Below, piece after piece: positions 1-64,000 of a stretch of 64,000 nt of DNA (positions within the stretch are counted from its first letter, which is position 1; every line of letters starts with the position of its first letter). The stretch is from assembly GCF_964213995.1 (NCBI RefSeq), contig NW_027590151.1:558001-622000 (forward strand), read 5' to 3'. The translations under genes and the position numbers were made by a program. The notes beneath the pieces are model-generated. The model had not been told where the DNA came from. It was given only the letters and a program-made list of their open reading frames with translations, and ran no database searches. Source of the DNA: Mustelus asterias (lineage: Eukaryota).

Positions 1-2690
1 CCGCCCTGCATCTATGCTGTCTCGTCCTATCGGAATTTTGTAAGTCTCCATAAGATTCCCCCCTCATTCGTCTGAAGTCCAGCGAAAACAGTCCTAACCT
101 AGTCAATCTCTCCTCGTACATCAGCTCCATCATCCCCGGAATCAGCCTGGTAAAGTTTCGCTGCAGTACCTCGAGAGCAAAGACATCCTTCCTCAGAAAA
201 GGAGACCAAAACTGCACACAATATTCTAGGTGCGGCCTCACCAAGTCCCTCTATAATTGCAATGACACATCCCTGCTCCTGTACTCAAAACCACTCGCAA
301 TGAAGGCCAGCATACCATTTGCCTTCTTTACTGCCTGCTGCACCTGCATGCTTAACTTCAGCGACTGTTGAATAAGGACACCCAGGTCTCGATGCAAACT
401 CTCCTCCCCCAATTTAGAGCCATTCAGGTAGTAATCTGCCTTCTTGTTTTTGTTTCCAAAGTGAATAAACTCACACTTATCCAAATTATACTGCATCTAC
501 CACTGATTTGACAACTCACCCAGCCTGTCCAGATCAGGCTGAAGGATCTCTGCATCCTCGTCACAGTTCACCCTCCCAGCCAACTTGGTATCATCTGCAA
601 ACTTTGAGATGTTACATTTTGTTCCCTCGTCCAAATCATTAATACATATTGTGAATAGCTGGGGTCCCAGCACCGATCCCTGTGGCACTCCACAAGATAC
701 TGCCTGCCAATTTAAAAATGGCAAATTAATTCCTACTCTTTATTTCCTCTCTGCCAACCAATTTTCTGTCCATCTAAATACAGTTCCCCAATTCCATGCA
801 CTTTAAATATGCCCGATAATCTCTTATGCGGGACTTTGCCAAACGATTTCTTAAAGTCCAAATATACCACATCGACTGGCTCCCCCTTGTCAACCCTACT
901 CGTTACATCTTCAAAGAATTCCAACAGATTTCTCAAGCATGATTTCCCCTTCATAAATCCATGCTGATTCTGTCTGATCCTGCCACTGCTTTCAAAGTAC
1001 TCCGCTATAAGTACTTGATAATGGATTCGAGAATTTTCCCCACTACCGATGTGAGGCTTACTGGTCTATAATTCCCTGTTTTCTCTCTACAACCCTTTCT
1101 GAATATTGGAATAACATTAGCTACTCTCCAATCTGCAGGGACTCTTCCAGAGTCTATAGAATCCTGGAAGATTACCACCAATGCATCCATTATTTCTAGA
1201 GCCACTTCCTCAAGTACTCTGGGATGTAGATTATCAACCCCTGGGGATTTATCCACATTCAATCCCATCAATTTTCCCAGCAACATTTCTCTACTCATGT
1301 TGATTTCCCTCAGTTCTTCCCTCTTACTCAATATTGCATTCTCCAACATTTCTGGTATCTGATTTGTGTCCTCATTTGTGAAGAGAGAACCAAAGTATGT
1401 ATTCAGCTGGTCAGTCATTTCCTTGTCCCCTATTATACATTCCCCCATCTCTGTCTGTAGGGGATCTACATTTAGAAAGTATTAGTGTCAGTCTTTATGT
1501 TCCCTGCAAGTTTACTTTCGGACTGCATTTTCCCCTTGTTAATCAATCCCTTCGTACTTTGCTGAATTCTAAACTGCTCCCAATCCTTAGTCTTATTGTT
1601 GTTCTTGGCCAATCTGTATGCTTCTTCCTTTGATCGGATACTATCTCTAATTTCCTTTGTAAGCCATGGATTGACGCTCTTACTGATTTTGCTTTTGTGC
1701 CAGACAGGGATAAACAGTTGCTACAGTTCCCCCATGCGTTCCTTGAATGTTTCACGTTGCCTATCCATTGTCATCCCTTTAAATATGTCTCCCCAATCTA
1801 TGAAGGCCAAATCACGCCTCATATCCTCATAGTTTCCTTCATTAAGATTCAGCATTGTAGTCTCTGAGTCAACTACTTCACTCTCCATCCTGATAAAAAA
1901 TTCTCTCATGCTATGATCACTCATCCCCAAGGGGTCTCGCACAGCTAATAATTGGCAATTATTACCTTGTCACTACACAGCACCCAGTCTAAGGTGGCCT
2001 GCTCCCTAGTTGGTTCCTTCACATATTGGTCAGGGAAACCATCCCGTATCCACTCCAGAAATTCGTCCTCTAATTGTGGTTAATTTGAGTTGCTCAATCA
2101 ATGTGCAGATTAAAATCACCATTGATCTCTAATTTCGTGTTTAATGCCATTTCCAACATCACCACTGCAGTTTCGGGGTCTATATATGACACCCACTGAT
2201 GTTTTCTGCCCCATTGGTATCTCTCAACTCTACCCGCACAGATGCCACAATATCAGAGCTAATATCCTTTCTCACTATTGTGTTAATTTCCTCTTTAGCC
2301 AGCAGTGCCACTCCACCACTTTTTCCTTTATGCCTGTCCTTCCTAACTACTGAATACCCTGGGACATTCAGTTCTCATCCCTGGGAACCCTGCAGCCATG
2401 TCTCCATAATTCCAATTATAGCATACCCGTTTACATCTATCTGCAAGATTAGTTCATTCCCTTTATTGCAAATACTCCGCGCATTAAGGCACAGAGCCTT
2501 TAAGCTTATCTTTTTAACATTGATTGCCTCGCTCCCAGTACTTTTCTCTATAGCCCTTTTTGAATTTTGTCCTTGGTTTCTCTGCCTATCATTTTTCTTA
2601 TTTCCTTTTCTACATCATGTTTTGTCCTTGTTCCCTCCTTCCCTGACTCCTTACATAAGTTCCCAACCACCTGGCATATTCGTTTCATTG
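1..2690 (-). mobile_element. Degraded CR1-clade LINE (ORF2 endonuclease + reverse transcriptase), running off the window edge
   Basis: Minus-strand ORF fragments carry CR1 RT motifs: GNYRPVSLTS, KSCLxNLLEFFE, [13 protein letters not shown], KFADDTK, KKANGMLAFI. Endonuclease-region fragments lie at ~1700-2520. Multiple stops and frameshifts. Confidence 0.9.
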
Positions 2691-2724
2691 GGTGACCTTG
2701 CATTATTGTGAGGTGGTGGAACTG

Positions 2725-3050
2725 GGTCGCGGCAGTGGCCTAGTGGTATTATCGCTAGATTATTAATCCAGGAACTCAATAGTTTTCTGGCGACCCGCGT
2801 TCAAATCTCGCCATGGCAGATGGTGGAATTTGAATTCAATAATCTGCAATTAAGAATCTACTGTCGACAAAGAAAGCCATTGTTGGAAAAACCCACCTGG
2901 TTGAGTAATGTCCTTTAGAGAAAGAAATCTGCCATCCTGATCTGACCTGGCCTACATATGCAATTTGGTTGACTCTCAAGGGCAATTGGGAATGAATAAT
3001 AAATGCTGGTCAGCCACCCGTTGCCCATGTCCCATGAATGAATACAAAAT
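2725..3050 (+). mobile_element. tRNA-derived SINE (old family)
   Basis: A-box-like GTGGCCTAGTGG and B-box-like GTTCAAATC, followed by a body (GCAGATGGTGGAATTTGAATTCAAT...) that recurs in reverse near 6.8, 15.2, 23.4 and 27.2 kb. Confidence 0.6.
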
Positions 3051-3637
3051 CTCTCCCTTTTGGAAAATGAGCCCGAGTTGATTCAACTAAACGTAAACGC
3101 ATCTTTCAGACTCAACTGACTTACCTCTTCGAAATCTAACAGGATTATGACAATAAGAACAGATAATGTTGGGAAAACCCCCAGCAGGTCAGGCAGCATC
3201 TGTAAGGAGGGAAAGCTTAGTTAACAAATTAAATACTATCATTTGAATCGTATTTCTTTTCTGCCAGGGGTTGAGGCGTCACTGGCTAGGCCATGTTGCA
3301 AATTTCTGTTAAGGCATTTCAGAGATTGGCACAGCAGGCGCTAAGGGCTGAATAGCCTTCCCTTGTTCCTATGTTTCCTAACCTATGTTCAGAGGCTAAA
3401 TATATTTGTTGCAGGGGAGGATGTGGATGCTATCTTTGACTAGTGGCTACCTTGGCTCAGAAATTCTTCACGTTGATAGAATCTTAGAGCATCCAAGGAG
3501 GGTATTCGGCCAATTTAGCCTTTGATGGTGCGAAGGGGAAGATATGCAATATCTGTTACCTGCAGCGAATCAGTGACTATTCCAGCTTTGCCTTTGCCGT
3601 GAACTGCCTGAAATCTGAAACAGCTATCTCAATAGAA

Positions 3638-3665
3638 GGTTTCTGTCTGAGCAATTGTTACTGTG
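3638..3665 (+). other. 12-RSS of first J segment
   Basis: Nonamer GGTTTCTGT (3638-3646), 12-bp spacer, heptamer TACTGTG (3659-3665), directly abutting the J coding sequence. Confidence 0.92.
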
Positions 3666-3715
3666 CTACGATAAGCTAACGTTCGGCAGCGGCACCCAGG
3701 TGACAGTTGTACCAA
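3666..3715 (+). CDS. TRDJ: TCR delta J segment (YDKLTFGSGTQVTVVP)
   Basis: FGXG motif, upstream 12-RSS, and phase-1 donor A|GTGAGT at 3716 that is in frame with the C exon acceptor at 14690. Confidence 0.93.
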
Positions 3716-4806
3716 GTGAGTGTGAAGTCAGTGTTTCTTTTTCTTTCATTCCACATCTCCTCTGTGATCTAGTTTTCTGTTGTAAGTGTTCTAGTCAAGT
3801 TAGGCAGAGTGCCAATATAATATGTGGCATGCAGACGAAGAGATTGCACGGTTTTGAGTCAGTTTTGATCAAGCTAAGCTTACCCAGGCATTAGAGGGCC
3901 CTAGTATTATGGTATTGAACTGAGAAGCAGAATTGTGTCCTGTTAACGGGATAGGAAGATTCCATCCAGAGAGTTAACCCAAAAGAAAGGGGGGAGACGA
4001 GCAAGCATCATTGTTCTGTTTAAACTCCAAAATCAAATCTCTTACAGCAGAGATGGGGCCCTTCAGCCCGTCGAATCTCCACCAATAAAACGACACAAAA
4101 TCTACACTAATCCCACTTTCTGGCACTTGGCCCATAACCTTGAATGTTACAACATTTGAACTGTTCATCCACCTACTGCTTAAATATTGAGAGTTTCCTC
4201 GCCTCTGTTACCCTCCCAGGCAGTGCATTCTAGACATCCACCACACTCAGGGTCAAAAACAAATTTCTCAAATCCTCAGATCCCGCCTAAACGTCCTGCT
4301 ACTCATCTTAAAATTATATCCCTCGTTATTGACCGGTTAACTAAGGGGAACAGCTGTTCCCACTTCCAGGCAATGCATTGCATGACAGAACCAATCGGTT
4401 TGTAAAAAAGTTATTTTCTCATTTCACTTTTTCCTCTGTTGGAAATCATTTTAAATCTCTGCCCTCTCGTTCTCCATCCTTTTGCGAGAGGGAACATCTC
4501 CTCCCTCTCTACTGTAACCAGCCCCCTCGTGATTTTGAACAGCTCGAATAAATCTCCTTTTAACCTTCCCTCCAAGGGAACAGTTCCAATCTTTCCAACC
4601 TATTCTCATACCTCATAACTCATATTCTCATAACATTTCCAAGTTATTCTCAAACTGAAGTTGCTCATCCCGGCAACCGTCCTGTCAACCTTTACTTCAC
4701 TCCCTCCAACGCATTCCCATCCTTCCTATTGTATGGTTCCCAGAACTTTTCACAATATTCCAATTGAGGTTTAATTGGATGTCTTATATAAGTTCACCAT
4801 AACCTC

Positions 4807-6283
4807 TGATCTTCAGGTCGTCGTTGGCCTCTGGTATAGTACCAGAAGATTGGAGGTTAGCGAATGTTGTCCCATTGTTTAAGAAGGGGAACAGAGACTT
4901 CCCCGGGAATTATAGACCGGTGAGTCTCACTTCTGTTGTCGGCAAGATGTTGGAAAAAATTATAAGGGATAGGATTTATAGTTATTTGGAGAGTAATGAA
5001 TTGATAGGTGATAGTCAGCATGGTTTTGTGGCAGGTAGGTCGTGCCTTACTAACCTTATTGAGTTTTTTGAGAAAGTGACCAAGGAGGTGGATGGGGGCA
5101 AGGCAGTGGACGTGGTATATATGGATTTTAGTAAGGCGTTTGATAAGGTTCACCATGGTAGGCTTCTGCAGAAAATGCAGATGTATGGGATTGGGGGTGA
5201 TCTAGGAAATTGGATCAGGAATTGGCTAGCGGATAGGAAACAGAGGGTGGTGGTTGATAGTAAATATTCATCATGGAGTGCGGTTACAAGTGGTGTACCT
5301 CAGGGATCTGTTTTGGGGCCACTGCTGTTTGTAATATTTATTAATGATCTGGATGAGGGTATAGTTGGGTGGATTAGCAAATTTGCTGATGACACCAAAG
5401 TCGGTGGTGTGGTAGACAGTGAGGAAGGGTGTCGTAGTTTGCAGGAAGACTTAGACAGGTTGCAAAGTTGGGCCGAGAGGTGGCGGATGGAGTTTAATGC
5501 GGAGAAGTGTGAGGTAATTCACTTTGGTAGGAATAACAGATGTGTTGAGTATAGGGCTAACGGGAGGACTTTGAATAGTGTGGAGGAGCAGAGGGATCTA
5601 GGTGTATGTGTGCATAGATCCCTGAAAGTTGGGAATCAAGTAGATAAGGTTGTTAAGAAGGCATATGGTGTCTTGGCGTTTATTGGTAGGGGGATTGAAT
5701 TTAGGAGTCGTAGCGTTATGTTGCAACTGTACACAACTCTGGTGCGGCCGCACTTGGAGTACTGTGTGCAGTTCTGGTCCCCACATTACAGGAAGGATGT
5801 GGAGGCTTTGGAGAGGGTGCAGAGGAGGTTTACCAGGATGTTGCCTGGTATGGAGGGGAGATCCTATGAGGAGAGGCTGAGGGATTTGGGATTGTTTTCG
5901 CTGGAAAGGCGGCGGCTAAGAGGGGATCTTATTGAAACATATAAGATGATTAGAGGTTTAGATAGGGTGGATAGTGATAGCCTTTTTCCTCTGATGGAGA
6001 AATCCAGCACGAGGGGGCATGGCTTTAAATTGAGGGGGGGTAGTTATAGAACCGATGTCAGGGGTAGGTTCTTTACCCAGAGGGTGGTGAGGGATTGGAA
6101 TGCCCTGCCAGCATCAGTTGTAAATGCGCCTAGTTTGGGGGCGTTTAAGAGATCCGTAGATAGGTTCATGGACGAAAAGAAATTGGTTTAGGTTGGAGGG
6201 TCACAGTTTTTTTTTAACTGGTCGGTGCAACATCGTGGGCCGAAGGGCCTGTTCTGCGCTGTAATGTTCTATGTTCTATGTTC
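4807..6283 (+). mobile_element. Young 5'-truncated CR1 LINE with uninterrupted RT/C-terminal ORF2 (455 aa), inserted in an older minus-strand CR1 relic
   Basis: ORF 4824-6191 has no stop across the RT motifs (YRPVSL, GVPQGS, FADD) and the C-terminal domain. The 3' tail is (ATGTTCT)n. The flanks ...ATAACCTC | TTTGCTCTTGTACTC... read as one continuous antisense CR1 sequence. Confidence 0.95.
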
Positions 6284-7352
6284 TTTGCTCTTGTACTCGA
6301 TGCCTCGATCAATAAAGCCCAGAATGCTTTATTAGCCGCTCTGGCAAAAAACACATAGTGGGTCTTACAGTTACGATAGAACAACTGTACTGATAGACAA
6401 ACTGATGGCTTCGGTGGATAATTCCAACAGAAATAGGGTTCTCATAGCTGTTTAAAGAATAAAATCCTGAGGGATGGAAAGTGCCCTGATGTGCCTTTGA
6501 TGCCTCTTTCGAATGCTTTTTTAGCATTTACACTTATGAGCGTCACTGGAAAGGCGAACATTTGTTATTCATCCCTAATTGCCCTTTGAAATGAGTGACT
6601 TTCTCAGTTTTAGACGGACAGTTGCGAGCCAACTACATTGCTCTTGGTCTGGAGTCACAAGTAGAACAGGACATGTGAGATTTCCTTCCGTGAAGGACAT
6701 TAGTGATTCTGTCGAGTCCTGAAGAGAATCAACAATTGTTTCATGGTCCCATTCCTGAGACTAGATTTCAACTCCAGATTTTATTAATCAAATTGAAGTT
6801 CCACCAGATGCCATGATGGGATTTATACGCACGTAGCCAAATGTGTTGTCGTGACCTCTGTAATACTTTTTCAGTGGCATTATCATCCCGCCACTCATGG
6901 GCTTTTGAAACATTCGAGCAAAGGAACTTAAGTTTAATGGGAGAGTGGAAATAGAAACATAGGAAGTTGGAGCAGGAGTAAGCCATTCGGCCCTTCCAGC
7001 CTCCTCCACCATTCATTATGACCAAGGTTGGTCATCCAACTCAATAGCCTGTTCCTGCTTTCCCCTCATATCCTTTTATTCTTTTAGCCCAAGAGCCATA
7101 TTTAATTCTTTCTTGGAAGCATAATGCTTTGGCTTCAACTGCTTTGTAATTGTGAATTGCACGGGATTTTCATTCACTTGGTGAAAAAGAAATTCTCCTC
7201 ATGTCAGTCCCATATCCTTTGGCAATGAGCCCCGGTTCTCGATCCTGCCGCCATCCTGCATCAACGCAGATGAACCGGCTGTGGAAGCAAATCGAATTTC
7301 AAAAACCTCGTCATGAAAAACAATCCTAACATTGCTATTCATGGGGTTATGT

Positions 7353-7380
7353 CAATTTTGTACCATCTGGTATCACTATG
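7353..7380 (+). other. Non-canonical 12-RSS of second J segment
   Basis: CAATTTTGT (7353-7361), 12-bp spacer, CACTATG (7374-7380; reads CATAGTG on the opposite strand). Confidence 0.7.
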
Positions 7381-7440
7381 CACACTTTGCAATCAGAAAG
7401 CTTATCTTTGGCAGTGGAATAAAACTCACTGTCGAACCCA
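7381..7440 (+). CDS. TRDJ: TCR delta J segment (HFAIRKLIFGSGIKLTVEP)
   Basis: Read directly from the sequence (not in the ORF track): AAG CTT ATC TTT GGC AGT GGA ATA AAA CTC ACT GTC GAA CCC A|GTAAG. FGXG motif and phase-1 donor at 7441. Confidence 0.9.
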
Positions 7441-8238
7441 GTAAGCGAAGCTATTCTCTGCATTTATGTCTGGTTATAGTTTAAGAAAGTATTGTCCGAT
7501 TCTAATACACCTGTAAAGAATCTTCGTCCTGTAATAGCTGCTGTTGTATTGGTTGGGAGAGCCAGGGGGTGGGGGGGGGCGGGGGGCGGGGAGAGCGTGG
7601 GGAGGGGGGGATGGGGATGGGAAGTGGTGTGGGTTAAGGAGTGAAAAATTAAAATGTCCTCTGACAACTCTGGGTCAGAATTTACAAACAGCAGATTATT
7701 AGAATCCTACAACAATGGAGGAGACCATTAGGCCCATAGCTCTTGCTTTAGGAACAGTAGAGTCATAGTCATTGAGTTTTACAGAACAGGAAGAGGCCCT
7801 GCGGCCCATTGTGCCTGCTCCAGCCATTTAGCCCCTCTCTATTCCAGTTTCATTTTTCAGCACTTGGTTGTCGCCTTATATATTACGGCATAAATGATTT
7901 TTGGACTTGCGTGACAAGGTCCCTCTAGTCCTCTGCACTTTCTAGCATCCTCCGGTTCATTATGCATTCCCGTGCCTTGCTACTCCTCGCAAAATGCATC
8001 ACCTCACACTTTTCAGGATTAAATTCCATTTGCCACTGCTCTGCCTATCTGACCAGCCTGCCTATATGGTCCTGTAATCTCTGCAAGTCAGTGACACTTC
8101 ACTTCATACGAAAACGATGTGTGCATTCTTGGCTTGACTTCGTGTGAACTTTGTATACAGCACTCCCGAAATAATGCAAATTAAATGTTTTTCTTCTGTA
8201 CTCTGTGAGGTAAATATGATGCAACTGCTGCAATGCAA

Positions 8239-8326
8239 AATTTCTGTCTTGGAAATTGTTCCTGTACATTTACTAATTACAACACTGAGACATCCACATT
8301 CAGCGGTGAAGGTCGTGACCAGTAAG
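8239..8326 (+). pseudogene. Probable decayed J segment (pseudo-J)
   Basis: AATTTCTGT + 12-bp spacer CTTGGAAATTGT (first J spacer is CTGAGCAATTGT) + TCCTGTA, then 55 nt ending VKVVT and a phase-1 donor A|GTAAG. No FGXG motif. Confidence 0.55.
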
Positions 8327-8619
8327 GATAAGCTTACTTAATATCATTATCTGCTGTGTGATGGACAGGGAGCCAGCATCATGTGGGAAGGCAATTGAGG
8401 ACATTGCACCGATATAATGAACTTACACGGCTGAATATCCAGTTCAGCTGCTCCTAAACTTGCAGTGTCCAACCTTTGTAGATCCAATGTCATATTGTCA
8501 TATTTGTAATGTCATATTGGACTAAAAAAAACTTTATTTTTATTCCTTGGATGTGGGCATTCCTAATTTCCCACTGGACAATTTCAGGGCCCACTACATT
8601 GCTTCTTGAATCCAAAGTC

Positions 8620-8900
8620 AAAGTTCAAAGTTTATTTATTAGTCGCAAGTAAAACTTACATTAAACACTGCAATTAAGTTACTGTGAAATTCCCCTAATC
8701 GCCACAGTCCGGCGCTTGTTCGGGTCAGTGCACCTTAACCAGAACCACAATGTGGGAGGAAACCGGAGCAACCGGAGGAAACCCACGCAGACACGGGGAG
8801 AACGTGCAAACTCCAGACAGACAGTGGCCCAATTTGGGAATCGAACCCGGGTCCCTGGCGCTGTGTAGCAGAGCTAACCACTGTCCTACCACGCCGCCCC
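8620..8900 (-). mobile_element. HE1-type tRNA-derived SINE
   Basis: Reverse complement of the SINE core (GGTTAGC...GACCCGGGTTCGATTCCC...GCACGTTCTCCCCGTGTCTGCGTGGGTTTCCTCCGG) seen many times in this window. Confidence 0.8.
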
Positions 8901-9599
8901 CGCTAGCTGGCATATTTCCTTCTCCAAAGGACATTGTTGAACTAAATGCACATTTACTACCATACGCACCTCGTCTACTCTCAGCCGCCATTTTGGCAAT
9001 AGCACATTCACTTCCCTCGTCCAAGTCACTAATGTATATTGTAAACAATTGTGTCCGGAGCATTGATCCCTGTGGCACTCCATCCTGAAAATACTCCTCT
9101 TTTCCCAACTCGCTGTCTCCTATCGATTAGGCAATTCTCTATCCATGCTAATATATTACCCCGAAAAGCATAGGATCTGAAGTAATCTTTCGTCTGAGAC
9201 CATGTCCAATTTTATTTTGCTGCAATGATAAGATGCAAACCATCGAACGACAAGGCTTTCTTAACGGCAATCGACGATGGTTGCCATAGTTTTTACTAGA
9301 GGCTAGATTTCGATTAATTGAATTGAAATTACATCAAGTGCTGGGGTGGGCATTGAATTCATTTCTTTCAGGGAATTAGCCTTGGTTTCTGCGTTGCTAA
9401 TCCAATGACATCGCCACTTCGCTACCACCATCCCATAATGTTGAATGAAGACTATTTAAGGATAGTTTCAATCATAAGCATGTTACAGAGCCAGAAATCA
9501 ATTAGATTCATTTCGTTTTGTGGGCTTTATGAAATAATTAATATTCAGTGGCATTACCCAGCACTTTCCCGCACGGACATATAAAATATAGAGAAAGTT

Positions 9600-10130
9600 A
9601 GAAAATAAGAGCAGGAGTAGACCGTTCGGCCCTTCGACCCTGCTCTGCCATTCGACACGACCGTGGCTGACCCTGTAACTCGACACCATACTCGCCCTCT
9701 CCTCATAATTTTTGACACCTTAAGAGTATAGTGATATATTTCCATTTAAAATATATTCTCTGATTTCGCATCCACAAACTTCTGCGGTAGATAACTACAG
9801 TTTTACCAGCCTCTGAGTGAGGGCATTTTTCCTCATCTCAGACCTAAATATCCAACCCTGTACACTGAAACTTTGACCCCTTGTTCTAGACCCCACCAAA
9901 GGAAACACCATCCCTGCATCCAGTCTGTCCGTGCCTGCTAGAATTCTGTATATTTCAATGACACCGCCTTTCATTGTTCGAACCTCCAGTGAATACAGAT
10001 GCAGTCGCCCAATCTCCCCTAAAAGGACAATCATGCCATTCCAAGAATCATTCTGGTGTACTTTTTCTGCACTCTTTTTATTGCAAGTGTATTCTTTCTT
10101 CGATAAGGAGACCAAAACTGCCCACAATAT
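9600..10130 (-). mobile_element. CR1 3' fragment
   Basis: ORF 9795-10127 is a degraded CR1 ORF2 C-terminus (LYSLE..GGVIEIYRIL..RTRG), with the 3' tail near 9600-9650. Confidence 0.75.
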
Positions 10131-10939
10131 TAGATTTCGTCAAAAAAGGGTTGGATTTAGGAAATGTCTTAATGGAGGAAAGTGAGGCAAAATGCTTCCT
10201 GGTTTCGCTCCTGAAAGTCTTAAACATTAAACATCGTCTAAAATCCTGTTTGATTAAATCTTGGACTCCCCAACCAGCAGCAACTGTTCCTGTTTATCAA
10301 CCCTCTCCTTTTGGGTATGATTAAGTCACTCCTTAACTAAATTCCAGCGTTTTAGATTTAAACATCATTTACACTGTTAATCGAGTACTCTCAACATACA
10401 TACTGCTTACAGAGTAAAATTTCTTCTCCTGCTGCTCTATTCAAGGAATTTTTAAATGCTGACTTGTAATTTTATGAAAAACGGAACATAAATGTTGCCG
10501 GTTCTGATTGCGGACTCTTTATTTCAATCATGATCTCAGATCTTCACATTCAAACATGAATACTAAGCTTCGAATATATTTTTCGTTCTCTCAGTGTTTG
10601 TGCTTTCTGTCTTCTTCACCTGTCTAAAGAATTTGAATAAAGACATTCGTTGATCAATCCTTACTCTTAGCATATAGACATTTATAAACAACGTGGTTCT
10701 TTGATTTTCAATTCTAAATCTTACATTCAATTCTAGCTTACATTTCCCTGCACTGAAAACATCCACTAGTTTTATCCATTCACAAACTATTAATATTTCT
10801 TTGCAAATCGGTGCTTCCAGCTACGCTAATTACAATGCTGTTTTTGTGTCATTTGCAAACTAGCATATTCAGCATTCTATCACATTCTATCGCATTGTCT
10901 TAATAAATACAACTAAACTGCATATCATTCTGTATAGGT

Positions 10940-12290
10940 ATATGTGTGTGTGTATGTGCGTTTGAGTGTGTGTGTGTGTTTATGTGTGTGTGTTTGTACG
11001 CCTCCATGTCTGTATGTCCATACCTGTCTGTGTAAGTGTCTGCGGCGTATTTAAGTATTCAAGCCTCGAAGCAACATAAGAGCAGGCATTTGGCCCATCG
11101 ATAAAGATCGAACATTCAAACTGATTATGGCACACACACACGTACCCACCCATACAAAAGCACACACACAAACACTCACACAGACGTACACAAGCACACA
11201 CACACACACGCACACGCACATTAATATTTGGTGACACACAAACGTACCATTTGCCTTCCTCATTGTTTGCTGTACCTGCACGCTAGCTTTTAGTGACCAG
11301 GTCTGTCTGGAAGTCAACTCTTTTCAACCTCGCACCATATAGAAAATATTCTGTATTTCTGTTTCTTTTTCCCCAACCATAGTGGAAATCTTTATACTTA
11401 GTCACTTTTTATCCCATCTGCCATGTCTTTGCGCATTCACTCAGCCTGTCCAAATCTCCTTGAAGCCCCCATTGCATCCTCCTCTCCATTATGTCTGTGC
11501 CATCAACAAGGTTTGAATTATTTTATTTGGTCCCCACATCAAGTTTCTGCTTGTGTTCCAATCTCTGTGTTTGTTTCTGGGCATGTCTGCCTCTCAATAC
11601 CTCAGTTTGAGTGTCTCTCGATTTGTGTGTGTGTGTGTGTGTTTGTGCGTGTGTGTGTACGCCTGTGTGCCTGTACGTCCATGCTTGTCTGTGTGAGTGT
11701 CTGCGGCGTGCAAATGTATTTCAATCTCAAAGGAGCATGAGTAGGCCATTTGGCCCAAAAATAATGCTCCAACTTTCAGACAGATCATGGTACACACACA
11801 CACACACACACACACGCTCTCTCGCGCTCCTATTTGATTAGACAAATATGTATCATTTGCCTTCCACGTGTCTTGCTGTGCCGACATGCTAGTTTTTCGT
11901 GACCCATGAACAAGGACCTCCAGCTCTCTCTGGCAACAACCCTGTCCAATCTCGCACTGTTTAGGAAATACTCTGCCTTTCTGATGTCTTTTTTTCTGCC
12001 AGAATGGATAACTTCACACATATTCAGTTTTATTCCATCTGCCATGTTCTTGCCCATTGACTCAGCCTGTCCCAATTCCCTTCAAGTCCTCCTTGTATCC
12101 TCCTCACCATTAGTTGTGCTCATCAGCAAGGTTGGAAATATTTTATTTGGTCCCCAAATCCAGTCTGTCTGTGTTTTGTGTGTGGTTCTGGGTGTGTGTG
12201 TCTCTCAATGTCTCAGTGTGTGTCTGTGTATGTGTGCGTGTAGGGGGGCGGGGGCGGTATGCCTGCCTCGAGATGCATGTGTGTGTCATA
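10940..12290. repeat. Diverged ~660-bp tandem duplication composed of (GT)n, CR1 tail, (CA)n and a CR1 RT fragment
   Basis: GTGTCTGCGGCGT occurs at ~11036 and ~11697, each followed by similar GCATTTGGCCC/CCATTTGGCCC, a (CA)n tract, CATTTGCCTTCC and ACTCAGCCTGTCC. Confidence 0.7.
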
Positions 12291-14330
12291 GTGTCATAGA
12301 ATCATAGAGGTTTACAACATGGAAACAGGCCTTTTGGCCCAACTTTTTCATGGCGTCCATTTTTTAAGCCCTAAGCTAGCCCCAATTGCCTGCATTTGGC
12401 CCATATCCCTCTATATCCATCTTACCCCCATGTAACTATCCAAATGCTTTTTAAAAGACAAAATTGTACCTGCCTCTACTACTACCTCTGGCGGCTTGTT
12501 CCGGACACTCACCACCCGCTGTGTGAACAAAATGCCCCTGTGGACACTTTTGTATCTCTCCCCTCTCACCTTGAACCTATGCCCTCTAGTTTCAGATTCC
12601 CCTACCTTTGGAAAAAGATATTGACTATCTAGCTGATCTATGCCCCTCATTATTTTATAGAGCTCTATGAGATCACCCCTCAGCCTTCTACACTCCAGGG
12701 AAAAAAGTCCCAATCTATCCAGCCTCTCCTTATAACTCAATAGGGCGGCACGGTAGCACAGTGGTTAGCACTGCTGCTGCACAGCTCCAGGGTTCTGGGT
12801 TCGATTCCCGGCTCGGGTCACTGTCTGTGTGGAGTTTGCACATTCTCCTCGTGTCTGCGTGGGTTTCCTCCGGGTGCTCCGGTTTCCTCCCACAGTCCAA
12901 AGATGTGTGGGTTAGGTTAATTGGCCAGGTTAAAAAAATTGCTCCTTAGAGTCCTGGGATGCGTAGGTTAGAGGGATTAGTGGGTAAAGTATGTAGAGGT
13001 AGGGCCTGGGTGGCATTGTGGTCGGTGCAGACTCGATGGGCCGAATGGCCTCCTTCTGCACTGTAGGGTTTCTATGATTTCTATGATTCAAACCACCAAA
13101 TCCCGTTAGCATCCTAGAAAATCTTTTCTGCACTCTTTCTAGTTTAATAATATCCTTTCTATAATAGGGTGACCAGAACTGTACACATCATTCAAAGTGT
13201 GGCCTTACGTCTTGTATAACTTCAACAAGACGTCCCAACTCCAATATTCAATGTTCTGACCAATGAAACCAAGCATGCTGAATGCCGTCTTCACCACTCT
13301 GTCCACCTGTGACTCCACTTTCAAGGAGCTATGAACCTGTACCCCTAGATCTCTTTGTTCTGTAAGTCTCCCCAACGCCCTACCATTAACTGAGTAAGTC
13401 CTGCCCTGGTTCAATCTACCAAAATGCCTCACCTCGCATTTGTCTAAATTAAACTCCATCGGCCATTCGTTAGCCTACTGGCCCAATTGATCAAGATCCC
13501 GTTGCAATCCGAAATAACCTTCCGCGCTGTCCACTATGCCACAAATCTTGGTGTCACCTGCAAACTTACCAACCATGCCTCCTATATTTTCATCCAAATC
13601 ATTACTATAGATGACAAATAACCTTGGCCCAACACTGATCCCTGAGGTACACCGCTGGTCGCAGGCCTCCAGTTTGAATAACAACCTCTACAACCACCCT
13701 CTGGCTTCTGTCAAGCCAATTTTGTATCCATTTATCTTCCTCACCCTGGATCCCGTGAGATTTAACCTTACGAACAACCTACCATGTGGAAACTTGTCAC
13801 AGGCCTTGCTAAATTCCATGTGGACAACATCAACTGCACTGACCTTCTTGGCTATCCCTTCAAAAACTCAATCAAATTTGTGACACATGATTTTCCACTC
13901 ACAAAGCCATGCCGACTGTCCCTAACCAGTCCTTGCATCTCCAAATGCCTGGAGATCCTGTCTCTCAAAATACCTTCCAACAACTTACCCACCATAGATG
14001 TGAGGCTCACTGGCCTATAGTTCCCAGGCTTTTCCCTGCAGCCCTTTTTAAACAAAGGCACAACATTTGCCACCCTCCAATCTTCAGCACCTCACTTGTG
14101 ACTAACGATGATTCAAATATCTCTGCTCGGAGTCCCGCAAATTCCTCCCTTGCCTCCCACAATATCCAACGATGCACATCATCAGGTCGCGGGAATTTAT
14201 CTACCTCGATGTGCTTTAAGACTTCCAGCATCTCCTTCTCTGTAATATTTATTTCCCCAAGTTCCCTCACATCCATGCTTTTCTCAACAGTAAATACTGA
14301 TGAGAAATCTTCATTTAGGATCTCACCCAT
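12290..14330 (-). mobile_element. 5'-truncated degraded CR1 LINE, interrupted by a SINE
   Basis: ORFs 12411-12740, 13205-13459, 13475-13684 and 13852-14073 are consecutive CR1 ORF2 pieces. The (CTATGA)n-type tail is at ~12290. Confidence 0.9.
12742..13088 (+). mobile_element. Full-length HE1-type SINE nested in CR1
   Basis: Starts GGGCGGCACGGTAGCACAGTGGTTAGC, has B-box GGTTCGATTCCC and a LINE-like 3' tail ...CTGTAGGGTTTCTATGATTTCTATGA. Confidence 0.9.
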
Positions 14331-14495
14331 GTGTATGTGTGTGTCTGTGTGTGTGTTTGGTGTGTGTGTGTGTGTTTGTGTGCATATGTGTCTGTGCATG
14401 TATGCGTGTCTGCTGATGTGCCTGAGCATGTGTGCGTGTGCATGTGTATGTGTGCATGTGTACGTGTGCATGTGAGAGAGAGAGAGAGAGAGAGG
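14330..14495. repeat. (GT)n/(GA)n microsatellite just upstream of the C exon
   Basis: Directly visible dinucleotide repeats. Confidence 0.9.
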
Positions 14496-14689
14496 CGTCA
14501 CTCCTCAGCCTTCTCTTTGCGAAGGCAAAAAGCCCTAGCTTATCCAGTCTCAGCATTCGGTAAATTAATGGAGAAACTTATATAGGGTTAAGACACAGAA
14601 AAAATGCGGTCTAATCGAATGGCGCGGCAGGTTGGAGGAGGTCATCCTGTTGGATTCTGATTCTTTCCTCTTATTTCATAAATTTCCAG

Positions 14690-15001
14690 AGGCGAAAGAC
14701 CCGAAAATCCCAAAATTGAACATTTTTTACCCGCCAGTGCCACCGGGAACAACCGACATCGACACAGCTGCAGTATGCTTGGCCTCGGACTTCTCCCCCA
14801 AAACAATCAAGCTCTCCCTTTGCACGGGATCCGGCAAGGAGGCCAATGTGACAAGATCCAGTGTCCTATTGGAGAGTGGGTACTACAGGAGCTCGGGTTT
14901 TCTCTCTTTCTCCCAATCCGAGAAATCGCCAAACATCACGTGCAAGGCATTTCACGATAATCAAAATTACTCAGTAAACATCCCGCCCACAGCTGAAATT
15001 G
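14690..15001 (+). CDS. TRDC: TCR delta constant region exon 1 (Ig C1 domain)
   Basis: Acceptor TTTCCAG|AG at 14689/14690 and donor G|GTAAGT at 15001. Encodes ...AAVCLASDFSPKTI...GYYRSSGFL...ITCKAFH..., with both C-domain cysteines. Phase 1 at both ends. Confidence 0.93.
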
Positions 15002-15869
15002 GTAAGTTTATTTTATTTTCGTTCATGTGATGTGGGTGCTGTTGGCTTGGCCAGCATTTATTGCCCGTCCTAAACTACCCTTCAGCAGAGGGCATTTAAG
15101 AGTCACTTGCCGGCCAGACAATGCCAGGACGGCAGATTTCCCTCTCTAAAGGATATTACTGAACCAGATGAGTTTTAACGATAATCGACAATGATTTCAT
15201 GGTCATCATTAGACTTCTAATTCCATTTTTTTTAAATAATCAAATTTCGCATCTGTCATGGTGGATTTCGAACACGCATCCCCAGATCAATATCCTGGGT
15301 CGTTGGAGTACTAGCCCAGTGACAATGCCACTGCGCCACTGCCTCCTCTGAGAGTGTTTTATGATAGGAAGAACGTCCACTAAATATTATCCATCCTCTT
15401 AACTACCGAAGGACTCTCGGTGTCATCGTCACCCAAAATGTAGTCTTTTTGAAAGATTAGCTGACTAATGATTGAAGGTCAATTATTCTAGTCTGGGGAC
15501 TTCACTGCAGGAGTTCCTCAGTGTCTCAGGCCCAACCAGCTTCAGTTGCTTTATCAGTCACCTTCAATCCATTATAAGGTCAGAATTTGGGATGTTCGCT
15601 GATGACTGAACAATGTTCAGCACCATTCATGACACCTCAGATCTTGAAGTAGTGCATTACAAATGCAGCAACAGCTGGACAATACCTCGGCTTTGACTGA
15701 GAAACTGCAAATAACATTTGCGCCACACATGTTCCAGGCAATGACCACCTTCAACAGGAAAGGAGCTAACAATCAGCTCTTGGCATTTACTGGCATTATC
15801 ATAGCTGAATCCCCCCATCAACATCCTGAGGGTTAACATTGCCCAGAAACTGGACTGGACTATCCATAT

Positions 15870-16509
15870 AAGAAGAAGGCATATGGTATGCTTGCCTTTA
15901 TAGGACGGGGTATAGAGTATAAAAGCTGGAGTCTGATGATGCAGCTGTATAGAACGCTGGTTAGGCCACATTTGGAATACTGCGTCCAGTTCTGGTCGCC
16001 GCACTACCAGAAGGACCTGGAGGCATTGGAGAGAGTGCAGAGAAGGTTTACCAGGATGTTGCCTGGTATGGAGGGTCTTAGCTATGAGGAGAGATTGGGT
16101 AGACTGGTGTTGTTCTCCTTGGAAAGACGGAGAATGAGGGGAGATCTAATAGAGGTATACAAGATTATGAAGGGGATAGATAGAGTGAACAGTGGGAAGC
16201 TTTTTCCCAGGTCGGAGGTGACGATCACGAGGGGTCACGGGCTCAAGCTGAGAGGGGCGAAGTATAACTCAGACATCAGAGGGACGTTTTTTACACAGAG
16301 GGTGGTGGGGGCCTGGAATGCGCTGCCAAGTAAGGTGGTGGAGGCAGGCACGCTGACATCGTTTAAGACTTGCCTGGATAGTCACATGAGCAGCCTGGGA
16401 ATGGAGGGATACAAACGATTGATCTCGTTGGACCATGGAGCGGCACAGGCTTGGAGGGCCGAAGGGCCTGTTTCCTGTGCTGTACTGTTCTTTGTTCATT
16501 GTTCTTTGT
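15870..16509 (+). mobile_element. Young CR1 3' end inserted in an older LINE relic (~15470-16710)
   Basis: ORF 15888-16511 is an intact CR1 ORF2 C-terminus with a (TTTGTTC)n-type tail. It is nearly identical to the copy at 48931-49352. Confidence 0.9.
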
Positions 16510-16714
16510 AAGTGCTGTGGCTGCAAGAGCATGTCAGAGGTTGGGAATCCTATGGTGAGTAACGTATCTCCTGAACCCCCAAATCATCTGCACCATCCAC
16601 AAGATATAGTCATGATTGTGGTAATGTATTCGCTACTTGCCTGGATGGGTGCAACTCCAACAACACTTAGAAATTTGACAAGATCCAGGACGAAGCAGCT
16701 CCGCTTGATTAAAC

Positions 16715-17012
16715 GTTTATTTATTAGTGTCACAAGTAGGCTTACATTAAAGCTGCAATGAAGTTACTTTGAAAATCCCCTAGTCGCCACACTCCGGCGC
16801 CTGTTCGGGTGCATTGATGAAAAAGTTTGCATGGCCAATGCACCTAACCAGCACATCTTTCAGACTGTGGGAGGAAATTGCAGCACCCAGAGCAAACCCC
16901 GCTGACACGGGGAAAACATGCAGACTCTGCACAGTCACCCAATCCGGGAATTGAACCCAGGTCCCTGCCGCTGTGGGGAGGGGTGGGGACAGCAGTACTA
17001 GCCACTGTGCCG
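16715..17012 (-). mobile_element. HE1-type SINE
   Basis: Reverse complement of the SINE core, with the TAATAAA/AGGCTTACATTAA tail variant. Confidence 0.75.
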
Positions 17013-17929
17013 CTCTAGCATTAAGTACTCCATTCACAAACATCCACTTCTTCCACCACCGATGCACAGTGGCAGCAGTGTGTGCCATCCACAATATACA
17101 CAGCAGTAACTCTCCAAGTCTCCTTCCGCTGAATCTTCCAAACTCACGACCGCTATCATCTCGGAGGACAAGGGCAGCAGATGCCTGGGAACACCATCAT
17201 CTGGACGTTCCCCTCCAAGTCACTCAGCATTCTGATTTGGAAATGTATCGGCAGTTCCTTCACTGTGGCTGGGTCAAAATAGTGGAACTTCTTCCCTAAC
17301 AGCACTGCGTGTGTACCTACACCCGACAGACTGCAGAGGTTCAAGCAGGAGACTCACAACCATCTTCTGAAGTGGGCAATTAGGGATTGGCAATAAATGC
17401 TGACCTGCCAGCGATGTCCACATTCCGTAAGTGAATAAAAATAATAAGAGCGAACTATTATAATTCAGGGCAGTGTCCAGGAGCCGCAGCTGCTGGTGCA
17501 GCACCGAATTTAGGAAAGTATTAAATACTAACCAGGGCACTGGAGAACCCCGCTCCTCTGGAGAAATGCCCTGATATCATTTAATCCACTGCAGAGCTGA
17601 AATCAGGCCTCGGATTCATGACTTCTTCGGAAGACAGTGAAATACTGCACTGATGGATCGGCCCTGGATCCTGGGTTTTAATCCCTGATGGGGAATCGAC
17701 CCTGCACTCTTTGAACTCAGATTTGGGCCGAACTAAATGGCAGAGCTACCAATGTTGCTCCGTTGTGAATCATCAAGTGAACAAGTCCAATCGTGCTGTT
17801 TGATTCTTACTTTCTTCGTGGTTATTGGTTATGACAACAACATTATTCAAAGTGATCCTGAGACCAAACATGGTTCCAGTCATGTCACTCGCTCACTTAA
17901 TAAGTCAAATGTCTTTTTTGCCCTTCCAG

Positions 17930-17992
17930 ATGAACCTAAATGCCCTACAAGTCGAAATGATTCCTCGACAGAATCAAGTGACACGGAAAACG
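17930..17992 (+). CDS. TRDC: TCR delta constant exon 2 (hinge/connecting peptide with interchain Cys)
   Basis: Acceptor CCCTTCCAG|AT and donor G|GTATGT. 63 nt encoding (D)EPKCPTSRNDSSTESSDTEN, phase-compatible with exons 1 and 3. Confidence 0.88.
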
Positions 17993-18436
17993 GTATGTGC
18001 TTTCTTCAACATTTATCGAAGTAAAATACTTGCAAATAGACAGATTGATAAGTGGACAAATAGGCACGGATACAGACCCGGAGATTGAATGATAAACATA
18101 TAGTGAGATGGGGAGAAAGATAGATTGTCACACAGAGTGAGGGAGAGAGATATATAAATCGAGGGGGAAAGCGAGAGAAGAGGAGAGGCGGGGAGAGAGA
18201 GAGAGAAATTCAGAGTGAAAGAGAGATGAAGATAGATAGACAGGCAAGCAGACGGTCGGACGGACGGACTGACAGAGATGGACAGACGGACGGACGGACA
18301 GGGATGGACAGACGGACGAAAGTCAAGCAGTTAGATAATGGAAAAAATATCACATTAGTGGTATACAGTTGTTTTTCAATACCAAATCACATATCCATTA
18401 AACCAGATCTATCATTTGTTTCTCTTATTTTGGCAG

Positions 18437-18546
18437 ATCGACTGAGGGTGAACTTTTTGTCTTTGACGGTGATGGGGCTAAGACTTTTGTTTTTCAAGAG
18501 CATTGTCTTCAATGTCATGATGACGGCCAGGGTGTGGCTATTTTGA
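18437..18546 (+). CDS. TRDC: TCR delta constant exon 3 (transmembrane/cytoplasmic, stop at 18544-18546)
   Basis: Encodes (D)RLRVNFLSLTVMGLRLLFFKSIVFNVMMTARVWLF*. The TM carries the R..K pair of alpha/delta chains and the delta-type VNxxSLTVxGLR motif. The alpha connecting-peptide motif (FETDxNLN) is absent. Donor G|GTAAG lies one base after the stop, as in TRAC/TRDC genes. Confidence 0.93.
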
Positions 18547-19804
18547 GGTAAGGTCGGTCACCTGGATGCGTGCCAAGAAAGACAAACTGTGATGAACAAT
18601 GTCCATTGACGGGATCTCGCGAGGCCACTGTTAAGGCAGACGCTGAAACTAACCCGTGGAGTGAGCATTAACTTGGATGCATTTAGACAAACAAACTCTT
18701 ACTCCAGTGCCCCATCCTCATCGCTTTTCATCCCTCCCTTGCCACCGCACCACCCCCCCCCTCCCCCGCCCCCGCCCCCGCCCCCCTACTCCCGCTCCGC
18801 CCCCCTACTCCCGCTCCCAATCGCAGCCTTGACTTCTTAAACCTCTCCAGAGTTTTGTTTAATTATGCGTGTCACTGACTCGCCTAACTTTTTACTCCCA
18901 TCCCTTGGTCATGAGCTGTGTGGCTCTTTCGGAGAGTCGGTGCAGACTCTATGAGCCAAATCGCATCCTTCTGCACTGTAAGGGTTCTTGTGCACTTGCA
19001 GTGGCTTCTGAGAATATTATTGGAGAATGTTAATGGAGACCCTAAAGATACAATGTGTTCTTTGCTTGCTGACTCTTTGATGTTGCTTTGATGACTTACT
19101 GTTGCTCCTTCCATTCGAAACAGAACTGCATTGGACAATGAAATGGATTCAGGTGTGAACTCATTGACTGGGGCATCAAAATCCAGAGGCTTCCTGATCA
19201 GAAGTTCCGCTTCAAGCAATTCAATCTCGCTTGTTTTAAATGACGACTTAACTTTTAAAGATCCTCATTTCGGTAACTTTTTTCCACTGTTATTTTGATT
19301 TGAAACTCGTGGTTCTGCATGAATTCTGCTGCTTATGCTACATAAACATTTCAATTATGCAATTCAGCAACAGCGTGGAGCTAACATTTATATGGTTTCT
19401 GCCTGCATTAGTGTCGGAGACATTTTTGAAAACAGCATTTTCAATTTTAGGACATATAGAACTTCGATTTTTATATTCTTTGCTGAGAATAGTAGAATCC
19501 TATTCCAGAGAAAGCAGCCACTCAGCCCATAGTGACAATGGCAGCCCCTTTACAGGGCAATCTAGGTAATGGCACCTCACATGTTCCTTTTGGTTGTTTT
19601 ACTCTGGTAGTTATTTTAAACATTGCATTTTAATGCATGCAATTTAAGAGCGTAAGATACATTAAATCAGCAAGGATCTGACTGGATTTTCATCAAACTC
19701 GATAACTCAGTAGTTAGATTTGGATGGCGAACAGGTAAGCTGGTTTTGAAATGACCCCTACCTGATCCGCTCAGTTTTAATCAATCTCTGTGTTTCTTTC
19801 TTAG

Positions 19805-20445
19805 TATTTCAAGAGCTAGTGGAGGGAATGGTGAGTTTGGCAGCCTGGAGTTACTCCTCTGAATCAAAGGAAGTCGATCAGAGCGAATATCAGGCGGTTA
19901 GTGGGATGCCACCTGCTTTTAGATTGTTGCCAAGGTAATATTCTTTCTCCTGTACTTAATCTTGGACTCCAGATTTTCCTCCCAGTGCCCCGGAGGCACC
20001 AAACCCCAGCCTGTACATCTGGACCCTTAGAGATAATCGAGCCACCACTTGCCACTGTGCAGAGCTTTATCATTACACGGCATTTCACAAGTAAGATGAG
20101 CAAGAGTTTTTGAACATCTCGCCACTGGCTTAGCCTAATATCAGGTTATTGCTCTCAGGTTATTTCACAAATGGGGCGTTCATACACATTTAAGATCATC
20201 CGGTTAGTCAGGGGAAGCGAGAGTTATGGGGCTAAGGTGGTAAAGTGGAGTTGAGGATAATATCAAACTAGCCATGATTTCATTGAAAGGCGAAGCAGCT
20301 CCGGTGGGCCGAATGGTCTACTTCTGCTCCTCCGTCTTATGCTCTTCTGGTTCGTTAACCACACCTTTGTGCATATCTGTCACCTTGTTATTTTGTCATA
20401 TGCATCGCTTATAATATTGAATAAATTTGCAGTCTTTAATGAAGG
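19805..20445 (+). other. TRDC: Probable non-coding terminal (3'UTR) exon of TRDC
   Basis: Strong acceptor TGTGTTTCTTTCTTAG ending at 19804. AATAAA at 20420-20425 is followed by a GT-rich element (~20446-20465). TRAC/TRDC genes have a separate UTR exon. Confidence 0.6.
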
Positions 20446-20689
20446 GTGTCTTCTGTCTCTTTGTTAACGCAATGGGAAGACATGCATTTGGTTTGGTTGA
20501 CAGAGAGCTCTTGTAGTCGCGCAGCACAAATGGAGGCCACTCAGCCCATCATGAGGATACCGGCTCCTCATGGCGGATCCTGCCAATTGGAGCCAATTTA
20601 TTTTTTGAACTCCAACAATTGAAAGTCCACAGGTTTAAAGCCCCTGGTCTCAGGGCTGAGGTTCATTCGCTCGACGGCCAGTCCAATAC

Positions 20690-22925
20690 AAAGAACAAGG
20701 AACAAAAAAAATTACAGCACAGAAACAGGGCCTTTGCCCCACCTCCTCCCCCCCGCCCGCCCCCGCCTCCCCAAAAAGCCTGCACCGATCATGCTGCCCG
20801 ACTGAACTAAAACCCCCTATCCTTCCAGGAACCATATCCCTCTATTTCCATCCTATTCATGTATTTGTCCAGACGCCCTTTAAAACTAACAATTGTATCT
20901 GCTTCCATTACCTTCCCAGCAGCGGGTTCCAGGCACCCACCGCCTTCTGTGTAAAAAACTTGCCTCGTACATCTCTTTTGAAACGTGCCCATTGCACCTT
21001 AAACCTATGCCCCCTAGTAATTGACTCTTCCACTCTGGAAAAAAGCTTCTGACTACCCACTCTGCCAATGCCCCTACTAATCTTGTACATTTTTATCAGG
21101 TCACCCCTCAACCTCCGTCATTCCAGTGAGAACAACCCAAGTTTCTCCAACCTCTCCTCATAGTTAATGCACTCCATACCAAGCAACATCCCGGTAAATC
21201 TTTTCTGTACCCTCTCCAAAGCCTCCACATCTTTCTGGTAGTGTAGCGACCAGAATTGAACACTATATTCCAAGTGCGGCCTAACTAACGTTCTATAAAG
21301 CTGCAACATGAACAAAGAACAACAAAGAACAAAGAACAATACAGCACAGGAACAAGCCCTTCGGCCCTCCAAGCCCGCGCCGCTCCCTGGTCCAAACTAG
21401 ACCATTCTTTTGTATCCCTCCATTCCCACTCCGTTCATGTGGCTATCTAGATAAGTCTTAAACGTTCCCAGTGTGTCTGCCTCCACCACCTTGCCCGGCA
21501 GCGCATTCCAGGCCCGCACCACCCTCTGTGTAAAATACGTCCTTCTGATATCCGTATTAAACCTCCCCCCCTCCCCCCTCACCTTGAACCTATGACCCCT
21601 CGTGAACGTCACCACCGACCTGGGAAAAAGCTTCCCACCATTCACTCTATCTATGCCTTTCATAATTTTATGCACCTCTATTAGGTCACCCCTCATCCTC
21701 CATCTTTCCAGTGAGAACAACCCCAGTTTACCCAATCTCTCCTCATAACTAAGCCCTTCCATACCAGGCAACATCCTGGTAAACCTCCTCTGCACTCTCT
21801 GTAAAGCCTCCACGTCCTTCTGGTAGTGTGGCGACCAGAACTGGGTGCAGTATTCCAAATGTGGCCCAACCAACGTTCTATACAACTGCAACATCAGACC
21901 CCAACTTTTATACTCTATGCCCCGTCCTATAAAGGCAAGCATGTCATATGCCTTCTTCACTATCTTCTCCACCTGTGACGTCACCTTCAAGGACCTGTGG
22001 ACTTGCACACCCAGGTCCCTCTGCGTATCTACACCCTTTATGGTTCTGCCATTTACCGTATAGCTCCCCCCTACGTTAGTTCTACCAAAATGCATCACTT
22101 CGCATTTATCTGGATTGAACTCCATCTGCCATTTCTTTGCCCAAATTTCCAGCCTATCTATATCCTTCTGTAGCCTCTGACAATGTTCCTCACTATCTGC
22201 AAGTCCAGCCATTTTTGTGTCGTCCGCAAACTTACTGATCACCCCAGTTACACCTTCTTCCAGATCGTTTATATAAATCACGAACATCAGAGGTCCCAAT
22301 ACAGAGCTCTGCGGAACACCACTAGTCACAGGCATCCAGCCGGAAAAAGACCCTTCCACTACCACCCTCTGTCTCCTGTGACCAAGCCAGTTCTCCACCC
22401 ATCTAGCCACCTCCCCCTTTATCTCATGAGATCCAACCTTTTGCACCAACCTACCATGAGGGACTTGCCAATTTTTGACTTGCCAATTTTTAAATTCAAT
22501 GCCCCGGCCGATGAAGGCAAACATGCCGTATGCCTTCTTGACTACCTTTTCCACCTGCGTTGCCACTTTCAATGACCTGTACACCAGATCCCTGTGCTAT
22601 CAATACTCTTAAGGGTTCTGCCATTTACTGTATATTTCCTATCTGCATTAGACCTTCCAAAATGCATTACCTCACATTTGTCCGGATTGAGCTCCATCTG
22701 CCATCTCTCCACCCAAGTTTCTAACCGATCTATATCCTGCTGCATCCTCTGATGGTCCTCATCGCTATCCGCAAATCTACCAATCCGCAAATCTACCAAC
22801 CTTTGTTTCGTCTGCAAACTTACTAATCAATCCAGTTACATTTTCCTCCAAATCATTTATATATATTACAAACAGCAAAGGTCCCAGCACTGATCCCTGA
22901 GGAACACCACTTGTCACAGTCCTCA
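20690..22925 (-). mobile_element. Nested CR1 LINEs: young copy (~21310-22465) inside a slightly older CR1
   Basis: ORF 21397-22584 fuses host and insert RT sequence. Two separate (GAACAAA)n tails occur at ~20690 and ~21310. Confidence 0.9.
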
Positions 22926-23634
22926 ATTCAGACACGCTTTTATTTTGGTGGTCTTACCGTTATTCTGCCGCCCCCCCCCCCCCCCCACTCCCACCCTACC
23001 CCCCGCCCCACCCCCCCTCCCCAACCCGCCGAAAAATATAACAACGAAAAACAATAGGAGTTAAGGTAATTCCTGATAGGAATGACGAATTGAAGAGTTA
23101 ACCCCCACAGGCTGGGAAAGCGAAAAGAATCCCAAAATGTTCCCAATACCCAAAGAGAAACGCTGCTCCTGTGCCTGGTTTAGCTACATCGGCTGCAGCA
23201 GTAAATAGGGCCATTTGGATTGGGCTATAAATGTTAGCCAGGCCAGTGACTTCCACACACAATATATTTGTTGCTTCACCCAGCGGTACGTGCATTTCCG
23301 GCAGGGCCAGAATGTATTTCTCATCCCGAATCACCATTGAACCGGGTGGGTTGCATTGACCATGGTGTTGTACTTGAAGTCTCATGTAGTGAACCAGATG
23401 GGTTTTAACAACAATTGACTCATGGTTCGCTTGTTGAATTCCAGGTTGCTTTTATTGAATTCAGATTTCTCTAACTGCCATGGCAGGAATTCAATCCTCA
23501 TGTGTGTCCAAAGCTTTAGCCCTGGCTCTCTGGATTAATCGTCATGCCGTTACAACACCCCTGAAGGGGGAGGGAGGAACAATTGATCATGATGGGTTTT
23601 GGGCCCGTGTTCACCATGGAATATAATAATAGAA

Positions 23635-23945
23635 TCGTAAAAACCATACACTGCAGAAAGAGGCCGTTCGGCCCATCGAGTCTGCACTGATTCTCCGAAA
23701 GAGAAATCAACCCAGACCCTCCTCTCTGCCCACGGTCAATCCACCTAACCTGCACATCTGTGGGACACAAAGGTGCATTTTGCCATGGCCAATCTACCCA
23801 ATCTGCACATCCTTGGACTGAGGGAGACCAGAGCACCGGGTGAAACCCACGCAGACACGCGAGAACGTGCAAACTCAACACAGGCAGCCACCCAAGGCTG
23901 GAATCGAACCCGTGTCTCTGGCACTGCAGAGCTAACCACTGTGCC
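23635..23945 (-). mobile_element. HE1-type SINE
   Basis: Reverse complement of the SINE core and tail. Confidence 0.75.
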
Positions 23946-24179
23946 GAGGACTCTGGATGACTTGCCCAGAGACCGCTCCCCCTAGCAACAAACCCATAAA
24001 ACTTTAGTGTGACTTCTCAACCTGTACTTGATATTTTAAGAGGAATGATCCAGCTCTCTAACAGGAATGGCACAAATTAAACTTCTCAGTCTTGATGTTC
24101 ATGCTCTGAATTTCCTCTCAGGTGTTGATTTTCTTTTGCTTGTTGGCAGTAGGGGGGTTAATCGACTTTGGCTTGCTTA

Positions 24180-24445
24180 TTTTGATAGAAACTGTTGAGA
24201 TATAATGATACATGCGTTTACTGTTGATTGGGGGAACCAGGGTCTGGGGGAACCAGGGTCTGGTTGACAAGGCGACCAACGGCAGCAGGATGTGGGCCGA
24301 GTGTGCGGTTTCAGTCAAGAGGTCGCTGAGCCTCTCAGTTTACTCAAAGACCAGAACGTGTGGTTTAATCACCCGGGACTGGAAACTCCAGCAGCGAGGT
24401 GGCAGTTAGGCAGTGCGGGGGGAGGAGTGAGAGGCCAGATGTTGC
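24180..24445. promoter_or_regulatory. Candidate T-cell enhancer with CTCF-like site 3' of C-delta
   Basis: GATA TGATAG 24183, Myb CAACGG 24277 and CAGTTA 24403, Ets CAGGATGT 24286, RUNX TGCGGTT 24304 and TGTGGTTT 24359, CTCF-like CAGCGAGGTGGCAG 24392-24405, E-box CAGATG 24436. Motif evidence only. Confidence 0.45.
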
Positions 24446-26694
24446 CAATTGTCGACAAGCATGAATATTTTCAGAGACTTTCCCAGCGACTGAAGCTGCA
24501 GGAGATTTCTGCATAAGACAGTTCCAAAAGCACACAGGCATGTGAGAGAAGAAACAATTCCTCTCTTCTTCGCCCTCTTTCCTATCTGTCCCGCAAAGGT
24601 TAAACATTCTGTCAACTTCCACCCTCACACCGCTGTCCCCATCACCCCTCCGACCCTCCCCCCCACCTCCCCCCCCCACCCCCCGCCACCCACCCGCCCA
24701 AAGGATCATATATGTTTCAAAAAATCATCACTCAATCTTCTGTACTCCAATGGACTCTGTCTGATCTTTCCTCGTATCACCCCGTCCCAACTCCTCAATC
24801 CAGTCGAGCGAAATCACTTGCTTCCCCGCCTTAAGAAAGAAAATCTGCGGTCTTTACACCGACTGGCTTCATGTGACTCCTGACACACAGTATTTTTTTA
24901 TTCATTCATGGAACATGGGCGTTTATTGCCCATCTCCAGTTGCCGTTGGAGGGCAGTTGACAGTCAACCACATTGATGTGGCTCTGGACTCACGTGTTGG
25001 CCAAACCAGGTAAGCACGGCAGATTTCCTTCCCCAAAGGACATAGTGACCCAAATGTTTTTTTCTGACAATTGGCAATGATTTCACTGTCATCAGTAGAT
25101 TCGAAATTTCAGATATTTTTATTGGATTGTGTTTCAAACATGGGACCCCAGAACATTAGCTGAGTTTTTGGATTGATACTCTAGCGATAATATTACTCGC
25201 CATTCCCTCCCCTGGTTGACTGTGAACTATCATCTGAGATGGCCATTAGCAAACTGTACTGTTCAAGGGCAATTAACAAGAGCAATACAAAACCAGAAAA
25301 TGCTGGAAAAGCTCTGCAGCTCTGACATCATCTGTGAAGAGAGAATAGTGTTAGCGTTTCGAGTCCGGATGGCCCTGACGAATCGTCATCGAGACTCGAA
25401 ACTTTGGCTCTATTCTCTCTCCGTAGATGCTGTCAGACCCACTGAGATATTCCAGAATGTTTTGTTTTTGTTTTGGATTATAGAATCCGCAGTAATTTGC
25501 ATTTCGGACTAGCAACAATTTTTGGCCTTGCGAATAATACTGATAGCCCAATGAATGAAAATTATTGAGAAAGAATCCAAGAATTAACAAGTTTCTGTTT
25601 AACCGATTCTTCAGGCAGCAACTATTAGTGAATCAAATGAAAGTGTTGCACTCCAGTCAATCCTGTCACTCATCCGGTTCATACATTAAAGAACGAGGCA
25701 ATTCGGCCTAACGAGCGCATGCTTGCTATCTCAATGAGCTAAAAAAAACCGTTGGCACATGTCCCTCGACATGTTATATTTTGGATTTTGTAATCATTCT
25801 CTTTCGAAAGTCACCACGGAAAATGTTTACTCTGGTCTTTGAGACAATGAGTCCCAAACCCTAACAATTGGCAATGTAAACCCGACTTGCTCATCTTCGA
25901 TTCCAGGAACAGTTCTTGCTCCGTCTCTTACACGTGCGCCTTACCAAGCCACCGCGAAATTTTAATATGTATACAGTAACATACAGGCTACTGAGAAGTA
26001 GGAGTTGGTCGCTTGCGGCCTGCTCTGCCAGTAAATAAGATTATGGCCGATCTCATTATAAGCTTCTGCCAACACTGATCACCTTTCACACTCCTTGTTT
26101 ACTAAGAATCGAGCTCCTTCTGCCTTTAAAAATATTGAAAGACTGCTTCCACTGCCTTCTGAGGAAGGGACTTCCAGGGACACATGACCCTCTGAGAGGA
26201 AAACCTCCCCACTCTTCCTCTCCTAAACGTGCGACCCCTTATTTTTAAAGAGTACCCTTGGGGCTTCACTGGAGCATTGCAGCAGGCTAAGGAGGGACTC
26301 GTAGGCAGGGCGAGTGAGGATGAAAACAGGCTTTGCGTTGGAATTCTCGAAATGAGCCACACATTTCTTTTCAGGGAAGAAACCAGCGTGAACGTAAGAG
26401 GCCAAAGTGCAGCATTTCAGACAAAAACAGGAAACGCTGCTTGCATCATGCCAGCCAGTAACTGTGCAAGTGAGAAACCGAGTTAAGGTTTCAGATTGAT
26501 GTCTTTGCATGAGGGCTGGAAGATGTAAGAGATGACGAGTTATTTATTTTCTTCCGCCCTATGTGGTTGCTGCAGCCTCTCGCCTCTTGTCTCACTAAAC
26601 ATTTCAGAAGATAGCTAAATGTCGGCCACATTTCTCTAGGTCTTGTCTCACACATAGTCCAGGTTGTCGGCAGATTTCCTTTCTGAAAGAACAT

Positions 26695-27090
26695 AAAAAC
26701 TAGAAGCAGGAATAGGCCATCTGGCCCTCCGAGCCTGCTCCGCCATTCAATAAGATCATGGCTGATTTTTTCATGGGCTCAGCTCCGCTTACCCGCCCGC
26801 TCACCATAACCCTGAATTCCTTTACTGCTCAAAAATCTATCTTTGCCTTAAAAACGTTTAACGATGTAGCCTCAACTGCTTCACTGGGCAGGGATTTATA
26901 GATTCACAGCCATTTAAGTGAAGAGGTTCCTCCTCAACACAGCCCAAAATCTCCTCATCTTTATTTTGAGATCTTGTCCCTTAGTTCTAATTTCATCTGC
27001 CATGGAAACAACCTCCTTGCTTCTATCTTATCTATTCCTTTCATAATTGTATGCGTTTCTATAAGAACCCCCATTTTCTTCCAAACTCCA
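26695..27090 (-). mobile_element. CR1 3' fragment
   Basis: Antisense CR1 tail (AGAACATAAAAACTAGAAGCAGGAATAGGCCAT...) followed by degraded ORF2 C-terminal sequence. Confidence 0.7.
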
Positions 27091-27604
27091 GTGGGCATTG
27101 GTACAACATTGGTGCGCAGAATGTGCTTTTGCAACAACGGATGACAGTTTTCTTAAGTTCTCTATTATTCAGCCGAATTTTCAATTCTACATTTTTATTA
27201 ATTAAATTTAAATTCCACCTGTTACCGTTGGTGGGATTTGAACTCGTGTTTCCAGAGCACCAGACAATACTTCCCCGAGCCACAGCCATTACCACGATAA
27301 AAACACAAGGGCAATAGATACCTGAGGACACCATCAAAAGGAGATTCACCCTCCAAGTCACTCACCATCCCGACTTGGAAATATATCGGCAGTTCCTTCA
27401 GTACTGCTGGGTCATAATCCTGCAATTGTCAGAATTTTATATCTTTCAATGTGATCTCCCATTCTTCAGAATTTAATTGAATGCACACCTCAATCTCTCC
27501 TCAAAGGACAATGCTTAAATCCCAAGTATCAGTCTGGTGAACTTTTGGTGCACCCCATCTATAACAAGTATGTTCTTTCTCGCCTTCCTATCTAAACCCA
27601 GATT

Positions 27605-27890
27605 GGCGGGACATTAACATAGTGGTTAGCACTGCTGCATCATAGCACCAGGGACCCGGGTTCGATTCCTGACTTGGGTCACTATCTGTGCGAAGTGTGC
27701 ATGTTGTCCCCGTGTCTGCTCCGGTTTCCTCCTGCAGTCTGAAAGATGTACTGGTTAGGTGCATTGACCAAGCTAAATTCTACATCAATGCACTGGAACA
27801 GGCGCCGGAGTGTGACGACTAGAGGATTTTCACAGTGACATTATTTCAGTATTAATGTAAGCCTACTTGTGACACAAATAAATAAACTTA
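27605..27890 (+). mobile_element. HE1-type SINE
   Basis: GTGGTTAGCACTGCTGC...GACCCGGGTTCGATTCC core with AATAAA tail. Confidence 0.75.
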
Positions 27891-28123
27891 AAAGTTATTG
27901 CTGAATGCAAAAATTCAAATTGCATTCGGTGCACTGAGGGTGCTGGGTGGGGAATTGGATTGAACCCGTGTGCCCATAATATTAGTCTGGGACTCTCCAG
28001 TGACATGGTCATTGTCCTACGATCTCCACCTTCCAAATATGTTATTCAGATTTCAATTAATTATTGAGCAACCTATATGAATGCATGAACATTTCTGTTT
28101 CAGTGTCCAGATGCGCCCTACGT

Positions 28124-28137
28124 CCGCCCCCTGCTGA
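28124..28137 (-). promoter_or_regulatory. CTCF-like motif
   Basis: Reverse complement TCAGCAGGGGGCGG matches the CCASYAGRKGGCRS core at 13/14 positions. Confidence 0.5.
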
Positions 28138-28499
28138 CTGCCCATTGCACAGCGGGAACAGGCGGATGCCACGATTCTCTCTGTCTTTCCTCTGGATGAC
28201 CAGAGGTGCAGAAAATAATACAACTCAAACATTAGGCTGCAAACGGCAAGAACCAAAAGTACAACTGCAGAGTCCAAAAGCAGAAAGAAAGGCACATTCT
28301 GGGCTGTTTCGACGGTTTCAGGACATGGAAATTAATCTGTTCTTATGTGTGCTGTAGATTTGAACCTAACGGCTCAGCGCTGAAAGAGTTAATCGAAAAG
28401 TGAGCATGCGATGAGCAGGAGCTACTGTAAATGCTTTAGTGCAAGGGAGCCCCATCAGTAAGACCAGAACCTTGCAGTCATGGAGTATAGTGAGGAATC

Positions 28500-29275
28500 T
28501 CACTCACTCTCTCTCTCTCTCTCACTCTCTCTCACGCACACATACTCTCACACACGCACATACACACACTCAAATAAACACGCACACAGAAAAACGCACA
28601 GTCAGACATGCACACACACTCAGGTAAACGCGCACACACACTCAGACAATCAGAAACAAACACACATACAAACACGCACCCAAACGCTCAGACAAATACA
28701 CGCACACAAACACACACCCATAGGCATACACACACACTCAGAGAAAAATGCAAACTCTCTGAGACAAAAGCTGACACACACAAACACAGACGTCGACAAA
28801 GACACACAGATTACCTCAGGAAAAATAACACACACATATACACACGCACACACACAGATACATACATGCACACAAGCACACGCATAGATACACACACTGT
28901 CAGATAAACACACACACAGGCACGCACACACATTGACAAGCAAACACAAACACACACTCTCAGACAACACAAATATACACACACTCAAACAAGCACATAG
29001 AAACACACACACTCTCATAGAGCAGACACAAATGCTCAGACAAATTCAGACACACATACACACACGCTGCCTTTCAGCTAAATACACACACTCAGACAAA
29101 CACAAACACAGACACACACAAACAGAATCTCAGAAATCATACGCACGGATACACCCACACAGAGCCCCAGACAGACACACACACATGCAGTATCAAAAGA
29201 ACATGCAGAGAAAGATATACACTGTTGCTCAGCGAAAACAAAAAACATACACAGACCCACACACACAGAAACAGA
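28500..29275. repeat. Degenerate (CA)-rich low-complexity tract
   Basis: Directly visible. It produces spurious HT/CV-rich ORFs. Confidence 0.9.
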
Positions 29276-29289
29276 AAAAATAGAAACCG

Positions 29290-30960
29290 GAAAAGGTCTT
29301 TCGGCCTTTCGAGCCTTCTTCGCCACTTGTTATGATCATGGTTGATCGTCAAATTCAATATCCTGATCGTGCCTTCCCTCCAAATCCCTTGATCCCTTTA
29401 GCCCCAAGAGCTATATCTAATTTCTTCTTGAAATCCAGCAACGTTTTGGTCATAATCACTTGCTGTGGTAGTGAATTACACAGATTCACCACTGTCTGGA
29501 TGATGAAGTTTCTCTTCACCTCAGTTCTAAAGGTTTTACCCCTTATCCTCAAACTATGACCCCCTGGTTCTGGACTCCCCAGCCGTCTGGGATATTCTTC
29601 CTGAATTTACCCTCATACTTTTAGATTTTTATCAGTCTCTATGAGATTCCCTCTCACTCTTCTAAACTCCAAATAATTTAATCCTAACTGACTTCGTCTC
29701 TCTTCACACGACAGACCAGGAATCAGTCTGGTAAATCTTCACTGCCCTCGCTCTGCAGTCAGGACATCCTTCCTCAGATAAGGACACCAACACTGCACAC
29801 AGTACTCCAGTTGTGGGCTCACCAATGCCCTATAAAATTGCAGTAAAATATCCCTATCCTTATACTCAAATCCTGTCGTTATGAAGGCCAGCATACCACT
29901 TGCCTTCTTTACCGCCTGCTGAACCTGTGGTGCTTTCTTTCAGCGCCAATACACGTGGATGCTAAGCTTTCGCTGAATATTCACCTATTTATTCAAATAA
30001 TAATCTGCCGTCCTATTGTTGCTACCGAAGTGGATGATCTCGCATTTGCCCACAGTATACTGCATCTTCTATGCATATGCCCATTCACTCTGCCTGTTTA
30101 AATCACGCTGAAGCATCGCTGCATCCTTCTCAGAGCTCAGCCTCTCACCTAACTTTGCGTCACCTGCAAATTGGAGAAAACACATTTAGTTCCCTCTTTG
30201 AAATCAATTATACACAACATGAACAGTTGGGCTCCTAGCATGGATCCCTGCGGTACCCCACTGGTCACTACCAGCCAATTGGAAAAACACTCATTTCTAC
30301 CAACTCTTTGCTTCCTATCTGCTAAGCAGCTTTCTATCCAGCTCAAGACACTATCCAGGCCACTTTTATGGTCGTACGCTATATGAGACCTTACCGAAAG
30401 CCTTTTAAAGTCTAAATAACCCATACCCACCAGTTTTCCTTGGTCACCTCTACTAGTTACATTCTCACACAATTCCAATAGATTTGCCAAGCATGATTTC
30501 CCCTTTGCAAATCCATGTTTACTTGGTCTGATTTTACCACTGCCTTCCAAATGCTGAGTTATGAAATCCTTAATAATTGATTCGAGCAATTTCCTAGTTC
30601 TAATGTTCGGCTCTTTGCCTTATGCTTCACCTTATTTCTCTCTACGTCCCTTTTCGAATGGCGGGCGTATATTAGCTACCCTCCAATCTGTAGCGTCCAG
30701 TTTAGAGTCTAAATATTTTTTCGAAAATGCCCACAAATGGATCAACTATTTGTTATGTTTCCCGCCTTCTTACTTTCATACGCTATTTTTTCCCTTCCTA
30801 ATCAATTCCTGGGTCTTTTTGTGCTGAATTGAAACTGCTCCAAATTCTCACGTCTATGGATTTATTTGCCAATTTGGATGTTTCTTCTTCCCTTGTAAGC
30901 GATGGCTTGGCCACAGTTCCCTTACCAGTCTTCCACATCCTATGTGCTAATATCTTACTT
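29290..30960 (-). mobile_element. Degraded CR1 LINE
   Basis: ORFs 29355-29552 and 30149-30589 carry CR1 motifs (KSCLANLLE, GVPQGS). Confidence 0.85.
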
Positions 30961-30967
30961 CAATATC

Positions 30968-31285
30968 ACATAGGATCCCTACAGTGCAGAAGGAGGCCAT
31001 TCGGATTATTGAGTCTGCACCGACCACAATCCCAGGCCCTATTTCCGTAACCCAAATTATTTACCCTGTCAATCCCCTGACACGAGGGTCAATTTCGCAT
31101 GGCCAATCAAGCTAACCCACACATCTTTGGACTATGGGAGGAAACCGAGGCACCCGGAGGAAACCCACGCAGACACCGGGAGAATGTGCCAACTCCACAT
31201 AGGCAGTGATCCGAGGTCGGAATTGTACCCGGGACCCTGTCACTGAGGCAGCAGTGCTAACCACTCTGCCACCGTGCTGCCCCGC
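30968..31285 (-). mobile_element. HE1-type SINE
   Basis: Reverse complement of the full SINE, including head GGGGCAGCACGGTGGC. Confidence 0.85.
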
Positions 31286-31439
31286 TTTAAGAAACAATGT
31301 ACTCCATTTTTTTTGTTTTCTGTCTGTCCTTCCTAAACATCGAATGGCCCTCAATGTTTAGTTCCCATCCTTGCTAACCTTGGAGCCATGTCACCATAAT
31401 GCCAAGTATATCATACATTTTGATATATTTCAAATGTTC

Positions 31440-33065
31440 ACACACACACACACAATCCGAGACCAACACACATACACATACACAACACATACACATACAC
31501 AACACATACACATGCACAACACATACACATGCACAACACACACACACACATACACACATTCAGAAAAACACACAAGATCTGAGACAAGCAGACACAAGCA
31601 AACTCGCAAACGCATACACACATACAGACACACACACCTCTGAAAAACACACACACACACACACAAACAGACAAATGGGCGGCACGGTAGCGCAGTGGTT
31701 AGCACTGCTGCTTCACAGCTCCAGGGACCTGGGTTCGATTCCCGGCTTGGGTCACTGTCTGTGTGGAGTCTGCACATTCTCCACGTATCTGCGTGGGTTT
31801 CCTCCGGGTGCTCCGGTTTCCTCCCACAGTCCAAAGATATGCGGGTTAGATTAATTGGCCATGCTAAAAATTGCCCCTTAGTGTCCTGAGATGCGTCGGT
31901 TAGAGGGATTAGTGGGTAAATATGTAGGGATGTGGGGGTAGGGCCTGGGTGGGATTGTGATCGGTGCAGACTCGATGGGCCGAATGGCCTCTTTCTGTAC
32001 TGAAGGGTTTCTATGATTTCTATGAAACAGTCACGAGCACACACACACACAGAAACACACACACAGGATCTCACAAAAACCGATACAGGCAAACTCGCAC
32101 ACACAGGCCCATACACGGATATACTCGCTCAGACAAACACACGCACGCACCCACAGGTACACACGCACACACATACTTTCTCTCTCTTTCAGACACACAG
32201 ACACACTGTCAGACAAATACATGCACACACACACAGACAACCACACAGATACAAACACACACACGCATTTAGACAAGGACAGAAAACATACACGCAAACA
32301 CACAGGCAAATGCAGGCACACGTATTTCTTAGACGGACAGACACAGGACAACTCGCAAACACAGAGACACTCTCAGAAAAACACAGGCACACAGTCACAG
32401 ACAAAGATACAATCACAAGAACACACTCAGACAAACACACACAAGCAAACTCTTGCACACAGCCATATACAGAGAAAAATTCAGACAAAGAAAACATACA
32501 CTCTCAGACATGCATGCACACACACAGTCACACTCGCTGGCAAATATACACACACAGACCCACACACAGCTGTACTATCAAACGAACACACAGGCACACA
32601 CATACAAATTCACTCTGATGCAAACACACAGATACACACAATCTCTCAGACAAAACACACACACTTAGAGACAAACACATAAGCACTCAGTCAAACACTC
32701 AGACATACATACAATCACAGAAAAACATATAGGCACAAACACCCAGGCAAACACAGTCACGCACACAGAAACACACGCACACAGTCCAACATAGGCACAC
32801 ATATGATCTCAGTCAAGCAACATAGGCAAGGTTGTAAACTCACAGACACACACTTTCAGCATAATACACACACATACACACACATGAACAAACAAGTAAA
32901 CAGACACAAGCACACGCACAGACACACACACACACACAGACTCAGGCAAAAACAGTCACGATCTGAGAGAAATAGACACAAGCAAAGTCGCACATACGGA
33001 CACATACTAATAAATACTCAGACAAAAGCAAACACACACACACTCTCAGATAAACACAGAGACAA
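31440..33065. repeat. Degenerate (CA)-rich tract with a nested HE1-type SINE (31677-32025, +)
   Basis: CA-rich sequence is directly visible. The SINE begins GGGCGGCACGGTAGCGCAGTGG at 31677 and ends CTATGATTTCTATGA. Confidence 0.9.
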
Positions 33066-34429
33066 ACCAAAAGAAATCAAGATGGCGTCGGACCATAGCG
33101 ACTTATTGCATGCAGTGCCCCGCATCTCTCTAATGCTATCTTTTACTCTCGGTCTTTGCTTCTAAAACTCTATTCTATTTCTTTTGAAATCTATAATAAT
33201 GCTTTAATTAAACTGACCTTTCTCTACACCCTAGCTATGACTGTAACATTACATTCTGCAATCTCTCCTTTCCTTCTCTATCTGCGTGTAATGCCGTGTT
33301 TTTGAAACCTACTTTTCCACTCACGTAATGAAGGAGCAGCGCTCCGAAAGCTCGTGAATCCAAATAAACCTTAACCTGGCGTTTTGAGACTTCTTACTGT
33401 TCTCTATGTGCGGTATGGGTTTTTTGTATAGCGCGCAAGAAACAATACTTTTCACTGTATACTAATACACATGACAATAATAAATCAAATACAACAAAAT
33501 CAAAAACATATACTCTCAGAAGAACACACAGAGACACACACACACAGACATACACACTATTCCGGACAGTCTCACAAACACAGAGACAGAGAGAGACCAT
33601 AAAGTGTTGATGTCAATTTCAGTTTACTCAACCTGCTGGGTAACGGAAGCAAACTTAAAACGGGTGTGTGGGTTTTATTGTGTAATGAGATAATGTATAA
33701 ATGTATCACCGTAGCCCAGAGTGGGGTTGTAGTTGATCATTTATCTGCTGTCTGTATCCCTGAACAAATGTCAAATTGGAGAGGTTATCAAGTTTATATT
33801 ATAATGTAATGATGTGAAACATGTGGGAGAAGAATTGGTGTGATAAAAGGTGGAAAACAAACTTGGGGAATGAGACTGAAGCTGCTGTGCAGACTGAATA
33901 GTTCTTGTTGTGTGAATGGAGGGACACATGTAGGGACGGATGGAGGGAGGAAGGGATGGACAGATCGAGGGACCGATCGAGGGAGGGAGCAATGGATGGA
34001 GGGATGGATGGGGGTGACCTGGGGGAAGTCATTGGGCAGAGACTACGCTAGCTGCTGTTTCCCCTCCTGGCGCCAGGGGTCACTGGGACACTCCCTGCAG
34101 CTGCTGCTGCTGCTGCTGCTCCTCACAATGTCACATCTTGGCCGTACCCTGGACCAGCTGCAGCTCTTTGGCGGAACATCAGGAGCCAGTGGTGGGGAAG
34201 GGCTGGCCGTCCTATTTCAGTGACGTCACCACCAGCCCCGACACCCGCCATTTATTTTAAGAAAAAGAACGACTGTTCAGGAATGGAGAAAGTGACTGAA
34301 ATTCTGAACGAGACAGGCCACCGGGAGGTGATTTATATGTAAATAAAAATACAATTATTAATTTAATATGAAAGATGCCGAAGGCGAAACTGCACATGCG
34401 CCGTATGTTCTCTGCGGGAAGATGGATAC

Positions 34430-34830
34430 AGAACAGGTTTAGCCATAGGAGACAGAGGGTAGCGGTAGAGGGGTGATTTTCTGACTGGAAGGCCGTGACT
34501 AGCCATGATCCACAGGGATCAGTTCCGGAACCTTTGCTGTTCGTAGTATATGTAAATGATTTGGAGGAAAATGTAACTGGTATAATTGTAAGTTCACAGA
34601 CGACACAAAATTTTGTGGAGTTGCGGAGAGTGAAGAGGATTGTCAGAGGATACAGCTACTGCAAAAGATAAACCGGTTGGAGACTGGGGCGGAAAAATGG
34701 CAGATGGAGTTTATTCTGGAGAAGTGTGAGATAATGCATTTTGGAAGGTCCAATGCATGTCGGGATTATATAGGAAAGGTAGAACCCTTAGGAGTATTGA
34801 TAAGCAGAGAGATCTCGACGTACATCCAGC
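34430..34830 (+). mobile_element. CR1 RT fragment
   Basis: Degraded PQGS..GPLLF, (F)xDDTK and WQMEF..KCE motifs. Confidence 0.75.
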
Positions 34831-35469
34831 GATCACTGATAACATCAAAGGACAGTGGCTGAATGACATAATCTCCAAGGTTCAAACCCGAAAAAAAGAA
34901 ATAAGACGGTAGTGGGTTTAAATTTGTGATTCAAACCATGCTTGCGAACAGAGAGAAAATGTGCGACATGTTTTGTCCACAATTCCCAGTCTGGTGAGGT
35001 GACTGCGAGTAAATGGAAGAACACTGAACTGGGATACAATTAATGTCCTTATCGGGGCAAGGTGTCCTTTGGTGTTATTCACATCAGAAGAAAATCCTGA
35101 TCTAGTTATGGTAAGGCAGAGATTCTGGCCCGTAAAAGGTGTCAGGAAACAACAAAGCTCTAAAATTACGCTCGAAATGACAGTGGCATTGTGGGGAAAT
35201 TCAGTAATATTCGCAAAAAAGCATTCACACACTCGCTGTGTGCCGACTGTGATCAAATGGATCGAGAAACGGAAAGGGGAGATGGGAAAGGGCTGGCCAA
35301 TAATTGATACAGTCTAGGAAATAACACCAAAGACAAAATGTCAGCTGACGCACCACCAACTCACTTTGGTGAGTGCCTTCGCTCGGAATTATAATCCATT
35401 TCTGTTACTCTCACTGTTTTACGGGTGAGCGCGCCCTCTGCTGATCACTAACTGGAACTATCAGTGCGG

Positions 35470-35747
35470 TGCTTTTGTCCGGGATCCGCTCTAACTCTGC
35501 AGCAGAAACACAATCGGAGAGAAGCGTCCTGGTGACATTTGAGGAACAGTGTTCCCTTGTACAATGTAGGCAATATTTTTCCACATCCTCCGCGCTATAA
35601 ATCCTCATTAAATACCTCGGAGTTTGGCTGGGATACAGGAACAGAGTAGGGAGAGTAGCTGTCGAGTATTTACAATCCAGCATTATGCTCTGTGCTTGGA
35701 GAATCCTTAATTCAGATTGATCATTGGACACAGAATCATCACTATTT
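35470..35747 (-). pseudogene. TCR alpha/delta V pseudogene (same family as the V at 54.2 kb)
   Basis: Acceptor TTGTTGCAG, then NSDDSVSNDQSELRILQAQSIMLDCKYSTATLPTLFLYPSQTPRYLM. The conserved Trp is lost, FR3 has deletions and the heptamer is deleted. A spacer and nonamer remnant ACAAAAGCA remains at 35478-35470. Confidence 0.85.
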
Positions 35748-36844
35748 CTGCAACAAAACACAGAATGAATCAAATATCTGGGAGTGAAAATAACACTTGG
35801 AACAAATATTCCCCATTTTTTAGTTCGTATTTGTCTGTTTTGCTGCAGCTGTTCTCTGATTGTATCTTCCTCTAAATCTATTCCTGATTCATTCATTTAT
35901 ATCACCGGTTCTTGCTCTGCTTAACTCCAGGTCTCGCCTCCAATTCCAATTATTCAATCCCTCTTGTTTTCTTCCCATATCTCCACCTACATTTCTCCCT
36001 TGTCTCTCCCTTACAGGTTTCAATAACAGATATCCCGCATAATGGGCCATCAGCTGGTGCTCAGGTCCATCGTAATGTTTTGATACTTTGAAAAAATCCC
36101 AGTGGTCATTTTACATTCCACTCCATGGAAGTACTCCAGAATGTGATGCATGTTGCTGTTGTAAGGAGTGAGATTAATCAACAACTTGCAGCCAATACAC
36201 ATAGTACAAATCATGTATATCCAACGCCCAACATATCGACAGACATGTCAAACACTCCCGCATTAATATCAAATATTAGTTTCCACACCAAATGCCGTTA
36301 TTAGTCATTTCCTTGGATATAACGAAACACAGGAGGAATTGCAACATTAAACCGACAGGAATGTTCTCGGTGCCAATATGAAATAATGGATGTCTATGTG
36401 TACATACGATAGGGGAGATCTGAAATAAAAACAGAAAATTGCTGGAAAGACTCTGTGGAGAGAGAAACTGAGCTAAACATTTGCGACTTTGAAACTCCGA
36501 GTTGGCTGAGCAAAGGAGATAATTCTGCCTTTTACTGAAAAGGATATATGAAAATTCTGTCCCAAGGCAACTTATCGAAAACCACACATCAGTGTTGCAT
36601 TTCTACTTTGTCCTCGGTGACGATATGAAAGATATTTACCATGGAAGTAATATATATGATTACGTATTCCATTAAACCTCCATTGACGTCATTCTCCTTT
36701 AATATTCTGGATCGAGGGAATGCAGAAACCAGGAAACGGCAATTAGTGGAATTGCAGCTTCCCGTTTTGATTTTAAGTGAGCAATTTTTGAAGGAGAGTG
36801 TTGACCATAAAAAACAACTTTTTTTTGCATGGACAATTATCGGT

Positions 36845-37132
36845 GGAGTGTCTGCGATCTCTCAATCACAGCAGATATTAACACAAGACAGACAATCGAT
36901 TGAAATCCAGTGAAATACAATCACCTGATGCCCTGAGAGCATCCGCTCGTTCAGCATGCAACAGAACCGTGGCCTGAAATTTGTCATTTCATCTGTTAGC
37001 AGAAACACCACAGACTCTTCAAACTCTTCGTTCACTCAACAAGACCTTTGTCCAGTCCTAATGGAGACAGCACATCGGTATCAGGCGCTGGGGTGTGTTA
37101 CTGTGTCAGTGAGTCACTGAGACACAAAACCC
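36845..37132 (+). pseudogene. Highly decayed V relic
   Basis: ISQSQQILTQDRQSIEIQ* (stop at the expected first Cys), then QQNRGLKFVI (FR2-like), SGAGVCYCV (DxxxYYC-like) and a nonamer-like ACAAAACCC near 37124. Confidence 0.45.
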
Positions 37133-37164
37133 GAACGTAGCAGATAAACTATCCAGTTATATCC

Positions 37165-38012
37165 CGAGGTGATGAGAAGCTTTTTTTATTGGTCGTGGTT
37201 CATCCTGAGCAACTCCGTGACGAAGGACTCTGTGCTCTACGGGCTGTTCCCAGGGACAAACCGAGACAAGCACCAATTGCTGTTGGAGAATTTTCAACTG
37301 GGTAAAATACACCATTTGCCTTCCCGAAACCAGTTGATCTTCATGTGCAAAGAATTGTCCTCGATCGAGTGTTGCAGACAACACATTCCAGGGCACAGGG
37401 CTACCGATTGAGGGACGCACTAAACCTTGGGGCTGTTGCTGCAAAGGCGCAATGAGGAAAACTGCGATCTTTCGACCATTGTGATCTGAGGGGAGCAGAA
37501 CTCTATATGAACGCCCCGTGCTGTTGGACTCACATTGAATGAATGCAGTGAATATTACACGTCTCGCAATTCTACTGAAGCACCTGAGAGTGTAACTTGT
37601 TCAATGTAGACAACCTAAATAACATCGCCCCTCCTGTATTGACGATCTTGAAATATGTATTATGTTCCATTGATTGCACTGAAGCTCTTCAATGTGCAAC
37701 ATTATCTTTGCAGAAAACTTCAGTATCACTGCACTTTCTGAAATGACCATTTTGCAACGTTCTGTAATGTTTCATTGAATGCGTTGAAGCGCGTCAGAGT
37801 GCAAAATTATCTGTGTCCGAAACCTAAACGTTATTGCACTTTCTGTAAAAACCGTTCTGAAAAATTCTGTAATGTTCCTTTAATTATACACAGAGTGCAA
37901 CAGCTTTATTGTCGAAACCTTGAATGTTATTGCACTTGTTGTTATGGCCATTTTGAAGTATTTTGTAATGTTCTTTCAGATACTTTATGAATAAGTTTTC
38001 TTTTGGAAAAAA
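37165..38012 (+). mobile_element. 3' end of a Tx1/L1-type non-LTR retrotransposon with 3'UTR
   Basis: Peptides SVTKDSVLYGLFPGT, RNQLIF..KELSSIECCR and DALNLGAVAAKAQ resemble fish Tx1 ORF2 C-termini (recognised from memory). An AT-rich UTR ends ...ATGAATAAGTTTTCTTTTGGAAAAAA. Confidence 0.65.
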
Positions 38013-38099
38013 GCACAACGTCCCAGTTTGCGAGTTCACAATCCTCACAGCTGTCACTGCTCCCTTCAGTAAGTTGACTACATTGTGAACTACTGGTGA

Positions 38100-50694: not shown

Positions 50695-51675
50695 CTTATT
50701 GAAATTATTCATTTAGTATGAGGGAAGTTTTCCATGGTTTCAGTTGTTGCTGAACATTATCCGAATCTCGATGTTGTAACCATGTTATCTTTGCTCTGAC
50801 CTCGGCCACAAATGCTCTCAGCAACAGCAGAAATGCTGTATTTTAAGACGCAATGAGGAAATAAATGTTTGTACTTTGACACCGTGCGCACATTAGCAAC
50901 TTGTTCAGTCCATAACATAATATAATGGATTTATAAATGCAGACTAACATAGTTAATCATCATCTGAAACATGTGTAATAGTAGTGTGTGCTCATAAAGA
51001 CACAAGTGAAACTAACTGAACTGGAGGAAATGGCGCACATTTCCCGGAAGCATATTTTTAAAATTGTTCTTCATAATAAAGAAATGGGAAAAAAATCACT
51101 CAGGCAGATGAGTAAATCGAAACTCAGTGTAGATCTGCTGGACTTTTCTATAGATGAACGGGAGCTCGGCGCCAGAATGTTTCACATGCAGAATAAAGAG
51201 GGATCAAGTATAACTAGCAAATCATTATTAAATCTTTTCCCTTTAAAGATATTTGATATTGTTTAAAAGCTGACTGTCTCAAATAAGCACCATGGGATGT
51301 GTATTAACCAGTGACTCGATTTCTTTTATTGGTCAGTCATGTTTGCAATTCAATGTTGCATATTCCCGAGATATTCAACTCAGAATGAAGATGTATGTAT
51401 TAAATACATGTATTCATATTTAATATCGAATATCAAAACAAATATTGAGTAACTAGCCAACGATTCAAGTCTGGATGACCCTTCGTCAGAGCTAAGAGCA
51501 AAGAAAAGCAGAAAAGATTTAAATTATGAGGGTGGAAGGGGGATGCTGTAATTGGACAAAGGGAATGCAAATAACGATAAAAGATGGCTGAGAGAGATAC
51601 TAAAAATGTCCATTAAGCGATCAGAATAGCAGAGCAGAGGTAAAGGTGGTTAAGGCAGTTGCCCTGAAAGAGAAG

Positions 51676-51890
51676 TGTGGGGGGGGGGGGAGAGGGGGGG
51701 GGGAGTGAGGGGGGAAGGGGGAGTGGGGGGGAGGGGGAGTGGGGGGGAGGGGGAGTGGGGGGAGTGGGGGGAGAGGGGGAGTGGGGGGAGGGGGGTGGAG
51801 TGGGGGGGAGGAGGGGTAGGGGGGAGAGGGGGAGTGGGGGGGAGGGGTGGAGTGGGGGGGAGGGTGGGGGGAGTGGGGGGGAGGGGGTCG
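51676..51890 (+). repeat. G-rich polypurine tract (GGGGGA/GGGGGAGT repeats)
   Basis: Directly visible ~210-bp run of G-tracts. Confidence 0.9.
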
Positions 51891-51899
51891 TGTCCGCTC

Positions 51900-52275
51900 C
51901 GCCATTCGGTCGTGCTGCAAAATTTCTCATCTCCATTCTTCTCCCCTTTTCCCAGTAACCTTTGATCCCCTTACCAATCAAGAACGTATCTATCTCTGTC
52001 TTAAATACACCCAATGACCCGGCCTCCACAGCCTTCTGTGGCAATGAATTCCACACATTTACCACCCTCTGGCTGAAGAAATTGCTCTCATCTCGATTCT
52101 AAAGGGCCGTCCCTTTATTCCGAGGTTGTGCGCTCGGATCCGAGATTCACCTACTAACGGAAACATCTTCCCCACGGCCACCCTATCGAGGTCTTTCAAT
52201 ATTCTGTAAGTTTCAATAAGATCCCCCCCCCCCCCCCCGCCAAACTCCATCGAGTTCAGACCCAGTGTCCTCAGA
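51900..52275 (-). mobile_element. CR1 3' fragment
   Basis: GDLIETYRILKDLDRV and VNVWNSLPQKAVEA motifs. Confidence 0.8.
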
Positions 52276-53073
52276 TGTCTGCAGTTTTATTTGATCGGCT
52301 TCAGTCGCTCATGTTTGTTGTTGTTTATTTTAAGTTCGGTTTGTGACGGCTTCTCAAGACCATTAATCGCATTGCCTTGTGTCTGACCTGTTTACATTGA
52401 ACTCTTCGTTCTGAACCGTTGATTTCCTCGAGTTGCGAATGTAAATAAAACGGATTGTACAGTAGCGGATTGAGATGTAGATCCCGTGCGAGAAACAGAT
52501 GCAGCAACACAGAAACCTTCAAGCTAAGAAACGGAGGTAAACAAATGGAAAGACAGAGGGTGAATCAGAGGCCGAGACCGTAATAGAAGTAAAGGCATAA
52601 GTTCGGAGAAACAGATGCAGAGGGATAAACACGAGGAACGGGAATGGTAGAAATGAGGGAGAGGCTGAGAGATAAATAGTGGGACAGGCAGTGAGATAAA
52701 TGGGGGAAAGAGGGAGGCAGGAAGGGAAATAGATGAAGATACAGTGAAGGAACCGTGAAGGGAAAAGTTGTATATAGATGGAGGTAACACAGTCGGAGAC
52801 ACAAAGAGAGACAAACGAATAGAGAACAAGAGAGGCAGAGAGATAGGCAGTGAGATAAACAATGGCCTAAATGGTACACTGAGAAAAGCAATGGCCTAAA
52901 TGCGACCAGGAATTACAGAAAGGGAAAGAAAAATAGCACAATGTAGCGTAGTACGTGATACCGGCAGGGTGATTTCCAAGAACCTCTTGACATCCTGAGT
53001 AACCAGACCAGTCGCACCATCACATTGTTATCCTTCCCGTACCCACTGCAGTAAATACACAAACACGGTGCGG

Positions 53074-53089
53074 CAGCGCCATCTGGCGA
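53074..53089 (-). promoter_or_regulatory. CTCF-like motif
   Basis: Reverse complement TCGCCAGATGGCGCTG is a close match to the CTCF core. Confidence 0.55.
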
Positions 53090-53952
53090 CGGTCCGAGGT
53101 CATTTCCTGGAAAATCATCGAATTCTCAAATTACAGAAGGTTGTTGCTGCATGATTATATTACATTACTCTTGTTCATCCTTTTACTATTACAATGCAAT
53201 TAAATGCAGTTGAACGCATACGTGAGGGATAATCCCAACTTTATTTAATTGCTGACGATTCGCTTTATTCAATTAATAGTGGTTAAAAAGCTAATTTTAA
53301 ACAAAATCAACCCATCAATATTCCGATAAGTGCCTCCTCTAAAATACCAACATAAGATGTAAATATGACCCTGGATTCACACCCATTTCCGATGTGCTTT
53401 CGTTATTTTCATTTAAATCTTTCCATCATAATGTTACTTGTTGAGTTATTATATTTTATTATACGTTATCTAATATAAATAGTATCTAATCTAAGAGTAT
53501 CTTTATCTAATATAATGAGCAATTTGGTGGACTCGTTGAAATGGGAGACTGGGAGAAATCGTATTGTCTAAACTCGGAAATTCAGGGAAAAGGGCAGAAA
53601 GAGAAGAACGTGGAGTAAATGTGAAGACAGAGACGGTCAGAAGTAGGGCAAGGGAGGTAGTGGCGGAATGACACAGCGAGATAAACAGGTCCCAAACAAA
53701 GGGAGAGCCGGAGAACCTGAGAAATACAGGGAGAAAGAGAAACTCAGAGTTCATTAGTCCAGAGCGAACACTGATAGGTGCCCGACGACCATCAGTTCAG
53801 AGAGAGCAGCCAATCCTGTCGCTGGGAAACGCCCCTCAGTTTCTGAGTAAGTGAAGTTTCCGCTGATATGAATTTCCAATTTAATATCAGAACAGAAATA
53901 TCAACATGTTTCAAATATTGTCTCATTTCTGCCGAATCCTAAACCAGACACC

Positions 53953-54489
53953 ATGTGCTCCTCATTTTGGTTGCTGATAATAATGGTCTTGCGGCCCGGT
54001 GAGTCAATAAGCTCTGACAAAATGTCATCCTGACACGAAACGTTACCTCTGTTCTCCCTCTCACACATGTCAGATCTGCTGAAGATTTCCAGCATTTACT
54101 TTGAGCCAATGTTTAAATGATCAGCGTCTGTCCCATGGACTATGTTCGCTCCCAGATTTTGAAGAACATCTGTGTTTTATTACAGGGACAAATGCTGAAG
54201 ATTCAGTGTTTCAAGATCGATCTGAATTATCGATTCTGGAAGGACAGAACATAACACTGGGCTGTAAATACTCAACAGCTGCTCTTCGAGCCCTGTTCTG
54301 GTACATCCTGTATCCCGGGCAAGCTCCAAGGCAGCTGATGAATATTTTTAGCTCGGGCGATACCGATAAGCCTCCGGATATCCCAGATAGGTTCTCGGCT
54401 GCTTTACAGAAAGGAAACAACACTGTTCCTTTAAATATCGCCAGCACTCTTCTGTCTGGCACCGCCGTGTATTTCTGTGCCATGGAGCA
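53953..54489 (+). CDS. Apparently intact TCR alpha/delta V gene (leader 53953-53998, V exon 54186-54489)
   Basis: Leader MCSSFWLLIIMVLRP|GTGAGT. V exon GTNAEDSVFQ...LGCKYS...LFWYILYPGQAPRQL...LSGTAVYFCAME. The conserved Asp of DxAxY is replaced by Gly. Confidence 0.9.
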
Positions 54490-54568
54490 CACACTGGTTC
54501 AGAGATATAGCGAAACACGTACAGAAACTCCAGACTGGGAGTTCTAGTTAGTGGACGGCAGAGGGCGC
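54490..54568 (+). other. RSS with 24-bp spacer followed by CTCF-like motif
   Basis: CACACTG (54490-54496) + 24 bp + ACAGAAACT (54521-54529), then ACGGCAGAGGGCGC at 54555-54568. Confidence 0.8.
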
Positions 54569-55401
54569 GCTCACACAGATAAACAGAAACAATTCAGTCT
54601 CAACAGTGAGTGTCACCGCATCATAAACAGAATTACAAAACAAAACACAACGCTCAACATGAACAGCTGAGCCGCAGTTGGTTTTAACTTGTAACCATGC
54701 TAAAAATGCATTTATGATTAATTAACTCACACTTAGCCTTTTGCTGATATTTCCTTGCATATGTGAATTATTCCCTATCTTCACTCTTCGTTTTGTGGTC
54801 GGTTTGATCAAAGGGTCCATTTGATCAGAGTATTATGCTCGCTAAGGGATCAGGTATATAACATGTGCATTTCACAAGGTTGACTGAGAACCATTCAAAC
54901 AATCCCTGAGAGCAAGGTACCATCAATGTTCATTCTCATTTTCAATGACTGTCAACTGTTTTTTGACATAATTCGCAACTTTATAATAACCGGACCAGCG
55001 ACTTTAATCCAACCCCTGTCCCGAACAATAGAGCGATATTCCTATTAAGCCAACTGAATATAACCCAGCTTGGGATGTTTCTGCTCACTGAAAACCACGT
55101 ATCCATCCACAGGACTAAAAACACGACAGGGGACACATGAAAGTGAGGTTCGAGGATCCGATCACATTATAGCAGATTACTAAGAATGTGGATTGGAACG
55201 AGAGTTTTCTTGCGTCAACTTACCCTTTTACAGAGCGGCCAGCGACAAAGTGTAAGGCGGCAATTGGGTTGTATGGGGTGGGGAGGGGAGATTTCGGGCA
55301 GATAATTGTGAAATATACACATTTAATCTCAGTTCCAAATCATGTTGGAGAGTTTAAAAGCACTCCAATCTGATTAGTTCAGATTTTAATATACATTTCA
55401 G

Positions 55402-55535
55402 ATCTGAGTCATGGAAATTCTGTCACTTAGTTACTGTCCTCAAATGATAAGACAGAAGGAGAAGTGTTTTTTTTAAGTTTCACCTATGATATTACATGGA
55501 GTGATTTTGTTTTATTCTGGCATTGTCTACTCCCG
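55402..55535 (+). pseudogene. Truncated V relic, paralogue of the V at 41972
   Basis: TTTCAG|ATCTGAGTCATGGAAATTCTGTCACTTAG aligns with TTTCAG|ATCTGAGCCATGGAGATTCTGTTACTCAG. It has a premature TAG, the first Cys is lost, and similarity ends shortly after TTATTCTGG. Confidence 0.8.
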
Positions 55536-55699
55536 ATGAGCTGCACTTACAGGAAGTCTTAATCATGTCTGCGGACAAGCGGTGAGACAAACAAAAGCAA
55601 CAGCACCGTTCAGGCATCCAAACCTCTCTCAATTTCAATGTGTAGGAAATGGACTCTGAAGAGTTGACCAGAAGAAGGGCTCACGTATGGAGTTTATGA

Positions 55700-55888
55700 T
55701 GAATCATAGAATCATAGAAAAAGAATCCTTACAGTTCAGAAGGGGTGCATTCGGCCCATCGAGTCTGCACTTGCCACAGTCTCACCCAGGCCCTATTCCC
55801 GTCACCCCACACATTTGCCCTGTTAATCCCCCTGACACAGAGGTCAATTTAGCATGGCTAATCAACCTAACCCGCACATCTTTGGACG
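55700..55888 (-). mobile_element. HE1-type SINE 3' part
   Basis: Reverse SINE tail. Confidence 0.7.
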
Positions 55889-56379
55889 GAAAGCAGCCCC
55901 ATCCATGCACTCTGCATCATCTCCGGAAGCTCCTGTCCTGGCTTTTCAATTTTGTGATTCATTTCTTAAAGTTACAAAGTTACAAAGCCAATGCGCAGAG
56001 CGGAGAGGACAATCAAGAACCAATCTCCACACCTGCCCCTACATCAATTAAAATTCAAATTCAACCCAATTGATGATCCCCACAAGAGATATGAGCAAGA
56101 TCCAAGCTGACAAGAGAAGGTATTGCACGTGAACTTGGGCTTTATGCGACGCTTAGTCTTAGCCAAAAACCCGAGAAGTTTGCAGCGGTTAGACTCGTGG
56201 ACAGTTGCAGCCACATTGAGGACCGGCGCTGTCAGCCGCTCAAACAAACACCGAGAGAAACCAAATTAACATTGCATCAAACTGTCACGCACCTGTTTCC
56301 AGCAGTGGCTGAGAAAACAGGCAGCAGAATATGATCAGACCGACAGTTCCATCATCAACTCAGCCTATCGATAGAAAAC

Positions 56380-56692
56380 AGAATCCCTACCGTGCAGAAG
56401 GAGGCCATTCGGCCCATCGATTCTGCACCGGCAACAATCCCACCCAGGCCCTATCCCCTGAACTCCATGCATTTACCCTGGCTAGTCCTCCTGACACTAA
56501 GAGGCAATTTATCATGGCAAATCCACCCAACCCGCACATCTTTGGACTGTGGGAGGAAACCGGAGCACTCAGAGTAAACCCACGCAGACACGGGGAGAAC
56601 ATGCACACTCCACACAGACAGTGAGCCAATGCCGGAATTGAACCCGGGTCCCTGGCGCTGTGAGGCATCAGTGATAATCATTGTGCCACCAT
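56380..56692 (-). mobile_element. HE1-type SINE
   Basis: Reverse complement of the full SINE core. Confidence 0.85.
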
Positions 56693-56754
56693 TTGGCCCA
56701 TAAAAAATTGAAATCATGCAGACTTCCCGCAACCTAACTGAGAACGTTTAATAA

Positions 56755-56822
56755 TGTAGCTGCCCGGTTTCGAACCGGGGACCTTTCGCGTGTGAAGCGA
56801 ATGTGATGACAATTACAGAAAC
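56755..56822 (-). pseudogene. tRNA-Val(CAC) pseudogene
   Basis: GTTTCTGTAATTGTCATCACATTCGCTTCACACGCGAAAGGTCCCCGGTTCGAAACCGGGCAGCTACA has an intact T-arm/B-box, a 5-nt D-arm deletion and a broken acceptor stem. Confidence 0.85.
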
Positions 56823-56862
56823 TGTGAACAACAGAGAGCTTGAACTACCGTCAAGTTTACAT

Positions 56863-56935
56863 CGAGCCAGGCAGAAATCGAACTTGAAACCTTCTGAACA
56901 ATAATCAGACGCGTTGTGCATTGAGCGACTCACCG
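56863..56935 (-). pseudogene. tRNA-Arg(ACG)-derived pseudogene
   Basis: CGGTGAGTCGCTCAATGCACAACGCGTCTGATTATTGTTCAGAAGGTTTCAAGTTCGATTTCTGCCTGGCTCG aligns without gaps to vertebrate tRNA-Arg(ACG) as recalled (GGGCCAGTGGCGCAATGGATAACGCGTCTGACTACGGATCAGAAG...CTGGCTCG). The anticodon is mutated. Confidence 0.75.
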
Positions 56936-57113
56936 ACATGAACGCAGGACCTCCCTGCTTCTGATTAGATCTTTATTCTGCAACCTCAGAGCTGGATATT
57001 CACATCAGCTTCGGGAGAGATGTTTCTGATCAGCTGTTAATTCCCATCAACTCAGGGCTGAATATTCAGATCAGCTCCAGGAGAAATGTTTCTGACCCTC
57101 AGACCAGACCCAC

Positions 57114-57620
57114 TGACGTCACTCGCACTACATAGTGACGTCACATGGGCTATAGGTGACGTCACACATTCTGACGCCACACATTCCGCATTCTGACGTC
57201 TGACGTTGGGCGGCACGGTGCCACAGTGGTTAGCACAGCTGCCTCACAGCGCCAGGGACACGGGTTCGATTCCAGCCTCGGGTCACTGTCTGTCTGGAGT
57301 TTGGATGTTCTCCCCGTGTCTGCGCGGGTTTCCTCCGGGTGCTGTGGTTTCCTCTCACAGTCCAAAGATGTGCGGGTTAGGTTGACTAGCCATGTTGAAT
57401 TGCCTCCTCATGTCAGGGGGATTCGCGGGGTAAAGATGTGAGGTTACAGGGAGAGGGCCTGGGTGGGACTGTGGTCGGTGCGGGTTCAATGGGCCGAATG
57501 GTCTCCTTCTGCACTGTAAACATTCTATGATTCTATGAGTTTCCAATGCCACGGATGCTCTGACGTCAGAATGCCGGATGTTCTGACGTCACAATACCGG
57601 ATGCTCTGTCGCATGCGCAC
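57114..57620. promoter_or_regulatory. CRE (TGACGTCA) array upstream of a V gene, split by an HE1-type SINE (57208-57540, +)
   Basis: Perfect TGACGTCA at 57114, 57136, 57157, 57561 and 57584, with near-matches at 57172, 57194 and 57201. Confidence 0.65.
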
Positions 57621-57819
57621 TCTCCTCCCCCGCACTATCAATTCTGAAGCTCCTTCACTGATTCACTTTGTGATCACAAGTCCCAGCGACCCGGCTCTCA
57701 CCGCCACTCTGTGACTGGTTTGGGGTTCGGTTTGATATCCAATAGCGTTGCTTTCCCAGGAGCTTCTCTCAGCCTGGGATCTGCTGACAGCTGTTTCACA
57801 CAAGCCGATAGGATCCAAC

Positions 57820-58322
57820 ATGTTTCTGACCTTCACTTTGGTGATTATTTTCCTGGATTTATTACTGTTTCCTCAGTGTAAGTGTGGTCACTATTTCTGA
57901 CAGGAATATTTCACACCTCAGCAATGTTAGGCTCTGTTAAATTGTACTCAGCTTTATTATATCATCTCGAATTGTGAATACAATTGTACTTTATTGTGCT
58001 ACATTATAGTACGATATGTTCTTACTGCAAATGTACATATTCTTCCCAGATGCCGCTGGCAGTGAAGAGCTATCACAGTCTCCGGAGTCAGTGGTTGTTA
58101 CCGAGGAAGCCACTGCATCGTTGAACTGTTCAACCACAGTAGCTGGAGAGGTCCTTCAATGGTACAGACAAAATCTAGACAGAACCGTGCAGCACCTGGT
58201 GACCGGTACCAGCGATCAGGGCAGGATCACGGCTCGGCATACTTTCTCAGAGAACCACAGCGTTCTGAATGTTCGTGAAGCTCGGCTGACAGACACCGCC
58301 ACCTATTTCTGTGCAATGGAGG
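57820..58322 (+). CDS. Intact TCR alpha/delta V gene with short CDR2 region (leader 57820-57877, V exon 58050-58322)
   Basis: Leader MFLTFTLVIIFLDLLLFPQ|GTAAGT. V exon ..SEELSQSPESVVVTEEATASLNCSTTVAGEVLQWYRQNLDRTVQHLVTGTSDQGRITARHTFSENHSVLNVREARLTDTATYFCAME. Confidence 0.93.
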
Positions 58323-58361
58323 CACAATGTAGCAAAGACCGTACAGGGCCGTACAAAAACC
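58323..58361 (+). other. 23-RSS
   Basis: CACAATG + 23 bp + ACAAAAACC. Confidence 0.93.
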
Positions 58362-59920
58362 TGCCGCGATCATCCAGAAAGTGGAGCCTGTGCAGAGAGC
58401 TGGGCTTTTAATCACTCTCTCCCTTGGATACGCGCCACAGTCACCCGATCAGTGAGATCTGTTGCCGATTTGGGTTTATTCTTTAAAATCAAAACAGAAC
58501 GGATAAAATACATTTAAATTGGGTTATTTTCTGTGGAAATGTCATCCGGGCAGCGCATGTTCCATGGTGCTTCCAAATTGGAATAATCGTGGTATTCGGT
58601 GAGTCAATATTAAAAGGATCCTTGTCTATTTCCTGTGATAAATCCCATTCCAGTCTGTGACACATTCTAAGTTCGGCTGCAGGGACGAGTGACAGACATT
58701 GAGTTTCCCAGACTCCATCGGAGTTGAACGCTCTGAAAGACCAGTCAGGAGTGCTAAGGGACAGTCACTCCATATCTGAAAGCTTTCTGTACCTATCTAG
58801 ACAGAGCAGTATTCCGGGTAAGTTATGGGATATTTAATGAAGTGGTAGAGGGCCAGACATTGAGATAGGTCCCAAGGTCTCTCGGACCGGTTCGCTGTTG
58901 ACTTGAACGAACAAAGACAGCAATGCACCTGTTCGATAAATAAACGACCAAGTCATCCCATTTTCACAGAAAAGTGGACAGGGATCGATAAATGTTATTC
59001 ATTGCACTGCCACTTGTTACCATCTGGAGTAGAGCGCCACAAACTATAAAGGAAGAGCATTCAATAGTAAATTTCAAAAAGGCATTGCCAGACCTTGAGA
59101 ACGGAAAACAACTCGTGGAATGCGGGGTGAGAAGAGCAATTGGGAAAGATCTTTCATTGAGCCACAGGGAGAGTCAATTGTTTCTGATCCATTCGCGCCC
59201 GTCCGTCACTATTTTTTCTCAGTCACTTGAGCAGTCAGCAGATGCAGGCTAGTCACAGACTGCTGCAGGTTCAGCCGCCGCTATTTCCTCTCCATCACCT
59301 GCGACTGCCGCTGAGAACTCCGCACTTCCATCAGCTTTGAGTCTGCGGTGACCCCGGCCACAGTTTCCGGTTGCTGCTTTTCATTCTAACACCATTGTGC
59401 TTTTCGAGACATTGCTGCCGCTGGTCGATTTCTGTCATTGGTTAGATCAGAAGTTCAGTGCTTCAGTCTATTCATTAGTGTAGCAAGTAAGCTTATATAA
59501 ACACTGCAGTGAAGTTACTGTGGAAATCCCCTCGTTGCCACACTCCGGCGCCTGTTCGGGTCCACTGAGGGAGAGTTTAGCATGGCTGATTAGCGACTGA
59601 TTCAGGAAGTGGTGCGTGGTACTGTCGGATAATACAGCCTTTTTAACGAGGTGAGTCTGTGTTGAAATTATTATTGAGCAATCCAAGTATTCATAACTAC
59701 AGCAGACTTTGACACATCCAATGTTTGGTTCTAGGAATTGCTGGCGCAATCTCAGTTAACGGCCCTGGAAGATGATATAACAGTAATTTTTGGCTACATG
59801 ATCTCTACATCTGGGAGCTTGCATTACCGCTGCTCTGAAGTAGATTTGGAGGTTAACTGCATGCATTGCGCCATAAAGATATGTCTCATGATTTCGCAAT
59901 CTGTTCCTCTGGTGACCTAG

Positions 59921-60245
59921 ACAAGATGTGGAGATGCCGGCGTTGGACTGGGGTAAACACAGTAAGAAGTCTAACAACACCAGGTTAAAGTTCAACAGGT
60001 TTATTTGGTAGCAAAAACCACGAGCTTTCGGAGCGCTGCCCCTTCGTCAGGTGGGTGGGAGTTCTGATCACAAACAGTGCACAAAGACACAAACTCAATT
60101 TACATGAATAATGATTGGAATGTGAGTCTTTACAGCTAATCAAGTCTTAAAGGTACAGACAATGTGAGTGGAGGGAGCATTAAGCACAGGTTAAACAGAT
60201 GTGTATTGTCTCCAGACAGGACAGTTAGTGAGATTTTGCACAGGT
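59921..60245. mobile_element. Interspersed repeat end, probably Penelope-like
   Basis: AACACCAGGTTAAAG..CAACAGGTTTATTTGGTAGC..GAGCTTTCGGAGCGCTGC recurs in reverse at ~33335-33395 and ~40872-40948. Family assignment is from memory only. Confidence 0.5.
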
Positions 60246-61257
60246 TTTGCCACACTCTCTGACAGAGATTTTGCATCGAGAGACAGAGGGAGAGTGTGTG
60301 CGTGTGTCCTTGTGTGTGAGAGAGTTCAAAGTAACCTTCAAATACCTGGACTCCGCAATCTCTTTACTCCAGGATCAGTGTGGCAACCCTGTCTGACAGA
60401 GAATTAAACATTCCCACTGTATTCTGTGTTAATAAAGTTTCTAACATCACCACAGCACGACACTGGAAATGAGCTTCCTTGGGTTAGAAAGTGCTTTTGG
60501 ACATCGGAAGTCTGTAAAAGGCATCAATAAAAATCTTTACTGCTGTTTTCGACTGAAATTTATTTCTGGAGATTAAATTCATTGTCTTCATATTTCCACG
60601 GCCAGAAAAGTTTATTTTTAATTTCATTTTTTAAATTTAAATCCGTTTCTTTCCCGGATTGGGTTAATGAGTGGCCACCACTTCCTAGGATTTCCCGGAT
60701 TCTGTCTCCAGTCGGTTCAGATATTCTTTCCGCTCCAGAGGACACAGGCAGTCTGGCAGGAATAAGAATCCGGGAACTTACCGAGGGGACAGTGCCGTGC
60801 TCAGGGAACGCTGCACCTTCAGAGCTGCCAGCCACTCGGTGACCTGTTCAATCGGGGGCACCGTGTTCCCTCTCAGTTGGAGGTGACACATCACATGGTC
60901 ACTGTTTCCAAGAAGAGCAGAGAAATGTCCTGTTTGATATCTGTTCACCAATCACAATTACTGAAACAGAGAGAACACTACAATATTACTGAATGAAATG
61001 TCACACTGAGTCCAAATTGGCTGCTGTGTTTTCCACAGTGACAGGGAAACACTTTGGGACATCAAACTGTACAAATAGTGAAATGTTCATTCCCTAAGCT
61101 GCCCCCATTGTTTTAGTTTGGTAATATATTTATTATTAATACATATATATATTAGAATTAAAAGTTTGAGATAACAACACGATTTCAGGTTCCAGATCAG
61201 ACTCACTCTGATCACAATGTTTGCCTAACGCTCTGTTGTGTTGAGTGAGGCTTTGGC

Positions 61258-61296
61258 AGTTTTTGTGCAGGTTCAGCCCAGCTCTGTGTCTCTGTG
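61258..61296 (-). other. 23-RSS
   Basis: CACAGAG (61296-61290) + 23 bp + ACAAAAACT (61266-61258). Confidence 0.92.
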
Positions 61297-62147
61297 GGAC
61301 TCAGTGCGCAGTAATAAACCCCGGAGTCTGTCAGCTCTGTTTTAGACACTTTCAGCGGGACTGTGCGGGTTGTATCATTGAGTTCCGCTGAAAAACGGTC
61401 CCCTTTGGATCTCCCTGTGTTCCCGGTGTATTTATTTGTGTGCAGAAGATACTTCATGGATCCGCTGGGATACTGACGGTACCAGAATAGATAAAGGTCG
61501 CTGCTTGTACTTGTGTAATTACAGAGCAACCTAACATCATCTCCTTCAGTGACGGTGACTGCAGCCGCTGTCTGTGAAACAGAATCTCCTCGGGAATGTC
61601 CTGGAAAAGTCCAAAGAAATATTAAATTAAACATTGTGACTTGACTCCGTTTCCCCCAGAATTCGCCCGTTATCGGCAAAAATAATCTGAGAGAGAAGGT
61701 TCAGCGGCTGGATTGGGAAGTTTTTGTGGCGATTCAATAAAACTTCCACGATAAACATTGTTCTTTCTAACGAGATCAGTTCCTCGACTTCGGTCCCTGT
61801 AACTGGAAACTGCTCACGGTCTGTTTGAAGTGTGATGTTTGCCAAAGTGATTCACTGGTATCAGGGGAGCTGGAATCTGAGCCCAACTCATTCTCTATCA
61901 ATCCCTGGGGGAAATGTGCCCAATCCCAACAGTGTCCAGTGATGAGACCAGCGAAATCCGGATAACTTTTCGATGTTGAGATCAATCCGTTCCCTCATCA
62001 CCGACCCCCTCCCCCTCGCATTGAAGGAACTGCCTGACAGAATATAGTGTGTGGTAATGATGTGTAACACAGACTTGAGCAACTTGTGAAATTACCGGTT
62101 AACAGAGCTGCCGCTGTGAGGAATAAATACCGAGTAACAGGAGACAT
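61297..62147 (-). CDS. Intact TCR alpha/delta V gene (leader 62096-62147, V exon 61297-61600)
   Basis: Leader MSPVTRYLFLTAAALLT|GTAATT. V exon GHSRGDSVSQTAAAVTVTEGDDVRLLCNYTSTSSDLYLFWYRQYPSGSMKYLL...DSGVYYCALS. Confidence 0.93.
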
Positions 62148-63429
62148 GTTTGCAGAGAGCTCGCGGCGGATCTGACCAGAGCGGGTGGGAGATGTCATTG
62201 TTTCAGTTAAGAGTTGAAAGAGGCGGAGTCATATCCAGGCCCCTGTGGATTGGTTCACTGCTGGAAACATCATCAGATGACATCCAATCGGCTTCAAGCT
62301 CCTTTGTTCTTCAGTTCACCCAATGATCTCACAGCTCCTTTATCTCCAATTCACCCCATAGGCGGAGAGACGGAAGGAACAAAGTGAAGTTGGCCATCCC
62401 ACGGCAGGGGATTATTTTCCTCTTCAACAGTTATTTCATGAACCGACCGGTCCCCTGAGTGTTGATGGGTCTGTTCTGACATGGAGAATGACAATGTTCA
62501 TCCCTACAGCAACATGTCAAGCAGTTTGTTATCGATCATGTTTGGGACAGCAGCTACAGTGCGGGGGAGGATGAATTTTTAGTTGAAACATGTACTTCAC
62601 AAGAAGTGGTAGAATAATGAAGAGTCTGTGATATTTCCATACGATCTTCCCTCAATTTGTAACTTTGCCGCCTGTGAAATCCTCTTTCAGAGTGGAAGTA
62701 TAGCTTGCCACGCCATTGGACTGCTGATCCAATCGGTGCCAAACAGGGAAAAGCAGCAAAGGTCAATATCTACAATAAAATCTCTAATAAAACAACACAG
62801 ATGAGGCAGGTCAAAGTGAGAACCACACAGGAAAGCTGTGGGTGTGGCTGCCATAGGCAGTGTGGTGAGATGTAGAATTTATCTGCAAGGAATTGAACTC
62901 AATAACACTATCACATTGGAAATCATATAAATTTGCCTGTCTGTAGGAGCGGCAGCTGAATGTTCATTCCATACCGCGGACCAACAGTCTCGCACCAGGA
63001 AGGTCAGGGTTAGTAAATGATCCAATACAAAGCGGGATCTTCATCAGTGATGTAGATGGAAAGTGGGACCGAATAGCTGAGTAGCTGGATTGGAGAGGTT
63101 CTCAATGAATGTACGAGGTAACAGAAAAAGCTTTAAATGTTTACGTTAAAGGTTGGGGAAGGGAAAGGGACACAATTTCCATAAATCAGCAGACAAGGAC
63201 AGTCTGGGACAAATAGGCAGGGAAAGGCATCGAAAACCAAAGAGAAGGCGTTGATGTATCTCAGATCGATTTGTCAATCTTAATTCAATTGCACATGTCA
63301 GTTACGATCATTGACAAATATAGCTGCAATGGGACCACACCAGTTGCTGTTTTTGAGTGTTGTCATTTGTTGCAATGTTAAGAGTTTTCGACACTCTGTG
63401 GAAACTGTATTACCTGCGATAATGTGTGA

Positions 63430-63502
63430 GCGCACCCTGCTGGGCACTAACTGGAAGTCTGGGGTTTTTGCACGGCATTCACTATATCTCTGCAGCAGTG
63501 TG
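63430..63502 (-). other. RSS with 24-bp spacer followed by CTCF-like motif
   Basis: CACACTG (63502-63496) + 24 bp + GCAAAAACC (63471-63463), then CCAGCAGGGTGCGC at 63443-63430. Confidence 0.8.
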
Positions 63503-63806
63503 GGCTTCGTGGCACAGAAGTACACGGCGCTGTCGTAGATCAGTGTGTTACTGATCGTTAGTTCGGTAATCGTGTTCTTTTTATTAAATTTGGAAGAAAA
63601 CCGATCATTGAGGTCGGTGTTCCTTTGCACGTTCTCACCTATAAGCTGAAACATGTACACTGGAGCTTTCCCGGGCTGCTGACTGTACCAGTACACATGA
63701 GGGCTGGAATCGCTTGTTTTCAAGGTACAGGTTAGTGTGACATTACTTTCCTCTTTAACCGATATTTCAGGATCCATTTGTTCCACTTTGTCTTGGAGGG
63801 TCCATT
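63503..63806 (-). CDS. TCR alpha/delta V exon, open frame (leader not seen, presumably beyond the window end)
   Basis: Acceptor TTTCTGTTAG, then WTLQDKVEQMDPEISVKEESNVTLTCTLKTSDSSPHVYWYSQQPGKAPVYMF...DSAVYFCATK. Confidence 0.9.
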
Positions 63807-64000
63807 CTAACAGAAACAACAGCAATAATGACAATCAGAGTCAGCCTCATATTACCGATTGCAAGCGTTTATGTCGCTGATGTAAATCACCATTTAAAGT
63901 CAACAAGGCTGGATGTAATTGTTGAGCTCTGATGAAGGGTCATCCAGACTCGAAATGTCGGCTCTATTGTCTCCACAGATGCTGTCAGACCGGCTGAGAT

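What the first reader, a model, noticed from the sequence alone, without database searches (positions are those of the whole stretch)
3638..64000. C-delta is followed by a large mixed-polarity V array rather than by J-alpha segments
Seen: J-J-(psiJ)-C-delta on +, then over 40 kb holding at least 10 V segments or relics (5 on +, 5 on -). My manual scan found no FGXG J segment after the C gene. Established: in mammals C-delta is followed by one inverted V and then the J-alpha cluster, and in the teleost loci I know C-delta is followed by J-alpha/C-alpha before the V array. Inference: this D-J-C-delta unit sits at the edge of, or within, the V array and can recruit minus-strand Vs by inversion. 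If J-alpha lies further right, V-to-J-alpha joining would not automatically delete C-delta, so alpha/delta exclusion would need a different mechanism.
Basis: partly seen in the sequence, partly recalled or inferred. Interest (0 to 1): 0.75.

Follow-up and report, generated by a model that had tools for sequence, protein, structure and literature searches.

The report
Multiplied shark T-cell receptor delta clusters
This shark's genome assembly holds 19 intact copies of the T-cell receptor delta constant gene, each in its own repeated gene block away from the alpha-chain genes, and the copy in this window carries a gene-segment join likely made in germ cells; this antibody-like cluster layout would change how shark gamma-delta T cells are assembled.

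Summary
In detail: two J segments, an intact C-delta, then 9 V segments or relics (4 plus, 5 minus; not 10) and no J for over 140 kb. The reason is larger than proposed. The assembly (a source names the protein Mustelus asterias) holds 19 intact D-J-C-delta units in at least 10 sequence groups. Both J-alpha/C-alpha loci lie elsewhere and lack C-delta; one keeps broken D-delta relics. Eleven units read NAR-TCR cassette, free D, Js, C-delta, with Ig-like Vs between in the 5 read in full. The window's unit is a NAR-TCR cluster whose supporting V is fused to D-delta, losing about 26 kb; the same junction is in three diverged paralogs and in bulk short reads, so it is germline. The unit sits between the arms of a roughly 50-kb inverted repeat, and the window's V array is the right arm. 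Papers read give sharks a TCR translocon with one C-delta; the closest layouts are shark Ig miniclusters and marsupial TCR-mu. Key shark TCR-delta papers were not held, and expression is untested. The scan had noted germline-joined NAR-TCR cassettes in this genome, not multiple C-delta.

The parts
1..3637 (+). J-J intron. The unit continues left of the window (window = C119:558001-622000): leader C119:549856, NAR-TCR V 550055-550318 with 22/23-RSS, D (12/12 RSS) 550728, NAR J (22/23-RSS) about 551120-551175, supporting V-delta 553349-553672 fused through 2 extra bases to the last 6 bases of D-delta (553675-553680) and followed by D's own 23-RSS, then six J-delta segments or relics at 553.98-557.4 kb
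3638..3715 (+). J-delta with 12-RSS (3638-3665), FGSG motif and GT donor at 3716; best-preserved J of the unit
7353..7440 (+). J-delta, open frame and donor at 7441, but the RSS heptamer reads CATAGTG (CACAGTG in the other groups), so likely weak or unused
14690..15001 (+). C-delta Ig exon (CLASDFSP fits the trd signature CLXXXFXP of PMC10322711)
17930..17992 (+). C-delta connecting-peptide exon
18437..18547 (+). C-delta TM/cytoplasmic exon, stop at 18544-18546
32056..64000 (.). right arm (runs on to window 86666) of an inverted repeat whose left arm is C119:498450-548163; 84-94% identity near the centre, 97-99.5% in the outer part; the NAR-TCR-J-C-delta unit fills the 42-kb spacer
   Evidence: inner part also in C96 and C436
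35430..35741 (-). V relic, truncated, no RSS
41971..42314 (+). intact alpha/delta V with 23-RSS at 42276; leader exon about 0.7 kb upstream
43667..44018 (-). V pseudogene (stop, heptamer lost)
45049..45394 (-). V pseudogene (frameshift) with intact 23-RSS at 45087
54176..54529 (+). V with open frame, RSS with 24-base spacer and 3 mismatches
55404..55535 (+). weak V relic (tblastn E 0.001 only)
58022..58361 (+). intact V with leader and 23-RSS at 58323
61258..61613 (-). intact V with 23-RSS at 61296; the one minus-strand V able in principle to join J-delta by inversion
63463..63804 (-). V with open frame and 24-spacer RSS; leader abuts the V exon without an intron and out of frame, likely pseudogene

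Best explanation
The window's C-delta is one of 19 intact D-J-C-delta units in this shark assembly, none beside J-alpha, and its unit is a NAR-TCR cluster whose supporting V is already fused to D-delta, likely by RAG acting in germ cells, so it is predicted to work as a self-contained gene that builds a three-domain delta chain. Shown: the copy number and intact frames, the order of segments, the V-D junction, the absence of C-delta next to both J-alpha clusters, and the inverted repeat that holds the window's Vs. Inferred history: the ancestral block [NAR-TCR cassette, Ig-like Vs, D, Js, C-delta] that sat just upstream of J-alpha was copied many times as a 60-85 kb segment into the V field, and the copy at J-alpha lost C-delta, leaving broken D relics. 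Inferred use of this unit: a thymocyte joins NAR V to D to NAR J (23/12, 12/23), joins the pre-fused V-D to a J-delta (23/12; most likely J1 or the J at 3666), and splices leader-NAR VDJ-supporting VDJ-C-delta; the supporting domain would have little junctional diversity, as in TCR-mu. Array Vs could only enter by a D-less V-J join: minus-strand ones by inversion, plus-strand ones right of C-delta by a join that would excise J-C-delta as a circle. With 10 or more C-delta per haploid genome, alpha/delta exclusion would have to rest on regulated access to the clusters, not on deletion.
For: 19 C-delta Ig-exon matches among 41 candidates scored and 19 matching TM exons among 21; 19 of 19 spliced C frames open, 15 distinct proteins; J-C cores fall into 10 groups at under 98.5% identity, three copies on one 20-Mb scaffold. 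C96, the closest copy, is colinear for only about 70 kb, so it is a paralog rather than an allele; each of the 2 C-alpha genes (75% alike) occurs once, against general haplotype duplication. 11 of 11 free-D units have a NAR-TCR cassette 40-55 kb upstream of C; the 5 read in full have Ig-like Vs between cassette and D. Junction: free supporting Vs end in their own 23-RSS (15 of 16 fetched); the window's V lacks its last base, has 2 extra bases, then the last 6 bases of D and D's 3' RSS; alignment to units C110 and C111 jumps about 26 kb there; the same 25-base junction occurs 3 times in the genome, in copies 96-98.6% alike; a short-read contig of run X1 spans it at depth 70, like neighbouring contigs. 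J-alpha clusters: 40 J hits on C71 with no C-delta or V in 159 gapless kb upstream; 148 J hits on C546 with Vs and two D relics with shortened 3' RSS but no C-delta upstream. Downstream of C-delta, 7 of 7 units examined have Vs and no J. Several C-delta variants also in short-read contigs of X1 and of two other organisms, X14 and X21.
Against: Several pairs are 99.2-99.8% alike and could be unpurged haplotypes, so 19 may overstate the haploid number (10 is the floor). 16 of 19 units are on scaffolds other than C71, so their distance to J-alpha is unknown. C546 has a 200-N gap between D relics and J-alpha, though its flanks are colinear with gapless C71. Most Js of this unit look impaired (stop, lost donors, CAT heptamer), which fits decay. 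The other joins (C850, C401, C71b, C122) are each seen once beside a 99%-alike unjoined copy and could be somatic. Organism B (X5) shows a single C-delta sequence type. Depths from Logan contigs are not copy numbers, and X1 may be the assembly's own sample.
Confidence: 0.8

Rival explanations
1. The copies are real but are passengers of segmental duplication in a repeat- and zinc-finger-rich field; only one or two clusters are used and the window's unit is silent or decaying.
For: Many Js and most flanking Vs of this unit are broken; copies are young and patchy in identity; between C119 and the 15 distant same-length copies there are 22-25 amino-acid-changing against 3-7 silent codon differences, no sign of purifying selection.
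Against: 19 of 19 C frames are open with intact CP and TM splice sites, and the TM exon is nearly invariant, although introns differ by up to 15%; no C-delta remains at J-alpha, so gamma-delta cells must use some dispersed unit; the NAR cassette of this unit is intact.
Confidence: 0.12
2. Assembly artefact: unpurged haplotypes and mis-joins inflate C-delta and detach it from J-alpha; the inverted repeat is a false join.
For: Most units lie on unplaced 0.03-2.6 Mb scaffolds; some pairs are over 99% alike.
Against: Ten groups differ by over 1.5% and up to 15%; three copies share one scaffold; C-alpha genes have no near-identical twins; the C-then-V order and inner repeat recur on other scaffolds with 88-97% identity; repeat arms are 84-99.5% alike, not identical; short reads hold several C variants; no N in C119:458-722 kb.
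Confidence: 0.05
3. One reading: a single translocon in which D-J-C-delta sits at the edge of the V array, recruits minus-strand Vs by inversion, and J-alpha lies further right.
For: No J after C; intact minus-strand V at 61.3 kb with a 23-RSS.
Against: No C-alpha and no J-alpha RSS pattern on C119; 18 further C-delta copies; no free D in this unit.
Confidence: 0.03

Closest known systems
NAR-TCR, the doubly rearranging shark TCR-delta (original paper PMC1458790 not held; features read in passages of PMC1845163, PMC3457774, PMC6795676)
   Same: Leader, NAR-type V with a cysteine in the a-b loop and no W in the WYRK position, own D and J, then a supporting V-delta with a CDR1 cysteine, then J-delta and C-delta.
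   Different: Here nearly every C-delta copy has its own cassette, and in this unit the supporting V is pre-fused to D. The passages read describe shark TCR loci as translocons.
Canonical shark TCR alpha/delta locus (PMC12227049 main text parts 1-2 and table S1; PMC1513397 table 2; PMC10322711 methods passage)
   Same: Mixed-polarity alpha/delta Vs scattered over megabases; Ig-like Vs just upstream of D-J-C-delta.
   Different: Table S1 lists one TCRD gene followed by TCRA in catshark and in stingray; nurse shark TCR-delta is listed as single copy; the canonical order is trdc-(traj)n-trac. Here: 19 C-delta, 2 C-alpha loci, none adjacent.
Shark Ig miniclusters with germline-joined members (PMC2193156 abstract; PMC6795676 passages)
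   Same: Repeated V-D-J-C cassettes, each with its own C; some carry VD joins made in the germline with trimming and added bases.
   Different: These are TCR genes; each cluster has several V types and 4-9 Js rather than one V and one J.
Marsupial and monotreme TCR-mu clusters (PMC7615758 passages)
   Same: Tandem clusters [V-D-J, supporting V, C] for a three-domain delta-derived chain; supporting V germline-joined in marsupials, D-less in platypus, with low diversity.
   Different: TCR-mu uses VH-related Vs and a fully joined V-J exon in a separate locus; this uses a NAR V, a V-D fusion still needing a J join, and an ordinary shark C-delta. Convergent, not a member.
Newt TRA/TRD separation (PMC12698447 passages)
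   Same: TRD away from TRA, duplicated TRA, a germline-joined TRD V.
   Different: Newts have 1-2 TRD clusters on another chromosome; here 10-19, three of them on the scaffold that carries TRA, 6-11 Mb away.

Membership tests
TCR-delta constant gene | trd signature CLXXXFXP rather than tra CLXTD (PMC10322711) | tested here: met
   window CLASDFSP; the two C-alpha read CLATDYFP and CLVTDYFP
TCR-delta constant gene | closest relatives are shark TCRD genes | tested here: met
   58% to a catshark protein whose name and Ig-like V fit the 'IgWVTCRD' row of table S1; about 31% to own C-alpha Ig exon
Canonical TRA/D locus | order trdc-(traj)n-trac | tested here: not met
   no J after C in 7 of 7 units; no C-delta upstream of either J-alpha cluster
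NAR-TCR | N-terminal NAR V with leader, a-b loop cysteine, no W in WYRK position (PMC1845163) | tested here: met
   P0003 and genomic exons
NAR-TCR | own D and J with 12/23-compatible RSS | tested here: met
   V 22-spacer, D 12/12, J 22-spacer
NAR-TCR | supporting V-delta with CDR1 cysteine and no leader | tested here: met
   cysteine present; exon opens at a splice acceptor 2.2 kb after NAR J; only the NAR leader was searched for
NAR-TCR | second domain made by a full somatic V-D-J rearrangement | tested here: not met
   V-D is pre-joined in this unit; free in 11 other units
NAR-TCR | expressed as a three-domain chain paired with gamma | not testable with these tools
   needs transcripts or protein
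Shark Ig-type minicluster organisation | repeated cassettes each with own C | tested here: met
   19 units
Shark Ig-type minicluster organisation | one V and one J per cluster | tested here: not met
   several V types and several Js per unit
Shark Ig-type minicluster organisation | some clusters germline-joined | tested here: met
   6 of 18 readable units V-D joined; germline status supported for the 3 that share one junction
Shark Ig-type minicluster organisation | rearrangement mostly within a cluster | not testable with these tools
   needs repertoire data
TCR-mu | VH-related N-terminal V and fully joined or D-less supporting V in a separate locus | tested here: not met
   NAR-type V; V-D fusion; C is shark C-delta

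The most novel reading that the evidence does not exclude
Houndsharks and some relatives have converted TCR-delta from a single translocon gene into 10-19 working Ig-style miniclusters detached from TCR-alpha, each with its own NAR-TCR cassette and C-delta isotype. Germ-cell RAG keeps fixing joins in them, giving a dedicated NAR-TCR gene that converges on marsupial TCR-mu. Alpha-beta versus gamma-delta choice and delta allelic exclusion must then work without deletion, possibly helped by plus-strand downstream Vs that excise C-delta.
Probability: 0.45. Interest if true: 0.88.

Novelty: new variant of a known kind. Interest (0 to 1): 0.76.

Why it matters
The usual contrast is clusters for shark Ig and translocons for shark TCR, with delta tied to alpha so that alpha joining removes delta. 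This genome breaks both, and shows a translocon turning into clusters within sharks. It makes three questions testable with copy-specific letters: how a T cell picks one of many delta clusters, how alpha/delta exclusion works without deletion, and how often RAG edits TCR genes in germ cells. It also gives an independent parallel to the steps proposed for TCR-mu.

Tried and rejected
No RNA holder listed by the run search, so nothing on expression. Runs X3 and X4 list no contig across the V-D junction at their low depth: no evidence either way. RSS-like hits at 32523 and 50544 as a tenth V: rejected, they lie in a CA-rich repeat and beside a tRNA gene. A C-delta hidden in the C546 gap: unlikely, flanks are colinear with gapless C71. 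The protein tree of C-delta copies was mostly unresolved (10 of 18 inner branches open) and is used only for the pairing of the two Heptranchias genes. Papers not held: PMC1458790, PMC3222143, PMC7039070, PMC7909615; the catshark TCR paper cited in PMC10322711 was not looked up. A search of the elephant shark paper's supplement for three terms found nothing, which may reflect spelling. Eight literature searches showed no title or abstract start on multiple shark C-delta genes; most hits were not opened. TCR-beta and TCR-gamma copy numbers were not tested.
Full report
Observation. The window is G000:C119:558001-622000. It holds two J segments with 12-RSS (3666-3715, 7381-7440), then a three-exon constant gene (14690-15001, 17930-17992, 18437-18547). 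The gene is C-delta: it has the trd signature CLXXXFXP given in a methods passage of PMC10322711, is 58% identical over C-CP-TM to a catshark protein whose name fits the TCRD row of table S1 of PMC12227049, and about 31% to this genome's own C-alpha. A source names the identical protein Mustelus asterias. Right of C there are 9 V segments or relics, 4 plus and 5 minus: 8 by profile HMM (shuffled-window maximum 6.1 bits) and BLAST, 1 weak. Three are intact with 23-RSS (42.0 plus, 58.0 plus, 61.3 minus). No J lies after 7451 up to window position 164000.

What lies left of the window. In C119:549.8-557.4 kb: leader, NAR-TCR V, D (12/12), NAR J, a supporting V-delta and further J-delta segments. 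The NAR V and supporting V have the features listed in passages of PMC1845163. There is no free D-delta. Free supporting Vs end in their own RSS in 15 of 16 places fetched (the sixteenth, C122, is joined to an inverted NAR D). Here the V has lost its last base, two extra bases follow, then the last six bases of D-delta and D's 3' RSS, which is the same signal that follows free D in other units. Against units C110 and C111 the alignment jumps about 26 kb at this point. That is the shape of a RAG coding joint (established knowledge; RAG action itself is inferred). The same 25-base junction occurs three times in the genome (C119, C96, C436), in copies 96-98.6% alike, and a short-read contig of run X1 spans it with 2 differences at depth 70 (X1 may be the assembly's own sample). 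A join shared by diverged paralogs predates their duplication, so it is germline.

Why the Vs are mixed in polarity. C119:498450-548163 and 590056-644666 (window 32056-86666) are inverted copies, 84-94% alike near the centre and 97-99.5% further out; the unit fills the 42-kb spacer. The window's Vs are the right arm, and their twins lie in the left arm, mostly broken. C96 and C436 have the same C-then-V order and the inner part of the repeat. Four more units (three on C71, C110; 50 kb read each) have related downstream DNA with Vs on both strands and no J. A mis-join is therefore unlikely.

Copy number. The C-delta Ig exon has 19 matches among 41 candidates scored, and the TM exon has the same 19 plus 2 C-alpha-type among 21; these counts are lower bounds. 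I read 24-50 kb around all 19. All have Js and three C exons; 19 of 19 spliced frames are open, giving 15 distinct proteins. Eleven have a free D (12/23), six a V-D join, one (C138) a VH-type V with a longer D that looks like a D-D fusion, and one (C3311) is cut by the contig end. All 11 free-D units have a NAR-TCR cassette 40-55 kb upstream of C; the five read without a break have Ig-like Vs in between. A basking shark gene model shows the same order before its C-delta, and table S1 shows Ig-like Vs before TCRD in catshark and stingray, so the copied block is likely the ancestral one. Cores form 10 groups at a 98.5% cut. Some pairs are 99.2-99.8% alike and may be haplotypes, so the haploid number is between 10 and 19. 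C96 is a paralog, since colinearity with C119 ends after about 70 kb. Short-read contigs of X1 hold several C variants, as do X14 and X21 from two other organisms; X5 from a third shows one type. Such depths are not copy numbers, so this is a hint that the amplification extends beyond one species. The protein collection gave one C-delta each for four other sharks and two on one Heptranchias contig (a word-limited search).

Where alpha is. Two C-alpha genes, 75% alike, lie on C71 and C546; a J-alpha RSS pattern gave 28 of 29 hits there and none on C119. On C71, 40 J hits precede C-alpha, and 159 kb upstream without N hold no C-delta and no V; the nearest C-delta on that scaffold is 6.1 Mb away. 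On C546, 148 J hits are preceded by Vs and two D-delta relics with shortened 3' RSS spacers, but no C-delta; a 200-N gap there has flanks colinear with C71. So C-delta appears lost from its ancestral seat.

How it likely works. Inferred: NAR V-D-J joining, one join of the fixed V-D to a J-delta, and splicing give a three-domain delta chain with a low-diversity supporting domain. J1 and the J at 3666 look usable; the others have a stop, lost donors or a weak RSS. None of this was tested, and there is no expression evidence.

Comparison with print. What I saw: PMC12227049, parts 1-2 of 8 of the text and table S1 (TCR alpha/delta as translocon; one TCRD next to TCRA in catshark and stingray; a great white row marked as germline-joined NAR-TCR V). 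PMC1513397, passages (nurse shark TCR-delta under single-copy genes). PMC6795676, passages (shark TCR translocon, Ig miniclusters with VD-J). [quoted passage not shown] PMC12698447, passages (newt TRA/TRD separation, a germline-joined TRD V). PMC3457774, PMC1845163, PMC10322711, PMC5931798, PMC3964593 and PMC11372145, passages. PMC2193156, abstract. PMC6170632, listing only (germline-rearranged catfish TCR). Germline-joined TCR genes and duplicated or detached TRD loci are thus known in other groups. I found no report of many C-delta clusters in a shark in eight searches, but four central shark TCR-delta papers were not held, so novelty is not settled. Earlier scan notes mention germline-joined NAR-TCR cassettes in this genome; look-ups by sequence, words and relatives showed none on multiple C-delta.

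Verdict. Real, and larger than the finding: a multi-cluster TCR-delta system detached from alpha, with a germline V-D join in this copy. New variant of a known kind; interest 0.76.

Noticed in passing
G000:C138, about 21-20 kb upstream of C-delta (L090-L091): An intact VH-type V with its own RSS sits 0.4 kb before a 27-base D whose 3' part equals D-delta and whose 5' part and RSS differ; it looks like a fixed Ig-D to D-delta fusion, an Ig V/TCR-delta hybrid cluster. The IgH origin of the 5' part is recalled, not tested.
   Followed up: partly
G000:C122:392-394 kb (L139): Supporting V joined to the inverted NAR D, with NAR V and leader flipped: an inversional RAG-type join in a copy whose V proteins equal those of C71c; germline or somatic unknown.
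   Followed up: partly
G000:C110:84-87 kb (L134); C173 (L142); C90 (L147): NAR cassettes with V-D pre-joined (C110) or, by loss of the inner RSS pair, D-J pre-joined (C173, C90).
   Followed up: partly
G000:C850, C401, C71:11.02 Mb: Three further, different V-D-delta joins, each beside a 99%-alike unjoined copy; two of the Vs carry stops.
   Followed up: partly
C119:549.5-559 kb (L018): Left of the junction the unit is about 96% alike to C110/C111, right of it 84-89%: the join may have linked a cassette and a D-J-C from different clusters, or the cassette was later homogenised.
   Followed up: no
G000:C546 and C71:18.37-18.43 Mb: Two paralogous TCR-alpha loci, with 148 and 40 J hits; zinc-finger motifs fill the DNA upstream of the C71 J cluster and right of the C119 repeat.
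   Followed up: partly
P0013, P0016: Two C-delta proteins on one Heptranchias contig that group together, one of NAR-TCR type: a likely independent duplication.
   Followed up: no
window 63463-63850: V whose leader abuts the V exon with no intron and out of frame.
   Followed up: no
window 50622-50695: tRNA-Val(AAC) gene within the V array.
   Followed up: no

Follow-up and report, generated by a model that had tools for sequence, protein, structure and literature searches.

Why do V segments with dissimilar coding regions end in the same off-length RSS and in the same candidate CTCF site just beyond it? The question arises in the window, the whole 64,000-nucleotide stretch of Mustelus asterias DNA analysed here, in which a first-pass annotation had described two Vs, at 54.2 and 63.5 kb, that combine the heptamer CACACTG with a 24-bp spacer and a CTCF-like motif 19–25 bp past the nonamer. 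Both descriptions are accurate. At 54.2 kb, on the forward strand, a leader exon (53953–53998, ATG to GT donor, read from the sequence) precedes an open TCR-alpha-type V exon of family F0 (54186–54489), in which Gly replaces the usual Asp ahead of the YFC motif. Its RSS (54490–54529) consists of CACACTG at 54490, a 24-bp spacer with CAGAGATATAG and the nonamer ACAGAAACT at 54521, and is followed by a predicted extended CTCF motif (54537–54568) built from an upstream motif (54537–54545), a linker and a core (54555–54568) that lies 25 bp past the nonamer with two mismatches to CCASYAGRKGGCRS. A second CTCF-like core, also with two mismatches, occupies the opposite strand (53076–53089, reverse strand), about 1.4 kb to the 5′ side of this V's heptamer. 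At 63.5 kb, on the reverse strand, an open V exon of family F1 (63503–63806, its leader beyond the window) adjoins an RSS (63463–63502) with CACACTG at 63502, a 24-bp spacer and the nonamer GCAAAAACC at 63471, and then a predicted CTCF motif (63430–63462) whose core (63443–63430), one mismatch from CCASYAGRKGGCRS, begins 19 bp past the nonamer. A private 6-bp deletion accounts for the 19 versus 25 bp and wrecks the upstream motif; the site copies at 54.2 and 63.5 kb are both degraded.

The two remaining Vs mark the edges of the pattern. An F0-like pseudogene at 35.5 kb (35503–35760, reverse strand), said to keep spacer and nonamer, has lost its 3′ end and heptamer through a 19-bp deletion. Its orphan 3′ flank (35431–35502, reverse strand) retains the CTCF site, with an intact upstream motif (35462–35454) and a core with one mismatch (35444–35431), as well as a 24-nt spacer; this spacer, CAGAGTTAGAG, is related rather than identical to the others, and the nonamer ACAAAAGCA (35478–35470) is damaged. 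The V at 43.7 kb (43681–44032, reverse strand), of F5, the sister family of F0, does lack the flank as described, and is itself broken, with a damaged heptamer and an intact nonamer (43689–43681); its six intact F5 relatives carry CACACTG and a 23-bp spacer, and no CTCF motif.

The RSS with its CTCF site, here called the module, recurs well beyond the window. In a census of 131 Vs from 857,549 bp of TCR-alpha tiles (16 of 147 hits dropped, two of them module-bearing pseudogenes), 43 carry it, a fraction that is biased since some tiles were chosen around module hits; a conserved, predicted RSS-adjacent CTCF element on shark TCR-alpha Vs is supported. Spacers in the module genes are 22 or 24 bp long in 42 cases and 26 bp in one, and none of the 76 Vs with a 23-bp spacer in these 858 kb has the module. 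This association rests on two lineages and its counts are not independent; with so few lineages represented among the genes, the Fisher counts (43/12/0/76) are not used as evidence. The core lies on the V strand, at exactly 25 bp from the nonamer in 38 of 43 copies. Sites with at most one mismatch number 72 in the 857,549 bp against 7–10 in five shuffles, and 38 of the 72 are V-strand sites no more than 110 bp 3′ of a heptamer. Genome-wide, CACACTG-N24-RCAAAAACC has 67 matches (reversed control, 2), 58 of them with the shared spacer, although the exact spacer core first noticed, CAGAGATATAG, occurs in only 18 of the 43 module genes. The pattern of upstream motif and linker finds 96 copies against none in its control, 44 forward and 52 reverse, all on the J-bearing contig C71 or on small contigs. 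Assembly error as the cause of the 24-bp spacer is ruled out by the 58 genomic copies together with contigs of runs X8 and X9 (193 and 139 bp), possibly the source of the assembly itself, which cover the 63.5-kb RSS together with its core without a single difference.

Coupling of the site to an off-length spacer and a non-consensus heptamer, as first proposed, is supported in the M. asterias genome. The heptamer is not module-specific, 16 of 57 CACACTG Vs having a 23-bp spacer and no site. Nor is the site tied to 24 bp: 22-, 23- and 26-bp spacers occur with it (the 23-bp case being C436, one F0 copy), and family F10 has a 24-bp spacer without an intact site, which leaves the proposed compensation for a suboptimal RSS hypothetical. 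Frames are open in 34 of the 43 module genes, in favour of the account preferred below; module nonamers are better than average (30/43 perfect vs 38/88 in the others), which tells against it.

By count of mismatches to the consensus, no matrix being used, 37 of the 43 cores differ from CCASYAGRKGGCRS at no or one position and all 43 at two or fewer, while none of the 88 non-module Vs comes under three. Thirty module cores lie within two mismatches of mVH-CTCF and two copies match the published core perfectly; F1 cores have a T where the consensus has G. The extended motif runs, on the V strand, from the upstream motif through a 6-bp linker to the core. Its upstream part comes within two to three mismatches of CTGCAGTTCC, a consensus taken from PMC12885311, in 36 of 43 module genes compared with 2 of 88 controls, and the linker agrees with an upstream motif (ZF9–11) placed 2–7 bp ahead of the TGN-core. 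The two-part CTCF motif is pan-vertebrate (PMC5504073), and its upstream part strengthens binding and insulation (PMC12885311, PMC11417384). Among 14 F0 genes, segregating sites avoid the motif (0/32) compared with the spacer (5/22).

Which Vs carry the module bears directly on how it spread. Families F0, F5, F1 and F10 form one clade (support 86/79, not starred; tree without the last 12 residues), and 56 of 56 anchored module copies stand behind F0-like or F1 Vs. Free mobility of the module is thereby ruled out, and with it the idea of a mobile cassette. The coding regions are indeed dissimilar, V bodies sharing only about 52% DNA identity, but the carriers are two lineages of a single super-clade. 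In F10, the sister of F1, the flank survives as a decayed but still colinear copy (p 0.003–0.018, uncorrected); in F5 the site is absent, a search for a deleted remnant gave nothing significant by local alignment or by profile (p 0.06–0.21), and F5 of bamboo shark is already without it, so that a "loss in F5" is read from the tree only. The account we consider somewhat better than even is that of an old super-clade element, a predicted CTCF site behind the RSS that raises contact of the V with the J-alpha recombination centre. The site would go back to the base of the super-clade or close to it, with selection maintaining it in F0 and F1, decay in F10 and absence in F5, and there was probably one old gene conversion of the 3′ end between F0 and F1, starting about 36 bases ahead of the heptamer.

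A single origin followed by exchange, in which the site was born on either F0 or F1 and reached the other lineage by an ancient crossover or conversion that also moved the 3′ end of the V and its RSS, F5 never having had it, is rather unlikely, and would leave the function as just described. Both this account and the favoured one draw on the likeness of the 3′ ends. RSS identity between F0-like and F1 genes is 37/40, above both F0–F5 (29/39) and F1–F10 (31/40), whereas their V bodies agree at only 113/231 positions; an AU test on the bodies rejects an F0+F1 clade (p 0.0022 for protein, 0.00015 for DNA), yet the 3′ blocks are nearly the same (lower bound 4–10 differences in 72, vs 0.33 in the body). 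Horn-shark F1 against F1 is just as close, at 6–7 of 72 with a body divergence of 0.18. Quartet sites favour the coding tree 39:1 in the V body and split 4:4 in the last 50 bases, the Ser codon AGC is common to F0 and F1 while both sisters have TCT, and F12 and F15 likewise share a 3′ end. The 3′ ends of F0 and F1 resemble each other more than their V bodies would lead one to expect, which suggests an old 3′-end exchange. The block tree itself, drawn separately from the body tree as had been advised, is compatible both with exchange and with its absence (AU p 0.36; F0 and F5 still fall on one side, 54/92), and the F0–F1 likeness ends with the core (tail 0.40–0.48). Exchange independent of coding sequence thus retains a moderate signal of old 3′-block homogenisation, while ancestry plus loss fits the 43.7-kb family and F10, with its 24-bp spacer and decayed site, at least equally well.

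Other cartilaginous fish also speak against a single origin, since distant species carry the site in both lineages. The evidence here is back-translated read-through protein rather than DNA, a decoding that got the spacer right for 97 of 98 control genes. The site was found in horn shark P0002 (24 bp) and in skate P0007 and P0016 (23 bp), and in part in bamboo shark P0013 (23 bp), each with 0/500 shuffles; P0016 and P0132 combine a 23-bp spacer with the site, and in the chimaera relative, P0155, the end is already EPTL, a sequence compatible with CACACTG. P0006, identical to copy L025 over 105 residues, was left out as not independent. From these decoded tails we infer that the F1 site with its 24-bp spacer is older than the split of horn shark and M. 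asterias, and the F0 site older than that of sharks and skates. Among bony-fish and tetrapod read-throughs no extended site was found, the best joint mismatch outside shark-type genes being at least 5. Teleost-like 22-bp spacers are common in these read-throughs (42 of 97 tails).

The module Vs are of TCR-alpha type and linked to a cluster of 34 J-alpha segments with 12-bp RSSs. J spacers are 12 bp in 33 of the 34 cluster segments and in 63 of 65 J-like hits, which rules out a pairing of 24-bp Vs with 11-bp J signals; the module RSSs themselves are 23-RSSs by their CAC heptamer, nonamer and spacer of 23 ± 1 bp (42/43). Copies on C71 lie at 6.5, 11.0–12.4, 13.7, 14.8 and 17.8 Mb, with J at 18.37 Mb, so that the module-bearing array spans at least 6.5–17.8 Mb; most copies are on unplaced contigs. 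Both strands carry copies, on C71 and inside single contigs. As to rearrangement, the loose ends listed for four contig sets include no V–J joint, and 171 proteins include no F0 or F1 protein joined to J; runs X1 and X5 (guessed to be RNA) gave fragments only, one loose end weakly implying a 24-nt spacer in organism B.

Since the sites point both ways, not every one of them can work through one-way RAG scanning of the kind known from mouse proximal VH. Under the favoured super-clade account, the putative CTCF site, 24–25 bases past the RSS, would stall cohesin loop extrusion and so increase contact of the V with the J-alpha recombination centre. With about half of the sites directed away from J, their role would be that of loop anchors, which favour diffusional capture irrespective of orientation (the mode of mouse Igk and Tcrb), and not that of pauses for one-way scanning. 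The gain in contact may relax selection on RSS quality, allowing CACACTG and 22–26-bp spacers to persist in intact genes; the pairing of a weak RSS with a CBE has a mouse precedent (PMC11153149). On this analysis the predicted site likely helps adjacent V segments get picked for assembly.

Distinctly less probable is a general architectural or insulating role, in which the sites anchor the huge V array and ride with duplicated V units without acting on the adjacent RSS, the spacer lengths being tolerated drift. Heptamer-less pseudogenes lend this some appeal: the coding part of the 35.5-kb pseudogene finds 22 copies, 21 of them with an intact core. Retention by selection is not significant, however (0/23 vs 31/270 segregating sites, p 0.15), and that reading was dropped, its first signal having been inflated by misaligned copies before realignment; three copies have deletions inside the site. 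Another 34 strong sites do not adjoin an RSS, many of them standing at constant upstream positions, and there is an opposite-strand site upstream of 12 of 17 intact F0 genes (11 with at most one mismatch) and of none of 17 F1 genes. The site occurs beside 23-bp spacers too, and in one study a change of ±1 bp cost RAG only moderately (PMC7753069). Against this stand a nonamer distance held at 24–25 bp across species and the fact that the same design lifts usage in mouse. That the flank is unbound by CTCF, and owes its conservation to a different factor or to hitch-hiking and conversion, is very improbable: the G missed by F1 cores and one study's finding that motif scans alone predict sites poorly (PMC5504073) are outweighed by the two-part motif with correct linker, the two perfect cores and the variation that avoids the motif.

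The closest known elements are the RSS-associated CBEs of mouse and human IgH VH segments (7183, Q52; the VH5-2/VH81X CBE; PMC6746451, PMC11153149). As in these, the shark consensus follows the nonamer on the V strand at a short, constant distance, is confined to a clade of V families and is associated with non-ideal RSSs. By Ciccone's measure that distance is 23 bp in 38 of 43 shark copies, 17–19 bp in mouse and 19 or 48 bp in human; among shark copies only the two deleted ones measure 17 bp. Unlike the IgH elements, the shark sites belong to TCR-alpha Vs, possess the upstream motif and a coupling to 22/24-bp spacers, are kept in many pseudogenes, and stand in both orientations relative to J, where nearly all VH CBEs face the recombination centre; mouse VH CBEs are J-proximal, whereas shark copies on the J-bearing contig extend from 6.5 to 17.8 Mb. 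Mouse Tcra/Tcrd and Tcrb also have V-linked CTCF sites (PMC5859386, Table 2), those of Tcra/d upstream or intergenic with 129 of 144 facing J–C, and two in Tcrb near an RSS (PMC5859386). The upstream F0 site recalls the mouse Tcra sites on the promoter side (PMC5859386), but in the shark about a third of the sampled Vs carry a predicted site on the RSS side, and a divergent pair of predicted sites flanks the F0 genes. As in mouse Igk and Tcrb, where V capture is diffusion-based (PMC11153149, PMC10772921), Vs and CTCF sites lie in both orientations, implying inversional joining; mouse Igk has strong RSSs and no Vkappa with an RSS-proximal CBE, in contrast to the off-consensus shark RSSs with their RSS-side sites.

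A fuller scenario, possible if doubtful, would have the RSS-side CTCF site predate the mammalian IgH translocon, let an off-length, 24-bp CACACTG RSS of elasmobranch TCR-alpha survive in intact genes since before the horn-shark split, pass between V lineages by 3′-end conversion, and tune usage by orientation-independent anchoring in a mixed array of more than 11 Mb, the divergent F0 pair keeping one site facing J in whichever direction a gene is duplicated. Among the papers listed in searches of a largely non-subscription literature, none concerns CTCF sites at shark TCR RSSs. What appears new is the predicted RSS-side CTCF-site design on TRAV segments, pointing both ways; an RSS-side design was known before on mammalian IgH, where such sites have so far been a feature tied to one-way RAG scanning. 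If true, the shark arrangement would offer a natural test of whether these sites work without linear scanning and buffer weak RSSs, with matched controls in the locus itself: F0 with 22-, 23-, 24- and 26-bp spacers, F5 without the site and F10 with a decayed one. It would also mean that CTCF-guided V choice dates to early jawed vertebrates.

Two V genes of the window, reported in the first-pass annotation to share a CACACTG heptamer, a 24-bp spacer and a CTCF-like motif, do so, and all module elements were located as claimed when the window was re-read. By sequence reading, the 54.2-kb V (family F0) has nonamer ACAGAAACT with its predicted CTCF core 25 bp beyond, and the 63.5-kb V (F1) has nonamer GCAAAAACC with its core 19 bp beyond, a distance that reflects a 6-bp deletion and otherwise occurs only in near-identical copies of the same gene. 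The F0-like pseudogene at 35.5 kb retains the 24-nt spacer and a good site, as had been read; its heptamer was lost when 19 bp between two CTG triplets were deleted. The 43.7-kb V (F5) does lack the flank, and is itself broken; in the remaining four Vs, at 42.3, 45.1, 58.3 and 61.3 kb, the spacer is 23 bp and the site is lacking. On three contigs (C119, C106 and C90) the 54.2- and 63.5-kb RSS regions have copies that are 100% identical, the latter region twice on C119 in inverted orientation; these reflect either segmental duplication in the very recent past or haplotypes left unpurged.

The window corresponds to G000:C119:558001-622000. Its Vs encode V-set domains closest to TCR-alpha, and both catshark and horn shark have named relatives. 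The same families lie at 6.5–17.8 Mb of the 20.4-Mb contig C71 of the assembly (G000), which also holds a J-alpha array at 18.37–18.41 Mb (G000:C71:18370833-18419700) of 34 segments, 33 with 12-bp spacers, and then a C1-type exon. An array of ~63 segments with different J sequences (G000:C546:137570-180000), only 75 kb from module-bearing Vs, represents either an additional TCR-alpha J cluster or a haplotype that has diverged. Elsewhere, 19 perfect 12-bp RSSs that all share the same spacer are spread over both strands of 0.9 Mb (G000:C8:50177248-51077770), probably immunoglobulin miniclusters.

In the tiles sampled, the site goes with off-length spacers. Tiles totaling 857,549 bp gave 147 V hits, of which 131 were kept and 16 dropped. 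When the 3′ flanks were scanned for the CTCF motif, as the first-pass annotation had proposed, a core no more than two mismatches away from the genome-wide consensus that PMC6746451 (available text) quotes appeared in 43 of the 131, a fraction biased by the choice of some tiles near module hits. These 43 have spacers of 22 bp (n = 14), 24 bp (n = 28) or 26 bp (n = 1), and none of the 76 Vs with a 23-bp spacer bears a core; 12 further off-length Vs lack it (21 bp, n = 9; 22 bp, n = 1; 24 bp, n = 2). A second, targeted sample included one F0 gene with both a 23-bp spacer and the site. CACACTG is not peculiar to module genes: 16 Vs combine it with a 23-bp spacer and have no site. An otherwise intact F0 gene at G000:C546:35716 has acquired a 26-bp spacer through a 4-base insertion, its CTCF site unchanged. 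Exact patterns matched 58 true 24-bp signals genome-wide, and 96 upstream-motif/linker instances (44 forward, 52 reverse).

The core lies 25 bp beyond the nonamer in 38 of 43 module genes, and in the full site a 9-bp element is joined through a 6-bp linker to TGN and the core. The same two-part CTCF motif is described from lamprey to human (PMC5504073, available text), and the 9-bp element matches the ZF9-11 upstream consensus in the accessible part of PMC12885311 with no more than 2–3 mismatches in 36/43 module genes versus 2/88 controls. Among 14 F0 genes, 0 of 32 motif positions vary versus 5 of 22 spacer positions; among 16 F1 genes, whose cores have T where the consensus has G, the figures are 4 of 32 and 5 of 24. 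The site persists in 21 of 22 heptamer-less copies, a retention not statistically above background. One heptamer-less F0-like pseudogene lineage has been amplified to at least 22 copies, and two such lineages carry apparently the same microhomology deletion of V end and heptamer (window 35503-35510; G000:C71:11134745 and C119:493074).

Gene models of other species that read through the RSS extend the comparison, with spacer length inferred from the nonamer frame by back-translation rather than from DNA. In controls, the true spacer was recovered in 97/98 genes, and the joint mismatch was 0–3 in 33/34 site-bearing genes and at least 6 in 64/64 others. Horn shark F1 (protein P0002) decodes to a 24-bp spacer with the site at 24, and skate F0 (P0007) to a 22- or 23-bp spacer with the site present. 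Spacers of 23 bp accompany a perfect core in P0016 (F0), a core with one mismatch in P0132, a partial site in bamboo shark F1 (P0013) and no site in bamboo shark F5 (P0008); chimaera P0155 has a CACACTG-compatible end, a 23-bp spacer and an unreadable flank. These species split some 200–300 million years ago. A 22-bp spacer is implied in 42 of 97 RSS-compatible V read-throughs, mostly with the YKN frame typical of fish-like TRAV, and this length could be standard in certain bony-fish families.

Is the module conserved or exchanged? The first-pass annotation proposed a cassette conserved or exchanged independently of the V body. Such independence does not hold throughout: all 56 module-anchored copies are situated 3′ of F0-like or F1 sequence, and among 98 intact Vs in 18 families the site is confined to F0 (17) and F1 (17). 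F0 pairs with F5 and F1 with F10, the four forming one clade (support 86/79, last 12 residues left out). A clade of F0 and F1 alone was rejected (AU p 0.0022; DNA p 0.00015); a separate 3′-block tree is compatible with either history (AU p 0.36). F10, with a 24-bp spacer, keeps the flank in colinear but decayed form (p 0.003–0.018, uncorrected); a remnant in the F5 flank was not significant. The RSSs are 85–93% identical between F0-like and F1 genes versus 49–55% for the bodies, and only 74–77% (F0–F5) and 78% (F1–F10) between sisters. Informative body sites favor the coding tree by 33–39 to 1–2, and the last 50 bases split roughly evenly. F0 and F1 share the Ser codon AGC (also in unrelated F9), F5 and F10 having TCT. 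The block distance between F0-like and F1 is 4–6 of 72 versus 6–7 of 72 between F1 and its horn shark orthologue (one lower-bound measure), while the body distance is twice the orthologous one. Identity, site split, codon and block distance count against pure ancestry. Our reading of these comparisons is that the module is apparently ancestral and has been kept by constraint, and that a single old conversion probably took place between F0 and F1 3′ ends. The main rival is a single origin followed by transfer between F0 and F1. Families F12 and F15 (G000:C71:13685956 and C315:381103) have nearly identical 3′ ends and spacers (0.83–0.95) on 60% identical bodies, and 3′-end homogenization may be general in the locus.

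In 12/17 intact F0 genes, including the 54.2-kb V (window 53076-53089) and others among V copies L061-L146, a second core lies on the opposite strand ~1.4 kb 5′ of the heptamer (1.7 kb in one gene), so that these genes are flanked by a divergent pair of sites. No F1 gene has an F0-type upstream core within 2.2 kb; upstream sites of families F8 and F9 are on the same strand as the V.

In the mouse, according to the available text of the sources, a CTCF-binding element (CBE) no more than 20 bp from a weak proximal VH RSS obstructs scanning and lifts usage far beyond what the RSS achieves by itself (PMC11153149). Such elements, found 17–19 bp past the nonamer, track VH clans and are almost all oriented alike (PMC6746451); Tcra/d sites are upstream or intergenic (PMC5859386). 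The module RSS is probably somewhat weak despite good nonamers, because spacers 1 bp off moderately to strongly reduce joining (second-hand citations in PMC7753069, in part) and pyrimidines at position 5 of the heptamer are disfavored about twofold, as measured on 12-RSSs (PMC9723617, in part). CTCF would bind the module site, bring about contact and raise usage of these Vs. Since module genes occupy both strands of J-bearing C71, one-way scanning cannot use all of them; a better fit is diffusional synapsis within loops anchored at CBEs, as demonstrated for Trbv1 (PMC10772921, available text). No rearranged or expressed module copy was found among the sequences searched, which counts neither for nor against function.

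No report of an RSS-side CTCF element in sharks was found in the literature searched, and the available text of two background papers on the shark locus (PMC5931798, PMC12227049) has no CTCF data. A signal of possible F0/F1 exchange is newly measured. The module itself is real and its type of element already known; new here are the spacer-length census, the finding that the module is restricted to a single super-clade, the decayed F10 copy and the divergent upstream site on F0.
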